Assembly: GCA_043803105.1 (NCBI GenBank)
Contig: JAZDKJ010000005.1
Location: forward strand, 75,566 to 139,565
Reading direction: 5' to 3'
Length of the DNA stretch: 64,000 nucleotides
From: Candidatus Woesearchaeota archaeon
Lineage (GTDB): Archaea > Nanobdellota > Nanobdellia > Woesearchaeales > JAZDKJ01
Numbering within the stretch: position 1 is the stretch's first letter; every line of letters begins with the position of its first letter. The translations under genes and the position numbers were made by a program. The notes below the pieces were generated by a model. It saw only the letters and a program-made list of their open reading frames with translations, had not been told where the DNA came from and searched no databases. Positions 1 to 64,000 of the stretch are shown in pieces.

Positions 1-953
1 TGAAACTTGGACGAGAACCGAAAGTGCAGGAAAACCAGATTTATGAAAGAGAAGTGCCTTATGATTATTCTCCGGCAATCGTGAGCAGCCTAATAAGGCA
101 GAACAGCAAAAAGCCCACGGCAAAAGACTTTGTGGCAGAGTTGCTAAACCTATGCCTCAAAGGAAAACTCAAACTTGAACTAATCAAAAAAAAGAAAATC
201 CTTGGGATGTTTGGCTCTGACACAGACTACAAAATAATCATAACAAACAAGACAGGAAAACTTAAGCCTCATGAAGAAAAAGTGTTAAAGATAATCAAAC
301 AATATGCAAAAGGCAGCTCGATACTCTTCTCTAGCTTGGAGAAGGAGATAAGGCAGGACAGAAGGGACTTCCAAAAGCAATTTATTGAATGGCAGGGCAT
401 GGTCAAAAAAGAAGCAATAACACAAGAGTTCTTTGCCAAACAAAATTCCTACCTTTGGTTTAACATTGGCAGTGTGGGATTGATTGTTGCTGGACTCCTA
501 CTAAACATGAGGATAAGCTTAATCGTAGCAGGAATAGTTGGACTCATGATAAACAATATCTTCATTGACGCGCTTCCGAGAAGGACACAGAAAGGGCAGG
601 AACACTATCTCAGGTGGATGCACCTCAAGAAATTCCTGAAAGACTTCTCTGCAATGAAAGAGCACCCACCAGAATCCATAGCTGTCTGGGAAAGATACCT
701 TGTCTACGGAGTGACTTTGGGAGTGAGCGACAAAGTGGAGAAGGCAATGAAATTGATATTACCGGACAAGCAATACAAGTCCTCAATATTTGTCGGAGCA
801 GTAAGCTACCATGCCATAAGCACCGCAGGTTTTAGCCATGCTGTAGATTCTTTCAGCACTTCGTTTGCAGGAGCATCGGGCACTGCAGGCGGAGGAGGCT
901 TTGGAGGCGGCGGAGGCGGTGGCGGAGGAGGCGGTGGTGGCGGGGCTGGCTAA
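1..953 (+). CDS. DUF2207-like membrane protein, C-terminal part (5' truncated by window)
   Basis: Frame open from position 3; TM pair, WERYLVYGVTLGV motif and Gly-rich tail typical of DUF2207. Confidence 0.8.
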   Translation, partial: KLGREPKVQENQIYEREVPYDYSPAIVSSLIRQNSKKPTAKDFVAELLNLCLKGKLKLELIKKKKILGMFGSDTDYKIIITNKTGKLKPHEEKVLKIIKQYAKGSSILFSSLEKEIRQDRRDFQKQFIEWQGMVKKEAITQEFFAKQNSYLWFNIGSVGLIVAGLLLNMRISLIVAGIVGLMINNIFIDALPRRTQKGQEHYLRWMHLKKFLKDFSAMKEHPPESIAVWERYLVYGVTLGVSDKVEKAMKLILPDKQYKSSIFVGAVSYHAISTAGFSHAVDSFSTSFAGASGTAGGGGFGGGGGGGGGGGGGGAG

Positions 954-992
954 TCGCAAAGTATTTTAAGCAGTATTCTTTCTAAAGCCTTG

Positions 993-1727
993 ATGGAAAT
1001 CACAGTGATTGCTTCAGGCAGTAACGGCAACAGTTGCTTGGTGGAAGAGAAAGGAGTAAGTTTGCTTATCGATGCAGGAAAGAGCTGCAGGGAGACAGAG
1101 GCAAGGCTAAATCGTCAGGGAAAAAGCCTGGAAAATGTGGACGCATTACTGATAACACATTCACACGTTGACCATATCTGCGGAGCTGATGTCATAAGCA
1201 GAAAATACAATATACCAATTTACGCAACGAAGGGTACGCAAAGAGAAGCTGCAATTGGCGGATACTGCGTAAAGCAATTTCCAAGAGACTCAACTTTTTT
1301 CATAAAAGGGCTAACAATCAGGCCAGTGCAGACAAGCCACGATGTGACAAGCTGCGGATTTACAGTCGGAAAATTCGGGATATTCACTGATACCGGCATT
1401 GTAACAGAACAAATGCAGAACATAATTCCAAAACTAGAGGCAGTGCTGATCGAATCAAACCATGACATAGACATGGTGCTAAAAGGCCCTTATCCGATAT
1501 TCTTAAAGCACAGGATATTGTCTGATTCGGGGCACCTGAGCAACATCCATGCAAGCCAATTGGTAGCTGAAAAAGGCAAGAATCTTTCCCTGGTAATGTT
1601 AGGGCATCTTTCAGCAATCAACAACACAGAAGAATTGGCAAGAAAAACATTTGAGACCATAGTGAAGAGAAAAATAGAATATGCTGTATGCTCAAGAGAC
1701 AAGGAGACTGGAAGCTGGAGCGTATAA
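993..1727 (+). CDS. MBL-fold metallo-hydrolase (YycJ/WalJ-like)
   Basis: ASGSNGN, THSHVDH, ESNHD, GHLSN motifs. Confidence 0.9.
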   Translation: MEITVIASGSNGNSCLVEEKGVSLLIDAGKSCRETEARLNRQGKSLENVDALLITHSHVDHICGADVISRKYNIPIYATKGTQREAAIGGYCVKQFPRDSTFFIKGLTIRPVQTSHDVTSCGFTVGKFGIFTDTGIVTEQMQNIIPKLEAVLIESNHDIDMVLKGPYPIFLKHRILSDSGHLSNIHASQLVAEKGKNLSLVMLGHLSAINNTEELARKTFETIVKRKIEYAVCSRDKETGSWSV

Positions 1728-1793
1728 AAAACTTAAGCTGTACGGCATCAAGAAGTCTGCAAAGCACAACTATTTCAAATATGCACATCACAC

Positions 1794-2735
1794 TTAGCAG
1801 GTTTCTTCCCAGGACCTATAACACTTCTGCAATGCTTCACACCAGGAATAGCCAGCAGAGGGAATGCAGCCTTGTGCGTCGCGATCTCCACCCAGCAGAT
1901 TTGCCTGAGGGCTATAAAGAGAAGAGCTTAAGCTCGATACACCAGCGTGGACGCGTATCTCAATATTTTCAGCACCCTCAACATAGTTATGCAAATAGGT
2001 GTTGCCCTGCTTTGTGAATCCAGGAAGGTCAACTGAGGAGAGACCGCTCTCAACGACAATCCTGGTTCCATAATCCTCAGGCAATTGCAGCAAAAGCTGG
2101 CTTGCGCCAATCTCAAGGTCTGCCTTTAGAGGATTATGGCCAAGTCGCATAGTAGTGGAGGAAGCCCCAGCGTGCAACTTAAGGTCTGTCACCTGCAAAT
2201 TAGAGAAATCCAGATTCGCCTTGGCAGCACCGTAATCAAGCTTGAGAGAGTAGGCAATCCTTGGAGAAAGCTCGAGATTCCAGATGTCACTTGTGCCGAA
2301 GGCTGAACGCCTGCTCAAGATAATATGGTTGCCATTCAAAGCCAACAGAGGGTCCTGCGGATTACCTGTAGTGCCGCTGTTTCTGACAAGATAATCACTC
2401 GAACCTTGGCTTAAGTTCAGTTCTGCAGCACCCAAAGCAAGTTCCAGTGAAGCACTATTCAAGTCCCCAGCAGGCAACTCCTGAAGAAAATGCCTTGGCT
2501 CAACAAAATTTGGTGTTGAAGGGAACAACAAAATAATCAAGACTATAGCTATAATCGCTACAAGCCACCACTTAAGGCGAACAAGGACAGCAAAGCCCAA
2601 GACAATAATCAGAATAGGCCAGATGTACTGCCAATTAGCAATCGAGAAGCTGAAAAAACCCATTGCCCTAAACAGGAAAAACAGGCCAATTGCTACGAGA
2701 AACGCGCCAAAAAATCGTGATGGAGCGTCAGTCAT
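1794..2735 (-). CDS. LiaF/toast-rack-like membrane protein with C-terminal Cys motif
   Basis: N-terminal TM with WP motif, repeated GA-x-x-L beta motifs, tail GGDRDAQGCIPSAGYSWC. Confidence 0.6.
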   Translation of the reverse strand: MTDAPSRFFGAFLVAIGLFFLFRAMGFFSFSIANWQYIWPILIIVLGFAVLVRLKWWLVAIIAIVLIILLFPSTPNFVEPRHFLQELPAGDLNSASLELALGAAELNLSQGSSDYLVRNSGTTGNPQDPLLALNGNHIILSRRSAFGTSDIWNLELSPRIAYSLKLDYGAAKANLDFSNLQVTDLKLHAGASSTTMRLGHNPLKADLEIGASQLLLQLPEDYGTRIVVESGLSSVDLPGFTKQGNTYLHNYVEGAENIEIRVHAGVSSLSSSLYSPQANLLGGDRDAQGCIPSAGYSWCEALQKCYRSWEETC

Positions 2736-2899
2736 TTCCTCCTCCTGAAAATAATAAACAATCCGACTGCAATTATGAGAAAAGGCCAGGCATAGTTAAA
2801 GCTAAGCCAATTGAGCTGATTTAACAGGAGGCCTACACCTACAATAAGGATCAGCACACCTGCAAGAATCCTGCCAGAAAGGTTTCTTTCCTCTTTCAT
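2732..2899 (-). CDS. small LiaF-TM-like membrane protein (55 aa, not in ORF track)
   Basis: Hand translation MKEERNLSGRILAGVLILIVGVGLLLNQLNWLSFNYAWPFLIIAVGLFIIFRRRK; ATGA overlaps with both neighbours. Confidence 0.75.
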   Translation of the reverse strand: MKEERNLSGRILAGVLILIVGVGLLLNQLNWLSFNYAWPFLIIAVGLFIIFRRRK

Positions 2900-3327
2900 T
2901 TTTTGCGCCTCCCAATCAAGTATATTCCCAAGAGAATCAAGAGAGCAGGCCAGATGAAATTAAAGCTGAACCAGTGAAACATATTCTTCAATAGGAATAA
3001 GGCACCAATAAGAATAATAACAAAGCCAATAACGAAATGGCCTGTATGGCTCTCTTTCTTATCATGAACTGACTGCGCTTTCTTTGCAAGCTTTTTTGCA
3101 GTACGCTCTGCCATAGTGTCAACAGATGGCTTTTGGTCAGGGTTAAGTGGCATTACAATCCACAATACAATATAGATAATCAGACCGGTGCCCCACGCCA
3201 GAGTCAGAAGAACTGTTGCAAGCCTTATCCAGACTGGGTCAGCATCATAGAACTCTGCAATGCCACCGCAGACTCCTGCAATAATCTTGTCCTGGCGCGA
3301 GCGAAACATCCTTTTTTGTCCTTTCAT
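2896..3327 (-). CDS. pspC: PspC domain protein
   Basis: RSRQDKIIAGVCGGIAEFYDADPVWIRL...YIVLWIVMP signature. Confidence 0.9.
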   Translation of the reverse strand: MKGQKRMFRSRQDKIIAGVCGGIAEFYDADPVWIRLATVLLTLAWGTGLIIYIVLWIVMPLNPDQKPSVDTMAERTAKKLAKKAQSVHDKKESHTGHFVIGFVIILIGALFLLKNMFHWFSFNFIWPALLILLGIYLIGRRKK

Positions 3328-3565
3328 GAATATCACCTGCTCTTCAACAATAGTTTTTGGTTTATAAATTGTTCCAAGGAATCCTACATTGAAAGCTCAA
3401 TCATGAGCTGCAGAATACACTCTGCCAGAACAGGATCCATGGAATCAAGGTTTCCGTCATTCATACCTGTAAATAATCAGAAGGCCTTTATAAGCATAGG
3501 CAAGGAAAGATAAATAGGATTCCTACATAAAAGGCTTTTTATAGTAGAATAAACAATCAATAAAC

Positions 3566-4204
3566 ATGCTGCAATACATAGAAACGATATACACTACAAT
3601 TGTCGTATTATCATGCCTTTTTGTAGCTGTGCGAACTCATAAACTCTATAAATTGAGCGGGCATGAGGGCATAGGCTCTTTTCGGAACGCATTCATCTAC
3701 ATGGGCTTGGCGTTCATTGCCCGTTACGTGATGTTAACACTCTTCTCGCTAAAGTTTGTCACAAGCCCGACGCTCGGGTTTGCGCTGGCAACGCAATTGG
3801 CCATGATATACTTGTATTGCATAGCAGGGTTCTCCCTTGTATACAGCCTGGTATGGAAGGGCGCTGAAAAGAAGCAGGCATATCTAGTGCACCTGCTCGC
3901 TATAGGAATAGCTGTTGCAAGCATCTATAAGGCCTATTTCCTTTACTTCTCACAGCTGGCAGTGTTTGGATATGCGGCAATATCATGCTACTCAACATAC
4001 AGGGAAACAAAGCAGAGGTTCATCCAAGTGTATTTCATAGCATTGATACTTGCTTTTGCAGGATACCTGGCAAACCTTCTAAATTATTTCCTTGCGCCAA
4101 TAAGTCCAACATTCGTGATTTACACGTATGGCATAACTGTAGTAACATTCCTGATATTTGTTTATGGGGTAATAAGGGCAGAATGGCTAAGCGAGAAAGG
4201 CTAG
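3566..4204 (+). CDS. multi-pass membrane protein (possible sensor)
   Basis: About 7 hydrophobic segments; overlaps the downstream wHTH gene. Confidence 0.65.
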   Translation: MLQYIETIYTTIVVLSCLFVAVRTHKLYKLSGHEGIGSFRNAFIYMGLAFIARYVMLTLFSLKFVTSPTLGFALATQLAMIYLYCIAGFSLVYSLVWKGAEKKQAYLVHLLAIGIAVASIYKAYFLYFSQLAVFGYAAISCYSTYRETKQRFIQVYFIALILAFAGYLANLLNYFLAPISPTFVIYTYGITVVTFLIFVYGVIRAEWLSEKG

Positions 4205-4449
4205 AGGTAATAAACGACATACTGAAGGTCATACGCGACAACAGGAGCGTAAGACCAACAAAAGTGCTCCACTCATCAAACCTAAGCCCTCAGATGTTCA
4301 AGGAGTACATAGACGAACTGCTTACAAAGAAGTTTATTGAACAAAGAGAAGAAGACGACAAAAAATTCTATTCGCTGACAGAAAAGGGCTATGAATTCCT
4401 GCAAAAATACAAGGCAATGACAGAACTCATAGCAAACTTCGGGCTTTGA
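4183..4449 (+). CDS. archaeal winged-helix transcription regulator
   Basis: MAKRERLEVINDIL...SNLS...YSLTEKG; start re-placed at ATG 4183. Confidence 0.85.
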   Translation: MAKRERLEVINDILKVIRDNRSVRPTKVLHSSNLSPQMFKEYIDELLTKKFIEQREEDDKKFYSLTEKGYEFLQKYKAMTELIANFGL

Positions 4450-4473
4450 ACAGGAGTAAACTTCCAGAAACAG

Positions 4474-4743
4474 TCAAAACTGGAAGCCTTTTTTTGCAAC
4501 ATACGCAACAGCAGCAGCAATTCCGCAATAGAGGGACAACTGACCGATTTTATAGCTCTTACTTTTCTCAAATTGTTTGTCAGTCTGTAGCATCTCGTTT
4601 CTCCTAAGTTGAAACTCGCCCCAAACCCAGTAACCAATCAACGAGACTCTGCCTGCTGCACGCTCCACGCCTGCAAAAAATGCAGTATGCAATGGCAAAC
4701 ATGCAATCCCGAAAACAACTTCATCAAGACTATGTTTTCCCAT
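4474..4743 (-). CDS. hypothetical protein
   Basis: ORF with upstream AT-rich TATA-like sequence. Confidence 0.45.
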   Translation of the reverse strand: MGKHSLDEVVFGIACLPLHTAFFAGVERAAGRVSLIGYWVWGEFQLRRNEMLQTDKQFEKSKSYKIGQLSLYCGIAAAVAYVAKKGFQF

Positions 4744-4775
4744 AAATAAAGGAAGTCAGCTCTAATTTTTAAAGC

Positions 4776-5045
4776 TTACTTGTCAAGCAGATTTCGCAAG
4801 CGCTGAGAAACAGCCTTTGTTTGCGAGGAAAAACCAAAGTAGCCCAAGAACCAGCCAACATAATAAGTAATCTCACCTGAGCGTGTTCTGTATATCCTAC
4901 CTATATCATATACAACTCCGCTCCTCTCTTCCTTTGGAAGGTGAGGCAGCTTACGCTGTTGCCAGCCATTTGCAGCACCGTCTACAAGCGCTTCAAGCTG
5001 AGGGTGCGGTTCTTTAATGTATTTGAAGGCAAAATACTCTACCAT
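4776..5045 (-). CDS. hypothetical protein
   Basis: ORF only. Confidence 0.4.
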   Translation of the reverse strand: MVEYFAFKYIKEPHPQLEALVDGAANGWQQRKLPHLPKEERSGVVYDIGRIYRTRSGEITYYVGWFLGYFGFSSQTKAVSQRLRNLLDK

Positions 5046-5132
5046 AAACGGAAATGTAGCAGAAGATTATTTAAAACTATTGCCAGTTCAAGCAACACAA
5101 CCTATTTAAATGCTGATTCTTTCTTAACGGCC

Positions 5133-7919
5133 ATGAAAAACATAGTGATAAAGGGGGCAAGGCAGCACAATCTAAAAAACATTAACCTTACTCTGCCGAG
5201 AGATAAGCTCATAGTTCTCACAGGCCTATCCGGCTCTGGAAAAAGCACTCTTGCGTTTGACACAATCTATGCAGAAGGCCAGAGGAGATATGTGGAGAGC
5301 CTGTCTGCTTATGCACGGCAGTTCATAGGCCAGATCGGAAAGCCGGATGTTGACTCCATAGAAGGGCTGAGCCCTGCAATATCGATAGAGCAAAAATCCA
5401 CGAGCAAAAACCCCAGGTCAACTGTCGGCACTGTGACAGAGATATATGACTATCTAAGGTTATTGTTTGCGAGGATTGGCATTCCTTATTGTCCAGAGCA
5501 CAACCTGAAGATAGAAGGGCAAAGCGCTGAACGGATAGCAGACCAGATTGAAGGCACTGTCACCATACTTGCGCCCATAATCAGGCAGAAAAAGGGGACA
5601 TACGAGAAACTAGTCGAGGACCTTAACAAAGAAGGATATGCAAAGGTAAGGATCGACAAGGTCATCCAAGGGACAGACGAGGAAGCAAAGCTTGACAGAT
5701 ACAAAAAGCATGACATAGAAATCGTTGTGGACAAGGTAAAGCCAAGCGAAAGGACGAGGCTTGTAGAGGCAATAGAGAACGCAATAAAAAAAGCTGAGGG
5801 GCTTGTAATAACTGTGGATGACGATGGAAAAGAGAAGTTGTACTCCAGTAGGATGGCATGCCCGAAATGTGGATTGATGTTTGAGGAACTTCAACCCAGA
5901 ATGTTCTCATTCAACTCACCATTCGGGGCGTGCGAGAATTGCCATGGGCTAGGAATCAGGATGGACTTTGACCCTGACCTGATGATTCCTGACAAGGCAA
6001 AGAGCATAGCTGACGGGGCAATAACTCTGTACAAGAACGCGATGGATGGATGGAGGGTGCAATACCTTGGAGCAATAGCAAAGCACTATGGTTTTGACAT
6101 ATTCACTCCAATAAACAGGCTCACGAAACAACAATTTGATGTGCTGATGCACGGTGGCAACGACAGGATAAAATACAACATGAGCATGAAAAATGGCGAA
6201 TCCAACTGGTCAGGGACAGGAGAATGGGAGGGGCTGATACCCCAATCAGAAAGGCTTTATCGGCAGACAGAATCAGAGTACAGAAGAGAAGAGCTGGAAA
6301 GGTTCATGCAGGTGAGCTCTTGCGAGGCATGCAAGGGAAAAAAGCTTAAGCCAAAGGTATTGGCAGTAAAAGTAGCAGGAGAGTCCATAATAGACATAAC
6401 AGACCTTTCAATAAAGGACGCGATAGAATTCTTCGATAAAGTCCAACTAACTGAAAAAGAAAAGGAGATCTCCAAGCAAGTGATAAAGGAGATAAGGGCA
6501 AGACTTGATTTTCTGGACAAGGTAGGGCTGAACTATCTGACATTGTCAAGGACAGCAGGAACGCTTTCAGGCGGAGAGGCTCAAAGGATAAGGCTCGCAA
6601 CCCAAATCGGCTCAAACCTGATGGGAGTACTGTACGTACTTGATGAACCATCCATAGGGCTTCACCAAAGGGACAACAAGAAACTGATAAAGACGCTGTT
6701 CAAATTGAGAGACCTCGGCAACACACTCATAGTTGTAGAGCATGACGAAGAGACGATCAGAAATGCAGACTATGTTGTGGACCTTGGGCCTGGGGCAGGG
6801 CTTCACGGAGGCAGGATAGTTGCAGAGGGAACCCCAAAACAGGTGGAGAAGGCAAAAAACAGCCTGACAGGAATGTATCTTTCTGGCAGGATGAAGATAG
6901 AAACCCCGACAAACAGAAGAAAGGCAGACAAATACATAAGGTTGCTGGGATGCAGGGAGAACAACCTCAAATCTATAAATGCAAAAATACCTGTAGGACT
7001 TTTAACCCTGATAACAGGGGTGAGCGGGAGCGGCAAATCTACTTTGATTTCTGAGATACTCTACAAAGCGCTGATGAAAAGGCTGTACAACTCAAAAGAG
7101 AGTGCTGGTAAGCATGACAAACTCGTGCTTGAACAAGAGATAGAAAAGGTAATCGTTATCGACCAAAGCCCGATAGGAAGAACACCAAGGAGCAATCCTG
7201 CAACGTACACAAAACTGTTTGACGAGATAAGACGCCTGTTCTCTGAAACACCAGAAGCAAAGGTTCGGGGTTACAAGCCAGGAAGATTCTCATTCAATGT
7301 TGAGGGAGGCAGGTGCGAGGCATGCCAGGGAGATGGGCTAATAAAAATAGAGATGAACTTTCTGCCTGATGTCTACATAGAATGCGAGGAGTGCAAGGGA
7401 ACAAGATATAATGCTGAAACACTTGAGGTGAGGTACAAGGGAAAATCGATAGCAGAGGTGCTTAACCTCACAGTAGAAGAGGCATACACACTGTTCGAGA
7501 ACATACCATCAATCAAGGCAAAACTGGACACACTCCTCAGGGTTGGCCTGAGCTATATAAAACTCGGGCAGAGCTCAACAACACTCTCAGGAGGAGAGGC
7601 ACAAAGAATCAAGATAACGAGGGAGCTTGCGAAAAGAGAGTCAGGAAAGACGGTCTATCTGCTTGATGAGCCCACAACAGGGCTTCATTTTCATGACGTC
7701 AAAAAACTGATAAATGTACTTGACGAGCTAGTTGACAAGGGAAACAGCGTTGTTGTGATTGAGCACAACCTTGATGTCATAAAGTCAGCAGACTATATAA
7801 TAGACCTTGGGCCTGATGGCGGAGATTTGGGCGGGAGAATAATAGCAGAGGGAACCCCTGAAGAGGTTGCAAGAAACCCGAAGAGCTATACTGGAGAATT
7901 CCTCAAGAGGATGCTTTAG
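5133..7919 (+). CDS. uvrA: excinuclease ABC subunit A
   Basis: GARQHNLKN, two Walker A motifs (GLSGSGKS, GVSGSGKS), LSGGEAQRI twice, zinc fingers; start at MKNIVIK. Confidence 0.98.
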   Translation: MKNIVIKGARQHNLKNINLTLPRDKLIVLTGLSGSGKSTLAFDTIYAEGQRRYVESLSAYARQFIGQIGKPDVDSIEGLSPAISIEQKSTSKNPRSTVGTVTEIYDYLRLLFARIGIPYCPEHNLKIEGQSAERIADQIEGTVTILAPIIRQKKGTYEKLVEDLNKEGYAKVRIDKVIQGTDEEAKLDRYKKHDIEIVVDKVKPSERTRLVEAIENAIKKAEGLVITVDDDGKEKLYSSRMACPKCGLMFEELQPRMFSFNSPFGACENCHGLGIRMDFDPDLMIPDKAKSIADGAITLYKNAMDGWRVQYLGAIAKHYGFDIFTPINRLTKQQFDVLMHGGNDRIKYNMSMKNGESNWSGTGEWEGLIPQSERLYRQTESEYRREELERFMQVSSCEACKGKKLKPKVLAVKVAGESIIDITDLSIKDAIEFFDKVQLTEKEKEISKQVIKEIRARLDFLDKVGLNYLTLSRTAGTLSGGEAQRIRLATQIGSNLMGVLYVLDEPSIGLHQRDNKKLIKTLFKLRDLGNTLIVVEHDEETIRNADYVVDLGPGAGLHGGRIVAEGTPKQVEKAKNSLTGMYLSGRMKIETPTNRRKADKYIRLLGCRENNLKSINAKIPVGLLTLITGVSGSGKSTLISEILYKALMKRLYNSKESAGKHDKLVLEQEIEKVIVIDQSPIGRTPRSNPATYTKLFDEIRRLFSETPEAKVRGYKPGRFSFNVEGGRCEACQGDGLIKIEMNFLPDVYIECEECKGTRYNAETLEVRYKGKSIAEVLNLTVEEAYTLFENIPSIKAKLDTLLRVGLSYIKLGQSSTTLSGGEAQRIKITRELAKRESGKTVYLLDEPTTGLHFHDVKKLINVLDELVDKGNSVVVIEHNLDVIKSADYIIDLGPDGGDLGGRIIAEGTPEEVARNPKSYTGEFLKRML

Positions 7920-7931
7920 GAATTATTGGTT

Positions 7932-8987
7932 TTATTTCTTACCAATTATCAGATTTATTCTTCTCACCAGCTTTGGAGAGATATAATGTGCAACTGTTAC
8001 AGTATGGCTAGGCAACCATTCTTCTGTCTTTTTAGAAAACTTTTTATGACCTAACTTCTCTGCAATTTCATTATATACTTCTTTTATTTCATTCTTTGTG
8101 GGATGCGGATTTTTTTTGAGATATTTCTCAATTGTAAAAGTTGCATAATAAGACCTAACTAAATGCGGATAGAATCTTTTTCCGCAATATTTCAAGAAAG
8201 CACTTTCAAATTCAGTATCCCTTATAACATGATGCAGACCATTAGTAAAAACATACTCGTTAGGCCTTAGAGTTCTTATTTTCTTTGCAAGAGACGTGAC
8301 ATAAACCTCTGGAAATTCTTCCTCTATTTTTTGCGGAACCCCATTTTTGCCAGAAAACGTGAACATTACATTATCCTTTTGTATTTTTATATCTTTTTTT
8401 CGTAGGGTTGTAAGACCTTCGTGACCATTTATTTTATCGTACACCTCACCACCTACACGCATATAAGTTTTAAGTAAGGTATAAAGCGGAAGAGCCATGA
8501 AATCCTTATTTCTTAAACCAAACAGCACATTTCTTCTCAATTTAGGCAAAACCTTTTCAAATTCATCAACTTTTTTGTATTTGGTATCCTGCGATTTTAG
8601 TTTTTTGTCTAAAGTGTATACATACGCGTATTCGCCGTTCGGATTTTGATAGATAACGTCCCAATGATGATTATTTGTCTGATCATGAATAGTCAAATGA
8701 GGAGAGAACAAAGAATATGCTCTGTCCAGTTTTTTCCCATTTGGAAGAATGATTATCCTTTCTCCAGCAACATGGTTATTGGGCAACAAATAACCTTTCA
8801 GGAAAGCCTTATCTTTGGAGTCAAGAAGAACATTGAATCTATTATGCAATTTAAAATAATTAACTATTTTTTTAACATTGCTTATATCAAAGTGATTTTC
8901 CCGAGTCCAGCCGGCCCTTGTTTTCCTTTGCGCAATTAAGTCCTTTGCCCTTATTCTGATTGCACTTGCAGGAATATTTTTTTTCAT
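7932..8987 (-). CDS. type IB DNA topoisomerase-like protein (bacterial/poxvirus-like catalytic domain)
   Basis: RVGGEVY..INGHEGLTTLR, FSGKNG, VRSY, LGH, HYISP give the R-K-R-H-Y catalytic set. Confidence 0.75.
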   Translation of the reverse strand: MKKNIPASAIRIRAKDLIAQRKTRAGWTRENHFDISNVKKIVNYFKLHNRFNVLLDSKDKAFLKGYLLPNNHVAGERIIILPNGKKLDRAYSLFSPHLTIHDQTNNHHWDVIYQNPNGEYAYVYTLDKKLKSQDTKYKKVDEFEKVLPKLRRNVLFGLRNKDFMALPLYTLLKTYMRVGGEVYDKINGHEGLTTLRKKDIKIQKDNVMFTFSGKNGVPQKIEEEFPEVYVTSLAKKIRTLRPNEYVFTNGLHHVIRDTEFESAFLKYCGKRFYPHLVRSYYATFTIEKYLKKNPHPTKNEIKEVYNEIAEKLGHKKFSKKTEEWLPSHTVTVAHYISPKLVRRINLIIGKK

Positions 8988-9087
8988 TATTTGCAGAATA
9001 TGCAGTTCCAGTTAATTTAAATGTTTGCATGTTTCAATAATTCGAATTTTTGTAAGATTTATAAGGCTGGGAGTTTTTCAGAACAGC

Positions 9088-10629
9088 ATGATAAAGCTTG
9101 GGACTTTGCCAGCAAACCCTGGATGCTATTTATTCAAGGATGCAACAAAAAGAGTAATCTATGTAGGAAAGGCAAAAGAGCTGCGCAAGAGAGTTGCAAA
9201 TTACTTTACCAAGAAGAATTTGGATGCAAAGACTGAGGCTCTTGTTGACCACATTGATTCAGTGGAGTTTTTTATAACAAACAATGCGGTTGAAGCGCTA
9301 ATTCTTGAGAACAACCTGATAAAAAGAAACCAGCCAAAATACAACATTAACCTCAAGGACTCCAAAAGATATGCTTATATCCAGATAACAGATGAGGATT
9401 TTCCAAAACTACTCACTGCACGCAAAATCACAGAAGGAAAGTTCTTCGGGCCATTCGTGTCCGGGCTGGAAAGAGACTATGTGCAACAACTGCTTATCAG
9501 GAATTTCAAGATTCGCACATGCAAGGGATTTCCAAAAAGGCCGTGCCTTAGACACCACATCAACCTTTGTGATGCTCCCTGTGTTGGGCATGTAACAAAA
9601 GAGAGATACAATGAGAGGATAACAAGGATAACATCAATACTAAGAGGAAAGACCAGAGAACTCGCAGCAGAACTAAAAGAGCAAATGAGTGAACAATCGA
9701 AGCAGCAAAACTATGAGGCTGCCATAGAAATAAGGGATCAACTCAAAGCAGTTGAGAGCCTTAAGGAAAGACAAACAGTGGAGAGACAAAAAGAGTACAA
9801 TGAAGACATCATCAACTATATTATACGAGACAACAAGGTCTACCTGCTGCTCTTCAACATCTACAAGGGAACGCTATCAAACAAAGACGAGTTTGAATTC
9901 GACTTTTCAGAAGAGTTCCTGGAAGAATTCATAGTGCAATATTATTCGGATCATGAAATACCAAGAGAACTCATCTTGCCAACAGGGGTGGATGAGTCTA
10001 TCGAGCAATATCTTCATAATGTGAAGAGAAAAAAAGTCAATGTCACAATACCAAAAATAGGAGAGAAAAAAGACCTTCTCGAACTAGTAAAGAAAAACAT
10101 TGAGATAAGCTTTTTTGCAGATGAATCCAAGATGGAAGAATTGCAGAAGAAACTTAAGCTGCAGGACATGCCTCGCGTCATTGAATGTTTTGACATCTCG
10201 CATCTGTCAGGAACATCCACGGTTGGCTCCATGGTACAATTCCGCAACGGAAAACCAGACAAAAGCAACTACAGAAGATTCAAGATACAATCAGTAAATG
10301 GAATTGATGACCTTAGGGCAATAGCAGAGATTGTTAGAAGAAGGTATACACGATTAAAAAACGAAAACCTAGAAATGCCTCACTTGGTTGTCATTGATGG
10401 CGGAGTTGGACAACTGAATTTTGCGCTGGAAGAACTAAAGAGACTTGAAATAAGTATACCAACAATATCACTTGCAAAACAATTTGAAGAAGTTCATTTG
10501 CCAGGACTGAAATTCCCTATAAAACCAGAGGGAAAGGCCTTGCGATTCCTTCAAGAGGTAAGGGACGAAGCGCACAGGTTTGCGATAAAATACAACAGAC
10601 TTCTGAGGAGAAAGGAAATAATAGGTTAA
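9088..10629 (+). CDS. uvrC: excinuclease ABC subunit C (no C-terminal HhH)
   Basis: GIY-YIG PGCYLF..IYVGKAK, IECFDISH, IDGGVGQ, RDEAHRFA. Confidence 0.97.
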   Translation: MIKLGTLPANPGCYLFKDATKRVIYVGKAKELRKRVANYFTKKNLDAKTEALVDHIDSVEFFITNNAVEALILENNLIKRNQPKYNINLKDSKRYAYIQITDEDFPKLLTARKITEGKFFGPFVSGLERDYVQQLLIRNFKIRTCKGFPKRPCLRHHINLCDAPCVGHVTKERYNERITRITSILRGKTRELAAELKEQMSEQSKQQNYEAAIEIRDQLKAVESLKERQTVERQKEYNEDIINYIIRDNKVYLLLFNIYKGTLSNKDEFEFDFSEEFLEEFIVQYYSDHEIPRELILPTGVDESIEQYLHNVKRKKVNVTIPKIGEKKDLLELVKKNIEISFFADESKMEELQKKLKLQDMPRVIECFDISHLSGTSTVGSMVQFRNGKPDKSNYRRFKIQSVNGIDDLRAIAEIVRRRYTRLKNENLEMPHLVVIDGGVGQLNFALEELKRLEISIPTISLAKQFEEVHLPGLKFPIKPEGKALRFLQEVRDEAHRFAIKYNRLLRRKEIIG

Positions 10630-10673
10630 ACCACAAGCTTAGATTTAAAAACCTGTAGAGCTTCCAAGAGCAG

Positions 10674-12617
10674 ATGGAATTCAAATTAAAAGCAAGCTTT
10701 AAGCCAGCCGGTTCACAGCCGGAGGCAATAAAGAAGCTCGTTGAAGGGATCAAAAAAGGCTATGACTCCCAGACACTCTTAGGTGTAACGGGCAGCGGAA
10801 AAACTTTCAGTATGGCTAATATCATAGCACAAGTCCAGAAGCCAACACTGGTCTTGGCACATAACAAGACCCTTGCTGCACAACTTTATAACGAATTTAA
10901 GGATTTCTTTCCAGAGAACAGGATAGAATATTTTGTATCATATTATGACTATTACCAGCCTGAAAGCTACATACCGCAAAGAGACCTGTACATTGAGAAG
11001 GATGCCCAGATCAACCCAAAGATAGAGCAGATGAGGCTATCAGCAACAGCTTCGCTGATGTCCAGAAAAGACGTGATTGTGGTGGCGTCAGTATCATGCA
11101 TCTATGGCCTAGGCAATCCTGAAAATTTCAGGAATTTAGGGTTTGAACTGGCAATAAAGCAGGACATGCCAAGAGAGCAGCTGCTAAGAAGGCTCGTCGA
11201 CATACAATACGAAAGAAACGATGTAGAGCTGATACCTGGAAGATTTAGAGTAAAGGGGAACATCATAGACTTGATCCCAGGATACTACAACAACATAATC
11301 AGGATAGAGCTTGAAGAGGATAAAGTGGCAAGCATAAAGGAACTGGACAAGAACACAATGCAGGCAATAGAAAAAATGGACCACTACTACGTATATCCAG
11401 CAAGGCACTTTGTCATAGCACAGGATGAGAAAGAACAGGCAATAGTTGCAATAAAAAAAGAACTGCAAGAGAGGCTGCCAAAGCTAGGGCTGATTGAGGC
11501 GCACAGGCTAAAGCAAAGAACTCTATATGACATAGAAATGATAGAGGAAACAGGATACTGCAAGGGAATAGAAAACTACTCAAGGCATTTTGACAGAAGA
11601 AATGAGGGTGAAAAGCCTTACTGCCTGCTGGACTATTTTCCAGATGACTTCTTGCTTTTTATTGATGAAAGCCACCAAACAATACCCCAACTGCATGGAA
11701 TGTATAACGGAGACAAATCAAGGAAACAAACATTAGTGGATTATGGTTTCAGGTTGCCGTCTGCATTTGACAACAGGCCTTTGAAGTTTGAGGAATTTGA
11801 AACATACATGAAAAAAGTGGTCTACGTATCAGCAACACCCTCAGAATATGAGCTAAAGCACAGCAAGCAAGTGGTTGAACAGATAATCAGGCCTACAGGG
11901 CTAATCGACCCAATTGTTGAGGTCAGGCAAAGCGAGGGCCAGATAGCTGATGTGATAAGGGAAATCAAGGACACAATCGCCAAAGGAAACAGGGTGCTTC
12001 TCACAACACTGACCAAAAAACTTGCGGAAGAGCTAAGCGAGCACTTGGCATCACGGGAAATAAAAACAAGGTACCTGCACTCCGAGGTTGAAACCCTGGA
12101 GAGAACAGAAATAATAAGGCAGCTAAGGCTTGGGAAGTTTGACGTACTCGTGGGAATAAACCTTCTCCGCGAGGGATTGGACATACCGGAGGTTGCGTTC
12201 ATCGGAATACTTGATGCTGACAAGGAAGGCTTTTTGCGAGACACTAGAAGCCTGATACAAACAATAGGAAGGGCAGCGCGAAACACAGAGAGCAGGGTTG
12301 TGCTTTACGCAGATAAGTTGACTGACTCGATAAAGGCAGCGGTAGCAGAAACAAACAGAAGAAGAAGCCTGCAGATGGAATACAACGAGAAGAACAAGAT
12401 AATCCCGAAAACCATCATAAAGCCAATAAGGGACAAAGAGATAGAAGTAGAGGACGTAAAGCACATACCCAAAGCAGACATACCGAACCTATTGATTCAG
12501 CTCGAGGCTGAGATGAGGGAATCTGCAGAGAGGCTTGACTTTGAGAGGGCAATAGCCATAAGAGATCAGATAAAAAGGTTCCGGGGAAGACTAGAGGATA
12601 AGCAGCAAAATTTATAA
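10674..12617 (+). CDS. uvrB: excinuclease ABC subunit B
   Basis: GVTGSGKT, YYDYYQPE, DESH, QTIGRAAR, C-terminal UVR domain. Confidence 0.98.
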   Translation: MEFKLKASFKPAGSQPEAIKKLVEGIKKGYDSQTLLGVTGSGKTFSMANIIAQVQKPTLVLAHNKTLAAQLYNEFKDFFPENRIEYFVSYYDYYQPESYIPQRDLYIEKDAQINPKIEQMRLSATASLMSRKDVIVVASVSCIYGLGNPENFRNLGFELAIKQDMPREQLLRRLVDIQYERNDVELIPGRFRVKGNIIDLIPGYYNNIIRIELEEDKVASIKELDKNTMQAIEKMDHYYVYPARHFVIAQDEKEQAIVAIKKELQERLPKLGLIEAHRLKQRTLYDIEMIEETGYCKGIENYSRHFDRRNEGEKPYCLLDYFPDDFLLFIDESHQTIPQLHGMYNGDKSRKQTLVDYGFRLPSAFDNRPLKFEEFETYMKKVVYVSATPSEYELKHSKQVVEQIIRPTGLIDPIVEVRQSEGQIADVIREIKDTIAKGNRVLLTTLTKKLAEELSEHLASREIKTRYLHSEVETLERTEIIRQLRLGKFDVLVGINLLREGLDIPEVAFIGILDADKEGFLRDTRSLIQTIGRAARNTESRVVLYADKLTDSIKAAVAETNRRRSLQMEYNEKNKIIPKTIIKPIRDKEIEVEDVKHIPKADIPNLLIQLEAEMRESAERLDFERAIAIRDQIKRFRGRLEDKQQNL

Positions 12618-12641
12618 AGCAGACTTGCTGGAATAAGAAAA

Positions 12642-12986
12642 ATGGATGCATGGGGATGGTTTCTGGCTATTATGTTAGTGATTCTAATATTGCTTGTAGC
12701 AGCAATGGTCTTGTTCAAGCCAAAAAAGAAGACTCCCACTGATTATCATGGCCTGTTCATGATAGGCGCACTCTGGGTCATTATAGGCATACCCTTTAGG
12801 AACTATTGGCTTGCAGGAATAGGTGCGATATTCATTGTGGTTGCGCTTGCGAACAAGCACAAATGGAAGAAAAACAAGCAAAGCTGGCAGAAGCTCAACA
12901 GGTCTGAAAAAATCACAAGACTTGTACTATACATTCTGATGGCAATTGTCATCCTGGCTGGCCTCGTAGGGTATTTCAAGCAATGA
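12642..12986 (+). CDS. small membrane protein
   Basis: About 4 hydrophobic segments. Confidence 0.65.
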   Translation: MDAWGWFLAIMLVILILLVAAMVLFKPKKKTPTDYHGLFMIGALWVIIGIPFRNYWLAGIGAIFIVVALANKHKWKKNKQSWQKLNRSEKITRLVLYILMAIVILAGLVGYFKQ

Positions 12987-13471
12987 GAGAGCTGTTCGAC
13001 AATCTACCGAGAATCTCGCTACAAGACAACTGTGACTTTCTCATAGACAGCTGCTTCTTTGTATGGATATTTGAAAAGAACAAGGAGAAGGAGTTTGAAA
13101 GGGTTCTCGAAAAAAGCATATGCGCGATAACATCCTTTAATGCAGACGAACTGGCACATATTAGCCATAGACTAAATGACAAGGTCAGGGAAAGTGCGAG
13201 AAAAGAGTTAAAGAAATCAGAGCACCTTTTCCTCTTGGATGTTCCGGTAAAGCCGGGGAACAAGATGGAGGAAATTGAGTTTGTGAAGCGGATAGTCCCA
13301 GAATTCAATTGTGTGGAGCATGACCCAAGCGATGCTGTAATCCTTGCGGCGGCGGTAAGCACAGGCGCAAATGTGCTCACACGGGATAAGCATGACCTAT
13401 TCAACGCAAGAATGGCGAATTGCCTGAACAGGTATTCTATCAAGGTTCTGAATACCTTTGAAAGGGTCTGA
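12983..13471 (+). CDS. PIN domain protein
   Basis: LIDSC, DPSDAVILAAA, LTRDKH acidic PIN motifs. Confidence 0.8.
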   Translation: MRELFDNLPRISLQDNCDFLIDSCFFVWIFEKNKEKEFERVLEKSICAITSFNADELAHISHRLNDKVRESARKELKKSEHLFLLDVPVKPGNKMEEIEFVKRIVPEFNCVEHDPSDAVILAAAVSTGANVLTRDKHDLFNARMANCLNRYSIKVLNTFERV

Positions 13472-13629
13472 CAACCAGAATGCAACAAGGCCATCTTAGT
13501 CATTATCACTAATGATAATCAAGATCATTGTTGAATTGTCGGATTTTATCAGGGTAGGAGAAACAATTCTTGTTGTTCAATAAGCTTAGCAACAATAGTT
13601 TTATAACAATACCAAATTTCTAAGGGAGC

Positions 13630-15564
13630 ATGGAATTCAAAGGGTTCGTCCTTGACAAGTTCCAAGAAGAAGCAATCAGCTCGATTGAGAAAAACCATTC
13701 TGCAATAGTTTCAGCACCGACAGGAAGCGGAAAGACACTCATAGCAGACTACATAATCGACAGGGAGCTAAAGGTCGGAAAAAGAGTGATATACACATCA
13801 CCTATCAAAGCATTATCAAACCAGAAATACCATGACTTCTGCGAAGATTATGGAGAAGAAAAAATCGGGATAATGACCGGAGACATAGTGATACGCCCTG
13901 AGGCACCGATTCTAATAATGACCACAGAAGTCTACAGAAACAAGGCAATAGTGAGAGACGAAATGCTAAAAGAAATCAGCTATTGCATAATGGACGAAAT
14001 ACACTTCATAGCAGATGAAGAAAGAGGGCATGTCTGGGAAGAGTCAATCATATTTGCGCCGGAACAAACAAGGTTCCTGTTCTTGTCAGCGACTATACCC
14101 AATGCAAGAGAATTTGCATCATGGGTAACCACAATCAAAGAACATAAGGTAGATGTTGTGGAACAAAGCGAGCGTCCTGTGCCGCTAGAAATCTCGTTCT
14201 ATGACTCTGAACTTGGAATCACTACGCTTAAAAAAATAAAAGAAAGAAAAGAGTTAGACAATATTCCTGACTATAAAGAGCTTTTTTCCAGGCATCAAAG
14301 GCATATAACAAGAATCAGGCCACCCGATCTCACTGAACTCATTACTGAACTAAGGAAACAAGAAAGATTGCCTTGCATATGCTTTGTCTTCTCAAGAGCA
14401 AAAACGCAAGAGTACGGATTAAGACTGGCAAAACAGGAGTTTTTGGGTACAGAAGAAAAAACCAAGGTTTCAATGATTGTCTCTGCAGAAATGCAAAAGC
14501 TTAGCCAGGGAGTGAAACAACTAAAGTCAACAATAAACCTTAGAAACTGCATGGCAAAGGGAGTCGCATTCCATAACGCAGGCATGCTGCCAGAGGCAAA
14601 ACATCTTGTGGAAAAACTTTTTTCGATGGGACTGATAAAAGTGCTTTTCGCAACAGAGACTTTTGCTGTAGGAATAAACATGCCTGCGCGAACAGTTGTT
14701 TTTGATTCCCTTAGGAAGTTTACAGGAACAGAGTTTCGGTCAATGAACAGCAAGGAGTTTTTCCAGCTTGCAGGAAGGGCTGGCAGAAGGGGAATAGACA
14801 AGGTGGGATATGCAATAGCAATAATCCACAGGCCAAGCGCAGACCTAGAGCAAATAGCAAAATTCACGAAGAAGGATGACATGCCCATCAAAAGCCAATT
14901 TCGGCTTTCGTATAACTCTGTCCTGAACATGATTGACCTGCATACCAAAGAGGAGATTGAAGTAATACTAAAAATGAACTTTTTCACATTCCAGGAGACC
15001 AAAGGCAACAAGAGAATGGTAAGCCACATAAGGGCAAGGTTTGACAATCTTGCAAAGGAACTACACAAAATGAAGTATGTGGAAAATGGGAAACTAACAG
15101 CGCTTGGCAGGTTCACAACAAAGATATTTTCCAACGAAATAGAAATATCACAATTGTTTGCTGCAACAAACCATGAATTTGACGAATATGACATGCTTTT
15201 GACACTTGGGAGCTTGGTCTATGAAGAAAAAAAAGAGCATCAATTCGAGGCAACCTATCCAACGAAAAAAATCAACAGATTGATGCTGCTGGTACAATCC
15301 AATCCATACCTGCGAAAGCACGAATGGATAAAAAATATGGAGAAAATAACAGCAATATTGTACCCAACATACCAGCAGAAGAAATTTGAGGACATAATGA
15401 AAAACACCAACATGCCTGAGGGCGACCTGATAAGGTTTTTTGGACAGCTAACTGACAAACTGGAACAGATAGACAGGGCCTCAACTGACAGCAGGCAAAG
15501 GCAGATAGTAAGGAATTGCAAGCATCTGATAAAGAATACTCTTTCTGGAATACAGGTACTGTAA
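13630..15564 (+). CDS. Ski2/HelY-like DExH RNA helicase
   Basis: APTGSGKT, SPIKALSNQKY, DEIH, SAT, ATETFAVGINMPA, QLAGRAGRRG. Confidence 0.93.
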   Translation: MEFKGFVLDKFQEEAISSIEKNHSAIVSAPTGSGKTLIADYIIDRELKVGKRVIYTSPIKALSNQKYHDFCEDYGEEKIGIMTGDIVIRPEAPILIMTTEVYRNKAIVRDEMLKEISYCIMDEIHFIADEERGHVWEESIIFAPEQTRFLFLSATIPNAREFASWVTTIKEHKVDVVEQSERPVPLEISFYDSELGITTLKKIKERKELDNIPDYKELFSRHQRHITRIRPPDLTELITELRKQERLPCICFVFSRAKTQEYGLRLAKQEFLGTEEKTKVSMIVSAEMQKLSQGVKQLKSTINLRNCMAKGVAFHNAGMLPEAKHLVEKLFSMGLIKVLFATETFAVGINMPARTVVFDSLRKFTGTEFRSMNSKEFFQLAGRAGRRGIDKVGYAIAIIHRPSADLEQIAKFTKKDDMPIKSQFRLSYNSVLNMIDLHTKEEIEVILKMNFFTFQETKGNKRMVSHIRARFDNLAKELHKMKYVENGKLTALGRFTTKIFSNEIEISQLFAATNHEFDEYDMLLTLGSLVYEEKKEHQFEATYPTKKINRLMLLVQSNPYLRKHEWIKNMEKITAILYPTYQQKKFEDIMKNTNMPEGDLIRFFGQLTDKLEQIDRASTDSRQRQIVRNCKHLIKNTLSGIQVL

Positions 15565-15648
15565 ATTCAACTGGCAGTAATCCAATAGATCGCTTTCTGC
15601 AAAACATTTATATATAAGTTTATATAAAAATATATAAATTTATATAAC

Positions 15649-15789
15649 ATGACCAGAAAGACAATTTCGCTGTCAGTGGACGACAGGGTGCATGCAGAAT
15701 ACATGGCACTATGCAAGAAGAATGGCATAGTCATGTCCAAGCAGATAGAGAACTTCATGCAGGAGATAATTAACCGGTTCAGAAAATGA
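15649..15789 (+). CDS. ribbon-helix-helix regulator (46 aa, not in ORF track)
   Basis: MTRKTISLSVDDRVHAEYMALCKKNGIVMSKQIENFM; ATGA overlap with the protease gene. Confidence 0.7.
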   Translation: MTRKTISLSVDDRVHAEYMALCKKNGIVMSKQIENFMQEIINRFRK

Positions 15790-18700
15790 AGTGCATCTAC
15801 CTTGTTGTCCTCATAATACTTCTCTGCAGTACAGCCTACGCTATTGAGATAGACAAAGGGGTTTATGATGAGCTTGGCAAAAGAGGAAGTGCATCTGTAA
15901 TCGTTGAGCTCAATGACATAAAAACGCCAGGGACACAACTTCAAGCAAGAAAAGTCGGGATAGAGCAGGCAATAGACAACACTCTTAAGAGACTGAAGAA
16001 CCAGAACGGAACAATAAGAGTCATCCACGAATTCGGGAATGTGAATGCCTTTGTTGGAAATATCAGTTACGAAGCGTTATCAAAACTTGCGACAGACAGC
16101 GGCATTAAGAGCATACACCTCAAAGAAACACTGCACATCCAACTGGCAGACACCAGGGAACAGATAAAGGCTGACGAGGCGCAAGGACTTGAGCTAGGTG
16201 GCCTTGGGATTGATGGCAGGGGGCAGACAGTGTGCTTACTTGACACAGGAGTGGACTACACGCACGAGAACCTTGGTGGAGGATATGGAATCAAGGTGAT
16301 TGACGGCCATGACTATGTGAACAACGACAATGACCCGATGGATGACAATGGGCATGGAACACACGTGGCAGGGATAATCATCTCAAACCACACCACCTAC
16401 AGGGGCATTGCACCTGGTGCAAAGATAGTGGCAGTAAAGGTCTGCAAAAGCAACGGAGACTGCGACAATGACAAAATCATAGCCGGAATGGACTGGTGCC
16501 TGAACAATGCGAGCAAATACAACATCTCGGCAATAAGTATCAGCATAGGAGACGGAGAAGCGTACAACAGGAGCACCTGTCCGACATGGATGGACGATGC
16601 ACTAAACCAGGCAAGAGCACAAAACATAGTGGTGAGCGTGAGTTCAGGCAATGACTTCAACAAGGGCGGAATATCATACCCTGCGTGCTCGCCAAACACA
16701 ACCTCAGTTGGGGCAGCATCAAAGGACAACAGCATCACAGACTATTCAAACACAGCAAGCATACTCGACCTTATCGCTCCAGGTGGCGCACCAGGAAATG
16801 AGGTAAGGTCCACAAACCTGGGAGGGGGGTTTGCAGAAAGGTTTGGAACCTCGATGGCAGCGCCGCACGTGGCGGCAACGGTTGCACTACTCAAAGAATT
16901 CTACAGATTACAGGAAGGCAGTGTGCTAATGGCAGATAGAGCAATAGCTGCAATGAAACAAAGCGGGACAAATATCACAGACAGCGGAAACGGGCTTGTG
17001 TTCCCATTAGTCAATGCCTATGACGCAATAAATCAATTAGACAACAGAACTCCGATAATAAACCTGAGCCCTGAGAACGGATTCACAACCAAGAACCTAA
17101 GTTACACAATAAGGGCAACAAGCAACGAAGTGCTAAGAACTGCAATACTTGAGTGGAACGGCACAAACCTGACAATGCAGGGAAAGGGCAGGCTGTGGAA
17201 CTACACAGTAACAGGAAGCACAGAGATGAGATACAAAGTCATTGCAAATGATTCTGCCAACAATTTCGGGATTTCCTCAGTCAATACAATGACCCTAAAC
17301 GACTCAGCTCCAATAATCACTAACCATTATCCTTTGGCAAACAAGAGTGTCAAGGAGCCACTGAACGCAAGCTTCAACATCAGCTATGTTGAACCGAACG
17401 GCCAGGCTGTGCAGATAAACTGGTATAAGAATAATGCAATGGTATCGAACACAACAAAGTACAATTTCCCTGGAAGCTATAGCAGCGCAGGCAACTACAC
17501 AATAAAGGTAGTGCTAAATGACAGCCACTACGCGACAATAATGGAATGGCGACTCTCTGTCAACAACACAAACAGAAAACCGACAATAGCTGCTGCGTGG
17601 ATTAGCCCCACAAGGCCGGGAGACAACTCAAGCCTGAGATGCAACAACGGCAGCATCACAGATGAAGACAATGACAACATTACATTATTCTATGATTGGT
17701 ACAATGGAAGCTGGAGAGGAATAAACAACCCAATATTGATGGAAGGCAACACGAGCTGGCAGAGCAGGTGGAACTGCTCAATAAAGGCGTTTGACGGAAC
17801 AGAAAACTCGACAGCAAAGGTCTCAGCTTCAGTTATAATCAACAACACCGCACCAGCAATCATTGCTAGCAATCCGGCAGACAATCGTATCTCAATCAAG
17901 GAACCGAACAACCAGACATTCAATGTAACGGTAGCGGACAACGATCCCATAACTTTTGTTTGGACAATTAACGGGACAGATACAGGAAGCCAAGGCAGTT
18001 ATGAATTCAAAGGCAATTACAGCTCAAAGGGAAGCTATGCAATAGGCGTTGTGGCAGGCGACGGCAGCCTTAATACAAGCAGGAGCTGGACTCTTGTAGT
18101 CAACCACACAAACAGGCAGCCAGAACAGACGCAAGAGCTAGTCACACAAAAACTGTACCTGAGAGAGAACAATACAATCAACCTCAGCCTATACTTCAGA
18201 GACCCTGACGGTGACAGCCTAAATTACAGCGCCTGGTCAACAAACATTACTGTCACAATAAGTTCAGGCATAGCAACCATCAAGGCAGGCAACCAGACTG
18301 GCAGTTTTCTTGCAAGCATTAATGCAAGCGACGGACTGCTCAAGAAGGAAAACAGCTTCAACGTGACAGTGACAAAGGACAAGGACGGGGATAATCACAA
18401 CTCAATAAACAGTGGAGGGGATGACTGCAATGACAACCAAGCAGACATCTATCCCGGGGCAAGCTGCTCGTCAGAGTGCTACAGCGGGACCTACAGCGAC
18501 CAATGTGCGTGCACAGGTGGCAGGAACACATGCAGGTCATCTGGGGGCGGAGGCGGCGGCGGAGGCAGCGCTGCAACGAAGCTTGCAGGCACTTCACGGT
18601 ATTTTGATAGTATAGAACCTGGACTGGAGGTAAGGGTTTACACAGACATAGCAATAAGTGCTGTAGTGTTTGCAACCAACAAGCCAAAAACAGGTGTGAC

Positions 18701-19361
18701 AATATCAGTAAAGGAAAGCAAACTCAACAGGACAGAAGAGGTGTACCAATACCTGCAGATTGACCATCAAAACCTTGAGGAGAGCGACATAGACCACTTG
18801 ACATTAATCTTCAAAGTGAACAACTCATGGCTAAAAGACCGGGGACAGGTGTTATTGAAAAGAAGGGTGCAAAACCAATGGGAGAGGCTCAATACCACAA
18901 AGATAAATCAAACAGCAGAATACTCATTTTATAGTGCTGTGAGCAAAGGCTTGTCAGTATTTGCTATAACCGCAGAGAAGCGCATGCCTCAAAGCGCAAG
19001 CACTATGATCAAAGAGGCACCCGAACCGCAGCAAATAATCACAGAAAAACCAGTGCAATATACAAGCGAACCAACACCGGAATCAACACAGCCTGCAAAA
19101 GAGACAAAATGGTCAACGAGTATCACAGGTGTAGTACTAACGATTCTAGCTTGCATAATAGTCATCTCAATAGCTGCACAAAGAAGAGGGGCAAACCTCG
19201 GAGAGCTTGACAGGTACCTCGACACAAGGCTTGCGGCAGGAGAGAACGCGGAAGATATAAAGACCAAACTAAGGGTAGAAGGCTGGCCGGAAGAAATAAT
19301 CGAAAAGCAGCTAACAAAGGTGAGGGGAAAGAATTCAGCCCAGGTCATCGATATTAATTAG
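15786..19361 (+). CDS. secreted S8 subtilase with Ig-like repeats, PGF-pre-PGF-like domain and C-terminal TM
   Basis: Signal peptide; triad LLDTG / HGTHVAG / GTSMAAPHVA; many N-x-S/T sites; GLSVFAIT. Confidence 0.9.
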   Translation: MKCIYLVVLIILLCSTAYAIEIDKGVYDELGKRGSASVIVELNDIKTPGTQLQARKVGIEQAIDNTLKRLKNQNGTIRVIHEFGNVNAFVGNISYEALSKLATDSGIKSIHLKETLHIQLADTREQIKADEAQGLELGGLGIDGRGQTVCLLDTGVDYTHENLGGGYGIKVIDGHDYVNNDNDPMDDNGHGTHVAGIIISNHTTYRGIAPGAKIVAVKVCKSNGDCDNDKIIAGMDWCLNNASKYNISAISISIGDGEAYNRSTCPTWMDDALNQARAQNIVVSVSSGNDFNKGGISYPACSPNTTSVGAASKDNSITDYSNTASILDLIAPGGAPGNEVRSTNLGGGFAERFGTSMAAPHVAATVALLKEFYRLQEGSVLMADRAIAAMKQSGTNITDSGNGLVFPLVNAYDAINQLDNRTPIINLSPENGFTTKNLSYTIRATSNEVLRTAILEWNGTNLTMQGKGRLWNYTVTGSTEMRYKVIANDSANNFGISSVNTMTLNDSAPIITNHYPLANKSVKEPLNASFNISYVEPNGQAVQINWYKNNAMVSNTTKYNFPGSYSSAGNYTIKVVLNDSHYATIMEWRLSVNNTNRKPTIAAAWISPTRPGDNSSLRCNNGSITDEDNDNITLFYDWYNGSWRGINNPILMEGNTSWQSRWNCSIKAFDGTENSTAKVSASVIINNTAPAIIASNPADNRISIKEPNNQTFNVTVADNDPITFVWTINGTDTGSQGSYEFKGNYSSKGSYAIGVVAGDGSLNTSRSWTLVVNHTNRQPEQTQELVTQKLYLRENNTINLSLYFRDPDGDSLNYSAWSTNITVTISSGIATIKAGNQTGSFLASINASDGLLKKENSFNVTVTKDKDGDNHNSINSGGDDCNDNQADIYPGASCSSECYSGTYSDQCACTGGRNTCRSSGGGGGGGGSAATKLAGTSRYFDSIEPGLEVRVYTDIAISAVVFATNKPKTGVTISVKESKLNRTEEVYQYLQIDHQNLEESDIDHLTLIFKVNNSWLKDRGQVLLKRRVQNQWERLNTTKINQTAEYSFYSAVSKGLSVFAITAEKRMPQSASTMIKEAPEPQQIITEKPVQYTSEPTPESTQPAKETKWSTSITGVVLTILACIIVISIAAQRRGANLGELDRYLDTRLAAGENAEDIKTKLRVEGWPEEIIEKQLTKVRGKNSAQVIDIN

Positions 19362-19946
19362 CGGCACAATTGAACCTTCAGGCAACCTTGGGCAGGCAGT
19401 ATTGACAAAACAGTCAACAAAATTGAAATCCTGCAGAGAATCCAGGTCAAAAGTATTGTCAATGAAGACATAAGATTTCTTGGCCAGCTTTTCGGAAAGC
19501 GCAAAGGCTTGCTTCAGATGCTCCTGGCCAGGCTTAGTACTTACAAGAAAGCCTAGAGTGGAAGAGCGCAGAAATTTTATCTTGGCAAGCTGCTTCTGCC
19601 TCAACAATGCTTGAACTGAAGAATCATCAATCCCAGAAAGCCTTGAATCAAAAGGGTTGAAGACAAATACGGGCTTTTTAGTCTTCATCTTTATCATCAA
19701 AGGATGGAACTCGCCAGTGCCAACAAAGAGAAAGGAATTGACCTTGGCTTTTTCTGCCTTAGAAACATCGCAACCTAGTACAGAACCTATAAGGATGGAA
19801 CCCTTGAGCTTCCTTGAAAGAGCCTTTACCTGGGCCTCATACTGGACTGTTGTAACAAGGCCAACTGGCTTGGGAAAATCCTTGAACATGAAAAGATTAA
19901 GGTTGACCTTTTGCAGACTCGATGCTTTGATGAAAAGGGTTTTCAT
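19335..19946 (-). CDS. dph2: diphthamide synthesis protein Dph2-like (short)
   Basis: TTVQY, VLGC, GEFHP, STKPGQ, NTACPRL. Confidence 0.8.
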   Translation of the reverse strand: MKTLFIKASSLQKVNLNLFMFKDFPKPVGLVTTVQYEAQVKALSRKLKGSILIGSVLGCDVSKAEKAKVNSFLFVGTGEFHPLMIKMKTKKPVFVFNPFDSRLSGIDDSSVQALLRQKQLAKIKFLRSSTLGFLVSTKPGQEHLKQAFALSEKLAKKSYVFIDNTFDLDSLQDFNFVDCFVNTACPRLPEGSIVPLINIDDLG

Positions 19947-19979
19947 GAGTTGATGAATATGTAGAATGTTAATATAGGT

Positions 19980-20399
19980 TTATAAATCCTCTTCTGAGAT
20001 TACGCTAATCCCGTTTTTCTTAAGCAAGGCGGTGGTGACACCGTCTCCCTCAAGCGATTTGCCAGAAAATGTTCCATCAGGAATCCTACCTGAACCGCAA
20101 GAAGGGCTTGCTTGCTTAAGGATTGCCTCCTTGACACCAAACAGCTTGGCAAGCTTCAAGGTCTCGGTTGCGCCTGCAACAAACTGAATTGTTACATCCT
20201 TGCCTGACTTAGAGAAAACCTTAGCGCCGTGCTGCTCTGAAGGCTCCCTTGGTGTGGGCAGGCCGCCCAACTGTTCTGGACAAACAGGGATCAAGATTTC
20301 TTTTCTTAGCAGCTGCAGAACTTTTTCACAAGGTTTGCTCTTGCCATCCCACCTGCAAGTTACGCCCAATAAACATGCGCTACATAGCTTCATAGTCAT
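19980..20399 (-). CDS. DUF523 / 2-thiouracil desulfurase family protein
   Basis: SACLLG..CRWDG, PVCPEQLGGLPTPR, SPSCG, GVTTALL. Confidence 0.9.
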   Translation of the reverse strand: MTMKLCSACLLGVTCRWDGKSKPCEKVLQLLRKEILIPVCPEQLGGLPTPREPSEQHGAKVFSKSGKDVTIQFVAGATETLKLAKLFGVKEAILKQASPSCGSGRIPDGTFSGKSLEGDGVTTALLKKNGISVISEEDL

Positions 20400-20428
20400 C
20401 AGGAGAGTCCATGGCAATTTAAATCTTG

Positions 20429-22312
20429 CTAAGCCTTTTGAGAAATCTTCTTCAAGATGGCTTCTTTTCCAGTCCAATCAATAGACTCGCGGAGCACCTC
20501 AACAATATTGCTCACAGGGATGATATGCACCTTTTCAAGCTTTTTAGCGTCAACAACAATATCCTTAAGGTTTGATTGCGGCACAATAATCTTCTTGATG
20601 CCAGCGTCAATAGCAGCTTCAACCTTGGAGGAAACTCCACCGACAGGCAAAACATCTCCCCTGACAGAGAGAGAGCCAGTCATCGCATAATCCTGCTTTA
20701 TGGGAACCCGTTTCAAGGCAGAGATAATGGCTGTTGCCACTGCAATACTGGCAGAGTCGCCCTCAACTCCTTCATAGGTCTGCAAAAACTGGACATAAAC
20801 ATCATAATTCTCCTTGATATCCTCACCGAAAAAGCTCTTTATTATAGCAGAGACGTTCTTGATAGCCTCTTTTGCGATCTTCCCGAGCTGGCCTGTAGCA
20901 ATAAACTCTGTCGCGTTTCCGCCAGGGGTTACTTCTGCTTCGATTGGAAGGATGATTCCAGAATATGAATCAGCGCCTCCTATTACAGCAAGTCCGTTAA
21001 CCCGGCCAACCTTCTTACCCTTTGTAACAATAACCTCATACTCTTTCTTGCGCTCAATATAACTGTCTGCTATCTGGTGCTCAAGAGGCCTTGCTATGGT
21101 CTTTGCCTTGTTGATATGGGCAACTTCAACATACTTTGCCTTTTCCTCAGTTGCAATGTCGCCGGCTGCCCTGATAAGCCCGCCAAGCTCGCGCAACCTC
21201 AAGGTCAGATGACCTTTCCTATTTGCCATCCTTCTTGCCTGCTGGACCATCTCTGTTACAGCATCCCTTGAAAAATGCGGAATCTTCTTGTCCTTAACAA
21301 CCTCCTGTGCAACGAAAAAAGCGATCTTGTCGCGGTTCTCCTCAGTGTCCTTCATCGTCTCTTTCATGAACACCTCATAACCATAACCACGAATCCTTGA
21401 CCTCAAGGCAGGATGCATGTTCTTGACAGTCTCAGGGTTGCCTGCTGCAACCAGGATAAAATTGCAAGGCACAGGCTCTGTGCGCACCATTGCGCCAGCA
21501 GACCTCTCGCTCTGGCCTGTGATAGAATACTTTCCTTCCTGCAATGCTGTAAGAAGCTCTTGCTGTGTAGAAGGCTGCAAAGTGGCAATCTCATCAACGA
21601 AAAGCACTCCCATGTTAGCCTTGTGAATCATTCCGGCAACGACGCGTTCGTGAGCAGGAGTGCCTAAACCGCCTGATTGGAAAGGATCGTGAAGCACATC
21701 GCCGAGCAGGGCACCAGCATGAGCGCCAGTAGCATCACAAAACGGAGCAGTCTTCTGGCCAAAATTATCAACAACAAGCTTGGGAGGCTGGACTTTTTGA
21801 TTTGCCACCCGTCTGCTAAGGTTCAGGCTGACAACAAAAAGACCTGCAACAATAAGGAAGCCAATTATCGTAGAGGCAGTCATTATTGCAGCGACGGTGG
21901 CACCGTACGCATTCTTGAAATAAGAGAAAGTCCACATAGATAAAAGAATTGAGACTGCGGACAGACCAAGAAGGATCAATATTCCCTGGTTCTTGAACAT
22001 TCCCATGGCTTGAATGCGCGCCCTGTTCACCAATTCCCTGCCTTGACCAGCAGAAACGACCCTGATAAGAGGCATGTTCTCATCATTAGCGTTGCTAAAC
22101 GAGAGCACATCCTGCAACTTTTCCTTGGGCAAGAGCTCTGCCAGGGCAAGGCCAAGCATAGACTTTCCAGTACCTGGCTCACCAATAAGAAGAACATGGC
22201 GCCGTTGGTTAGCAGCCTTTTTCATGACCTGAACAGCCTCATCCTGGCCGATGACCTGCTCTATGATCCTCTTGGGAACCTTGATGTCCTCTGTAGACTT
22301 GAACTTAAGCAT
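20429..22312 (-). CDS. lonB: archaeal ATP-dependent protease LonB
   Basis: [10 protein letters not shown] insert in AAA+ domain, EGDSAS catalytic Ser, PVGGVSSK. Confidence 0.96.
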
Positions 22313-22384
22313 TGGGGATTTGAATACGTAAGGCTTTATAAAGTTTGTTTTTAAAGAGTCTTTTAAGAAAGAAATCTGCGCTGC

Positions 22385-22894
22385 TCAAGGGCAATTCTTG
22401 CGCAACCTATGCAAGGTGGTCTTCATTACAGTCTCGATGTCAAAGTTATCAGAAACCTTGATAGTGATGTCTACATATTTCCTGTAGAGAGCAATTCTTT
22501 CTTTGAAAAGCGCTTCTAATCCCTTGTTTTTCAGCCCTACAATTCCTCTTGTTGAAGCGTTCGTGAGCCTGTTCTTCAAACCCTGCAAAGGGCAGTCCAG
22601 AAAAATGACAGTGGATTTTTCCTTAAGAAACTGCATAGCTTTGGCAGAATAAACAACGCTCCCTCCTGGAGAGATGATACAATTTTTTAGCTTGCCTAAG
22701 CCTAAAATTGTCTGTTCCTCAAACCGAATAAAGGCTTCATCTCCAAGCTTCTCAAGTATTTGCTGCAGCTTAAGCTTCCTCTTCTCCTCCATGATTATGT
22801 CAACGTCAAGAAACTTATAGCCCAAAACTCTTGCAAGTTCTTTACCGAGAACACTTTTTCCAGAACCAGGCATTCCAATAAAAGTAATATTCAT
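22385..22894 (-). CDS. aroK: shikimate kinase (AroK type)
   Basis: FIGMPGSGKS, SPGGS, ERIALY; start at MNITFIG. Confidence 0.85.
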   Translation of the reverse strand: MNITFIGMPGSGKSVLGKELARVLGYKFLDVDIIMEEKRKLKLQQILEKLGDEAFIRFEEQTILGLGKLKNCIISPGGSVVYSAKAMQFLKEKSTVIFLDCPLQGLKNRLTNASTRGIVGLKNKGLEALFKERIALYRKYVDITIKVSDNFDIETVMKTTLHRLRKNCP

Positions 22895-23074
22895 AACGAT
22901 ATGTTTGCAAAAGAAGCATAAAAAGGTTGCTATTGCAAGTTTTGGTTGGACGAACAAGGACAGGAGCATGCTCTTAGTCAAACAACCTAAAGCTTTAAAA
23001 GAGGTTTTGCGACTATCTTGACTATAAGTCAAGTATTAATGATTTGAATCCGAAGAGGAGGTTTCTGCGGTAAC

Positions 23075-23389
23075 ATGGTAAAACACATATGGGGATTTTA
23101 TGTTCCCCTTGAAAAGCAGACAGAATTTGAAAGGCTTAACAGTCCAGCCGGACCTTGGCATCGGTTCTTTGACGGAAGTCCTGATTTTCTAGGCACATAC
23201 TATCTTAAAAGCCTGGAAACAGTATTGAAGGATGAGCAAAAAGCAAGAGAATATCTCACTTTTGATATCTGGAAGTCAGAAGAATCATTCTATAAATATA
23301 TTCAGCAACATAAGAAGGAATTTAATAATCTATCTGAAGAAAATCTAGAACTCATTATTGCAAAATTCCATCTGGGATGGTTTGCCTAA
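23075..23389 (+). CDS. ABM/dimeric alpha-beta barrel-like protein
   Basis: EFERL..GPW..F, YLTFDIWKSEESF pattern. Confidence 0.55.
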   Translation: MVKHIWGFYVPLEKQTEFERLNSPAGPWHRFFDGSPDFLGTYYLKSLETVLKDEQKAREYLTFDIWKSEESFYKYIQQHKKEFNNLSEENLELIIAKFHLGWFA

Positions 23390-23436
23390 AAATGAAGGCT
23401 AAACATTTAAATATTGCCTACAAACCAGTTGGCAGG

Positions 23437-23823
23437 ATGAAGAAAATCCTTCTGGACACAAACTTCCTCTTAATACCGGCAATGCTCAAAGTGGACATAT
23501 TCGCAGAGATGGAAAGGATCATTGAAGAGGCATATGAGGTTTGCGTTTTGGACAAGACTGTGGATGAGCTCAACAGCATCAGGGAAAAGCAGACAGTGAG
23601 ATATAGGAAGGCAGCGCAACTTGCATTGAAGCTAATAGAAGCAATGCATATTAAGGTCATAAAAACAGAAAGCATTAAAAACGTTGATGAAATCATCCTG
23701 GAAGAGGCAGACAGTAAGTTTTTTATAGTAGCTACGCAGGATGGTGCCTTAAAAAGGAAACTGAGGACAAAACAGGTTCCTGTGATCGTTTTAAGGCAAA
23801 AGAAACATCTGATTTTGACATAG
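23437..23823 (+). CDS. PIN domain protein (Fcf1/Utp24-like)
   Basis: LLDTNFL, VATQD, LRQKK; usual position before rpoE1. Confidence 0.88.
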   Translation: MKKILLDTNFLLIPAMLKVDIFAEMERIIEEAYEVCVLDKTVDELNSIREKQTVRYRKAAQLALKLIEAMHIKVIKTESIKNVDEIILEEADSKFFIVATQDGALKRKLRTKQVPVIVLRQKKHLILT

Positions 23824-23830
23824 GGGAAAA

Positions 23831-24430
23831 ATGTTTTACAAATCTGTAGTAAAAGACCACATAAGAGTACCACCAAAAATGTTTGAGGTGGCTGTTGATG
23901 AGGCAGTGCTCAAGAGAATCAAGCAGAAATACTCTGGATTCATTGACAAGGACCTTGGCATAATTGTTGATGTCTCAAAGGTAAACGAGATAAAAGAAGG
24001 TGTCATCATACCTGGCGATGGTGCACCGTACTATGAGACAGTATTTGAGCTAATCACTTTCAAACCAGAGCTTCAGGAAGTGGTGTTCGGGAAGATAAAG
24101 GACATCGCAGACTTTGGGGCCTTCATAAACATCGGGCCGATAGACGGAATGATTCACATATCACAGACAATGGACGACTTTGTGTCTTTCTCAAAGGACA
24201 AGGCATTGATGGGAAAGGAAACGAAGCATTCGCTGAAAGTTGGAGACAGGTGCAAGGCAAGAATAATTGCCGTGAGTTTCAAAGAGCTAACTAATCCAAA
24301 GTTAGGGCTCACAATGAGGCAGCCTGGCCTCGGGAAACTTGAATGGCTGGCTGAAGCAGCGAAGAAAGAGGAATCAAAAGAAGCAGCCCCAAAGGCCAAA
24401 GAAACCAAAGGAAAGAAGAAGGAAAAATAG
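23831..24430 (+). CDS. rpoE1: RNA polymerase subunit Rpo7 (E')
   Basis: IRVPP, GDGA, FGAFINIGPIDGMIHISQ, LTMRQPGLGK. Confidence 0.96.
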   Translation: MFYKSVVKDHIRVPPKMFEVAVDEAVLKRIKQKYSGFIDKDLGIIVDVSKVNEIKEGVIIPGDGAPYYETVFELITFKPELQEVVFGKIKDIADFGAFINIGPIDGMIHISQTMDDFVSFSKDKALMGKETKHSLKVGDRCKARIIAVSFKELTNPKLGLTMRQPGLGKLEWLAEAAKKEESKEAAPKAKETKGKKKEK

Positions 24431-24447
24431 GTATTTCGGATGAGCAA

Positions 24448-24498
24448 CAAAAAATTAACGAATTTTTTGAGCACCCAAAAATCCCAAGGTGATTTTTG
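24448..24498. repeat. double-hairpin element
   Basis: CAAAAAATT-aacg-AATTTTTTG agcacc CAAAAATC-ccaaggt-GATTTTTG; same layout as 37481-37532. Confidence 0.6.
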
Positions 24499-24687
24499 AT
24501 GAGCAAAAAGAAAGTCTGCAAGAAATGCAAGTTGTTTGTGGAAGGGAATGAATGCCCGATATGCAAAGGCAACCAGTTCACAAACTCATTCCAAGGAAGA
24601 ATGTATGTGATGGATGTCAACAAGTCAGAGATAGGAAAGAAAATCGGAATAACGGTAAAGGGCGAGTACGCAATCAAGATAAGATGA
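24499..24687 (+). CDS. spt4: transcription elongation factor Spt4 (RpoE'')
   Basis: CxxC...CPx[18 protein letters not shown]. Confidence 0.93.
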   Translation: MSKKKVCKKCKLFVEGNECPICKGNQFTNSFQGRMYVMDVNKSEIGKKIGITVKGEYAIKIR

Positions 24688-24977
24688 ACCTGCAAATCGT
24701 AGAGCAAAAAACAAATGCTTTCCTGTCAAGGAAAGAGATAAAGGCAACGCTAAGCTATGACAATGCAACTCCGTCAAAGGAAGAGCTAAAAAAGCAGTTT
24801 GCAACAGCAACAAAGGCTGATGTGAACACTGTAGTAATCAAGCATATCTACCCGGGATTCGGGCACAAGCAGGCGACAGTACTGGTCTACCAATATGACA
24901 AGCCTGAGAGCGTAGCAAAGTTCGAGCCTAAAAAGAAAGAAAAAAAGGCAAAAGGCGCTGAAGAGAAGGCGAAATAA
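24684..24977 (+). CDS. rps24e: 30S ribosomal protein S24e
   Basis: [17 protein letters not shown]; gene order. Confidence 0.9.
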
Positions 24978-24979
24978 AT

Positions 24980-25153
24980 ATGGCAAGAAAACAATCAAAG
25001 AAGCACCCTACAAAGGTGTGGAAACTCTATGTGCAGGGAAAGTCGAAAAACAAGTTCTGCCCAAAATGCGGCAAAGGCTATTTTCTCGCTGCACACAAAG
25101 ACCGGTCAACCTGCGGAAAATGCGGGTATACTGAGTTTATAAGAAAATCATAA
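24980..25153 (+). CDS. rps27ae: 30S ribosomal protein S27ae (not in ORF track)
   Basis: Hand translation ...[29 protein letters not shown]. Confidence 0.95.
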
Positions 25154-25177
25154 GAAAGGAAAATAGTTCATCTTCTT
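25154..25177 (+). repeat. 24-bp direct repeat, left copy
   Basis: GAAAGGAAAATAGTTCATCTTCTT identical at 26178-26201. Confidence 0.9.
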
Positions 25178-25208
25178 GTGCAAGGAAACAAGCAAGCAAT
25201 TGCTGCCT

Positions 25209-25781
25209 TTAAGTCCTTAATATTTTCATCAAATAGTATTCTACAGCCCACTGCTCGAAAAAATCCTGAAATTCATCCTGGGCTTCTAGCGGAACAAAAA
25301 TAACATTTCTAGCTAGGATCCTACCATTCCTCTCCCTGAGCAGGCCACCATGTTTTTTCTTGCCATGCAAGGCATAATAAAACAAAACCTTCTTGCTCTT
25401 TTCCAGTGAAACAAGACTGAAACTAATTAACGCACCAGATGAAAAACCAACTTGCTCGCAAAGTCGCTTCCCGGTCAAAAGAGAAAAGCCCTCTAATAAC
25501 AAGGTTCTGTACAAAACATTAGACAGGATGTTCTCAATAAGGACTAGATTCAGATGAGTTCGCTGCGGGAAGAAGGCATTAAATTTCTTTTGCAGCTCCA
25601 AAATTTTCAATGCTTCGGTATTCTTCAGAATAATAGCTACATCAGTATCATGAGTGACATCTTTTCCCCTAGCAACTGAACCAAAGAGAATGACATCTAC
25701 GATATTCTTATCATATTCTTGATACAATCTCTTTGAACTCTTCGTCAAATTTTCCAAGATGGATAATTTTTTTGGTTTCAT
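25209..25781 (-). CDS. MNT nucleotidyltransferase-domain antitoxin-like protein
   Basis: ILFGSVARG...DTDVAI. Confidence 0.85.
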   Translation of the reverse strand: MKPKKLSILENLTKSSKRLYQEYDKNIVDVILFGSVARGKDVTHDTDVAIILKNTEALKILELQKKFNAFFPQRTHLNLVLIENILSNVLYRTLLLEGFSLLTGKRLCEQVGFSSGALISFSLVSLEKSKKVLFYYALHGKKKHGGLLRERNGRILARNVIFVPLEAQDEFQDFFEQWAVEYYLMKILRT

Positions 25782-26079
25782 TTTTCAATAAACTGCACGA
25801 GTCTTTTGTCAATTCTGAAGAGTAAGTCTCCTGATACGAGGCAAAAACAGAGTCAACAGAACTGTAAACTTCTGGAAAATCCTTTTCCAACAATCTAAAC
25901 CTTTCCGAATGATTCTTTGGAGGAAAACCTCTCTTGCGTAAGATCAACAAATCACAAAGCTGTGTAATAGCCTTAAAGTATGCTGTTACAGCAAGCCTAA
26001 ACCTGCGCTTTTTCTCCTGGTCAAGACCTCCTTCAATAAATTCTATGAACCCTTCTTTTAGTAGCTCTTCAGTCGTCAT
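25711..26079 (-). CDS. HEPN-like protein
   Basis: AYFKAI..LCD, PKNHSERFRLL; paired with MNT. Confidence 0.65.
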   Translation of the reverse strand: MTTEELLKEGFIEFIEGGLDQEKKRRFRLAVTAYFKAITQLCDLLILRKRGFPPKNHSERFRLLEKDFPEVYSSVDSVFASYQETYSSELTKDSCSLLKNETKKIIHLGKFDEEFKEIVSRI

Positions 26080-26171
26080 TTTACCTTGGTAAATTAAAAG
26101 TCTATATAAATGTTATTATTTATCTTAGTAAATATATTGGCTTAAAAGTTATTATATTTTACCTTGGTAAA
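26080..26171. promoter_or_regulatory. palindromic operator repeats upstream of HEPN-MNT
   Basis: TTTACCTTGGTAAA at 26080 and 26158, variant TTTATCTTAGTAAA at 26119, around a TATA-like box. Confidence 0.65.
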
Positions 26172-26240
26172 TCAGGCGAAAGGAAAATAGTTCATCTTCT
26201 TCTCTTCCTTTGCCACGACAAACCAGTAATCGTCAATCAT
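26172..26240 (-). CDS. putative 22-aa small ORF whose 3' end is the direct repeat
   Basis: MIDDYWFVVAKEEKKMNYFPFA*; the copy at 25154 reads KKMNYFPFL*. Confidence 0.35.
   Translation of the reverse strand: MIDDYWFVVAKEEKKMNYFPFA
26178..26201 (+). repeat. 24-bp direct repeat, right copy
   Basis: Identical to 25154-25177. Confidence 0.9.
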
Positions 26241-26290
26241 GCCAGCAAAGCGGAAACCATATGTTCTAGAAACAAAAATAACTCTTTGCT

Positions 26291-27184
26291 TTAATCCTCA
26301 GGCCTTGACTGCAGAATAAGCAAATCCTCAGTGGTAAGCTTCTGGCCTTTCTTTAGCTTTTCCTGGACAGAGACTTCCTTGTTCTTCAGCTCTTCCTCGA
26401 GCTTCTTACGCTTTTCCTTCCTTGTCTCTTCCTTCTCCAGATTGAGCTTCTGGTTCAGATCATTTAGCACAGGCAATTGCTCCTTTAGCTTGGAATTCAC
26501 TTCATTGAACTGCTGCTTGAACTCCAAAAACTTCTTGTAAGCCTCTTCCTCCTGCGTCTTAAGCTCATCAATCTTCGAACCTGCTGCCATCACAGACTCA
26601 TGGCATTGCTGGCTCAGCTTTGCAGCCTGCTGGACCTCATTATGCTTGTCAGAAGCCTTATACTTCAAGTCACGGACATCTTTATTCAAATCCCTGATCT
26701 TGTTGTTCAAAGCGACAACTTCCTTTGCCTCGTTGTACTTTTTCTTCAGGTCCTTGATGTTCTTCATGAGCTTCTTCTCTTTCTCAAAAGAAACAACATT
26801 TGTTTCCAGGTTGAATTCAAGCCTGTCAATGTCCTGCTTCAAGAAAGAGATGTCACGGGTAATGTTCAATTTCTTCATCAAGGCATCGCGCTCTGTCCTA
26901 AGCGACTTCAAGAGATTAAGCTTGTCCTTCAAAGGTGTTGTGAGATTCTCGCGTTCTTCCTTGTTTTTCTTCACAGTATCTGTGAAGGAATTACGCTGGT
27001 CCTTGGCCAGCTTGGCTTCAGAGATAAGCCTGCCTATCTCTTTAGAAAAATCTTCCTTTTTCCTGAACCACTGCTCTTTCTGTGAATCAATGAGGTTGAG
27101 ACTATCTCGAAGCTCTTGAACAGTCTTCTTGGTTTCATCTAGCTTCTTGAATAGCTCATCCTTCTCTGTTGACATCCATTCCAC
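26291..27184 (-). CDS. archaeal coiled-coil protein
   Basis: Long heptad K/E-rich sequence ending GQKLTTEDLLILQ. Confidence 0.8.
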   Translation of the reverse strand: MEWMSTEKDELFKKLDETKKTVQELRDSLNLIDSQKEQWFRKKEDFSKEIGRLISEAKLAKDQRNSFTDTVKKNKEERENLTTPLKDKLNLLKSLRTERDALMKKLNITRDISFLKQDIDRLEFNLETNVVSFEKEKKLMKNIKDLKKKYNEAKEVVALNNKIRDLNKDVRDLKYKASDKHNEVQQAAKLSQQCHESVMAAGSKIDELKTQEEEAYKKFLEFKQQFNEVNSKLKEQLPVLNDLNQKLNLEKEETRKEKRKKLEEELKNKEVSVQEKLKKGQKLTTEDLLILQSRPED

Positions 27185-27189
27185 GTAGT

Positions 27190-27492
27190 TTAGCCGAACA
27201 ATGCGCCAAGTCCTGCGGCAGCGCTCATCTCGTCCTTCTTCTCTTCCTTTTTCTCCTCTTTCTTCTCAGGAGCCTGCTTTTTCTCGGAAACAGGAGCTAC
27301 TACAGCCACTGGAGCGGCTGCGGCGTGCTTAATGACCTCATCAATGTTGACACCCTGCAAGGATGCAACGAGAGCCTTAAGTCGCGCTTCGTCAGGCTTT
27401 ACGCCTGCAGCCTCAAGGACCTTTTTCACGCTAACCTCATCAACCTGCTTGCCTGCCTTATGCAGCAGCATTGCCGCGTAAATGTATTCCAT
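27190..27492 (-). CDS. rpl12: 50S ribosomal protein P1 (L12)
   Basis: [11 protein letters not shown] ... [10 protein letters not shown]. Confidence 0.97.
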
Positions 27493-27514
27493 TTTTCTAA
27501 CCTCCTCAGGATAG

Positions 27515-28465
27515 TTACCTTCTCAATGTGCCTTTGCGCACAAGCTCTTTAGCGAGGTCTTCGACCTCATTAGTCTCTTTCTGCTTGACAATCTTTGCCT
27601 TGTCAGGCAGTGACTCATCAGCATCAATATTTGCTGTAGACTTCACCAGCCTTGCCTCAATGACAGCCTGCTCGACCATCTCAGAGACAGTATCCTTTGT
27701 CAGAATCTTTCCCTCCTTAGCGATTGCCCTGGCATGCAAATGAGCCTTTGAAAGCAACTGCTTGATAGTTCCAGGTGAAGCATAAGAGATTTCGAGAGCG
27801 AGCGACATTGCACAGGCATGAGCCAAAGCAATGTTTGAGACAAACTGCTTCTCGTCAACATCCAAGACTTTCTTTGTGAAGAGCACACCGTGCTCCAAAG
27901 TGACTACAAGGTCTAGGCCGACTTCCATGGGCTCGATGCCAAGCCTTACGAGCATTGCTGCAAGCTTATCAGAAATTGGCTTACCTTCCCTGCAGACAAC
28001 AGCGTCTTCTCGTATTGTTATCTTGCCTGCCTCGACCTGCGTCTTGATACCTAGAGCACCAAGCTCGCCGATCACAGGACCTGGGGCAAAGCTTGTCGGG
28101 CCTGCAGTAACAATAATATCATGCGGAGCAAGCTGGCCTGCCTTTGCAGGGGCTTTGGACTTATTTTCCTTTAATACCTTGAAAAGAGCGAAAGGATTCT
28201 CTTTGGTAAAGATCATTGCAGGCATTCCTAAAAGGTGGTCCTTTAAGACTTCGAAACCCTTTGCCTTGTCAAGAGCAATCTTGAACAGGCGCTTCTTTGT
28301 CATGAAAATGATGACTTTGCCGCGGAGATTTTCTCTCATCCGCTGCAGTTGAGGGGCAGGAAGGTTAGACATGTTCACAACACCGACAATTGGATATTTG
28401 CCGATATTATCGACTATTTCAGAAACAACTTTCTGCTTGTATTGAGGGATCTTGTGCATGTTCAT
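27515..28465 (-). CDS. rpl10: 50S ribosomal protein L10 (P0)
   Basis: [35 protein letters not shown]. Confidence 0.96.
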
Positions 28466-29124
28466 TCCTTCGCATCAATTCGGACGGGCTTTCCCATTGT
28501 GAACTTGAGATAAACGCTTCTTACATTGTTCTTCTCATTTGGCAAGAGATGAACCAGACCGTTATAGACTGTCATGATGTTGTCAGCAACCTCTGCATCA
28601 GGCATTGACTGGCTGCCAACCCTGACTTGAATGACAGGTTGGGTTTTCGCTTTCAATGGAAGGGTTGTCTGCAATTTATCATAGAGCTGTTTTAGGTTTG
28701 CCTGGGGCGGGACAACGCAACCAAGCTTTGGATTCGGCATCTTGCTTCTTGGGCCAAGAACCTTACCAAACTGCAAAGCAACCTTTGGCATTATGTTAGC
28801 CTGGGCAATAAAAAAGTCGAATTCTTTTGCCAGTTTCTTGATTGTCTTCTTTTCCTTGTACTGCTCAGCAGCCTCTTCTAGGGTGATTGCCTTGTCACAG
28901 ACAGAACGGGCCTGCTGAAGCAGTTCAGCTGCGACAAATGCGGCAATCTTTCGCTTCTTTCCGGTGCTGTAATGCAAGGTAACAAAAGAATCAATCTGCT
29001 GGTCAGGCTTCTTCAAGTCAAGATTCTTAAGATTGATAATAAGATCATAAGACTGAGTAAAGTTCCTTTTCTCTTCGACAGATTTCAACTGTGCCAGAAA
29101 TTTCAGTACGCTTGCTTGATCCAT
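28462..29124 (-). CDS. rpl1: 50S ribosomal protein L1
   Basis: RNFTQSYDLIINLK, GKVLGPRSKMP, KFTMGKP. Confidence 0.96.
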   Translation of the reverse strand: MDQASVLKFLAQLKSVEEKRNFTQSYDLIINLKNLDLKKPDQQIDSFVTLHYSTGKKRKIAAFVAAELLQQARSVCDKAITLEEAAEQYKEKKTIKKLAKEFDFFIAQANIMPKVALQFGKVLGPRSKMPNPKLGCVVPPQANLKQLYDKLQTTLPLKAKTQPVIQVRVGSQSMPDAEVADNIMTVYNGLVHLLPNEKNNVRSVYLKFTMGKPVRIDAKE

Positions 29125-29225
29125 TCTACCCTCCTATTGCATCAAGGCAATAGTCTACGGGATTACTTTGTTCCAAGAAAACTAGAAGCGATTTATAAAG
29201 TTAATGGTTTTTTGGTGTAGAATGC

Positions 29226-29405
29226 CTAAATGACTTTGTCCGCTGGGAGGTTAGGTTCCTGCGGGATTTCCTGCTGTTGAAGTAAAGTTAGCTCATCCTT
29301 GAGCTTGTTAAGATAGGGAACCTTGTTAACATTAAGCTGGTTTTTTGTCTGGTCCCATTCCATGACACGAATCTGACGCCTTAAATCCTCAAGCCTTTCT
29401 TGCAT
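29226..29405 (-). CDS. small hypothetical protein
   Basis: ORF with SD-like GGGGTG upstream. Confidence 0.5.
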   Translation of the reverse strand: MQERLEDLRRQIRVMEWDQTKNQLNVNKVPYLNKLKDELTLLQQQEIPQEPNLPADKVI

Positions 29406-29499
29406 AGCTAACACCCCTGCAGAAAGAAAAGAGTCTTCTGCAATATAAAAATGTATCTACAAAAAAAGATTTATAAGCTCATGAAGTCTTCTCAAGTTC

Positions 29500-30396
29500 A
29501 TGGAGAAGAAACTAGTGGGAGGGCAGGCAGTCATCGAGGGAGTGATGATGCGCTGCGAGAACAAAGTTGCGACTGCTGTGAGAAAAGGGAACTCTATAAA
29601 GGTGAAAAAAGAAAAAATCAGCTCAATTTCTGATAAGTACAGGATTCTCAAATGGCCATTTGTTCGAGGCATTGTGAACCTGATAGAGCTCCTTATTATT
29701 GGAATAAAGACGCTTGAGTACTCTGCACAAGAGGCAAGCGGAAAAAAGGAGCAGATAAGCAAGACAGCGATGGCACTCACAATAGTTATAGCGCTGGTGT
29801 TTGGCATAGTGATTTTCGTATTGATACCATACATTCTGACCACAGTACTAGGCTTCAAGGAGCAGAGCATGCCACTGGGATTCAACCTTGTTGACGGGTT
29901 ATTCAGGCTTGCGATGCTTGTAGGTTATGTAATCTTGATAGGATCGTTCAAAGACATCCGGAGGGTGTTTGAGTACCATGGGGCAGAGCACAAAGCTGTT
30001 GCGTGCTTTGAGCACGGGAAAACCTTGAATGTAAAAAATTGCAGGAAATACTCTACAAAGCATACGCGATGCGGCACCTCATTCCTCATGTTTGTCATTT
30101 TAGTTGGAATAGTTCTGTTCTCTTTTGTTCCTTTAGCTGTCTCTTCTGTTTCGCCAGGAATAATGAGCAGCCATGGCTTCTTGAGGTATGCAACGCTGTT
30201 CTTGTCGCGAATACTGATCCTGCCAATAATATCAGGAATAGCTTACGAGATACTCAGGATAAGCGCAAGATACGAAGACAGCAAATTGGTCAAGCCTATT
30301 TTGCTGCCTGGTTTGTACGTGCAAAAACTCACGACAAGAGAGCCGGATGATAAACAAGTTGAGGTTGCAATCAAGGCACTAAAGGCAGTAATTTAG
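29500..30396 (+). CDS. DUF1385 membrane protein
   Basis: GGQAVIEGVMM, FEYHGAEHK, RCGTSF, TTREPD. Confidence 0.92.
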   Translation: MEKKLVGGQAVIEGVMMRCENKVATAVRKGNSIKVKKEKISSISDKYRILKWPFVRGIVNLIELLIIGIKTLEYSAQEASGKKEQISKTAMALTIVIALVFGIVIFVLIPYILTTVLGFKEQSMPLGFNLVDGLFRLAMLVGYVILIGSFKDIRRVFEYHGAEHKAVACFEHGKTLNVKNCRKYSTKHTRCGTSFLMFVILVGIVLFSFVPLAVSSVSPGIMSSHGFLRYATLFLSRILILPIISGIAYEILRISARYEDSKLVKPILLPGLYVQKLTTREPDDKQVEVAIKALKAVI

Positions 30397-31022
30397 CTGC
30401 ACTTCTTCACAGTATATATCGAGCCAGAACGTGTATCCACAATGTGCTCGTTAGAATATTGGGTTGAATTCAAGGCTGGGAGAAGGAATTGCACTCTAAG
30501 CAGATAGACCTTGTTTCTCTGGAGCATGAAATCCGCCTGGCCAAGCTTGTCAGAGATGACAAAGTAAATGAAACCAGTACCAAGGTTATGGGAAATGTCA
30601 ACATCATTGTAATCCGAATCTGACTTGACCTGGACTGTCACGTTGCTTGCAATGGTGCCAAGCCTGAAGAAGATAACACCGCCGTTAACACCGTACACGC
30701 AGGCAGGGTTCACTGTAACACTCTGAATATAAGAACCATTCTCGTTCGTGAGAACTGGGGTTAGGTTTGTTGTGAGCACAGGGAAACACCGGTCAACATC
30801 CTCAACAACCATGCCATTGGGGCAGACATACTTTGTATAGGTATTGTTCTGCACAATAGTTATCTTAGGACAGGAATTGATGTCTTGGACGGGGCATTTC
30901 TCGCATACCGGACATTCTTTGCATGAAGTATTCTGAATCTGCTGCAGGGGACATGTAATGGGTGCAGCGCAACCAAGCAGCAAGAGAATAAAGACAGCAC
31001 CAGCAGCCAAAATCTTATACAT
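30393..31022 (-). CDS. Cys-rich putative lipoprotein
   Basis: LLLGC lipobox-like motif, CPxC repeats. Confidence 0.65.
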   Translation of the reverse strand: MYKILAAGAVFILLLLGCAAPITCPLQQIQNTSCKECPVCEKCPVQDINSCPKITIVQNNTYTKYVCPNGMVVEDVDRCFPVLTTNLTPVLTNENGSYIQSVTVNPACVYGVNGGVIFFRLGTIASNVTVQVKSDSDYNDVDISHNLGTGFIYFVISDKLGQADFMLQRNKVYLLRVQFLLPALNSTQYSNEHIVDTRSGSIYTVKKCS

Positions 31023-31163
31023 ATTAACTGCTGTGGGTTGACCGAATATATATATTTATTCCAAAAGAAGAATAAAATTTGACTTTAATATTCTTAAAAG
31101 AATAATATTGTCACAAAGATATTTAAAGGGACTGGAAAAGATGCAAGGCAAGGAGGGATAGAA

Positions 31164-32318
31164 ATGGGAAAATATTATTTTACATCTGAATCAGTAACAG
31201 AAGGGCACCCTGACAAGATATGCGACCAGATTTCTGACGCAGTGCTAGACGAACTCTTCAAGCAAGACCCTTATTCAAGGGTTGCGGTTGAGTGCCTTAC
31301 AACCACAGGAACAGTGCACGTGGCAGGAGAGGTGACAACAAAGGGCTATGCTGACGTGCAGAAGATTGCAAGGCAAACGCTTCACGACATTGGCTATTGC
31401 GACCCAAGGTTTGGCATAGACTGCGAGGACGCAGGGGTATGGGTCTCGATACATTCACAGAGCGCTGATATCTCCAAAGGCGTAACTGAGCAAGGAAGCC
31501 ACGAGCAGGGAGCAGGAGACCAGGGAATGATGTTCGGGTTTGCATGCAATGAGACAAAAGAGCTGATGCCTCTGCCGATAATGCTCGCGCATAAGCTTTG
31601 CATGAAGCTTTCGGAGGTCAGGAAAAAGTCCATAATAAAAGACATAGGGCCTGACGGGAAATCCCAAGTGACTGTGGAATACCAGGACGGAAAACCAAAG
31701 AGAATTGACGCTGTAGTGATAGCCCAACAGCACACTGAGGAATGCTCAGAAGAAAAACTCAGGGCTGAAATAATAGAGAAGGTGATAAAACCGGTCTGCG
31801 GCCAATACCTAGACAAAGACACAAAGTTGTTCATAAACGCCACGGGAAGGTTTGTCATCGGAGGTCCTGAAGGAGACACTGGCGTTACTGGTAGGAAGAT
31901 AATCGTTGACACATACGGAGGGATGGGAAGGCATGGCGGGGGCTGCTTCTCAGGAAAAGACCCTACAAAGGTGGACAGGTCAGCTGCTTACGCATGCAGG
32001 TATATAGCAAAAAACATAGTGGCAGCTGGACTCGCTGACAGATGTGAAGTACAGCTAGCTTATGCAATAGGCGTAGCAGAACCGATGAACATCTTTGTTG
32101 AGACTTTTGGCACAGGAAAAATACCTGAAGAGAAAATCTCAGAGCTTGTGCGAAAACACTTCCCAGTAAAACCAAAGGACATACTGGACCAGCTGAATCT
32201 ACGAAGGCCAATCTACAAGAAGACAGCAGCGTACGGGCACTTTGGAAGGGAAGATCCTGACTTTACCTGGGAGCGTGTTGATAAAGCCGAGATATTACGC
32301 AAAGAGGCTGGACTTTAA
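31164..32318 (+). CDS. metK: S-adenosylmethionine synthetase, bacterial type
   Basis: [44 protein letters not shown]. Confidence 0.98.
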
Positions 32319-32435
32319 GAAAAGTTCCGTCTTGAAATTTATTTTTTTGTTTTATTTTTAATGAAAAGCAGGGCAGAATAGACGAGATTTCTATCGTAAC
32401 ATTTAGCAAAAGTGTGGCTACAAAAGTGCTACAAA
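32319..32435 (+). repeat. conserved post-tail leader (T-tract, GACGAGATTTCTATCGT, TGTGGCTACA-n3-GTGCTACA)
   Basis: Recurs at ~37410-37580, ~40681-40797 and partly at ~43560-43643. Confidence 0.75.
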
Positions 32436-32498
32436 ATTCATGATTTCTGCAAGACCTAATTGAAAACTTTATATATCAATGCCTGTTGATATGTTTAA

Positions 32499-32786
32499 AT
32501 GCCAGACAAAAATAGATTGCTGCTATTCAAAGCACTAGGCGAAGAAACGAAGTATAGGATTATTGAGCTTCTCCTAAAAAAAGGAGGATGCACTTGTGAG
32601 ACAGGAGAGTATTGCGCCTGTGAAATTCCTTCTATTATCAAGAGAACACAATCTAACACATCTATGCATCTTGCGAAGCTGCAAGAATGGGGGATAGTAA
32701 ACTCAAGAAGAGAAGGCAAGAAAATACTTTACTCAATTAAGGATAAGCGAGTATATGAAATTTTCAAGATATTGAATGACAAATAA
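32499..32786 (+). CDS. arsR: ArsR/SmtB regulator
   Basis: FKALGEETKYRI, CACEI, SNTSMHLAKL, RREGK. Confidence 0.9.
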   Translation: MPDKNRLLLFKALGEETKYRIIELLLKKGGCTCETGEYCACEIPSIIKRTQSNTSMHLAKLQEWGIVNSRREGKKILYSIKDKRVYEIFKILNDK

Positions 32787-32799
32787 ATAAGGGGGCAAA

Positions 32800-33543
32800 A
32801 TGAAACATGAGGATATAAAGAAAGCAGTGAGAAAAAGCTATTCAAAGATAGCCGATACAGGTTGCGGTTGCTCTTGCGGATGCAATAATATGGATAATGA
32901 GCAAATTGCCAAGAGTTTAGGTTACTCTGAGCAAGATATTAAGGCAGTGCCAGAAGCAAATCTTGGACTTGGTTGTGGTAATCCTACTGCTTTAGGGGAG
33001 ATAAAAGAAGGGATGGTAGTTCTTGATTTAGGCTCAGGGGCAGGGTTTGATTGCTTTCTTGCGGCAAAAAAAGTTGGAAAGAAGGGCAAAGTTATAGGTG
33101 TGGACATGACTGAAAAGATGATTAAGAAAGCAAGAGAAAATGCAAAAAAATATGGTCTTAACAATGTTGAATTCAGGTTAGGAGACATTGAGGAATTGCC
33201 CGTAGATGATAACTCCATTGATATTATCATCAGCAATTGCGTCATTAATCTCTCACCTGACAAAGCCAAAGTTTTTGGTGAAGCATTCAGAGTGTTACGG
33301 AAAGGCGGAAAACTACTTGTTTCAGATATGGTTTTATTGAAAGAACTTTCTGAAATGGATAAGAACGATGAAAAATTAATTACTAGGTGTGTTGGCGTGG
33401 CTATACTGAAGAATCAATATCTAAAACTGATTAAGGATGCTGGATTAAATGTCAAGATTCTCTCGGAAGATAAGGAGATAAGCGATAGGCAGTACAGTGG
33501 ATTGCCTGTTGAAAGCCTAAAATTAACCGCATATAAGAAATGA
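32800..33543 (+). CDS. arsM: arsenite methyltransferase
   Basis: [25 protein letters not shown]. Confidence 0.9.
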
Positions 33544-33554
33544 GGGATACGACC

Positions 33555-33785
33555 ATGAAAATTGAAATACTTGGAACAGGTTGTCCGAAGTGCAAGATGC
33601 TTGAAGCCAATGCAAAAAAGGCTGTTGAAGAATTGAGAATCAAGGCAGAGATTGTCAAAGTAACAGAAATAGACAAGATAGTAGACTATGGTGTTATGTC
33701 TACACCAGCACTGGTAGTTGATGGCAAAGTGAAGTCGTATGGCAAAATAGCTAATGTTGAAGAGATCAAGAAATTCTTAAGATGA
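33555..33785 (+). CDS. small thioredoxin-like redox protein (MTH895 type)
   Basis: ILGTGCPKC, YGVMSTPALVVDG. Confidence 0.9.
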   Translation: MKIEILGTGCPKCKMLEANAKKAVEELRIKAEIVKVTEIDKIVDYGVMSTPALVVDGKVKSYGKIANVEEIKKFLR

Positions 33786-33796
33786 GACAAAAATAA

Positions 33797-34864
33797 ATGA
33801 TAGTTACAGATTTATTCATAGCGGGCATAAAGGCAGTAATTGAGTATGTTGCAGCTCATGTTCTAACTTGCCTTGTCCCTGCCTTCTTTATTGCTGGAGC
33901 TATGTCAGCCCTGCTTCCAAAAGAAAAAATCACCCAATACCTTGGTCAAAAAGTTTCAAAGCTTAAGGCATACCCCCTGTCAGTTGTCGCAGGTTTGTTA
34001 CTGGCAGTCTGTTCCTGCACAATCTTACCCTTATTTGCAGGTATAAAGAAGAAAGGCGCAGGGATAGGTCCTGCTTTAGCATTCTTGTATACGGCTCCTG
34101 CTACAAATATAATGGCTATTCTCTTTACTGGAAGCGTTTTAGGATGGAACTTTGCTCTCGCCAGAATAATCTTATCTGTCACTTTTGCAATAGTTATCGG
34201 CATAATAATATCTACAATATTCAAGAAAGAAGATTTGGAGGAAGAGAAAAAGGCAACTCCTGCTCTTGTTAGCGCTAAGGTGCAGGATAGCAAAGATATG
34301 CCATTCTTCCAGAAGCACAGGCTAATATTCTTTTTCATTACACTTGTATCAATACTCATTGTAGGAACGAGAGTGAATGGGTATTTAAGGTACGTAATCA
34401 TAGCTGGCTTAATTGTTATTTTAACACTCTTGACCAAATTGCTTTTCTCAAAAGAAGAAACCAAATCATGGCTTTTTGAAACTTGGACATTCACAAAGAA
34501 GATTTTTCCACTTCTTTTAGGAGGCATCTTCTTAGCAGGTGTCTTAACAGCACTCCTACCTCAAAACTTCCTAGCTACCTTCATGGGCAAAAATACTCTG
34601 TTTGCCAATCTTATTGCCGTATTATTTGGCGTATTTATGTATTTCCCGACCTTGGTAGAAGTTCCAATGGCAAAAATGTTCTTAGGACTTGGCATGGCAA
34701 AAGGACCACTATTTGCCTATCTGCTTGCAGACCCAGTAATCTCACTTGCAAGCATTCTTGTGGTAAGAAAATTCATAGGGACCAAAAGAACCCTAGTTTA
34801 TGTGGGCTTAATCATAGTGTTCACAACAATCTCAGGATTGATATACGGAGCGATAGTAGGGTGA
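33797..34864 (+). CDS. ArsP-family permease
   Basis: HVLTCLVPAFFIAG, LAVCSCTILPLF, ars context. Confidence 0.85.
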   Translation: MIVTDLFIAGIKAVIEYVAAHVLTCLVPAFFIAGAMSALLPKEKITQYLGQKVSKLKAYPLSVVAGLLLAVCSCTILPLFAGIKKKGAGIGPALAFLYTAPATNIMAILFTGSVLGWNFALARIILSVTFAIVIGIIISTIFKKEDLEEEKKATPALVSAKVQDSKDMPFFQKHRLIFFFITLVSILIVGTRVNGYLRYVIIAGLIVILTLLTKLLFSKEETKSWLFETWTFTKKIFPLLLGGIFLAGVLTALLPQNFLATFMGKNTLFANLIAVLFGVFMYFPTLVEVPMAKMFLGLGMAKGPLFAYLLADPVISLASILVVRKFIGTKRTLVYVGLIIVFTTISGLIYGAIVG

Positions 34865-34875
34865 TAGGTGGAAAA

Positions 34876-35337
34876 ATGAAAGCAACGATAATAATCATGG
34901 CTCTAATAGCTCTATTTTTGCAGGGATGTGCTGACACAAACCAGAATTCTTCAATCACAGAAGATTTGTTAAGTAATCAGAGTGCCAAGGCATCAGTAGA
35001 AAAGATTGAAGTTTTCCATTTTCACGGAACGAACCAATGCTATTCATGCAAAACAGTAGGAGCATATGCAAATGAGACAGTATACACATATTATGCTGCC
35101 GAGATTCAGTCAGGCAAGATTGTGTTCAATTCCGTTAATTACGACCTGATAGATAATAAAGTAACAGCCATGAAATATGGCGTTAGTGGTTCATCACTGT
35201 GGATAGGAGTATATGACAGCCAAGGATTCCATCCTGAACAGAACACCAATGTATGGTATAAGATTAATGACAAGCAAGATTTTATGACTTACCTTAAAAG
35301 GATCATTGATAGAAGACTGGCAGGAGATTTTAGCTAG
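34876..35337 (+). CDS. ArsF-like thioredoxin-fold lipoprotein
   Basis: Lipobox LQGC; FHGTNQCYSC. Confidence 0.7.
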   Translation: MKATIIIMALIALFLQGCADTNQNSSITEDLLSNQSAKASVEKIEVFHFHGTNQCYSCKTVGAYANETVYTYYAAEIQSGKIVFNSVNYDLIDNKVTAMKYGVSGSSLWIGVYDSQGFHPEQNTNVWYKINDKQDFMTYLKRIIDRRLAGDFS

Positions 35338-35338
35338 A

Positions 35339-36049
35339 ATGGGATTGATGGCTTTTATGGAGGCTATGGGGAGCAGTAGTATACCACTGATTGCTGCTTT
35401 CTTTATCGGGTTGATGACCGCCATAGCTCCTTGCCCTCTAACCACAAATATCACAGCCATTGCCTACATCTCAAAGAAGATAGGAGATAGCAAACGAACT
35501 CTGCTAATTGGATTGATATACACTCTAGGAAGGGCACTTACTTATGTAGCTATTGCTTCAGTAATCGTTTGGTTAGGGTTAAATATTCAAGCAATTGCTC
35601 TCCCATTGCAGAAATACAGCAATATACTTCTTGGACCATTGCTTATAATAATCGGAATAGTCCTGCTTGAACTAGTAAAGCTTGATTTTATCAAAGGATT
35701 TTCTGGAATCAATAAACTTGAGGAACAGGTTTCTAAACAACGGTATTTTGGAAGCTTTCTCCTTGGAGTGATATTTGCTTTAGCATTCTGCCCATTCAGC
35801 GCTGTTCTGTTCTTTGGTATGCTTATCCCTCTCGCTTTAAAAGCAGGAGATGGGATAGTTATCCCATCGGTTTTTGCGTTAGCAACAGGCCTACCTGTGA
35901 TTATTTTTTCTTTCATCTTGGTGCACAGCGTAACAAAACTGGCAAAGGTGATGAACAAGGTTAGGATAGTTGACAGATGGGTAAGGAATGTTGCAGGGGT
36001 TGTTTTTATCGGAGCAGGAATTTACTACTCAGTGTCTGTTTTCTTGTGA
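35339..36049 (+). CDS. ArsG/DsbD-like membrane protein
   Basis: PCPLTTNITAI, LAFCPFSAVLFFGMLIP. Confidence 0.8.
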   Translation: MGLMAFMEAMGSSSIPLIAAFFIGLMTAIAPCPLTTNITAIAYISKKIGDSKRTLLIGLIYTLGRALTYVAIASVIVWLGLNIQAIALPLQKYSNILLGPLLIIIGIVLLELVKLDFIKGFSGINKLEEQVSKQRYFGSFLLGVIFALAFCPFSAVLFFGMLIPLALKAGDGIVIPSVFALATGLPVIIFSFILVHSVTKLAKVMNKVRIVDRWVRNVAGVVFIGAGIYYSVSVFL

Positions 36050-36050
36050 A

Positions 36051-36085
36051 AAAACTCCGCTCTTCCCGATATATGCCCCGAAAAG
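36051..36085 (+). repeat. core site type A, copy 1
   Basis: AAAACTCCGCTCTTCCCGATATATGCCCCGAAAAG, immediately after the ars operon stop codon. Confidence 0.85.
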
Positions 36086-36124
36086 TATTTATATTCCTTT
36101 TCGTCTATGTTTCTCGACGAGAAG

Positions 36125-36200
36125 AAACTCGACTCATCCCGACTTTGCCTGGGAGAAGATTGACAAAGCAGAAGTGCTGAGAAAAGAAGCAGGACTTTAG
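36125..36200 (+). repeat. metK 3'-tail copy B1
   Basis: AAACTCGACT followed by HPDFAWEKIDKAEVLRKEAGL*. Confidence 0.95.
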
Positions 36201-36295
36201 TCATTTATTATGACGTGAAGGTTATTTTTTTATTTTCTTCTTTCGGTTTATAGAAGTGATTTCTCTTTTAATTATGTGTAAACCCTCCTTTAAAA

Positions 36296-37108
36296 TCAAA
36301 CCATTTCTTCCTTGCACGCAACTAAGTAACTTCTTACCAAATCCAAATCAAGGCAGTCATCTGTTCTAACTCCGCTTTCAACATCGATACTTACCCTATT
36401 TGGAAAAAACGGTAATAAGGACCTAATTAATGGTCTGACATTGGATGGTTTTATCCCTCCAGCATAAACCAATCCTAAGTGGTTTAAACCACTATTTGCA
36501 ATAATACTCTTTCCGAATTTTACTGCCAAACAGCCCTCATCAAGATTCAGGTCTAAATTAGTCCCGTGGCTAGGGTCAAACATTGCATAATCAATAACAC
36601 CTCTTCTATCAATAACTTGGCCAACTAACGGTTCTACTTGTCCAGTTGATACGTCTTCAACTTTATCTCCTTTCCAAACCGCATATCCTTCTTGAGGAGA
36701 CTGTTTGTTTGATACTGCCACTTTGAAAATCACTGTGAAACCCATTTCCTTAATCTTGCTCAGAACATCTAGTGATGCAGGCAATGTGTTAAGCTGGAGT
36801 AATGTAACTGAAGGAGTTACTCCTAACCTAACAATCGTTTCCAAATCTCCAATTATCGTTTCATTATTTTTTGTATAATAATGCACCGCAGTAATGAATC
36901 CATAACCTCTTGTTAGTCTGTCTAGATACCCTAAATCTGCAAACTTTGGCTGTCTTGTGTTTTGGCTCCCTTGGTTTATGCTCTTATTAGAGACTTGGTA
37001 ACCAATAGCCAACGGAAGCGTAAAATCTACCTCATGGCAAATTCCAGCTATTCCGCCGAGCTGATCGCTGTTAGAAATAGCACTTACTGAGATATAATTT
37101 ACTGGCAT
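36296..37108 (-). CDS. TrpF/PRAI-like TIM-barrel protein
   Basis: LLQLN, FDPSHG, YAGGIKPSNV, IDVESGVR. Confidence 0.65.
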   Translation of the reverse strand: MPVNYISVSAISNSDQLGGIAGICHEVDFTLPLAIGYQVSNKSINQGSQNTRQPKFADLGYLDRLTRGYGFITAVHYYTKNNETIIGDLETIVRLGVTPSVTLLQLNTLPASLDVLSKIKEMGFTVIFKVAVSNKQSPQEGYAVWKGDKVEDVSTGQVEPLVGQVIDRRGVIDYAMFDPSHGTNLDLNLDEGCLAVKFGKSIIANSGLNHLGLVYAGGIKPSNVRPLIRSLLPFFPNRVSIDVESGVRTDDCLDLDLVRSYLVACKEEMV

Positions 37109-37258
37109 AAAACAATGAATATTCTATCCCTTTTAAACGTTTATATTGCAGAGAGATACTTAGCTATTCCTAATGCATATCAAATGGTTTTACCGAATTT
37201 ATGGAAAGTACTCTTTGTAAAAGGTCAGTATCAGCAGATTTAAAATCTTATATGTCAC

Positions 37259-37291
37259 AATCTCAGCTCATCCTGACCAATGCCACAAAAG
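37259..37291 (+). repeat. core site type A, copy 2
   Basis: AATCTCAGCTCATCCTGACCAATGCCACAAAAG. Confidence 0.75.
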
Positions 37292-37334
37292 GTATTTATA
37301 CTTCTGGTTCGTCTACATTTATAGACGGAAAGAG

Positions 37335-37409
37335 AAATCCGCCCACTCTCCCGTTACCTGGGAGAAGACTGACAAAGCAGAAGTGCTGAGAAAGGAAGCA
37401 GGCTTATAG
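37335..37409 (+). repeat. metK 3'-tail copy B2
   Basis: ...TWEKTDKAEVLRKEAGL*. Confidence 0.93.
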
Positions 37410-37480
37410 AAAAATATCAGGACGACAATGACATTTTTTTATTATTTTTTTTTGTTGAAAAGTCGGGATTATAGTCGAGA

Positions 37481-37532
37481 TGCTCAGAAATTATAAATTT
37501 CTGGCACGCTAAAAATCATAGATTTTTGAGCG
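37481..37532. mobile_element. 52-bp double-hairpin insertion (REP/MITE-like)
   Basis: Interrupts GAGA|TTTCTATCGT, which is contiguous in the leader at 32384-32397; inverted ends GCTCA...TGAGC. Confidence 0.65.
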
Positions 37533-37700
37533 TTTCTATCGTACTAAAAAGCAAGAATGTGGCTACATTGGTGCTACAATACATAAGAAAAAAGACCACT
37601 CTTTGCATTAATGATCAAAATATTGTTTATTGATCAATATATTGCTTCAAGCTGGCCATCACTCAGAAAATCTTATAAATATGCTGAATATAAAACCTAT

Positions 37701-38531
37701 ATGAAGATTATACTACTCGGAACAGCAGGGGTGGTACCTATTCCTAGATTGGGATGCTCTTGCGAGATATGCCTTGAAGCCCGAAAAAAGGGCATTCCTT
37801 ATAGTAGGACAGGTACATCGCTATTTGTAGAAGACATCGATTTGCTTTTTGACACCCCTGAGGAGATTAGGGCCTAACTTGAAAGAGAAAAGATTAATTC
37901 CTTAAAGCATGTAATCCTAACACATTGGCATCCTGATCACACCTTAGGGTTGAGGATTCTAGAACAATACAATTTTGATTTTGTCAACAAGGTTTCTTTA
38001 CATGAACCTGTCATGGTATATATTTCACGAGACCAATTTGACATGTTCAAAAAACTCTCTTGCGGAGGTTTTCTTGATTTCTATGAGAAGAAAGGTATTA
38101 TCAAGCTTGTTTTCATTGAACCGAACAAGAAAATTACAATTGGCAAAATTTCGATAGAACCAATATTGATAGAATTCACGAAGGGATTTTACTTTGTAAT
38201 ATCTGAAGGCAAAAAAAAGGTAGTCTATGCGCCTTGCGAATATCACCATTTAGAAGTAGATGTCACAACACGAAATGTTGATGTCTTCATAGCGCATAAT
38301 CTTTTTTGGGAGGATAGGTCAATCAGTCCGCGAAAGGTGCCTCCCTCGGATGAAGATAGTTTTGAGCAAATGCTCAATCATGCAAAAGAGATGAATGCCA
38401 GGAGAATTGTAATTACACACATAGAAGAAACTTTCAAGCTAAATCACGATGAACTCAATGCAGTATTAAGAAAGAAATTTCCTGGGTACAATGTTGAAGC
38501 AGGTTATGATAGCATGAAAATAATTTTATGA
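37701..38531 (+). pseudogene. PhnP-like MBL hydrolase with in-frame TAA at 37875-37877
   Basis: LLGTAG..P..GCSCEIC; reading continues in the same frame LERE...THWHPDH...THIEE. Confidence 0.85.
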
Positions 38532-38559
38532 AGTTGCTTGATTAAGAAGACAAAAATTA

Positions 38560-38910
38560 TTACGGGCTGTATCTTGTCCTGTCCCTTGGGAAAAGGCTCG
38601 CCTGCCTGACATTCTCTAAACCAAGAAATTTGGCAGTCAACCGTTCCCCTCCTATACCAAAACCACCATGAGGGGGCATACCATATTTGAAAGCTGCAAG
38701 ATAGCCTTCAAACTCATCTAGATTCATGTTATTTTTCTTCATGGCAGCTATTAGCATGTCGTAATCGTGAATCCTCTGCCCGCTTGTGGTTACTTCGAGA
38801 CCGTTCATAATAAGGTCAAACGAATTTGTGAGACCATCGTTCTTACCTGAAGGCATCGTATAAAAAGGTCTGGCTTCCGATGGATATTCGGTAAGAAAAA
38901 CAAAGGGCAA
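38560..38910 (-). pseudogene. C-terminal fragment of Asp/Asn-tRNA ligase
   Basis: RPFYTMP, SFDL, GQRIH, YGMPPHGGFGIGGERL, FPRD; N-terminal three quarters absent. Confidence 0.85.
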
Positions 38911-39012
38911 ATTCGAGTCTTGTTATATGAAACTGAGTTATCTCACAGGAAGATGGCTGCTGAAATTAGCATATACTTGCTTGAGAATTTTGGATTAATG
39001 ATTTCGAATTGA
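38892..39012 (+). pseudogene. 3' remnant of a paralog of ORF 40833-41549
   Basis: QIRVLLYETELSHRKMAAEISIYLLENFGLMISN* vs QIRVLLEETKLAHRKMAAEINTYLLESFGLNISS*. Confidence 0.85.
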
Positions 39013-39064
39013 AAGTATCTTTTGCAAGGCAATTTAATAACGAAATGCCCCAAAAACTTTTTAT

Positions 39065-39400
39065 CTAGAATATCTTGACAAGCTCTTCTTTAACTTTTTT
39101 GAATGTGTTCTCCTTCAGAGACCCAATCTTCATGATTATTAGTGATTTTTCTACACAAAATATCTTGTCAACCCTGATTCTACTCTCTGTAACAAGTTTT
39201 CCAGCAGACATATCCTGTTGGCTTATCAGAACTGAATATGGCTCATCTTTTATCACTGAGGTCAATGGCACCATTATGCAATCTGCAGACTTCTTGTTCA
39301 ACAGGTCATTTGAGACGACAAGCGCAGGCCTTACCTTATTTTGCTTCAAATCGGAAAAAGGATAAGGCAACAATACTATGTCTCTTTGCGAGACAATCAT
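39065..39400 (-). CDS. mazF: MazF/PemK toxin
   Basis: DIVLLPYPFSD..KVRPALVVSN, PLTS. Confidence 0.9.
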   Translation of the reverse strand: MIVSQRDIVLLPYPFSDLKQNKVRPALVVSNDLLNKKSADCIMVPLTSVIKDEPYSVLISQQDMSAGKLVTESRIRVDKIFCVEKSLIIMKIGSLKENTFKKVKEELVKIF

Positions 39401-39654
39401 TTCAGGTACGACCCCCAGATGTCATCAGATTTATTGTCCCAAACTTTCTTTAAGGATTTCTCGCTGAATTTCAAAATATCCTTGAATTCATCCTTTAGCT
39501 TTTTTTCAGTGTCCTTGGATTTCTCCAACACTATTTTCCCATCTACCTGAAGCATAACAAGGTCATCCCCCTTCTCAATCCCAAGACTTTCTCTTACGGA
39601 TTGCGGGATGGCTATTTGCCCCTTGTCAGACACTTTTACAGTTGCAATGCTCAT
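39397..39654 (-). CDS. AbrB/MazE antitoxin
   Basis: VSDKGQIAIPQSVRESLGIEKGD; promoter palindrome AGTAAGAATTTTCTTACT at 39673-39690. Confidence 0.9.
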   Translation of the reverse strand: MSIATVKVSDKGQIAIPQSVRESLGIEKGDDLVMLQVDGKIVLEKSKDTEKKLKDEFKDILKFSEKSLKKVWDNKSDDIWGSYLK

Positions 39655-39714
39655 TTTGTCACCACTTTATGCAGTAAGAATTTTCTTACTTATAAAGATT
39701 GCGTTTATTTCAAC

Positions 39715-39748
39715 AAAACTCCGCCCTTCCAGATAAATGCCCCAAAAG
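39715..39748 (+). repeat. core site type A, copy 3
   Basis: AAAACTCCGCCCTTCCAGATAAATGCCCCAAAAG; a partial AAATGCCCCAAAA lies at ~39043 on the other side of mazEF. Confidence 0.85.
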
Positions 39749-39799
39749 CAGATGGCCTACAAGATATATAGCATAATATAATCAATTCTTGTTTTAGGT

Positions 39800-40108
39800 T
39801 TATATCATCAATAGAAGTGGAATGATTGAGTTATTCCCTTTTTCTGTGATAATCTCACTTATCTTATCGTATCGCTCGAGGTTAAGGTAATATTTCCAGC
39901 CATGCTGTTTTTTCTTTTTACAACATATGTTCTGCTTCAACAGGGCATCAAGAACAATCTCAACTTTATCAACGTCTTCTTTTGGGATTCCAGATTTCAG
40001 GACATGAATATATGCAGAACCTTTTCCAAAACAGTTTGAGTCAAATAACTTCTTAACAATTGTCCTGCTAATTTTTATATATTCGCTCCTCTTTATCTTT
40101 GCCATCAA
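39800..40108 (-). CDS. hypothetical basic protein (wHTH-like)
   Basis: ORF; helix-rich, ending KKKQHGWKYYLN. Confidence 0.55.
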   Translation of the reverse strand: MMAKIKRSEYIKISRTIVKKLFDSNCFGKGSAYIHVLKSGIPKEDVDKVEIVLDALLKQNICCKKKKQHGWKYYLNLERYDKISEIITEKGNNSIIPLLLMI

Positions 40109-40209
40109 GTGAAATAACGCTTATCTTGTATATAATTAGATGGTCTAAATTTAGCCCCTTGTAGGCCTAAAAGAAAGCTTTAAATACATGTTTATCTTTC
40201 AAGATTCCA

Positions 40210-40582
40210 ATGGAGAAATCAGTTTTTTTTGGCGGAGGAGGGAAATACCCCGAAGAACAGGATATGGAGTTTCTTAATAGTACATTCCGAATATGATTAC
40301 TCCATGAGAGAAATCGCAAGATACTCACAAGTAGGTTACACAACATTAAAAGGAATTTGGATAGATTTTAAGAAAAAGAAGATAGTTACGCAAACACGAC
40401 TTGTTGGAAGAGCAAAGATGTACAAGTTAAATCTGAAGAATCCTGTTGTAAATAAATTTGTGGAGTACTATTGGGCTGTGGTGGAAGCGGTCATAAGAAA
40501 GGAAAACAACATCAGCGAGGATGATACAGTAACCCATCCTTCTTCGGCTGATGCGATTCCCCTTTCTACAAAAAGCATTTAA
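40210..40582 (+). CDS. HTH regulator, probable frameshift in T8 tract near start
   Basis: DYSMREIARYSQVGYTTL, TRLVGRAKMYKLN; ATG 40210 joins the frame only if T8 becomes T7. Confidence 0.7.
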
Positions 40583-40603
40583 TGGCTGATTTTCGAACGA
40601 AGT

Positions 40604-40680
40604 AAAACTCTGCTCATCCGGACTTTACATGGGAATGGGTAGATAAAGCGGAAGTCCTGCGGAGGGAAGCAGGCTTGTAA
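40604..40680 (+). repeat. metK 3'-tail copy B3
   Basis: AAAACTCTGCT followed by HPDFTWEWVDKAEVLRREAGL*. Confidence 0.95.
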
Positions 40681-40832
40681 GCCAAAGTCAAGACGTGAAC
40701 GTCATTTTTTATTTTTGTTTTTTATTGAAAAATCGAAGCTTGTGGACGATATTTCTTTCGTTGTATAAGCAAGATTGTAGCTACATTAGTGCGACGCAAA
40801 GTGTTTTAAGGATTAAATGATTCCTCTCAACG

Positions 40833-41549
40833 ATGGTATACTTACCTAGTCTTGTTGAGTATTTTCAAATTGAAATAGAAGCCCTCAACGGAGTCAGTTG
40901 CTCTACAAGAGCTTCTTCATACATTGTGCCTGAAGATATCTTTGCCCAAAAAGCAAAGTTTGAACCCAGATTTCAAAAGGCCCAAGAAAAAAGCTTACCA
41001 TATACATGGATTGTCTGGGAAGAACCACTAACAGTGGGAGTTTACTTTCCAAGCACACTTTTGCAAAGTCTGGACAATTGCAGATTTGTCAATACAGCTG
41101 ATGCTTTAGATGTCTTGGAAGAAACGAGTCATTTCTTATATATTCATAATTACGCTGCGAGATTCAAGGAAATGCCTCATTATATCAATCTGGAAATAGT
41201 AGCTTCCTTAGAGAAATATTTTGTTACCAAGCAGAAAGCAAAGACTTTGAAAGAATTTGATATGGGTCCTGTAAGAACAGTGTGCTTCAATGGTGCTTAT
41301 CGAGATACTTTGGACATGGACCATATTATTGGTCACTCTTTGGCAGAGCCATTAGCCAAAAAATTGGATGAAGTTGAAGATGAAGCAGGATTATCCCAAA
41401 GAAATGAATTATACAGAAAATTCTATAATAAGGGAAACAAAGAGCAAATCCGAGTGTTGTTGGAAGAGACTAAGTTGGCACACAGGAAGATGGCTGCCGA
41501 AATCAATACTTATCTGCTTGAGAGTTTTGGATTAAATATCTCAAGCTGA
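40833..41549 (+). CDS. hypothetical protein (EETSHF motif, possibly metallopeptidase-like)
   Basis: 238-aa ORF filling one cassette. Confidence 0.6.
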   Translation: MVYLPSLVEYFQIEIEALNGVSCSTRASSYIVPEDIFAQKAKFEPRFQKAQEKSLPYTWIVWEEPLTVGVYFPSTLLQSLDNCRFVNTADALDVLEETSHFLYIHNYAARFKEMPHYINLEIVASLEKYFVTKQKAKTLKEFDMGPVRTVCFNGAYRDTLDMDHIIGHSLAEPLAKKLDEVEDEAGLSQRNELYRKFYNKGNKEQIRVLLEETKLAHRKMAAEINTYLLESFGLNISS

Positions 41550-41574
41550 TGTATCTGCTTTAAGGTTAAGTACA

Positions 41575-41608
41575 AAAACTCCGCTTTTCCCGATATATGC
41601 CCCGAAAG
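41575..41608 (+). repeat. core site type A, copy 4
   Basis: AAAACTCCGCTTTTCCCGATATATGCCCCGAAAG, nearly identical to copy 1. Confidence 0.88.
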
Positions 41609-41651
41609 CTACTGTATCTCTCCTGTAATTATCATTTATTAAGCTCCTTAT

Positions 41652-41669
41652 TTACTTACATGTAAGTAA
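41652..41669. promoter_or_regulatory. perfect 18-bp palindromic operator
   Basis: TTACTTACATGTAAGTAA immediately before the TTTATA box of the AbiE-like pair. Confidence 0.7.
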
Positions 41670-41701
41670 CATTTATATACTAGTTATGATACTTACATAG
41701 T

Positions 41702-42271
41702 ATGCGAGGCGATAAACGAGAAAGGATATTGAGAGTATTGCTCAACAGCAAAGAGCCTTTAAGCAAGAATGAGCTCTCAAAACGAGCAGATTGCAGTAGG
41801 CAGTGGGTTATCCTTTATCTGAAAGAGTTAGAGAAGAAGAAGCTTATCAAGGGCACCGCTCCAAGTAATAGAAAAAAACTTTTAGAATATTGGATTATCT
41901 TAGCAAAGAAACCTAAAAAATTCAGGAGTTATATGGTTAAGGAACCACTAGATCTTTTAAAAAAGTCAAAATTAGATTATACGCTGACAACCTATCAGGC
42001 AGAGAACATTGTTCAGCATTATCTTTTCCCCTCAAGAATAGATGTTTACATAAAAGAAGAAGATTTGAATAGTTGGCACAGCCTAATGACCAAGAATGGA
42101 TTATATGGAAAAGGAAATGTTAAGGTGATAGTAGCAGATCCGCATGTTATGTATGGAAAACGAATTATAGATGGACTTTCAATAGTCTCACTGCCACAAC
42201 TTATATTGGATTTAACTCAAGAAGGTGGTCCATGCCAGGAAGCTGCCGAGATGCTCATGAAGAGGTTATAA
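41702..42271 (+). CDS. HTH + AbiEi-like antitoxin
   Basis: N-terminal HTH; YTLTTYQAE, IDVYI, VSLPQLILDL...GG. Confidence 0.7.
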   Translation: MRGDKRERILRVLLNSKEPLSKNELSKRADCSRQWVILYLKELEKKKLIKGTAPSNRKKLLEYWIILAKKPKKFRSYMVKEPLDLLKKSKLDYTLTTYQAENIVQHYLFPSRIDVYIKEEDLNSWHSLMTKNGLYGKGNVKVIVADPHVMYGKRIIDGLSIVSLPQLILDLTQEGGPCQEAAEMLMKRL

Positions 42272-43035
42272 TGTATAAGGAATTTGAGACTAGAATATCG
42301 TACAAGTATTTGAAAGAGGTAATCAACACTCTAGAAGAGCCTATTTGCATACTTGGCGGTTGGGCAGTATTCTTTCATGTAAATAACAGATTTGAGAAAG
42401 CACAAGGCAGGCCTTATTTAGGAAGCAGAGATATTGACTTGGGCTTCCAAATGAAGACAAATTTGAAAGAAACAACTTTGGCTCAAACAATTAGGATTCT
42501 CAAAGAAGAACTCAAGTTTAAGCCGTTAAGTTTCAGGCTTATGAAAGAAATCCATACTGAAACAGAGGAAGAGCTAAAAGAAGGTGAGACTGTCTCTACT
42601 CACTTTATCTTTCCAATGTATGTTGATTTGATAGTTGACTCTATTCCTGACAACTTCAAGAATATTTTTGGATTTAACCCAATAGATGAGCCTTTATTGA
42701 AACAAGTTTTTGAGAACAAGGAATCCACAATGGTCACTGAATTCAATAGAAAATTATTGCTTCCCACCCCTAAGCTTCTTTTAGGCATGAAAGTCAATTC
42801 CCTGCCAAATAGAGATAAAGACCATAAGCGAATAAAAGACATTTGTGACATGTTCGCTTTGTTGTGGTATACAGATATAAAGGCAGAAAAAGTTAATCTC
42901 GGAGATTACGCTTCAAAAAAAGCTATTATAAAAGCTGTTCAAACAATAAATAACCAGGATTACGAAAAAGTGGCTGCTCAAATTGGGCATAGTGCTGAAG
43001 AAATTAAGAGAGTCATCAGCCTATTATTACAATAA
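42271..43035 (+). CDS. AbiEii-like nucleotidyltransferase toxin
   Basis: ILGGWAV, SRDIDLG, MKVNS..R...KRIKDICD. Confidence 0.75.
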   Translation: MYKEFETRISYKYLKEVINTLEEPICILGGWAVFFHVNNRFEKAQGRPYLGSRDIDLGFQMKTNLKETTLAQTIRILKEELKFKPLSFRLMKEIHTETEEELKEGETVSTHFIFPMYVDLIVDSIPDNFKNIFGFNPIDEPLLKQVFENKESTMVTEFNRKLLLPTPKLLLGMKVNSLPNRDKDHKRIKDICDMFALLWYTDIKAEKVNLGDYASKKAIIKAVQTINNQDYEKVAAQIGHSAEEIKRVISLLLQ

Positions 43036-43139
43036 TGAAACCTGCTCATTTAAACAAACGTCATCCAATTTTTACAAGATTGTCGGTATATTTCTTCGTA
43101 AAAAGCCAGGATAAGCAGATTTATGAATTCAAGTAGCAC

Positions 43140-43172
43140 AAACTCTGCCCACTCCGACTAATGCCCCGAAAG
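43140..43172 (+). repeat. core site type A, copy 5
   Basis: AAACTCTGCCCACTCCGACTAATGCCCCGAAAG. Confidence 0.8.
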
Positions 43173-43256
43173 CCAATCAGTTGTATTTGTCCACAGCCAG
43201 GATTACAAACATTTTAATATCCGAATACAGTGGATATCTGGTGAGGTGAGAAATTG

Positions 43257-43469
43257 ATGTCCAAAAAAGATATGAAAAATCAGTGTTTTAACCATGGCTC
43301 CTTTCACCATGGCTGCGGCGGAGCGCTTTATGGCCTTGGGTTTATTGGTTCGGCTGTGTATTACATTTCCACAGCAACAGGCTTTTGGATGGGAGTGTTG
43401 GGATTTTTGAAAGCGATTGTTTGGCCAGCATTCTTGGTATATTCGCTAATGAAATCCTTGGGGATGTAA
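43257..43469 (+). CDS. small membrane protein
   Basis: GAGGTGA SD; YGLGFIGSAVYYI...LKAIVWPAFLVY. Confidence 0.75.
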   Translation: MSKKDMKNQCFNHGSFHHGCGGALYGLGFIGSAVYYISTATGFWMGVLGFLKAIVWPAFLVYSLMKSLGM

Positions 43470-43483
43470 AGTTATAGGAGCAG

Positions 43484-43556
43484 AAACTCGACTCATCCTG
43501 ACTTTACCTGGGAGCATGTAGATAAGGCAGAGATACTAAAAAAGGAAGCAGGATTG
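43484..43556 (+). repeat. metK 3'-tail copy B4
   Basis: AAACTCGACT followed by HPDFTWEHVDKAEILKKEAGL (stop lost). Confidence 0.93.
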
Positions 43557-43825
43557 TTAGTTGCGTTATCGTCACAATTCCCATTTTTTTATATTTAATT
43601 TTTTTTGTGTAAAGACATCATTTTGGGATGAGATTTCTCTTGTAAATTAAATTAAGTACAAAATTCGGACGCATCGAAGATTTTACAACAACTGGGAAAT
43701 TTTCACTAAACATTTGGACGATGAAGATGATGATTACATCCGAACAAACGAAATATTTATATAGAACTATTAGTTCCTATATATGAACCATTAGTTCCGA
43801 TATAGGAACTGCAGGTTATTATGCC

Positions 43826-44419
43826 ATGAAAACGCCAACTGAAAAGGAGAATGAAGCATTGTTGTTGATATTCAAGGATTTTAGTAGCGACTACAATGCT
43901 AACTCAATCTCGAAAAAACTGAATATAACGCCAAGAGGTTCTTTAAAGATATTGAATAGTCTTTACTCAGAAAAGACCCTAGTAAGAAAAAAGCTTGGCA
44001 AAGCTATCTTTTATAAAATCGATTTTGAAGATAATTACACTAAAAAATTGATTGAAGCCCTATTGATAAAAGAATCCAAGGAAAAAGCAGAAAGGTGGCT
44101 GCATGAATTTGGAGGATTAGCTGAAACTGCGCAGATTGTATTAATCTATGGTTCGACTCTAAGAAACTATGACAAAGCCAAGGATGTAGATTTACTGGTG
44201 ATTATTGAGAAAGAGAGGTATAAGGAAGTTAAAAAATTTATTGATGAGAAAAACAATATTTCCTACAAGCCAATACATCCGCTAATAATGACCTTATCAG
44301 ATTTGGAAAAGAACTTGAAAAACAAAAATCCTGCAATGGTTAATGCCATAAGAGAAAGTTATGTTCTTCAAGGTCATGATAAAATGATAGGGGTAGTAAA
44401 AAATGTCACAAGCTTCTAA
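43826..44419 (+). CDS. HTH-MNT antitoxin
   Basis: N-terminal wHTH; IYGS...DVDLL; GAAC-n-ATTAGTTC repeats upstream. Confidence 0.85.
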   Translation: MKTPTEKENEALLLIFKDFSSDYNANSISKKLNITPRGSLKILNSLYSEKTLVRKKLGKAIFYKIDFEDNYTKKLIEALLIKESKEKAERWLHEFGGLAETAQIVLIYGSTLRNYDKAKDVDLLVIIEKERYKEVKKFIDEKNNISYKPIHPLIMTLSDLEKNLKNKNPAMVNAIRESYVLQGHDKMIGVVKNVTSF

Positions 44420-44915
44420 TAAAGTTAAGTGGTGTCTTAACAAGGCAAAGAAGGAATTAGCAGAAATTGGGATGCATCGTGGATTAGTAGAACAAGAACA
44501 AGACTATAAAGTGGCAGCACTTCATATAGCAAAAGCACGACATAACCTCAATGCAGCATTATTTTTTGAGAAAAACAATTATTCTGACTGGTCTGCAAGT
44601 GCTTTCTTCTATTGCATATATCATTGCTTTTTAGCAATCCTGCACAGATTCGGATACGAATCAAGAAACCAGGAATGCACTATTGCAGTAATTGAAATGC
44701 TAAAAGAACAAGGCAAAATTGCTATTGATGATAGATTCATCAGCACTTTAAAGATTTCGAAGGCAAAAGACGATGAGCATAGCTTAGTTAAGATAAGGGA
44801 AGATTTTCAGTATGGCACAAACATAGAGTTTCAGAAGAAAGAACAATTTGAAGAGCTTACCATAATGTGCAAGGAAGCAATAGAAGCAACAAATAAAATT
44901 ATCTTCAGCAAATAA
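44403..44915 (+). CDS. HEPN domain protein
   Basis: AKARHNL, FYCIYH, SRNQECT, REDFQY. Confidence 0.85.
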   Translation: MSQASNKVKWCLNKAKKELAEIGMHRGLVEQEQDYKVAALHIAKARHNLNAALFFEKNNYSDWSASAFFYCIYHCFLAILHRFGYESRNQECTIAVIEMLKEQGKIAIDDRFISTLKISKAKDDEHSLVKIREDFQYGTNIEFQKKEQFEELTIMCKEAIEATNKIIFSK

Positions 44916-44958
44916 AACTCAGCCCATTCCGACCTTACATGGCAAAAAACGGACAAGG
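44914..44958 (+). repeat. metK 3'-tail copy B5 (degenerate, truncated)
   Basis: AAAACTCAGCC followed by HSDLTWQKTDK; overlaps the HEPN stop codon. Confidence 0.75.
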
Positions 44959-45377
44959 TTAGATTAGCAACGGACGGGATTTTAAGAGGTTCAGAAATCC
45001 CTTGATCTCCAAATTCTCTTGTTCTTGACTTTATAAACTTTCAGGAACTGAATTCAGAACCAACCTTAACGAAGTATATAAGCACCATCTGCTCTTCTTA
45101 AAATGAACCTAGGTGGTGCAAAATTATACAAACCGAAAAGACAGCATTTGATCTGCAGATGAAGGAGCAACAAGTAGCGCATTGGGAAACCTACCATCAA
45201 TTGCCTGGATGCAGGGAAATGGGAGAACATCTTGACAAGCAACCTGAGGAGGCAAACTGGAATGGTCAAAGACTGACCCAAAAGTTAGAACCTACTGAGA
45301 GTTTTGTAGATGCAAGTTTTGTGGCTGAACGGGAACTCGATCTCGTCCAGTCAATCCTTGTACTGCAACGTCTTTAA

Positions 45378-47096
45378 TTAAGGTCCTCTAAACTGTCTCA
45401 AGAGCCAGGCGAACAAGTTGTTCAACCATGAAGGCTTAGTAACAGTATGACCTAACGCTTGACCAGTAATCTGGTTGTTGTCAGTTGAAGCAGTTCCATT
45501 AGTACCCTGACCAGTCCCCCCAGTTTCTTGTCTAATGTTGGCCAATTCTGCTGTCTGTAGCTCTGTTGGCACAGTCCTATCTTGGCCTACCGCATTTGTT
45601 TCAGTATGTTTACATGGTTGCTTTTGTTTTGATATGACCTTGCTATTTGGGTAGGTGCATGTCTTTATTTGTATTCCTTCTGAATTGCATGCTGACCATT
45701 CTGAACACTGCCCATTAGCTCCCAAACTTCCGCTACCTCCTGAACTTCCTCCTCCTCCTGAGGATCTCTTTTTCGCAGCCGGATTTGTCGGAATTGTTGG
45801 TGCCTGGAATTCGTTTACTGTTATTGTTATAGCTTCGCTTGCCGATTTTATACTGTCGTTAACTGTGAAGGTCACGTTAGTTACTCCCACATCAGTCACG
45901 TTTGGCATCCAGTTGAAGGTAGCAGTCCCGTCATAATTGTTGGTAAAGTTTGCTGTTGCAGGTTTGCCGGCAATTACAAATGTTAAATTAAACCCGTCTG
46001 GACTTGTGGCTGTTATTGTGAAGTTAAGCAATGTATCCTGCGTAACGCTCATTGAACCGATATGATTGAGTATCGGAGCAGCTGTCTGTACAATAACTAC
46101 GCTTGTTGCGCTTACAGTTCCGCTCGTCGCACTAATTGTAGCGCCGCCAGAAGCAACAGCAGTAACAAGACCGCTTGTAGCATTAACTGTAGCAACAGAC
46201 AAATTGCTTGAAGCATAGGAGATGGTCGCACCTATCAACGAACCATACTGATCAAGACTTGTAGCATTCAACTGCAAAGTAGATCCGACAGTAAGATTTG
46301 CTGATGTTGGTGCTAATATGATTGTTGTCAAAACAGGGACAATAGATGGTAATGAGACAGTATTGGCACTTAATGTAACAGCTGTTTGCGCCAATGCCCT
46401 TCCGTTTAATGTTGCGCCAGTATTCAACACAATCGCTGTTTGATCCAGAATGTTTCCATTGAAAACAGATGTTGTTCCAAGGGTTGTTTTGTCAGCGACT
46501 TGCCAGAAGATGTTGTATGCCTGGCAGCTACCGCTGAGAGTAACAATTGCACCACTGCCCACGGTGAGGGTTCCTGGTATCTGAAAGATGAAGACACCTG
46601 CGGAGTTGCCAAGGCAATCGAGAGTGACACCAGTGTTTATTACAACCCCAGTCCCCCATTTATAGAGCCCAGGAGTGAGAGTCATCCCACTAATATCTCC
46701 CGCACCTAGTTCAGTAACATCAGGTAATGAGCGTCCTGCCGCATCAGTGTACGCTGTTTCCATGTCGCTTATAGCTGTAGCCATAACCAATGGGGTTGGA
46801 TCTGCATAGTCGGCTGCATAAACGCTTCCGTTAACTAAAGATGATGTGGAAAATTGGTTCGATGCATCAAGTATCAGTCCAAATCCTGTGATCGCAGTGC
46901 TGTCGATAGGACTCACCCCAATATTTCCAACAATAGAGGTTGTGCCAGTGGTTGAGATTCCTGATTTTGCCAATATTACAAAATTCCCGGCTGTTCCGAG
47001 ATCTACAGCTGGTTGTGCTGCATATACTGAACATACTACAGATACAAAAACCATAAGATATACAAAGACGTTTGATAATATTTTTGTTTGTTTCAT
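45378..47096 (-). CDS. ice-binding (DUF3494) protein with Ig-like domains
   Basis: LGTAGNFVILAKSGIS, TAYTDAAGR, LTPGLYKW, NIFWQVA, GRALAQTAVTL. Confidence 0.92.
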   Translation of the reverse strand: MKQTKILSNVFVYLMVFVSVVCSVYAAQPAVDLGTAGNFVILAKSGISTTGTTSIVGNIGVSPIDSTAITGFGLILDASNQFSTSSLVNGSVYAADYADPTPLVMATAISDMETAYTDAAGRSLPDVTELGAGDISGMTLTPGLYKWGTGVVINTGVTLDCLGNSAGVFIFQIPGTLTVGSGAIVTLSGSCQAYNIFWQVADKTTLGTTSVFNGNILDQTAIVLNTGATLNGRALAQTAVTLSANTVSLPSIVPVLTTIILAPTSANLTVGSTLQLNATSLDQYGSLIGATISYASSNLSVATVNATSGLVTAVASGGATISATSGTVSATSVVIVQTAAPILNHIGSMSVTQDTLLNFTITATSPDGFNLTFVIAGKPATANFTNNYDGTATFNWMPNVTDVGVTNVTFTVNDSIKSASEAITITVNEFQAPTIPTNPAAKKRSSGGGGSSGGSGSLGANGQCSEWSACNSEGIQIKTCTYPNSKVISKQKQPCKHTETNAVGQDRTVPTELQTAELANIRQETGGTGQGTNGTASTDNNQITGQALGHTVTKPSWLNNLFAWLLRQFRGP

Positions 47097-47354
47097 TTTT
47101 TAATTCCTCCCTAAATAATAAAATACCGTAATGGTAGCAATTTTTTCTGCCTGAAGTTCACATATAGTCCTTAACCCATTGATACAGTTTTATTCTGACT
47201 ATTTTTTACTTCTTAGCAATAGTAATTACTTTTATTACTATAAACATAAGTTATATACTATATATTCAATATATATGCTATAATTACGTCTATAATATAG
47301 GTACTGAAAATAAGTAGTTAGTTTTATATATAACACTAAGTTATTATATATACT

Positions 47355-48347
47355 ATGGAAGATATTAGGGATGAAAGAAAATTAATTAAGTTTGGGAAAT
47401 CAGCTTTTTGTATAACTGTGCCACATACGTGGCTGAAAAAAAACAGGATAAAGAAAGGCGATTCATTGTCTGTTCAGGAAACCCTAAGAAATTCTTTGGA
47501 GATAATGCCAAGGTATAGCTCTTCAAAGGATGCAGAGGAATTATTAATAGACATATCTGGAAAGTCGACTGATGAAATAATACAATTGCTGCTCTCCACA
47601 TACCTAAATGGATATACACTTATCACCTTGCGCGGACCAAATGCAGGAAAAATGGAATTCGTCAGAAAGCATGTACACGAATTTATTGCAGCTGAGATTA
47701 TGGAAGTTACCTCAGACAGGATAGTAATCCAGGTTTTTTGGGACATAAAGACCATAAACCTAAATTCAATAATCATAAGGATAGGACATATCACAAAGAG
47801 CATTTTTTCAGAAACAATAGAGTTGGTTGATTCAGAAACAAATGTAACAGATATAGTGGAAAAAGGATTTGAGGTCCAGCGGCAAGTCTTGCTTGCAAGA
47901 AGGGCCATCCAAAGTGCCCTCAATAATTCGGTTACAGCACACAAATTTAATCTTTCATCATTAGAGCTGCTCTATATCTCTTACATAATCTATTTTTTCG
48001 GAATGACTGGTGATTATATTGTTAAGGTAGCAAAAATTATAGATAAGGCAAAACTCAATAAATCCAAGGATCTTTTGAAGGATCAGAATTCCAAAAAAGA
48101 GTTAAAGGCGTTAATTCAACGGACCTCAGATTATTACGGAAAAGTCATCGATACTTACAATCAGCATAACAAACTTGTAAAGTTTGTATTTAGCGAATAT
48201 GCTGATTTTGAAGACTCCATAGATGAGTTTAGAAGAAAGAACCTCCAAGTATGGGCACCGCTTTTGGCGGAATATCTAAAGATGATTGTATTCAAGATTA
48301 AGGAAACAGAATTCACGATGATCAGCATGGAGAATGCACCAAAATAA
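47355..48347 (+). CDS. AbrB-PhoU type regulator
   Basis: RKLIKFGKSAFCITVPHTW, YLNGY, helical C-terminus. Confidence 0.75.
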   Translation: MEDIRDERKLIKFGKSAFCITVPHTWLKKNRIKKGDSLSVQETLRNSLEIMPRYSSSKDAEELLIDISGKSTDEIIQLLLSTYLNGYTLITLRGPNAGKMEFVRKHVHEFIAAEIMEVTSDRIVIQVFWDIKTINLNSIIIRIGHITKSIFSETIELVDSETNVTDIVEKGFEVQRQVLLARRAIQSALNNSVTAHKFNLSSLELLYISYIIYFFGMTGDYIVKVAKIIDKAKLNKSKDLLKDQNSKKELKALIQRTSDYYGKVIDTYNQHNKLVKFVFSEYADFEDSIDEFRRKNLQVWAPLLAEYLKMIVFKIKETEFTMISMENAPK

Positions 48348-48382
48348 TTTATCCTTTTTCCTCTGGTTTTATAGATGGGAAG

Positions 48383-48459
48383 AAACTCGACTCATCGAGA
48401 CTTTCCCTGGCAGCGAACAGACAAGGCTGAAACATTCCAAAAGGAGGCAAGCACCTTAG
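48383..48459 (+). repeat. metK 3'-tail copy B6 (degenerate)
   Basis: AAACTCGACT followed by HRDFPWQRTDKAETFQKEA. Confidence 0.85.
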
Positions 48460-48460
48460 T

Positions 48461-48967
48461 TTAGTGTTCTCTCAGCTTATCAATTATCTTCAGGATCCTA
48501 GTCTTGTTAACAAAGAACCAGACCAGGCCAAAAGCGAAAATCATGAAAGACTCTGTGTTAAACTTTATGAAAGTCAAGAGCCAGGGAACGTTGAAACCAT
48601 TCTGGAGAAGCAAGATTGTAGTGCCGTACAATAAAACGTAGTAGCTGGTCATTATGGCCAGAATTGCAGCTAGTTTTTCGAATAGTCGCCTCCAGGAGTT
48701 TAGATAAAGAGGGATGGTTAAGGCTATGATCGTGAGAAACTCATAGAAAGTCTGGTAAAGCTCCAGAGCTCCAGTACTTGTGGCCAGGATGCAAGCGTCT
48801 TTGGATAAAATAACATTTATCCTTAAGCCATTACCTAATATAAACACGAAAAAGCTCGTCAGATAGCCTATGAAAGACCTTAAAGGGCTTACTGGCTGCA
48901 AAAAGACAAGGATGAACAGCACCAGATTGATTGCGGCAGCGGTCAGGAAGAACTTGAGCGGCTTCAT
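48461..48967 (-). CDS. membrane protein coupled to the sortase gene
   Basis: Hydrophobic segments; ATGA overlap. Confidence 0.6.
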   Translation of the reverse strand: MKPLKFFLTAAAINLVLFILVFLQPVSPLRSFIGYLTSFFVFILGNGLRINVILSKDACILATSTGALELYQTFYEFLTIIALTIPLYLNSWRRLFEKLAAILAIMTSYYVLLYGTTILLLQNGFNVPWLLTFIKFNTESFMIFAFGLVWFFVNKTRILKIIDKLREH

Positions 48968-49464
48968 TTTGAACTCTTCTTGATGTAGAATAATACAGCG
49001 ATCAATGTGAAGACAAAAAAAGTGGAGGGCCAAAGGAAGTCATGGACAAGATAGAAGACTTTTGTGCCGAAAAATGTCGAGACAAGTATGGTGAAAAGCC
49101 TCAGGATATTAAGGCCTATCAGCATAAACAAGCCAAAAACTCCGTATTTGAGGGTTTTTCTTGAGATGCCATACGATACCATAAAGGCAACGAAAAGCGA
49201 GTACATCGCCACTCCAGTGCATTCCTTTACGACGATCATAGAGATTGAGTTAACTACAAGCTCATTATTCACTATGGTCACTGTTCCCTTTCCTATTATG
49301 AAAAGGAAGCACCTTATCACAAAAACAAAGAAGTTTATGAAAAAGTCAGATATTGGCCCCAGATTGAAGAACCAGCTCAATAAAAGAAAAACGCCAAGGA
49401 ATTTTAAAATAAAAAATATTGATTTCTTTGCAAGTTCCTTATCTGCTGTATCTCTTGAAGCCAT
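48964..49464 (-). CDS. archaeosortase/exosortase family protein
   Basis: Multi-TM; ECTG, NILR, HD (Cys-Arg-His triad). Confidence 0.85.
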   Translation of the reverse strand: MASRDTADKELAKKSIFFILKFLGVFLLLSWFFNLGPISDFFINFFVFVIRCFLFIIGKGTVTIVNNELVVNSISMIVVKECTGVAMYSLFVAFMVSYGISRKTLKYGVFGLFMLIGLNILRLFTILVSTFFGTKVFYLVHDFLWPSTFFVFTLIAVLFYIKKSSK

Positions 49465-50875
49465 AGAGTCCCAATATCAGAGTGAATGCTATAAGCAATA
49501 TAAATAGCTTGTCACCCATGACAGGGATTGGTTTTGGGCTTGGTATGTCATTGTTGGTTATGGTACAAGTCTTTACATCCCCAGCATGCAACACTACTCT
49601 TCCATTGATTGAGCAGGCTCCGCCAAAACTTACACTATACATTGGGTCTAACACTTCGGACACAATGTATGTACCTGCAATGAATGTGTTCTGTACACCA
49701 CTAACTACTATTACACTGCCGACCTTTAATGTGAAGTTACTTACATTCTTTGTTCCACCATTATCATTAATGACAATCTTGTTCACAGTGAGTTTAGGGG
49801 AGTTTGCCGGCGGCGATGGAACATCATTATTTGTGATTGTGCAAGTCTTGTTCTGTCCCATCGTGAGCGTCACCATACCGCTTGGAGAACAGTCACCAGT
49901 AATCGTGCCGTTGTATCCTGAGACTCCAATTTCAGACACAACATACGAGCCTGGTGCAACCACATTCGCAATACCGCTCAGAACCGAGCTACCGTTAATT
50001 AACAGTGTGAAGTTACTAACATGTGCGGTGCCACCATTATCATTAATGACAATCTTTTTCACAGTGAGGCTTGTTATGTTTGTTCCATTTATATTCGCCC
50101 CGCAGACATTAGAAATTTGATTGGCATCCAATGTAATAGCTCCAGTTTGTGCCAGGGCTCGACCGTTCAAGCTTGCGCCTGTACCCAAACTGATGCTTGT
50201 GAGCGCCATAATGTTTCCTATGAAGGCAGTGCCTGAACCAATAGTCGCGGAGCTCGCGACTTTCCACCACACGTTGCATAGTGAGCCAATTCCATTGAGA
50301 AATTGAACTTTCGCGCCTACGCCTGGCGTTGTAGTGAGAGCGGCAGCAGCAGCAGTCGTCCGGAAAATCCAGACCCCAGCTGCGTTACCTGTGTCGTCAA
50401 GAGTGAGTGTTCCGGATAACCCAAATGCATTAGCACAATAGACACCTGGAACAAGAGTTAATCCAACTAGGTCCTTGGTTACAGCTCCGTAGTTAACATC
50501 ACACGCTACATTCGGTACAGCGCTAAGAGCAGCAAATGCAGCAGTGCTAGCAGCCTGAGCATTAGTCAGTAAGCCAGGGTTTGTTACTCTGCACGGAAGA
50601 GGACCAGCAGCATCGACTGAGTATATTGTCCCAGTCACTTCTACGCACGTTAATCCAATACCAGCACCAGTGGCTGGACTCAACCCAACATTCCCAGTTA
50701 TAGCAGACGTAGGAACATTAGTGATTCCTGGGGTTGCGGCTAGAACTGCGAAGGTGCTAGCTGCACCCAATGATGGCGAGGTCGCTGCTGAGACTTCGTT
50801 GACCGCCATTGTAAATACAGTAAAAACTGTCAAAAAAAGTATTAGATTTGTCGTAGATATATTTTTTTTGTTCAT
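49439..50875 (-). CDS. ice-binding (DUF3494) protein with two repeat domains and C-terminal sorting signal
   Basis: LGAASTFAVLA, LVPGVY, NVWWKVASSATIG; two LTVxKIVINDNGGT...CTITNND repeats; tail IPVMG-TM-KRYSR. Confidence 0.9.
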   Translation of the reverse strand: MNKKNISTTNLILFLTVFTVFTMAVNEVSAATSPSLGAASTFAVLAATPGITNVPTSAITGNVGLSPATGAGIGLTCVEVTGTIYSVDAAGPLPCRVTNPGLLTNAQAASTAAFAALSAVPNVACDVNYGAVTKDLVGLTLVPGVYCANAFGLSGTLTLDDTGNAAGVWIFRTTAAAAALTTTPGVGAKVQFLNGIGSLCNVWWKVASSATIGSGTAFIGNIMALTSISLGTGASLNGRALAQTGAITLDANQISNVCGANINGTNITSLTVKKIVINDNGGTAHVSNFTLLINGSSVLSGIANVVAPGSYVVSEIGVSGYNGTITGDCSPSGMVTLTMGQNKTCTITNNDVPSPPANSPKLTVNKIVINDNGGTKNVSNFTLKVGSVIVVSGVQNTFIAGTYIVSEVLDPMYSVSFGGACSINGRVVLHAGDVKTCTITNNDIPSPKPIPVMGDKLFILLIAFTLILGLYGFKRYSR

Positions 50876-51154
50876 CCAGTTCCCCCCGAGTAATTTTGCA
50901 AAAGTAACGAGATGGAGCAGGCTAAAGGGCTGCAGCCATATCTCTTTATCACAAACCCTTTTTTTGTTATGCAACTACTGTAGAGTGGTCCGTTTATATA
51001 TAAACATTCTTATGGTCGAAAGATTATAACTGAATGGTTATTAGAGAATATGGAAATTTTTGGGGAGTTTTGTCACTTCATGCGGTGACGATTATGAACA
51101 AAAAACCGAAAATAACATATAGTCTGACCGATTATATAGACTGGGGTGGTTACT

Positions 51155-51715
51155 ATGTACGAGATGGATCCTAACTTTCCAAAGCTCACTGAAAATGACA
51201 AAGTGGTTCTCAAAAAAATACTTGATTCCAAAAGGATCCCGGATAGTGACATTGCCAAAACCATGAACCTTTCTCCGCAGGCGATATTTAAGATAAGAAA
51301 CAAATTAGAGAACTACGGCATTATCAAGGGATATATGCCAATTGTTGATTTCAAGAAGATAGGAATTAATGTCATGGCTATACTAGTTATCCGCCTTACT
51401 TCTAAAGTCTGGAGAAAGTTTTCGGACGATCAAATCTCCGATAGAATTTCTAAAGCCCATAATATCATTGATGCCTATAGGGTTGCTGATGAGCAAGCTT
51501 CTCACGTCCTGATACTTGGTTTTAGAGACACTTATCAGAAGGAGCAGTATATTGCACAGATACAGACTAAGTTTGCAGAGGAAGTCCAGATAAAGGCAAT
51601 ATATACTTTTTCCGTGGACAAAATTATTTCACAAAATCCATTGGGGCTCCTGCACGAAATAGTCAATAAGAAAGAATTTTCCCCTGATGACTTGTTCTTA
51701 GAACAGCCTTCTTAA
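51155..51715 (+). CDS. Lrp/AsnC family regulator
   Basis: DSDIAKTMNLSPQAI..IRNKLE..GIIKGY.PIVDFKKIG. Confidence 0.85.
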   Translation: MYEMDPNFPKLTENDKVVLKKILDSKRIPDSDIAKTMNLSPQAIFKIRNKLENYGIIKGYMPIVDFKKIGINVMAILVIRLTSKVWRKFSDDQISDRISKAHNIIDAYRVADEQASHVLILGFRDTYQKEQYIAQIQTKFAEEVQIKAIYTFSVDKIISQNPLGLLHEIVNKKEFSPDDLFLEQPS

Positions 51716-51955
51716 ATATGATGATATTTCGTTGAGAGTGCATAACTTTTTCTTCTGTTTATTGAAAAAATTATAATCATCAACTTATTTCTATTAATCT
51801 GTTAAAACTCCCTACCATAAGCATTAGAACTTCCACGATGTTACTAATTAGAGGGTTGCGAAGGCAAAAGCACTTACGAATGCTGAAAGTGATTGCAAGT
51901 TTTGGTTAAATGCAAGATAAATCAATGATAAAGGATAAATAAAGGAGGGAACGAA

Positions 51956-52075
51956 ATGGCAAAATCAAGCAGAGGCGGAAGAATGACTGCAGCAAAAAGA
52001 AGAGCTGCAAAGAGTTCAGGCGGCAAAGGAAAGGTTAAAAACAGACCTGCCGGAAAAAAAATAATGAAGACTTAG
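51956..52075 (+). CDS. 39-aa very basic protein (not in ORF track)
   Basis: AAGGAGG SD; MAKSSRGGRMTAAKRRAAKSSGGKGKVKNRPAGKKIMKT. Confidence 0.6.
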   Translation: MAKSSRGGRMTAAKRRAAKSSGGKGKVKNRPAGKKIMKT

Positions 52076-52129
52076 AGCTCTCAACAAAAGGTCTCAACAA
52101 GGAAGATTTATTGCTTCAAGGTTGAGCCT

Positions 52130-52339
52130 ATGTTTTTTCCATTATTAAGGATGTTGATGATTAAACAGTCAATCATGGAGAAGGCAATGAAAATGGTAAA
52201 GGAAAATAAATCAACAGGGGCTTTGAACATAATCTTATGCAGGCATTGTCATAAAGAAATAACAAGTCCCGGATTAGTCGGCATGTCACTGGTATGTCCT
52301 TATTGTAAAATACCAGTAAATGGTCAATACCATCCGTGA
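52130..52339 (+). CDS. small zinc-ribbon protein (start uncertain)
   Basis: CRHC...CPYC. Confidence 0.5.
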   Translation: MFFPLLRMLMIKQSIMEKAMKMVKENKSTGALNIILCRHCHKEITSPGLVGMSLVCPYCKIPVNGQYHP

Positions 52340-52435
52340 GTGTCCATATTTACCTTTTTTTAGAGAATATTGACATTATCTGCAGTAGGTGCAGGCACTT
52401 AGACAATAGCATGATAAAGGATAAATAATGATGAG

Positions 52436-52633
52436 GTGACAAGAATGAACAAAAAAGGTTTATCAGGTTGGTTAGTTTATGCTATATTATTTTTGATAGT
52501 AGCGATCGTTTCCGGAATATTTGGATTTGGCCTTATTTCAGGAGTATCATTTACAATTGCCAAATGGTTAGCAGTAATCTTTGTAATATTATTTATAATT
52601 TCAGTAGTAGCCCATACAATAAAAAAAGCTTAA
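52436..52633 (+). CDS. DUF1328-like small membrane protein
   Basis: AILFLIVAIVSGIFGFG..SG....IAKWL..IFVILFIIS. Confidence 0.75.
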   Translation: MTRMNKKGLSGWLVYAILFLIVAIVSGIFGFGLISGVSFTIAKWLAVIFVILFIISVVAHTIKKA

Positions 52634-52692
52634 GCAGATTCAATTAAAATAGCGAATATCAAAAATAGATAAGAAATGAAAATACGAAAAAG

Positions 52693-53064
52693 GTGAACAA
52701 AATGAGAACAAGCCTTGTTATATTTGGTATGATCTTTCTGGTTGTCGGAGGATTGTTATATTTTGTACCGAAGCGAGAAATTAAGGCAGATACAACTACC
52801 ACAGGAAATGCAGGTACAGATACGCGTACGTCATCCGCTAGAGTAACTGTTCCTATAGGGTGGGCATTTGCATCTGCAATCATTGGCTTCGTTTTGCTAA
52901 TACTTGGATTAGCGGTTCCTAATCCAATTATAAGAAGCAACGCAAAGAAAGATTCCTACGATAAGGTAGTTGAGTCTAAAGAGAATATTGAAGTCGGCGA
53001 CGGAAAGAAACGCAGGATTGTCACGGAGCGGACTGAGAAACATAACAAAAACGAGCATGATTAA
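52693..53064 (+). CDS. membrane protein
   Basis: Two TM segments. Confidence 0.6.
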   Translation: MNKMRTSLVIFGMIFLVVGGLLYFVPKREIKADTTTTGNAGTDTRTSSARVTVPIGWAFASAIIGFVLLILGLAVPNPIIRSNAKKDSYDKVVESKENIEVGDGKKRRIVTERTEKHNKNEHD

Positions 53065-53551
53065 AATGGAAGAATCAAAAGAACATAAACTGGAAGAAAT
53101 CAAAGATTGTATAAATCAAAAAGACAGTTTGTACTATATACACAAAAAAGACGCAGCACGTTTTGAAGATGAAAGCAAGGAAGAGGGAAAAAGTACAATC
53201 CCCATAATGACTTATGGCGATTATGTCATATATTTGAAAGCAGAATGTTCAGATCTTCCAAATATTCCCTTATCCAAATTTAATTACACTTCTGGGACAT
53301 TCGAAAAAAAATGGGGGCCTGATCATAAGACTATAGTGTTGACACCAAACCACTCAAGCATTAGAAAAGTTGAGATAGAGATTCAGGGAATAGACATCCA
53401 TAAGATGAGGCTGCTTCCTGACAAAACAGGGGATGTGATTGAAGATACTGCTAGGATAAAAATAACAAGGCACTATAGATTCTCTGAAGGCGATGCAGAG
53501 AACAAGGAAGATACTGTTTTGGCATCTCCAGGAGAAACAGAAGCCAGGTAA
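53057..53551 (+). CDS. hypothetical protein
   Basis: ORF in a co-oriented run; start uncertain. Confidence 0.55.
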   Translation: MIKMEESKEHKLEEIKDCINQKDSLYYIHKKDAARFEDESKEEGKSTIPIMTYGDYVIYLKAECSDLPNIPLSKFNYTSGTFEKKWGPDHKTIVLTPNHSSIRKVEIEIQGIDIHKMRLLPDKTGDVIEDTARIKITRHYRFSEGDAENKEDTVLASPGETEAR

Positions 53552-53566
53552 ATCCTGATTATAGGG

Positions 53567-53917
53567 GTGAATCAAATGCTCGAACGCGAAAAAGAACATG
53601 GATTTATGGATGTGATAACAGGCGGATTAGGTTATATAGCTCAAATCATATCAGCAAGTGTATTTCCACACATAGCAGAGGGTGCGGAAATGGTAATGAA
53701 GACTATTGATGACAGGATAATACGAATAGAAAAAAGAATCATCAGGAAGATGTATTCCTTTGTAATAATTGGGTTTGGAGGAGTACTCCTAATTTTTGCG
53801 CTTTTTTCCTACTTGAGAGAATTTTTACGCTGGAGCAATACTGCAGCATACTTTTCTATAGGCATAATTGTTTTTGTGATAGGTCTACTGCTAAAAATAG
53901 GGGAATCTGACAGGTGA
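53567..53917 (+). CDS. YqjE/holin-like membrane protein
   Basis: Helical N-terminus plus two TM; adjacent to DUF883-like gene. Confidence 0.5.
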   Translation: MNQMLEREKEHGFMDVITGGLGYIAQIISASVFPHIAEGAEMVMKTIDDRIIRIEKRIIRKMYSFVIIGFGGVLLIFALFSYLREFLRWSNTAAYFSIGIIVFVIGLLLKIGESDR

Positions 53918-53921
53918 AAAA

Positions 53922-54188
53922 ATGGCAAGGGAAACGAAGGCTAAGAAAATTTATGGCGTAAGACAGAGAACGCATGAGAGCGTTGACAAGATAATGGACA
54001 AGGCTGAAGGCATGAGACAAATCGGCAAGGAAAGGATGGCTCATGTAAAAGAAAAGGCGATAATGATGAAGGGAAATGTCGATGGCTATATCAGAAAAAA
54101 CCCCGAAAAATCAGTATTGATTGCCGCTGGAATCGGGGCAGTTATTGGCGCAGTACTTGCAGCAGCAATGATGAGAAGAAGGCAATAG
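53922..54188 (+). CDS. DUF883 (ElaB/YqjD-like) tail-anchored protein
   Basis: DGYIRKNPEKSVLIAAGIGAVIGAVL...RRR. Confidence 0.8.
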   Translation: MARETKAKKIYGVRQRTHESVDKIMDKAEGMRQIGKERMAHVKEKAIMMKGNVDGYIRKNPEKSVLIAAGIGAVIGAVLAAAMMRRRQ

Positions 54189-54361
54189 ATTCTATTTCAA
54201 ATTGATAAAGATTTATTCGAATCTGAGTCTGTATGGTCTTCGCTCATTTTTGGGGCCATTAGCTAGAGCAACTGTATAGCTCCCCTTTACCGTAAGTACT
54301 TTATTCAGATTTATCCGAGTTTATTTGCATTAACAGGATTTTAAAGTGGGAGAAGAGTTTT

Positions 54362-54868
54362 ATGGATGCAGATTCAGAAGAAAAGAAAAAAGAACTATGG
54401 GAAGAGATAGATGGCCTTATGCATATGGGCAGGTCTGCAAATGATATTGAGCAGGCACTGTCTGCGAGAGGCTATGATAATGCAATGCTAAAAGAGATTC
54501 TTACTGTGTCATTCTTGGAAAGGCTCATGAAGAAGGAGGAAAGTTTTGTAAATATAGAGCAGTCAATAAACAATCAGGCAATGAAGCGAGCACAACAAGA
54601 AGAGCATGAAGCCTCAGAGCACAAGAGGCGGGAGCAACAGGTGCAAAAGCAAAAAAAGGAAGAAGAGCTCTTAAGGCAGAATGAAGAGCATGTCAAAAAT
54701 ACGGAAGATAAAAAGAAACGCTCTGATTTTGAGGAACAGGCAAGAAGAGAGGAATACAGAATAAAGGAAAAAGAAGGACATGAGCAAGAAAGACAACAGG
54801 TAGAGGAAGAAGGAGACAAAAAACAGAAACAAGAAGAGGCAAGGCGCCTCCAATATTTTTCACACTAA
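54362..54868 (+). CDS. charged coiled-coil protein
   Basis: E/K/Q/R-rich. Confidence 0.6.
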   Translation: MDADSEEKKKELWEEIDGLMHMGRSANDIEQALSARGYDNAMLKEILTVSFLERLMKKEESFVNIEQSINNQAMKRAQQEEHEASEHKRREQQVQKQKKEEELLRQNEEHVKNTEDKKKRSDFEEQARREEYRIKEKEGHEQERQQVEEEGDKKQKQEEARRLQYFSH

Positions 54869-54871
54869 GAT

Positions 54872-55939
54872 ATGGCAATCCATAATCAGTATCAAAGGAT
54901 AGTCCCGTTCATAATATTCGTACTAGCATTATTTCTATTATTTTTGCTAATCCGACCGATGATAACTGTTCTTTTAGGCAGCATACTTATTGCATACATC
55001 TCCCATCCGCTGTATGAGAGAATAAAAAGAAAGATAAAAAACAAATCTCTTTCAATTATCTTAGCTTTATTCATTGTTTTAATCGTCATATTGATCCCAT
55101 TTGCTTTTTTGGCATTCGAGATTACACATCAGGGATATATTTTCTATGAATCGATATCAAGTAACATCAAGAAGGGGGCATTGTTTGGCTATGGGTGCAC
55201 AAGCGCAGATTCAAAAGTGTGTTTGCTTCTTAACCAGGCAGAAAGATTCAGCTCAGAACGGCTGTCACTGTTTGGTTTTGACAAACAACTGCAGAAATAT
55301 CTTCCAGTATTAAGCGAGAAAATAACAAAATTTGTCCTTGGCATCCCACTCTTATTCGCAAAATTTTTCCTTACATTGGTTCTTTCTTATTTTATCATAA
55401 AAGAGCATAATGCAATATTGACGAAAATATCTGACTTACTTCCAATTAGGACACAGACAAAAGAAAGGCTTATCAACGAATTCGGAGGCATAGCCCATAC
55501 AGTGATTTATGCACAGTTATTTGTTGCATTCGTCCAAGGGATTGTTGCAACTATAGGTTTGTACTTATTTGGTGTTCCTTTTCCGATATTCTTAGGTGTG
55601 GTAACTGCCTTCTGCGCATTAATCCCAACCATTGGAACATCGCTTATTTGGATACCTGCCTCGCTATTTCTGATTGTAAGCGGCTATTTTTCTCATGATT
55701 ACTGGACTTTGGGGAAAGGGATTGGTCTCTTTTTATACGGCATTCTAATAATCAGTGCAATTGACAATATTCTACTTGCGAGAATAGTGCATGCAAGAGC
55801 TAAGGTAAGTCAAATACTTGTAATTATTGGTGTTATAGGCGGTGCCAGCATGTTTGGGATTGTGGGAATATTTGTCGGTCCGATTATATTGCCTTTGCTC
55901 ATAACCTATTTTGAAACCTTTAAACAAAGATTTATGTAA
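54872..55939 (+). CDS. AI-2E family transporter
   Basis: AYISHPLY, QGIVA, IPTIGTSLIWIP, FGIVGIFVGP. Confidence 0.92.
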   Translation: MAIHNQYQRIVPFIIFVLALFLLFLLIRPMITVLLGSILIAYISHPLYERIKRKIKNKSLSIILALFIVLIVILIPFAFLAFEITHQGYIFYESISSNIKKGALFGYGCTSADSKVCLLLNQAERFSSERLSLFGFDKQLQKYLPVLSEKITKFVLGIPLLFAKFFLTLVLSYFIIKEHNAILTKISDLLPIRTQTKERLINEFGGIAHTVIYAQLFVAFVQGIVATIGLYLFGVPFPIFLGVVTAFCALIPTIGTSLIWIPASLFLIVSGYFSHDYWTLGKGIGLFLYGILIISAIDNILLARIVHARAKVSQILVIIGVIGGASMFGIVGIFVGPIILPLLITYFETFKQRFM

Positions 55940-56010
55940 TTCCAAATTCTTAGTCGTGATATTCACATTTACTCTATTCGTCTATAGATATATTGCGAAA
56001 ACAATGTGAA

Positions 56011-57003
56011 CTAATTGAGAATATTTGGCTTGCTAGCGATTATACGCGAAGCTGCAAAGGGAAACATGAGGGTTGTCAGAACAGTAATGAGGACAAGGGT
56101 AGAGTAAAGGTCAACTGGGATGAGATTATTGCGAAATGCTATCAAAGCGATAACCATTCCAAGGGCACCACGACTGTTCATGCCCCACCCTATAAGATAA
56201 AGCCTGTCAAGAGTGAAGGAGTTATGTTTCTTTGTAAGTAGGGTACCCACGATCTTGCCTGCCAGGGCAGCAAAGAGCAAGGAAAATAGAGCAACAAGGT
56301 TAACCACGAGAGAACTAAACTTAAAATGAAATGCAATAGAAACAAAAAAGAAAGGAATAATTCCATGCATAATGACCTTCTCAAAAAGGCCAAACCAACG
56401 ATGGCCGATCATTTTCTGAACTAAAAGGCCTGCAAAAAAAGCAGCCAATGCTATCATTATGAACAGGTCATCCCTTAGATAGCTCTCCTTAAGGGAATAG
56501 GTAATTGCAACAAACAATCCCAGACCCAAGAAATCATCAACGATGCCTGAGCCTACCATAGCAGAGCCAACCCTGGTCTTCAATTTCTTGATGTCCATAA
56601 GGTATTTTGCTGTGGTACCTTCGTCAGTGATGCTCAAAGCCGTACCTGCAAGCAGGGCAGCCAAGAGAGGAAAACCCAAGAGCAAGGCGACACCAAAGCC
56701 CAAGATAAAGGTTGTGGAAGCAGCGAAAAGGCCGATGAAAAGGCAGACCCCCTCTTCTTTTCTAAGGAAAGACCATGAGCTTTCGAGGCCTGTGAAAAAC
56801 ATAAGCAGGATGACTGCAAAATCCCCAAGGTTGAAGACAGCCTGAGTATTAGGCTCGACAAAAAAATTCCTTAGAACGGCAACATTAGCAAACAGCCCGC
56901 AAGCGATCAGAGAGACCACATCAGGCAGCTTGAAAAACCTGCCGATGTGAACAAAAACAAATGCTGAAGCGAGGAGGAAGAGAATAGTGCCTGGAAGGTT
57001 CAT
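56011..57003 (-). CDS. cation:proton antiporter (CPA2)
   Basis: MFFTGLE, ALSIT, GIVDD, PFFFVSI, GMNSRG. Confidence 0.85.
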   Translation of the reverse strand: MNLPGTILFLLASAFVFVHIGRFFKLPDVVSLIACGLFANVAVLRNFFVEPNTQAVFNLGDFAVILLMFFTGLESSWSFLRKEEGVCLFIGLFAASTTFILGFGVALLLGFPLLAALLAGTALSITDEGTTAKYLMDIKKLKTRVGSAMVGSGIVDDFLGLGLFVAITYSLKESYLRDDLFIMIALAAFFAGLLVQKMIGHRWFGLFEKVIMHGIIPFFFVSIAFHFKFSSLVVNLVALFSLLFAALAGKIVGTLLTKKHNSFTLDRLYLIGWGMNSRGALGMVIALIAFRNNLIPVDLYSTLVLITVLTTLMFPFAASRIIASKPNILN

Positions 57004-57090
57004 ATGGGTGTTTCAAACAAAGCTGTTAATAAATATAGTGGTTTCAAATTAGTCTTTAAGAAATTCTTAAATTGTTCCTAACGATACGAT

Positions 57091-58308
57091 TCACCTTTGC
57101 ACCTGCTGCAGACAACCATTTGAACTAGCAGAGGACATCAGCTTGCAAACGGCAACAGCCTTTGGCCTATTAGAGTCTATGAATACTGGAACTATACGAT
57201 TTAGGCAATCATCTCTTTTCAAGGTCAGCACATTACACAAGCTAAGAGCGAAATCATAGTTATCGAGAGTGAGCTGGTTTGAATAGAACCAGACAGTCCC
57301 GTAACAGTCGGAAATCTGGATGTCATCACCAAGTTTTTGGCATACCAAAGCAGCTGCTTTCGGGTCAGAGCCTGCCAGCGCGCGAGCGGCATCATTGAAA
57401 CACCTACTCTTGGTCGAAATCGATTGCGATTCGCATACGGTTATTGCAAGTGCTGAATTTGCCTTGATCAATTCTGGGGAAGAAATAAAGTTATTCAGAC
57501 ATTGGCTCTTCACATCCATACTTGATATCTTGTTACAGATTTGAACGCTCTGGGCTGGATCGCTGTCAATAACTTCCCTGGCTATACCCTCGTAACACCT
57601 GTCCTTGTCTGTCCTCCCCTCGCATAGCAACAGCTCAACGTCCACACCCAAGTTCGAGGAACCTGCACCAATGTCACCGTAACAATGCTCTTTGAAGTTC
57701 TGGTCGTCACTAATATTGTTACAAACGGACAATGCCTGTACAGGGTCCTTCTCCTCCTTTGCCAATTGTTCAATGCAATTGTTGCGCCAATCCTGCCTGC
57801 TGATCTCGTTACAAAGTCTAAGCTTAGGAGAGGTATTGTTCTGTAGCCTTATGAGGTTCTGCAAGCAATCATAAATCGGTCCTGAATCAGAGTCCTTAGG
57901 TACTGGCATGGCCTTGCAGGCCTGCAAAGCAAGGTCAAGGTCTGTTGTCGCAAGAGCCACGGACACGGTTTCAAGACATTTTATCTTAATATCCTCCACA
58001 TCAAATCTCATGCAAAGGTTGAATCTGACCTTGAAATCAGGCTGGGACTCGAAAATGGATTCGTAGCAGCCTTTCTTTGCGTTAAGGTCAAGGATCAAAG
58101 AACAGGCATTCAAAGCAGTTTCTTGATCTGTTGTTTGAAGCACTTCTGATATTCTTTGGTAGCAACCGATCTGTTCATTATCACTCGCCTTTGAACAATC
58201 AGCCATGGCACCAGTGGAGTCTTTAGTTATCCTCTCCTCAGAAAGATCTGGTTTGCATGCAACAAGAAACAGCACCAAGGTAAGTGAAATGGCCAAACCT
58301 CTTTTCAT
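57091..58308 (-). CDS. Cys-rich helical-repeat lipoprotein
   Basis: LVAC lipobox-like motif; recurring C-x(8-11)-C[YL] units. Confidence 0.7.
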   Translation of the reverse strand: MKRGLAISLTLVLFLVACKPDLSEERITKDSTGAMADCSKASDNEQIGCYQRISEVLQTTDQETALNACSLILDLNAKKGCYESIFESQPDFKVRFNLCMRFDVEDIKIKCLETVSVALATTDLDLALQACKAMPVPKDSDSGPIYDCLQNLIRLQNNTSPKLRLCNEISRQDWRNNCIEQLAKEEKDPVQALSVCNNISDDQNFKEHCYGDIGAGSSNLGVDVELLLCEGRTDKDRCYEGIAREVIDSDPAQSVQICNKISSMDVKSQCLNNFISSPELIKANSALAITVCESQSISTKSRCFNDAARALAGSDPKAAALVCQKLGDDIQISDCYGTVWFYSNQLTLDNYDFALSLCNVLTLKRDDCLNRIVPVFIDSNRPKAVAVCKLMSSASSNGCLQQVQR

Positions 58309-58410
58309 AAAAGATACATTTCTTAGCCCCAAATATATAAAACTTTCTTAATAAATTATTGCGGATCAAAAAAAGAAAAATTTATAATGAGCACAAGATG
58401 AAGTTCATAT

Positions 58411-59040
58411 ATGCCACTGAAAGATATATTCAGACCAACCAAAGAAAAAATAATCACAGACCTAATCCTGGCCATTTTGTTTGTGAGCATCTTGCTCTTA
58501 GTCCCTTATTTTGGACTTCAGAGATCATTTAATGTAGTAGGCTTAAACCAGAAAGCAGAAGGTGCCATTCTGAGCCTGATATTCTCATTTATTGTGTATT
58601 ATCCCCTTGCCTGTAGTGTTGTATTTATTTACAAGTGGATAACAAGACAAAAAATAAAATACACAAAAACCGATTTTATCGTTGCTACAGTGATTATCCT
58701 GTTATGGAATCCATTTGGTCTGGGATATGCTTATTCTTTGGCAACCAGGGCGCAGAACAAGGTTCTTAATGAGCAATGCGGAGCAATTGTGACTGGATTT
58801 GCCGACATCTCGAGCGCGAGGGAGGCAGGAATTTCTGTGGGAGAAACAATAAATGAAGCGGACGAGACGAATATAGTCAATACTGCTTCGCTACTGCAGG
58901 TGCTGACAAACAAACAGCCAGGCGATAGCATAAGCATCAAAACAAATATCCGTGAGTATGAAATCCCTCTGAGGCTAGACACCCAAAGCCAGAAACCTGT
59001 GCTCGGAATAAAGGTTAAGGATGCTTACTGCAGAAAGTGA
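58411..59040 (+). CDS. membrane protein with PDZ domain
   Basis: Three TM; SAREAGISVGETI...PGDSISI...PVLGI. Confidence 0.7.
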   Translation: MPLKDIFRPTKEKIITDLILAILFVSILLLVPYFGLQRSFNVVGLNQKAEGAILSLIFSFIVYYPLACSVVFIYKWITRQKIKYTKTDFIVATVIILLWNPFGLGYAYSLATRAQNKVLNEQCGAIVTGFADISSAREAGISVGETINEADETNIVNTASLLQVLTNKQPGDSISIKTNIREYEIPLRLDTQSQKPVLGIKVKDAYCRK

Positions 59041-59119
59041 GACATTCGTGCAAAAGTTTTATTAAGTCTTAAACGTTCTTAAGCCATGGGGATGAATCCT
59101 TGAAAAAATAGTTTTCTGT

Positions 59120-60799
59120 TTACAGCTCTTTCACCATGTAAGGACCCTCTTTTTTGTATCCTAACTTTCTATAGTATTCGCGGACTCCAACGCCTGAAAT
59201 GATGACAATCTTTTTCTTTCTGTTCTTCCTTGCAATGCTCTCAGCACGCTTCAAGAGCATCTTGCCGAAGCCGCGGTGCTGTGTGGTTCCGATCTTTCCG
59301 AGCTTTGCAGTATCGCCATACACATGCAATTCACGAATAAGCGCTGAATTTCCTGCAATTTCCTTTCTTAACAATTGGGAGGGGAAGCGCAGCCTGCAAA
59401 AACCAATCAAGGAATTGCCTTGCTCTAGGCTTATGAAAAATTCTTTGCCACATGAGGCATCGTATTGCAGGGTTTTCAAGAGGTTTTTTCCCATTGGAAC
59501 AGTCCTGCCTATTTCGCGGCACCGAATACAGCGGCAAGAGATGCCATGCTGGATCATGTACTGCTCTATGTACTGTCGCAGGTTTGTCCTGTCAACGCCT
59601 GCAACAGTAGACTGGGTAGGAATATCTCGCTGAACCCGCATGATGCGCACATATTCTGGCAGAATCATCTTAACCGTGGCAATAAAGGATACAGCGTCCT
59701 GCGTTGACATTGGCACATAACTTCCCTTCCTGTACTGCAAATAAAGCTTTGTGCCTTTCATGACCATGCACGGATAAATCTTCAGCATGTCGGGCCTATA
59801 ATCCTGGTCACAAAAAAGCCTTAGAAAAGAAGAAAAGTCATTATCAACTGAAGAACCTGGAAGACCCAACATCATATGATAATTTATCTTAAAGCCCAAG
59901 TCCTTTAAAACCCTGGTTGCCTTTATTGTTGCAGCGACTGAATGGCCTCGATCAATTTTCTTGAGGACTGAGTCATCTAGGCTTTGCACTCCGAGCTCAA
60001 CCCTGGTACAGCCAAGCTCAAGCATGAAGTTTGCATGAGATAATTCTGCATAATCAGGACGAGTTTCAATAGTCAAGCCCACACAGCGCACCTTCGAAGT
60101 CTCATTACGGACCTGTTCATGTCCGAGTGAAACTATTTTTCTTGCCTTAAGAGCCAGAACCTTTTTCTTAATGCTCTTAGCCCTTCTCTTGTCTGTAAGT
60201 TCTCCAGGCAACTCAAAGAAATCCTTAAACTTGGCAATGTCAAGTTCGCCTTTGCTGAAGAATATCTGTGAGAAGTCATTCATTGCCTTGAACAAGAATG
60301 TGACGAACTGCGTTTGATAAAGTCTGGGAAAAGACGTAAAGGTTCCTCCCATGATTATCAGCTCGATCTTTTCAGGCAGGTGGCCAGAACAAACATACTG
60401 CTCGAGCCTGTTGAAAATCTGGAGGTAAGGGTCAAAGTCGTTCCTTATGGCGCGCCTTGTTGCCGGTTCTTGTCCTGTATAACTTTGTGGTACATCGCCA
60501 AAAAAACTTTTTGGGCCGCCAGGACAATAAACGCATTTTCCGTGAGGGCATTTCATAGGCTTTGACATGACAGCGCAGACTGTTACACCGCTTTTTCCTC
60601 TCACAGGCTTTATCTGAAGCAAGGGCAAAAAAGAACGAAACCTTTTCTCATCCAGGCTTAAAAGAATCTCAATATCGCTCGGAACATTCTTCACCTTGTA
60701 TTTTGAGCAAAGCCTAACCTTGAGTTTTGAGAGCTCTGCCTTGTCAATCCTTCCATGGCTCAAATGACTGCAGAGCTCATCCAAATATGCTTCATTCAT
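59120..60799 (-). CDS. elp3: Elp3 tRNA uridine(34) acetyltransferase
   Basis: CPHGKCVYCPGG, ETRPD, KIYP, RVQRDIP, RELHVYG, QHRGFG. Confidence 0.96.
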   Translation of the reverse strand: MNEAYLDELCSHLSHGRIDKAELSKLKVRLCSKYKVKNVPSDIEILLSLDEKRFRSFLPLLQIKPVRGKSGVTVCAVMSKPMKCPHGKCVYCPGGPKSFFGDVPQSYTGQEPATRRAIRNDFDPYLQIFNRLEQYVCSGHLPEKIELIIMGGTFTSFPRLYQTQFVTFLFKAMNDFSQIFFSKGELDIAKFKDFFELPGELTDKRRAKSIKKKVLALKARKIVSLGHEQVRNETSKVRCVGLTIETRPDYAELSHANFMLELGCTRVELGVQSLDDSVLKKIDRGHSVAATIKATRVLKDLGFKINYHMMLGLPGSSVDNDFSSFLRLFCDQDYRPDMLKIYPCMVMKGTKLYLQYRKGSYVPMSTQDAVSFIATVKMILPEYVRIMRVQRDIPTQSTVAGVDRTNLRQYIEQYMIQHGISCRCIRCREIGRTVPMGKNLLKTLQYDASCGKEFFISLEQGNSLIGFCRLRFPSQLLRKEIAGNSALIRELHVYGDTAKLGKIGTTQHRGFGKMLLKRAESIARKNRKKKIVIISGVGVREYYRKLGYKKEGPYMVKEL

Positions 60800-60830
60800 G
60801 TGCAAAAGAAAATGTGTTAAGCTTAAAAGC

Positions 60831-63455
60831 TTAATCAAACTGCTTTGTCAAGGCAACAGTCAGCTTAGTCAAGAGTGTTCCTGCAATGTAAACACCTGCG
60901 CAGAGGGCAAGCACGACAGAAACATCAGTAAGGTTCATAGGCATGCTATTGAAGACTGTGTTGATAGGGGTAAACACCACCAAGAGCTGTGCAAGGATCG
61001 AGGCAAGAACAGCATAAACAAGGAAGCGATTAGAGAAAATGCCTGTGTGGTACTGCTGCCTAATTATCTGCACACGAGCCATCTCGAGAAAAACTATGGT
61101 AGTAAAGGCAAGGGTCTGGGCTTTTATGGGGCTCTGCCTTAAACCAAACCAAAAAGCAAAGAGAGTTGCAAGGCAAATAAGCGCCCCGGTTGCAAATACG
61201 TTGTAAGTCATGTTCCGGCTGATGATAGGGGCTTTTGGATCACGAGGCTTTCGCTTCATTATGTTAGGGTCAATCGGGTCAACACCAAGTGCAAGCGCAG
61301 GCAGCCCGTCTGTCACAAGATTAACCCAGAGAAGCTGCACAGCAACCAGTGGGATGATTACAGCGCCCACAGCATCCTTAAAGCCTATAATCATTGCGAC
61401 AAAAAGAACAAGGAGCTCACCAAAGTTACAGGATAGCAGGTAGTTGACAAATTTCTTTATGTTGTCCTCAATGCCCCTACCTTCCTCAATAGCGCTCACA
61501 ATCGAGGCAAAATTATCATCTGTGAGAATCATGGCAGAACTTTCTTTTGCCACATCAGTACCCTTGATGCCCATCGCAATGCCAATATGAGCCTTTTTTA
61601 ATGCAGGGGCATCATTCACACCGTCGCCGGTCATTGCAACAATGTGGCCTTTCTTCTGCAAGGCATCAACAATCTGAATCTTGTGCTCTGGATTGACCCT
61701 AGCGTATATGCCAATAGATTCAACCTCTTTTTCAAGCTCGATTGTATCAAGCTCAGAGGCATTTATTGCACGGCCGATGATACCTATGTCTTTTGCGATT
61801 GCCTTTGCAGTCTCCTCATAATCACCTGTGACCATGACGACCTTTATGCCAGCATCGTTGCACTGTCTGATAGCCAGCTTAACCTCTTCGCGAGGAGGAT
61901 CAATCATTGCCTGCAAACCGACAAAGACAAGATCTTCCTCCTTGAACTCGGACTCATAATGCTTGTAGGCAAAACCCAAGACCCTCAAGGCTTGAGAGGC
62001 AAATTCCTTGTTTGCGGCAAGAATCTTTTCCTTGTCTTCATTAGAGAGAATTCTCGCACCACCATTCTCAAAGACTCGCGTACAGAGGGAAAGGACAATC
62101 TCCGGAGCGCCCTTGACAAAGGCAATATGCTTGCCATCATGGTCATGAATAGTAACCATGCGCTTTCGCGCAGAATCAAACTGAATCTCATCCACTCTTG
62201 GATAGAGCCTTTGCTGTTCTGCTGAATCTATGCCTGCCTTTGCAGCGCTAACCAAGAGGCTTGCCTCTGTAGGGTCACCGATGACCTCGTTATCCTTGAG
62301 CACTGCGTCGTTGTTAAGCAGGCCAATCCTCACCAGCATCTGGACAACAGAGAGCTCAACTGGCTTACCCTGGCAGAGCAGTTTGCCTTTAGGATCATAG
62401 CCTGAGCCAGTCACCTCAATGACCTTAAAATTGGAATACATTCTCGTGACAGTCATCTCGTTCTTGGTGAGGGTGCCAGTCTTGTCTGTGCAGATGACTG
62501 TTGTAGCGCCAAGGGTTTCCACAGATGGCAGGTTTCTGACTAGAGCGTTCCTTCTTACCATGCGTTGAACACCCAAAGCAAGGGAGATAGTGACAACAGC
62601 AGGCAAGCCTTCTGGTATGACAGCAACAGCTAGGGCAACTGAGACCATAAATATGTTTAGCAATTTCTCTCCCCTGAAAAGTCCAGAGACAAAAACAATT
62701 GCACAGACTGCAAGAGTAAGGTAACCGAGCCATGCACCAAGCTTTTTCAGCTTCTGCTGCAAAGGTGTTGCTTCTTCCTTAACAGATTGGATCAGGCCGG
62801 CGATCTTGCCGAGTTCTGTAGCCATGCCAGTCTGCACAACAACAGCAGTTGCCCTGCCTTTTGTAATGACAGTACCAGAAAAAAGCATGTTCTTCTGGTC
62901 GCCTAAAGAAAGCTTGCCTTCAAGAGGTTCAACCAGCTTTTTCACAGGAACTGACTCGCCTGTAAGAGAGGCTTCCTCTGCCTCGAGATTCTTGATGTCA
63001 ACAAGCCTGCAATCAGCAGGCACCTTGTCGCCAGTCTCAACCAATATGATATCTCCGGGAACGAGTTCGCGGGCAGCTATTCTCTGAATCGAGGAATTTC
63101 GCACAACCTTTGCCTGCAGGCTCGCAAGCCTCTTTAGCGCAGCTATTGCCTTTTCAGCCTTGTACTCCTGGATAAAGCCAAAAACAGCATTTAGGATGAG
63201 TATAACAGCAATGGCAATACTGTCAATATACTCTCCAATAAAGGCAGAGACAATCGTGGCAGAAATAAGGATATAGACGATAAAGTTCTGAAACTGCTTA
63301 AGAAAGAGCAACAATTTGGATTTTGGCTTTTTTTCAATGAGCTCGTTGTAGCCAAATTTCTGCAAGCGCGCAAGGGCCTCGTCGCTTGAAAGACCATTTA
63401 AATCAGTCTTCAAGTCCTGCAAGACTTGCTTGGCCGCCTTATCAAAATAGTTCAT
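60831..63455 (-). CDS. P-type ATPase, Ca2+-transporting (P2A) type
   Basis: TGES, PEGL, DKTGTLT, KGAPE, TGDGVNDAPAL. Confidence 0.95.
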   Translation of the reverse strand: MNYFDKAAKQVLQDLKTDLNGLSSDEALARLQKFGYNELIEKKPKSKLLLFLKQFQNFIVYILISATIVSAFIGEYIDSIAIAVILILNAVFGFIQEYKAEKAIAALKRLASLQAKVVRNSSIQRIAARELVPGDIILVETGDKVPADCRLVDIKNLEAEEASLTGESVPVKKLVEPLEGKLSLGDQKNMLFSGTVITKGRATAVVVQTGMATELGKIAGLIQSVKEEATPLQQKLKKLGAWLGYLTLAVCAIVFVSGLFRGEKLLNIFMVSVALAVAVIPEGLPAVVTISLALGVQRMVRRNALVRNLPSVETLGATTVICTDKTGTLTKNEMTVTRMYSNFKVIEVTGSGYDPKGKLLCQGKPVELSVVQMLVRIGLLNNDAVLKDNEVIGDPTEASLLVSAAKAGIDSAEQQRLYPRVDEIQFDSARKRMVTIHDHDGKHIAFVKGAPEIVLSLCTRVFENGGARILSNEDKEKILAANKEFASQALRVLGFAYKHYESEFKEEDLVFVGLQAMIDPPREEVKLAIRQCNDAGIKVVMVTGDYEETAKAIAKDIGIIGRAINASELDTIELEKEVESIGIYARVNPEHKIQIVDALQKKGHIVAMTGDGVNDAPALKKAHIGIAMGIKGTDVAKESSAMILTDDNFASIVSAIEEGRGIEDNIKKFVNYLLSCNFGELLVLFVAMIIGFKDAVGAVIIPLVAVQLLWVNLVTDGLPALALGVDPIDPNIMKRKPRDPKAPIISRNMTYNVFATGALICLATLFAFWFGLRQSPIKAQTLAFTTIVFLEMARVQIIRQQYHTGIFSNRFLVYAVLASILAQLLVVFTPINTVFNSMPMNLTDVSVVLALCAGVYIAGTLLTKLTVALTKQFD

Positions 63456-63736
63456 TTTTTCTTTAACTTACTGATGAAATACTCCAGGCAATCAATCGCG
63501 CAAAAACTTGCCTTCATGCGCATATCTGGCGGACCAAAAACCAGAGAAAAGGCCTTGCGATCAGAGGGTATCTCTGAGGCACAACTGACGCAAACTCTGC
63601 CATGCTCGATTTGCTTTTTTGCAAGCTTATCATTGACAATCTTTGAGAGCTCTCCCCTGTCAACAGTATCCTTGAGCTTCTGCAGCTCGCAAAAATCAAG
63701 CGCTTCAACAAAATCCATGAGCCTTTCTCTCATCAT
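63452..63736 (-). CDS. small zinc-binding hypothetical protein
   Basis: CVSC...FCAIDC. Confidence 0.65.
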   Translation of the reverse strand: MMRERLMDFVEALDFCELQKLKDTVDRGELSKIVNDKLAKKQIEHGRVCVSCASEIPSDRKAFSLVFGPPDMRMKASFCAIDCLEYFISKLKKK

Positions 63737-63843
63737 CCCACCTTTTTTAATTATGAGGCCTGGTGGTTGCCAGGCCTCCTTCTTGCGCAAAAAACCTGAT
63801 TGGGCTTTTTGCTCACACCTCTTTTTCCCTGCCGCAAGAAGCG

Positions 63844-64000
63844 TCAACTCTGTATCCTGAAGTCAATGTACCAGCGCCTAAGCGCTGCATCGTAATGGAA
63901 GACCACGAAGTACTTCTTCTTGAGGTCGAGGGAGAACAGGATGGGCATTGGGATTGTGGTCTCAAAGCTAGAGCCTCTCTTGTACAGCTTGCGCTTGAGC
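63844..64000 (-). CDS. AbrB-like small protein, partial
   Basis: Hand translation KRKLYKRGSSFETTIPMPILF. Confidence 0.55.
   Translation of the reverse strand, partial: LKRKLYKRGSSFETTIPMPILFSLDLKKKYFVVFHYDAALRRWYIDFRIQS

Follow-up and report, generated by a model that had tools for sequence, protein, structure and literature searches.

A tandem array of small non-autonomous integrative elements, probably inserted serially, at the 3' end of an archaeal metK gene

In a small DPANN-type archaeon (study genome G000, 1.56 Mb, 13 contigs), the ~16 kb 3' of metK hold small foreign gene packets in a row, each closing with a worn copy of the metK tail that spans the gene's last ~20-21 codons. We consider it probable that six small non-autonomous integrative elements of 1.2-3.9 kb make up this array, stacked in tandem and inserted serially at a crossover within metK by a conservative site-specific recombinase, most likely of the tyrosine type and acting in trans. 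The GC content per kb of the array is 0.32-0.46 (mostly 0.34-0.40) vs. ~0.43 for the genome. All genomes compared, G000 included, are metagenome assemblies.

To the right of the crossover, the elements show a replacement metK tail, a T-run and a conserved block of ~100 nt (P', found 3' of the four tails T0, T2, T3 and T4), and then the cargo. The arm AAACTCnnCyC stands at the outer end, often preceded by a B site with a BRE/TATA-like box and a 10-8-10 inverted repeat. Positions refer to the window, i.e. the whole 64,000-nt stretch of DNA analyzed:

31164..32318, + strand: metK, 384-aa bacterial-type SAM synthetase, the target gene (Pfam S-AdoMet_synt_N/M/C, E 1e-41 to 8e-70)
32253/32254-32318, +: T0, tail now used by metK, last ~65 nt (sequence, translation)
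32342..32438, +: P' block behind T0, forming the conserved, non-coding left end of M1, with a preceding T-run at 32333-32359 (nhmmer E 2.8e-19, C5:107907-108003; repeat families D5, D8)
32499..36049, +: M1 cargo, ArsR-type HTH protein (95 aa), SAM methyltransferase (247 aa), thioredoxin-like protein (81 aa), ArsP-type permease (355 aa) and DsbD-like membrane protein (247 aa) (Pfam)
36052..36085, +: B1 site, arm, core and ATGCCCCGAAAAG (nhmmer profile, pattern match)
36081-36097, +: BRE/TATA-like box between B1 and A1
36097-36124, +: inverted repeat CTTTTCGTC-N10-GACGAGAAG between B1 and A1, unique in the genome
36125..36200, +: A1, arm, core and displaced tail T1 (PDFAWEKIDKAEVLRKEAGL, then stop), intact (E 5e-23; pN/pS 0.19 vs. 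T0)
36296..37108, -: M2 cargo, 270-aa protein, C-terminus weakly PRAI-like (sub-threshold)
37259..37332, +: B2 site region, A-like arm/core with B right half, TATA-like box (37287-37304) and inverted repeat (37306-37332)
37335..37409, +: A2, arm and core degenerate, tail T2 frameshifted (E 1e-18)
37435..37587, +: P' block behind T2, interrupted by a 46-nt insertion (nhmmer E 3.9e-18, alignment)
37611..39654, mixed strands: M3a cargo, two ORFs (88 and 193 aa), perhaps a single gene in pieces (the second with a sub-threshold metallo-beta-lactamase-fold match), class II aaRS C-terminal fragment of 116 aa (-), MazF (-) and MazE (-)
39716..39749, +: B3 site (nhmmer profile, pattern match)
39800..40582, mixed strands: M3b cargo, small proteins of 102 aa (-) and 117 aa (+), the latter with a match to the N-terminal portion of a candidate family in PADLOC
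40605..40680, +: A3, arm, core and tail T3 (PDFTWEWVDKAEVLRREAGL, then stop), intact (E 1.6e-21; pN/pS 0.08)
40704..40802, +: P' block after T3 (nhmmer E 3.7e-19), resembling sequence 3' of metK in the relative G005
40833..41549, +: M4a cargo, 238-aa protein with no matches in family searches including PADLOC
41576..41609, +: B4 site (nhmmer profile, pattern match)
41702..43035, +: M4b cargo, HTH protein (189 aa; Pfam HTH_11) and 267-aa protein of putative AbiEii-like nucleotidyltransferase fold (Atlas structure match to an AbiEii cluster, TM 0.74, a lead only)
43141..43174, +: B5 site, A-like core ..CTCCGAC with B right half (nhmmer profile)
43254..43469, +: M4c cargo, 71-aa ORF, hydrophobic-looking by eye
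43484..43559, +: A4, arm, core and tail T4, stop codon lost (E 1.6e-23)
43587..43683, +: P' block after T4 (nhmmer E 1.8e-11)
43736..43764, +: B-like site in degenerate form, with a TATA box, ahead of the NTase gene; an intact B site stands at the equivalent place in G212
43826..44915, +: M5 cargo, nucleotidyltransferase/HEPN pair of 197 and 170 aa, respectively (Pfam; PADLOC PDC-M05A)
44915..44990, +: A5, arm overlapping the HEPN stop codon, tail T5 heavily decayed (E 4.6e-14; pN/pS 0.67)
45378..48347, mixed strands: M6 cargo, ice-binding-like surface protein (572 aa, -) and predicted AbrB-plus-PhoU-type regulator (330 aa, +; Pfam; 30 of 30 Atlas matches are MazE/PhoU clusters)
48383..48459, +: A6, arm and core (ATCGAGAC) with decayed tail T6, outer end of the array (E 1.9e-20; pN/pS 0.29)

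The arm AAACTCnnCyC stands directly in front of five tail copies (36125, 40605, 43484, 44915 and 48383), and in the sixth (37335) arm and core are degenerate and a frameshift is present. The B sites (36052, 37259, 39716, 41576 and 43141) have the same arm and core with the right half (w)ATGCCCCGAAAG. The pattern AAACTCNNCNCNTCCNGAY (19 nt, at most one mismatch) has nine matches in the window, all on the + strand, vs. 0.02 expected from 100 shuffles, which excludes chance, and the tail copies and arm/core sites described in the initial annotation were recovered within 1 nt. The 11 sites are not all of one kind; they fall into two classes, six tail-bearing junctions (A) and five sites of a second kind (B), and a twelfth, degenerate site lies at 43736-43764. 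Across the 13 contigs, nhmmer profiles of both site types match the array only (E 1e-11 to 1e-23), the A, B and P' profiles have no match elsewhere in the 1.56-Mb genome, and no further site was found with them 3' of A6. Homology to metK breaks off against the arm at the identical nucleotide in A1, A3, A4, A5 and A6, as it does in the relatives G088, G009 and G212 and the metagenome contigs L050 and L047; the junctions are thus precise and the boundaries lie on the core.

Compared with T0, the displaced tails show 13-20 differences per 60 nt, mainly at synonymous sites, with pN/pS of 0.08-0.24 for A1, A3 and A4 as well as within G212 and between A1 and the G088 tail. Synonymous sites in these comparisons are near saturation, and with the low pN/pS this means that the tails evolved in separate lineages as working gene ends rather than recent local duplicates. 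Going outward, A1 is intact, A2 frameshifted, A3 intact, A4 without its stop codon, and A5 and A6 decayed, a gradient that is approximate and not strictly monotonic, A2 being worse than A3. The tails, with the two outermost decayed, fit successive rounds of site-specific integration at the 3' end of metK, with the newest element beside the gene. It is hardly credible that the array is an assembly artefact in which the metK-downstream regions of different strains were joined through a shared tail. Metagenome assembly and the contigs of several relatives that break at or near metK might favour it, but exact repeats shared by two site regions are 24 nt long at most, the tails are 58-83% identical, the outer tails are decayed pseudogene copies and not strain alleles, and the same architecture recurs in independent assemblies (G088, G212, G315 and L050).

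Under serial insertion, a crossover site (ATCCnGAC...) within the last 21 codons of metK would be reused for each insertion, and each element, presumably in circular form, would bring an att module of ~300 nt. Right of the crossover, this module would hold a replacement tail for metK, complete with stop codon and T-run, and then the P' block; left of the crossover, the arm AAACTCnnCyC and usually a second copy of arm and core (B) together with a BRE/TATA-like box and a short inverted repeat. The gene would stay intact by taking the tail donated by the incoming element, while the previous tail would end up behind the element, joined to that element's arm. Since each integration would leave the prior tail behind the element, the newest element should adjoin metK and the oldest tails should lie outermost.

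The simple serial-insertion model does not predict the five B sites, which may be accessory binding sites in a single large attP or else mark the junctions where cassettes of another, tail-less class insert into displaced sites. In B2 and B5 an A-like arm and core are fused to a B right half, and these apparent A-B hybrids hint at exchanges beyond that model. There is a modest chance that A and B are both working sites of an integron-like platform, with tail-bearing units entering at metK and tail-less units (arm-core-Q, promoter and gene) entering or leaving any displaced site, so that the 16 kb would comprise 11 units, all exchanged by a single host recombinase. B arms stand directly behind cargo as A arms do: from the preceding + strand stop to the arm there are 2-3 nt at B1, 26 nt at B4 and 105 nt at B5, and an overlap at A5, 14-15 nt at A4, 22 nt at A3 and 35-36 nt at A6. 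Units running from a B site to the next site are plausibly self-contained (HTH plus AbiEii-like protein, the 71-aa protein, and NTase/HEPN in G212), BRE/TATA-like boxes lie 3' of the B right halves, and B2 and B5 look like hybrids with an A-type left and a B-type right part. However, B1 forms a fixed composite with A1, and B2 with A2, at a spacing of 74-76 nt that encloses a BRE/TATA-like box and an inverted repeat, and the B-A gap is cargo-free and 62-80 nt long in the composites of G000 (two), L050, G088 and G315 (two). Such a gap is too short for a circle, so an accessory site within one attP fits better. Moreover, no homologous element turned up in both states, with a B-bounded unit inserted and without one, no recombinase is known and the hybrid arms are few.

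Homologous A, B and P' modules with other cargo were found 3' of metK in G088, G009, G212, G315 (unpublished) and contig L050, and partial modules in G005 and metagenome contig L047. Beside G000, the module-bearing genomes number five and are related at order level. Contig L050 belongs to the same genus by synteny (MetK identity 84%) and has none of the G000 cargo, and its B-A composite is identical to that of B1/A1 at 85 of 96 nt. Cargo thus varies between genomes instead of keeping a fixed gene order. The displaced tail, B site and P' block are absent in all 20 other relatives with 1.2-20 kb assembled 3' of metK, as site-specific integration predicts. The initial proposal, site-specific integration recurring at an att site in a protein gene, is supported by the precise junctions, the coding-constrained tails and the unrelated cargo between the same modules elsewhere.

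None of the 11 complete elements contains a recognisable recombinase. PF00589 (Phage_integrase) has no match on the array contig in any of the six genomes searched, in agreement with the earlier view of integrase-less cassettes; the five tyrosine recombinases of G000 gave no tblastn match in any array locus, and no serine recombinase or IS110 transposase was found in G000. As no recombinase is tied to the sites, we infer the catalytic step. The array might be a graveyard without dedicated cassette biology, in which larger integrase-bearing elements (provirus, plasmid or island) arrived and lost the integrase and most genes by deletion. Parts of the literature document this route to integrase-less att-flanked elements in bacteria (PMC5704250) and presume integrase loss after integration in archaea (PMC8371274), and the gene fragments of M3a (possible metallo-beta-lactamase-fold pieces, the aaRS C-terminal piece) and the decayed A2, A5 and A6 would agree with it. 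We regard it as unlikely, because no integrase or detectable fragment occurs in the 11 complete elements of five independent arrays (G000, L050, G088, G212/G009 and G315), cargo lies within 0-36 nt of the conserved ends at six of the seven sites following a + strand gene, and both element ends are conserved across five families. Furthermore, exact-pattern scans of 2.9 million viral contigs, one genome per species and metagenome contigs found no element that carries the site along with an integrase.

The elements could also be inserted by XerA, the chromosome-dimer resolvase of the host, and would then need no integrase of their own; small integrase-less elements in tandem stacks are known from the IMEX elements. 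One G000 protein scores above the NCBIfam XerA equivalog cut-off (249.6 vs. 220 bits), every array genome searched has a tyrosine recombinase, and clear XerA-like matches (36-42% to G000 XerA) occur in three of five array genomes (G009, G088 and G315). Dyad symmetry is typical of tyrosine-recombinase core sites, and none of that type is visible at the crossover (best score 7-8/11); this and the non-monotonic decay speak against the serial-insertion model too. Use of XerA appears quite unlikely, given that the target is a coding sequence and not a dif site, that the 11-6-11 dyad given for dif in part of PMC2958812 is absent at the crossover, that the module's one good inverted repeat is not matched anywhere else in the genome, and that XerA is near-universal, yet the arrays are absent from the 20 relatives examined.

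A recombinase tracking the arrays, as envisaged in the initial annotation, did not emerge: the sole co-occurring integrase is tRNA-adjacent and missing from three array genomes. This Zn-ribbon integrase (413 aa, G000 contig C10) has close orthologues (40-49% identity) in four of 41 relatives-set genomes, G000 counted (also G005, G009 and G015), among them all three with array evidence. That it mobilises the metK elements in trans is nevertheless improbable. It was not found in the array genomes G212, G088 and G315 (protein query, PF00589), and G015 has three copies where neither metK nor the site was found. Its gene directly follows a tRNA gene with an intron, as seen with Rfam for G005 and G015 and by eye for G000 and G009, the usual location of a tRNA-specific integrase; no att-module motif is nearby and the neighbours are not conserved.

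The array is a tandem accretion of non-autonomous integrative elements and not an integron. Described at first as integron-like without intI and attC, it does lack intI, attI and any attC-like fold at the sites; the likeness is one of analogy only, and the cargo is often multi-gene, on either strand, with promoter-like boxes of its own. The claim that no such system had been described was too strong. In the part of PMC5704250 concerned, bacterial CIMEs are integrase-less att-flanked elements accreting in tandem at a gene 3' end, as here; tycheposons, in part of bioRxiv 10.1101/2020.12.28.424599, push older elements outward by serial insertion, as proposed here; and passages of PMC8371274 describe tandem integration and integration into protein genes in archaea.

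One element, the NTase/HEPN pair, is shared between arrays: counted from metK, it is the fifth element in G000, and in both G009 and G212 it is the first. Its amino acid identity between G000 and G009/G212 is 74-82%, vs. ~72% for MetK, and since the two divergences are similar, vertical inheritance fits this case as well as transfer does.

The array lies 3' of metK in the window G000:C5:75566-139565, a stretch of contig C5 of the studied Woesearchaeota genome (G000) whose right edge is the contig end.

31164-32318, + strand: metK, SAM synthetase with Pfam S-AdoMet_synt N, M and C domains

We take these domains to indicate the bacterial rather than the archaeal type of SAM synthetase. The last 65 nt of metK (the current tail, T0) recur downstream in six further copies in direct orientation, and in five of the six the metK sequence on the left of an ATCCnGAC core has been swapped for the arm AAACTCnnCyC; in the remaining one, at 37335, arm and core are degenerate and the tail is frameshifted. 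Five more sites (B1-B5) have the same arm and core as the tail copies (sites A1-A6, with displaced tails T1-T6), followed by (w)ATGCCCCGAAAG. The orientation is identical for all 11 sites, and the cargo genes, 0-5 per unit, lie on both strands. A 19-nt pattern with at most one mismatch was found at 9 sites in the window, all on the + strand, against 0.02 expected, and matches to the A- and B-type profiles in the whole assembly (13 contigs, 1.56 Mb) were confined to the array, which bears out the repeated sites reported in the initial annotation.

The GC content per kb in the array is 0.32-0.46, mostly 0.34-0.40, with ~0.43 for the genome and 0.46 for the metK kilobase (31-32 kb). No tRNA genes were found in the window, nor any second copies of the cargo at other places in the G000 genome. 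An assembly chimera was excluded, as the longest exact word common to the site regions is 24 nt and independent assemblies concur.

Read from crossover to crossover, the elements follow one order: a replacement tail with stop codon and T-run, a conserved non-coding block (P'), cargo, an optional B site with TATA-like box and inverted repeat, and the arm. They are uniformly small (1.2-3.9 kb). The T-run and the ~100-nt P' block, which genome-wide is present in this array alone, stand 3' of T0, A2, A3 and A4, and a truncated version was seen by eye after A1. B1/A1 and B2/A2 form composites with starts 74-76 nt apart, and the stretch from B to A contains a BRE/TATA-like box and the inverted repeat yTTyTCGTCT-N8-AGACGArAAG. 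The first four features below share this box and a 10-8-10 inverted repeat, directed into the displaced tails.

36081-36124: box and inverted repeat
37287-37332: box and inverted repeat
~5490-5540 of L050, a metagenome contig: box and inverted repeat
~4170-4200 of locus L038: box and inverted repeat
43736-43764: degenerate B-like site and TATA box, preceding the NTase gene

No ORF begins at the box and inverted repeat, and no RNA structure signal was detected there. A small RNA that would start at the TATA-like box and span arm, core and tail was considered and dropped, given RNA fold z-scores of -1.3 to +1.4 and no match to any Rfam family in 30-50 kb of the window.

The B sites can be read in two ways. 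They may be accessory sites, the layout then being similar to that of a large attP where protein binds at several positions; within the composites, B and A are 62-80 nt apart and have no cargo between them, and related GACGAGA-type motifs occur on both flanks of the crossover. Equally part of the record are solitary B sites (B3, B4, B5 and that of the relative G212) that follow cargo stop codons as A arms do, with promoter-like boxes and small self-contained gene sets after them, and these speak for B as a cassette junction. In B2 and B5 an A-type left part is joined to a B right half, as exchange between A and B would give. No element was found both with and without a B-bounded unit.

There are seven tails in G000 altogether. 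T0 is in frame and has its stop codon; in metK-frame translation T1 and T3 are intact with a stop, T4 no longer has one, T2 carries a frameshift, and T5 and T6 are decayed. T1, T3 and T4 differ from T0 at 13-20 of 60 nt, with pN/pS of 0.08-0.19; the ratio is 0.24 within G212, 0.14 for the A1 tail against that of G088 (another relative), 0.29 for T6 and 0.67 for T5. Because pN/pS is low and the synonymous sites are near saturation, the tails represent old, separate lineages of working metK ends and not fresh copies of the host tail. Such divergence is the signature expected if every element imports its own replacement tail.

The cargo of the successive elements M1-M6, counted outward from metK, is as follows.

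M1: ArsR-type regulator, SAM methyltransferase, thioredoxin-like protein, ArsP-type permease, DsbD-like protein
M2: 270-aa protein with a PRAI-like match that is sub-threshold only
M3, 37611-38531, + strand: two ORFs of 88 and 193 aa, the latter with a sub-threshold metallo-beta-lactamase-fold match
M3, 38560-38910, - strand: 116-aa C-terminal part of a class II aaRS (Pfam tRNA-synt_2, E 7e-34)
M3, further cargo: MazEF; after B3, two small proteins
M4: 238-aa orphan; after B4, an HTH protein and a 267-aa protein; after B5, a 71-aa ORF
M5: NTase/HEPN pair
M6: ice-binding-like surface protein; AbrB-plus-PhoU-type regulator

No recombinase is found among them. The 88- and 193-aa ORFs of M3 may be pieces of one gene. 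The aaRS piece, for which no close full-length copy was found in the G000 genome at E<1e-10, might have come from another family of integrative elements, as a displaced or replacement tail. The 267-aa protein of M4 may have an AbiEii-like fold, a structural lead only; searches with Pfam, NCBIfam and PADLOC were all negative for an AbiE or PhoU identity of the cargo, the leads coming solely from Atlas. Two ice-binding-like (PF11999) surface proteins are encoded on the - strand, at 45378-47096 inside the array and at 49439-50974 just outside it, and are 44% identical over 122 aa.

A search of 401 genomes of the order with the arm-plus-core pattern matched 8 genomes (reversed control, 0), and inspection left real matches in the relatives G009, G212, G088 and G315. 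Matches in G120, G049 and G017 showed no module and were treated as chance: that on contig C5 of G120 lies within an ORF, and the four loci examined (L039-L042) have no significant site. With one genome per species, the exact A-site pattern was found only in G088, G009 and G212; four metagenome contigs also matched, and there were 0 matches in viral contigs. The B-site pattern matched 42 loci in viral contigs, none with a real module. The arrays so found, and the locus of G005, have the following content.

G088: T0, P', 177-aa gene, B-A composite
G212: T0, P', B, TATA box, NTase/HEPN, A, then housekeeping genes (aldolase, thermosome)
G009, of the genus of G212: as G212, without P'
G315, an unpublished genome, whose status is inherited by claims resting on it: two elements with B-A composites; the A arm differs
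L050: T0, P', 502-aa MutS_V-like gene, B-A, P', further gene
G005: T0, P', then contig end; its left end resembles that of M4 in G000

Three comparisons carry the most weight. L050, which upstream synteny places in the genus of G000 (MetK identity 84%), has no cargo in common with the G000 array; its B-A composite is identical to the B1/A1 composite at 85 of 96 nt, and the adjoining tails are 75% identical. The NTase/HEPN element, with protein identities of 74-82%, occupies position 5 from metK in G000 and position 1 in G009 and G212. MetK was matched in 31 of the 41 genomes of the relatives set, and all 20 other relatives with 1.2-20 kb assembled 3' of metK have the native tail only, with no displaced tail, B, P' or integrase in that interval. 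The modules are therefore a property of the elements and not of the native metK neighbourhood, and their distribution is patchy across five families. Variation among metK-downstream regions, raised in the initial annotation as a check, was indeed encountered: the same modules with other cargo in some relatives, no module at all in those 20.

Just 3' of the metK stop codon, the G009 locus (L036) lacks ~125 nt present in that of G212 (L037), comprising T-run, P' block and B arm; on its right side the deletion stops at the B core. In several relatives assembled from metagenomes (G001, G002, G004, G005, G006, G027 and G037) the contig breaks off within metK or no more than ~2 kb from it; strain-variable insertions at metK would yield such breaks.

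The enzyme responsible was sought with PF00589 and with the recombinases of G000 itself. There is no PF00589 match on the array contigs of six genomes (G000, G009, G212, G088, G315 and G005), no integrase in the four metagenome contigs with the A-site pattern, and no recombinase in any of the 11 complete elements from five independent arrays. CIMEs arise when an autonomous element decays; in the arrays no integrase remnants were found, and some cargo is fragmentary. The description of the cassettes as integrase-less therefore stands. The G000 genome has five PF00589 matches, on contigs C6, C7 and C10. One of them, on C6, is a XerA equivalog (NCBIfam recomb_XerA_Arch, 249.6 bits against a cut-off of 220), which also gives the best integron-integrase score in G000, below the cut-off of that family; three others, of 413-438 aa, have a C-terminal zinc-ribbon-like motif, and one match, to a paralogue on C6, is weak. 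A serine recombinase or an IS110/bridge-RNA system was rejected, neither family being present in the G000 genome.

The zinc-ribbon integrase on C10 is a weak candidate. Its close orthologues, found in 4 of the 41 genomes of the relatives set (G000, G005, G009 and G015), cover all three set genomes with array evidence, but it does not track the arrays as a recombinase of the kind sought in the initial annotation should: it was not found in the array genomes G212, G088 and G315, and G015 has three copies yet neither metK nor any site was found there. Its neighbours are not conserved, no att motif is nearby, and it lies directly 3' of an intron-containing tRNA gene, as seen with Rfam in G005 and G015 and on visual inspection in G000 and G009. 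Integrases specific for tRNA genes normally sit in such places, hence the low ranking. Zinc-ribbon integrases after intron-containing tRNA genes were seen at ~28.4-30.1 kb of C10 (L105) and at the loci L106, L107 and L108. Rfam detects the adjacent tRNA in 2 of 5 loci and ARAGORN in none; those of G000 and G009 seem to have more than one intron. The integrase alignment found no relatives among viral contigs.

Host XerA is a further candidate, since no other tyrosine recombinase is clearly matched in several array genomes (XerA identity is 36-42% in G009, G088 and G315, with weaker matches in G005 and G212). However, the crossover has no dif-like dyad, the inverted repeat of the module has no twin elsewhere in the genome, and most relatives have no array.

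The behaviour of the array matches tandem site-specific accretion at a gene 3' end by non-autonomous att-flanked elements. Streptococcus ICEs, IMEs and CIMEs pile up at a single gene 3' end with direct repeats of that end and leave the gene intact, and CIMEs have no integrase, keep both att sites and need a recombinase in trans (PMC5704250). In the metK array, too, direct repeats of the gene end border each element, and a replacement tail keeps metK intact. The array differs in its host, a DPANN-type archaeon, in its target, in having no integrase on any element seen and no known helper element, and in elements of 1.2-3.9 kb with conserved non-coding modules at both ends. Tycheposons of Prochlorococcus (bioRxiv 10.1101/2020.12.28.424599) integrate repeatedly at one site, newcomers pushing older elements deeper into islands that hold scattered partial target-gene copies and adaptive or defence cargo in a streamlined genome. 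Repeated integration at one site, outward push, partial target-gene copies and adaptive or defence cargo in a streamlined genome are shared by the metK array, whereas their own tyrosine or large serine recombinase, frequent replication genes and tRNA targets were not seen there.

Integrons, archaeal ones included, carry a row of small one-site cassettes at a fixed platform, with toxin-antitoxin cargo, and integrase-less CALINs are common (bioRxiv 10.1101/2022.02.06.479319). The metK array also has small cassettes beside a fixed site, toxin-antitoxin cargo and no adjacent integrase. Unlike integrons, it has no intI, attI or attC-like folded palindromes; its cassettes are often multi-gene, on both strands and with promoter-like boxes of their own; and each insertion duplicates a gene tail, which to our knowledge integrons never do. 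The absence of attC palindromes and intI had been remarked upon in the initial annotation and is confirmed by ssDNA fold z-scores of -1.2 to +1.0 in six site regions and by the lack of any PF00589 match on C5. No dyad at the sites was better than 7-8 of 11, and on these two grounds, folding and dyads, an attC-like or hairpin-dependent site was rejected. Of that annotation's interpretation, serial insertion at the metK 3' end is supported, and the likeness to integrons, taken as membership, fails on intI, attI and folded attC.

IMEX are small integrase-less tandem elements that exploit host XerCD at dif. The metK elements resemble them in being small, integrase-less and tandem, with a host Xer recombinase present in G000, but their site lies within a protein-coding gene and is not like dif, which has two 11-bp inverted arms and a 6-bp spacer (PMC2958812). 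Archaeal tyrosine integrases are reported to have protein-gene targets and tandem integrations, and integrated elements without an integrase are also known (PMC8371274); these are proviruses and plasmids of many kb whose missing integrase is ascribed to loss, and the term DPANN is absent from the main text of that review. The claim that this is not a described system therefore needs narrowing: accretion as such is already known (PMC5704250 and PMC8371274), and a literature search of limited coverage turned up neither a metK-targeted tandem array in archaea nor elements of this kind in Woesearchaeota or DPANN.

Three traits of the elements are unusual: 0 of 11 complete elements with a recombinase, uniformly small size, and non-coding ends both conserved across five families. 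Together they point to, without proving, a dedicated family of non-autonomous elements rather than random decay. A bolder proposal, which we regard as rather improbable, is that some Woesearchaeales-type DPANN possess a dedicated two-tier integron-like capture platform with tail-bearing and tail-less cassettes and a recombinase acting in trans. The metK 3' end would then take the role of the integron attI and a portable att module of ~300 nt (B, TATA-like box, inverted repeat, arm-core, tail and P') that of attC, and the recombinase that shuffles the cassettes, whether host XerA or a member of an unrecognised family, would be encoded away from the array.

The genomes of DPANN archaea are small, and the ways in which accessory genes reach them are poorly understood. 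The locus is a precise, reusable insertion point at the end of an essential gene, receiving uniformly small packets without a recombinase that carry defence-like, toxin-antitoxin, metal-handling and surface cargo. If the capture platform were real, it would be a private route by which genome-reduced symbionts gain defence, toxin-antitoxin, metal-handling and surface genes. With a recombinase acting in trans, from the host or a helper element, the array would be the archaeal equivalent of a cassette or satellite system, and its compact recombinase/att pair might be useful as a tool.

Past the last att site, GC content is still low (0.36-0.39) at 51000-56000 of the window. Profile searches found no A, B or P' site in this stretch, which may be another island of different origin.

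Follow-up and report, generated by a model that had tools for sequence, protein, structure and literature searches.

Orphan metK ends in a Woesearchaeales genome as probable traces of serial cassette insertion

DPANN archaea have small genomes with few recognisable mobile elements, and the exchange of accessory genes among them is poorly understood. In the 1.56-Mb genome of a Candidatus Woesearchaeota archaeon (the source genome, G000), the gene metK is followed by six orphan copies of its own 3' end (B1-B6), which lie as direct repeats in one orientation and raise the question of how a single gene came to leave a series of its ends behind. The window analysed here is the whole 64,000-nt stretch of DNA that contains this locus. 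Orphan tails were located by tblastn with the last 59 amino acids of MetK as the query, giving the following features:

31164..32318, + strand: metK, the target gene, an ORF for a bacterial-type S-adenosylmethionine synthetase of 384 aa
from ~32274, + strand: last 14 codons of metK, after Trp-Glu, assigned to the newest cassette (E0) from tail/body incongruence
36138..36200, + strand: B1 tail; tblastn 36138-36197, PDFAWEKIDKAEVLRKEAGL, E 7e-9; peptide intact, stop TAG
37356..37409, + strand: B2 tail; tblastn 37356-37406, TWEKTDKAEVLRKEAGL, E 1.5e-6; TWE... plus stop TAG
40618..40680, + strand: B3 tail; tblastn 40618-40677, PDFTWEWVDKAEVLRREAGL, E 1.3e-8; peptide intact, stop TAA
43497..43559, + strand: B4 tail; tblastn 43497-43556, PDFTWEHVDKAEILKKEAGL, E 3.8e-9; peptide intact, stop lost (TTA)
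44928..44975, + strand: B5 tail; tblastn 44931-44966, E 0.51 (weak); heavily decayed, with indels
48396..48459, + strand: B6 tail, the outermost; tblastn 48399-48449, DFPWQRTDKAETFQKEA, E 2.4e-4; decayed, no P' arm after it

metK has a complete reading frame, and its product matches solved MetK structures over the full length, tail included (E 5e-148). B5 is recognisable only through an 18-nt motif upstream that is the same as at the other tails. Across the genome, an nhmmer profile of the tails matches this locus only, and of the 1254 ORFs (150 aa or longer) whose C-termini were scanned, metK alone had a downstream series of orphan tails. The G+C content is 36-39% after metK vs 43-46% before it.

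An earlier, sequence-only reading of this DNA proposed that B1-B4 encode nearly the same peptide with different codons, having each once served as the working MetK C-terminus. The near-identity of the peptides was borne out: the working tail (T0) and B1-B4 differ mainly at synonymous sites, with T0 differing from B3 at 20 nucleotides (4/1/15 by codon position) and from B4 at 13 (3/2/8). Selection was assessed with 5000 random-substitution simulations per tail pair, scored for as few amino-acid changes; nine of the ten pairs among T0 and B1-B4 gave P<=0.0002 (at most 0.02% of trials), and the differences are not spread evenly over codon positions. The remaining pair, B1-B2, was matched in 2.5% of trials with just 6 nucleotide differences, and pairs involving B5 or B6 were close to random expectation. 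A synonymous bias was also seen in 11 of 11 working/orphan pairs from ten other genomes or contigs. Because neutral decay of local duplicates would not give such a bias, these results support a past role of the tails as working termini. The stop codons are kept in B1-B3 and lost in B4 as claimed, and B5 and B6, said to carry many replacements, are both decayed. The proposed decay with distance held only in part, since the outer two tails are decayed and the inner four intact, but as a step rather than a smooth gradient; B5 is decayed at least as much as the more distal B6. The absence of 'PDF' from B2 reflects a second arm subtype, recurring in two other genomes, and not decay.

The same reading held that each insertion would swap the last ~21 residues of MetK, and an identity comparison of the tail with the rest of the gene revealed the corresponding incongruence. 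The working tail plus P' of the source genome shares 86% identity (for the tail, over 51 nt) with tails in G088, G177 and G217, all from other families, whereas the 150 nt of metK body upstream of the tail is 63% identical in G088 and G177, the genomes in which the matching tail is the working one. In the closest relative by metK gene body, the tail is just 76% identical. The switch from host-specific to shared sequence falls at ACCTGGGAG, i.e. ACC-TGG-GAG, at one place in three genomes. The swap itself therefore stands, while its extent is revised, as the exchange covers the 14 residues that follow Trp-Glu (16 if these two are counted) and not ~21.

Between the tails, six small cassettes (E0-E5) of 1.2-3.9 kb each form an array over the 16 kb downstream of metK:

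32319..32440, + strand: P' arm of E0; oligo-T tract, TAGACGAGATTTCTATCGT at 32379, TGTGGCTACAAAAGTGCTACAA at 32413
32499..36049, + strand: E0 cargo; ArsR-type regulator, SAM methyltransferase, thioredoxin-like protein, ArsP_1 permease, a 153-aa ORF and a DsbD-like membrane protein (Pfam)
36052..36137, + strand: full P arm of E0; D3a box (36052), TATA-like box, hairpin (TTCGTCTA..TCGACGA at 36100), X motif (AAACTCGACTCAT at 36125)
36201..37355, + strand: E1; P' arm, 270-aa PRAI-like ORF (36296-37108, minus strand), D3b (37259), hairpin (37308) and type-B arm
37410..40617, + strand: E2; P' arm, split MBL-fold gene, AspRS C-terminal fragment (minus strand), MazF/MazE pair (minus strand), D3c (39716), 102-aa ORF, 117-aa truncated NTase-like ORF and X motif (40605)
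40681..43496, + strand: E3; P' arm (40689, 40743), 238-aa ORF, D3d (41576), HTH protein of 189 aa, 267-aa ORF, D3e (~43140), X motif (43484)
43560..44927, + strand: E4; P' arm, degenerate D3 with TATA box, NTase (197 aa) and HEPN (170 aa) pair, X motif (44915) immediately following the stop codon of HEPN
44976..48395, + strand: E5; ice-binding-like surface protein of 572 aa (minus strand), 330-aa ORF with AbrB/MazE-like N-terminus, X motif (48383)

Both sides of the tails consist of DNA foreign to metK. Upstream lies the conserved P arm, made up of the 18-nt X motif, the hairpin and the 'D3' box with its TATA-like element, which is near-identical across families; downstream lies the P' arm, with oligo-T and conserved blocks. 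The motif AAACTCNNCNCNTCCNGA (at most one mismatch) occurs nine times in the island, always on the + strand, with a single further occurrence elsewhere in the genome, and the hairpin and P' motifs are confined to the island except for two chance-level matches at the mismatch limit. The only conserved stem in the site is 7 bp long, and 0 of 15 predicted pairs covary. The array has also been rearranged in other ways, as seen in the solo D3 boxes (D3c, D3d, D3e) and in E2, which contains pseudogenes and gene fragments.

The distribution of the P' arm bears on the order of arrival. It follows the working tail in the cassette-bearing genomes G000, G088, L055, G137 and G217 and in 0 of ~19 cassette-free relatives; it follows the inner orphans B1, B3 and B4, with a variant at B2; and it is absent after the outermost orphans (B6 and those of G088, G009/G212, G115, G325 and G338). 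This pattern agrees with the sequence-only proposal that new modules enter next to metK and push older ones outward. The order may not be strictly chronological, because insertion at an inner tail site is possible, and the likeness to a CRISPR or integron record may be drawn by analogy only.

Combined, these results make it probable that the array arose by serial site-specific insertion at metK of small trans-mobilised cassettes, each supplying a replacement C-terminus and terminator. Each cassette would have brought a fresh copy of the last 14-20 codons of metK, pushing the previous copy outward. In the proposed order, a cassette would run from the metK tail (14 codons after Trp-Glu) and stop codon through the P' arm, whose oligo-T tract is the likely terminator, and one to six cargo genes to the P arm, which would exist in a full form (D3 box with TATA-like element, 7-bp hairpin, 18-nt X motif) and a short form (X alone). 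Strand exchange may occur at or near the invariant ACC-TGG-GAG (Thr-Trp-Glu) codons, upon which the incoming cassette would provide the new metK C-terminus and terminator and the old tail would end up beyond the cassette's P arm; B6, the outermost, is probably the native tail of the lineage. The reverse reaction, excision, would carry off the tail in use, which is the explanation proposed here for purifying selection on the tail peptide. The recombinase would act in trans, being either host-encoded or supplied by a helper element absent from the assembly.

Orphan tails downstream of metK were also found in 12 other Woesearchaeales species genomes (11 families) and one metagenome contig. Judged by eye, the P' arm of E0 has ~80% similarity to the sequence that follows the working tail in G088, a genome of another family, and the type-B P arm at B2 is common to G105 and G217. 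In G000, G088 and G177, one and the same tail-plus-P' end adjoins different cargo; therefore, ends and cargo have been reshuffled. A homologue of the NTase-HEPN cassette E4 lies at metK in G009 and G212 (genus g9, another family) with 77-81% nucleotide identity, compared with 68% for metK itself.

A search for the enzyme gave the following picture. Pfam searches of the cassette ORFs found no recombinase in the window or nearby, and none among 4 cassette or cassette-flanking ORFs of other genomes or a further 10. PF00589 had no match in the window, and the genome's matches lie on contigs C6, C7 and C10 only; the genome holds three large integrases away from metK and an XerA-like gene on C6. Neither a serine recombinase nor an IS110 transposase was found, with one sub-threshold TnpB-type match. 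Tyrosine recombinases usually need dyad symmetry at the core. By inspection, no clear dyad was seen in the core, only a weak one around ACCTGGGAG (~6 of 9 positions, 8-10 nt spacer). Excised circles, population variants and near-identical strains with an empty site were likewise not seen, which, as does the unclear dyad, counts against the insertion model. A dif site comprises two 11-bp inverted arms and a 6-bp spacer, the criterion for IMEX/dif modules (PMC2958812).

Other origins of the tails have to be weighed against the same evidence. Local duplication of the metK 3' end, through long target-site duplications or replication slippage with neutral decay in place, would account for direct repeats in one orientation and for the two more decayed outer copies. 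It is nevertheless highly improbable, as orphan-orphan differences are strongly biased to synonymous sites, the orphans share up- and downstream arms that metK is without, and the working tail is nearer to the tails of other families than the gene body is. The failure to find a recombinase, the cargo shuffled between conserved ends and the possible co-transfer of E4 with the tail following it would also suit homologous recombination on the ~50-nt tail repeats after uptake of foreign DNA, with no site-specific enzyme involved. However, tails that are 60-86% identical over ~50 nt are a poor substrate, the switch point is at one place in three genomes, and the arms, with over 200 nt of conserved non-coding sequence and recurring motifs, point to binding by proteins; we consider this route improbable.

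CIMEs classically arise through deletions that remove integrase and backbone, and the cassettes could likewise be dead, immobile remnants of integrase-bearing integrative elements (plasmids or viruses) at metK. For both archaea and bacteria, the accounts of PMC8371274 and PMC7563491 document tandem integration at a single att site with subsequent loss of the integrase, and the pseudogenes and fragments of E2 and the three large integrases elsewhere in the genome would fit. On the other side, the metK loci of the 13 species genomes and one metagenome contig yielded neither an integrase gene nor a recognisable piece of one, and the presence of large-integrase homologues does not track that of orphan tails (3-4 of 10 tail-bearing vs 3-4 of 5 tail-free genomes). 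Across families, the arms show high conservation, unlike what is expected for dead DNA. The minimal two-gene NTase-HEPN unit, with the same ends, is found at metK in two families and is more alike than metK; therefore, it spread either recombinase-less or together with a helper. Dead remnants are thus an unlikely source of the array, and serial insertion of trans-mobilised cassettes is retained.

Compared with known systems, the metK cassettes are like CIMEs in having no recombination genes and like integron cassettes in their size. Streptococcal CIMEs and microCIMEs, as described in PMC7563491, accrete at the 3' end of fda, rpsI, rpmG or rplL; they are likewise att-repeat-flanked units of ~0.1 to 13 kb that rebuild the 3' end of a protein-coding gene, have no recombination genes of their own, form tandem arrays by accretion and carry adaptive cargo. 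At metK, too, the direct att repeats include the 3' end of the target gene, metK is intact, and Pfam found no recombination or transfer genes in the window's cassette ORFs and 14 ORFs elsewhere. In that description, however, streptococcal CIMEs were detected only in tandem with an integrase-supplying ICE or IME and are deletion derivatives (PMC7563491), whereas the metK arrays showed no integrase-bearing partner in the same 13 genomes and contig, reach up to six units, and have a DPANN archaeal host and metK as the target. In Thaumarchaeota, 14 of 68 integrated elements are reported in the 3'-distal region of protein-coding genes (PMC6563490); as presented in PMC6563490 and PMC8371274, such archaeal elements are site-specific, supply a new stop codon and gene end and can integrate in tandem, but are multigene and bring their own integrase or casposase. 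The metK cassettes differ in being 1-4 kb long, without an integrase, and at one gene across an order.

Integron arrays and CALINs, including archaeal ones, share further traits in the treatment of 10.1101/2022.02.06.479319: small, promoter-poor cassettes of one to few genes without a recombinase, a repeated recombination site between cassettes in one orientation, common toxin-antitoxin cargo and, in integron arrays, the newest cassette adjoining the insertion point. Sites of the attC type are imperfect inverted repeats (R''-L''...L'-R') with single-strand folding and a GTTRRRY core, whereas the metK sites are a direct 18-nt motif plus the metK tail, with a 7-bp hairpin only. The PF00589 search found no intI adjacent, a lack shared with CALINs, and insertion takes place within an essential gene, which receives a new end every time; an integron was rejected because of the lack of intI, and both an integron and a CALIN because of the non-attC sites. 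Prochlorococcus tycheposons and the ssrA-targeting islands of Dehalococcoides are likewise portrayed as variable islands built up by insertions that recur at a single conserved gene end, in which newcomers push older elements further in and partial gene copies mark earlier events (10.1101/2020.12.28.424599, PMC3146451). As portrayed there, both use tRNA or tmRNA targets with no peptide-coding tail under purifying selection, and tycheposons carry their own integrases (10.1101/2020.12.28.424599). A tycheposon was rejected here, as the window has no tRNA gene and the cassettes no recombinase. Casposons have a Cas1-type casposase, terminal inverted repeats and a short target-site duplication; this candidate was rejected as well, with no Cas1 among the Pfam results for cassette ORFs and with repeats of ~50-60 nt that differ synonymously. 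A search of main texts, with few subscription journals among them, turned up no paper that treats metK as an attachment site or describes arrays of this type in DPANN.

At this locus, one essential gene end gathers toxin-antitoxin, candidate-defence, metal-resistance-like and surface-protein genes, and orphan tails mark the same metK site in at least 12 families of Woesearchaeales. The cassette arms are far better conserved than the surrounding genomes and offer a precise, searchable signature for the enzyme and for gene flow between uncultured archaea. The array also provides a natural case in which the C-terminal 14 residues of an essential enzyme are repeatedly replaced by horizontally travelling copies, and it is because the tails are such copies that non-coding repeats show 'coding' conservation. 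A wider reading, put forward tentatively, is that Woesearchaeales possess an integron-like chromosomal gene-capture platform with the metK 3' end as its landing site and a conserved-arm chassis of ~330 nt around exchangeable cargo, served by a host enzyme (by elimination, the universal XerA-like recombinase would be the candidate) or an unrecognised recombinase family. Each capture would then replace the C-terminus and terminator of the enzyme, and the D3/TATA box may serve to express the cargo or to produce a transcript that spans the junction. In that case, the platform would be a main gene-exchange route in these reduced-genome symbionts.

Additionally, the end of B5 resembles the tails found in genus g9, where the E4 homologue is also present. 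This likeness hints that two units (E4 and the tail following it) may have moved together, an event that a simple one-cassette model does not predict.

The metK gene of G000, a genome of 1.56 Mb in 13 contigs that is 96% complete, lies in a window whose other products, ELP3 and an L10P ribosomal protein bearing the archaeal insert, mark the genome as archaeal:

31164-32318, + strand: metK, 384 aa, bacterial type

Over its whole length, through to the closing ...F.WE..DKA..LR..AGL, the metK product can be aligned with MetK proteins of solved structure. Searching with the MetK C-terminus (tblastn) returned five additional copies of the last 17-20 codons downstream of the gene and one weak sixth. 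These orphan tails, B1 (nearest metK) to B6 (outermost), are separated from one another and from the working tail T0 by cassettes E0-E5. Their coordinates, peptides, codons and stop codons match those quoted in the sequence-only reading, confirming the observation. A profile of the tails matched only this island in the 1.56-Mb genome, and of the 1254 ORFs with 150 aa or more, metK alone was followed by a series of orphan C-terminal copies. Directly after metK, the G+C content drops from 43-46% to 36-39%. On another contig of G000 (C12:37271-41374), the C-terminus of a 176-aa ORF is repeated twice downstream (+1.65 and +3.5 kb; 69% identity); these copies after C12:37271-37801 are probably a paralogue array and not a second landing site.

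The orphan tails are flanked by conserved arms that are absent from metK itself. The type-A form of the upstream (P) arm, ...GAAACTCGACTCAT immediately before CCNGACTTTACCTGGGAG, is common to B1, B3, B4, B5 and B6. With one mismatch allowed, the motif AAACTCNNCNCNTCCNGA has nine copies in the island, every one on the + strand, and a single copy in the remaining 1.5 Mb; four of the nine are part of a second repeat, D3, which continues unlike the X arm and is followed by a BRE/TATA-like box:

36052, 37259, 39716, 41576 and ~43140: D3 repeat, five copies

The full upstream arm, seen at B1 and B2, runs from D3 through the TATA-like box and a 7-bp hairpin (TTCGTCTA...TAGACGG) to the X motif, and this layout of ~110 nt also precedes the orphan tails of G088, G217, G105, G137, G119 and the metagenome contig L055. 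B2 carries a type-B arm, TTCGTCTACATTTATAGACGG-AAGAGAAATCCGCCCA-N6-GTTACCTGGGAG, which was found again in G105 and G217; the missing 'PDF' of B2 therefore reflects an arm subtype rather than decay. In the downstream (P') arm, GACGTGAA-like and oligo-T tracts come after the stop codon, then GACGAGATTTCT at +55 to +70, and then AGCAA..TGTGGCTACA..AGTGCTACAAAA, motifs confined to the island within the G000 genome. Rfam gave no match at E<=0.1 across 30000-52000, and RNAalifold on six P-arm-to-tail stretches recovered the 7-bp hairpin alone, with no compensatory change and none of 15 predicted pairs covarying; a structured or guide RNA in the P arm and tail is therefore unsupported.

The arrangement recurs across Woesearchaeales. 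The last 45 aa of MetK found a match in 296 of 401 genomes, a tally that includes eight unpublished genomes outside the inspected set. Fifteen genomes with at least two matches were inspected, with five (G053, G077, G173, G241, G288) left out, and eight of the 15 hold orphan tails (G105, G177, G379, G115, G137, G217, G325, G338). The other candidates were rejected: the matches in G254 (C57:36629-36724), G082 (C3:60170-60262) and G042 (C67:2621-2743) belong to a second full-length MetK homologue on another contig, that in G076 to a contig overlap, and those in G054, G302 and G282 are weak and unrelated. With G009, G212, G088 and G119 added, the number of other species genomes with orphan tails comes to 12, from 11 families, and contig L055 also has such a tail. 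Outside G000 the arrays are short, with one or two orphans, and several assemblies end at the tails. One cassette of the window can itself be followed between families:

43560-44927: E4, NTase and HEPN pair, the X motif abutting the HEPN stop codon

G009 and G212, which form one genus (g9) of another family, and two metagenome contigs have a homologue of E4 in the corresponding position, with metK on one side and an orphan tail on the other; its nucleotide identity to the E4 genes is 77% and 81%, against 68% for metK. The NTase-HEPN cassettes found at metK in G137 and G217 are more distantly related. Separately, the decayed B5 (window 44928-44975) ends ...GGGATTTTAAG, like the Ala-Gly-Phe-stop tails peculiar to g9 (compared with L054:519-575 and L053:5324-5380), the genus that also holds the homologue of E4, the cassette neighbouring B5.

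The differences among T0 and B1-B4 fall mainly at third positions or at synonymous first positions. When an equal number of substitutions was placed randomly (5000 trials per pair), nine of the ten pairs among these tails had amino-acid changes as few as those observed in <=0.02% of trials, although the pairs are not independent and their counts overstate the number of separate tests. The remaining pair, B1-B2, which differs at just 6 nt, gave 2.5%, and pairs involving B5 or B6 were near random expectation. The same synonymous bias was seen in all 11 working/orphan pairs from ten other genomes or contigs (P<=0.0025). Because the bias is present between orphans and not just against the working tail, the tails diverged while translated, as required by the claim of the sequence-only reading that they once served as working MetK C-termini. 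Its further claim of decay with distance holds in that the outer tails are decayed; the loss is not graded but a step, with B1-B4 intact and B5 and B6 decayed. Likewise, the array order could reflect age, but a chronological record is not proven, given that B5 is at least as decayed as the more distal B6 and that inner tail sites remain potential targets.

The distribution of the P' arm distinguishes inner from outer tails. It follows the working tail in G000, G088, L055, G137 and G217, and it stands at its typical position after the inner orphans B1, B3, B4 and that of G217, with B2 carrying a variant and the L055 orphan having it only far downstream (+178). The outermost orphans are without it (B6 and those of G088, G009/G212, G115, G325 and G338), as are the working tails of all of about 19 cassette-free relatives, with G039 showing a B2-like beginning of the arm. 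B6, being decayed and lacking the P' arm, is probably the native tail. Additionally, the tail is incongruent with the rest of metK, as the sequence-only reading had proposed to examine: from TGG to stop (51 nt), the G000 working tail shares 86% identity with three tails from families other than that of G000, namely the G217 orphan and the working tails of G088 and G177, whereas identity to G088 and G177 is 63% in the 150 nt of metK that directly precede the tail. L055 is closest to G000 in the gene body (84% aa for the whole protein, 75% nt across the last 150 nt), yet its tail is just 76% identical. A three-way comparison is host-specific through ...ACC and common from TGGGAGCGTGTTGATAAAGC on. 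Combined, the P' distribution and the contrast between tail and body indicate that the working C-terminus and its terminator are cassette-borne, with the exchange point at or next to the Thr-Trp-Glu codons. The type-B arms, in which likeness to metK starts only at (T)TACCTGGGAG, agree with this point. The exchanged peptide is thus 14 residues, or 16 with Trp-Glu, rather than the ~21 first proposed for the C-terminal swap. One type of tail with its P' arm occurs in three families, each time with different cargo. Overall, the earlier interpretation of the array is supported, with corrections to the residue number and to the shape of the decay.

The findings agree with a series of site-specific insertions beside metK by small cassettes that are mobilised in trans. 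Every cassette would carry an attP-like region of ~330 nt that is split on integration, the P' arm coming to lie on the left, with the new tail, and the P arm on the right, ahead of the old one. Motifs recur in both arms (one of 18 nt shared by D3 and X; GACGAG shared by the hairpin and P') and may be sites at which the proteins of a complex recombination assembly bind. If the reaction ran in reverse, excision would carry off the tail in use, with a predicted circular junction form P arm-ACCTGGGAG-tail-P', and since the working tail would be taken along, such a step would account for the selection on its peptide.

Other origins explain less of the pattern. Local duplication of the metK end followed by neutral decay is contradicted by the synonymous bias among the tails, by the P' distribution and by the tail/body contrast. 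Entry of the cassettes by homologous recombination is unlikely because only 60-86% identity over 50 nt would be available and the switch point is fixed. The cassettes may descend distantly from integrase-bearing elements, but as dead remnants of such elements they would leave unexplained how an identical minimal unit spread, why the arms are conserved and why integrase remnants are totally lacking at metK.

For insertion in trans, a recombinase was sought on several levels. No window ORF belongs to a recombinase family, nor does any of 14 ORFs in or beside cassettes of other genomes. PF00589 matches in G000 comprise a XerA-like protein (275 aa), three related integrases and one weak match, none on the contig of the window. 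The three are paralogues with 23-29% mutual identity and a C-terminal CxxC...CxxC zinc ribbon:

C7:31119-32375, C10:28832-30073 and C6:519961-521256: large tyrosine integrases, 413-431 aa

Their homologues occur in 3-4 of 10 tail-bearing versus 3-4 of five tail-free genomes, which shows no association with orphan tails. PF00239 (serine recombinase) and PF01548 (IS110 transposase) had no match in the G000 genome, PF07282 (TnpB-type) had a sub-threshold match only, and no arm motif lies near any G000 integrase. Viral contigs were scanned with four patterns (type-A arm, degenerate tail, hairpin, P' motif), of which two returned nothing and two gave chance matches with no tail or D3 nearby; across genome and metagenome contigs, the type-A pattern found chromosomal metK loci only and no free element.

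Parts of the array have known counterparts. In archaea, elements are known that integrate into protein genes in their 3'-distal part and provide the new gene end (PMC6563490, PMC8371274). In streptococci, CIMEs and microCIMEs (130-220 bp) that lack a recombinase have accreted at fda, rpsI, rpmG or rplL, where they adjoin an ICE or IME (PMC7563491). In function, the array is paralleled by tycheposons and by integrons, archaeal CALINs among them. The metK array was rejected as an integron, having no adjacent intI, no attC-type sites and the 7-bp hairpin as its sole stem. The full texts searched hold no account of metK as a cassette target or of such arrays, which supplementary tables of MAG studies may mention. 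New are metK as the target, the group to which the hosts belong, arrays consisting solely of recombinase-less mini-cassettes and found at a single gene in at least 12 families, the elaborate conserved arms, and the demonstrable repeated replacement of the C-terminus of an essential enzyme.

The cargo is diverse. Cassettes of other genomes (0.6-2.2 kb) carry Fic, an aminotransferase, an ArsP permease with a SHOCT protein, an AAA kinase, an OmdA-like protein, a MutS-V-like ATPase, small membrane proteins and two-gene pairs; those of the window carry an ars-like operon, a PRAI-like ORF, MazEF, the NTase-HEPN pair, HTH proteins and an ice-binding-like surface protein. ArsP_1-type permeases are metK-cassette cargo in two families (L078, a locus of G119, 8079-9179, - strand; window 33797-34864). 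PADLOC/NCBIfam scans matched the window NTase to the candidate defence family PDC-M05A and otherwise added little beyond Pfam, with weak PRAI and PhnP matches. An MBL-fold (PhnP-like) gene appears to be divided between two ORFs (37611-37877 and 37950-38531) and is probably a pseudogene. E2 also contains a partial gene:

38560-38910, - strand: AspRS-like fragment, 116 aa, Pfam tRNA-synt_2 positions 192-307 of 308

It matches the C-terminal third only of class-II Asp/Asn/Lys-tRNA synthetases and is a stray 3' gene fragment, which may be a relic of another gene-end target. Additionally, an orphan piece in E2 (38892-39012; 121 nt, 77% identical, peptide 73%) repeats the final 30 codons of the E3 ORF of 238 aa (41429-41549), suggesting a trace of a deleted sister cassette. 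Together with solo D3 boxes, these pieces are signs of other rearrangements in the array.

Two ice-binding-like genes flank B6, one in E5 and one outside the array:

45378-47096, - strand: ice-binding-like (PF11999) surface protein
49439-50974, - strand: ice-binding-like (PF11999) surface protein

Between them, just after B6 (48461-49464, - strand), are two overlapping membrane ORFs without Pfam match that resemble archaeosortases and may be of that type. Beyond the last tail, window 51000-56000 is a second stretch of low G+C (36-39%) with a MarR-type regulator and several ORFs without Pfam match, and may be another island.
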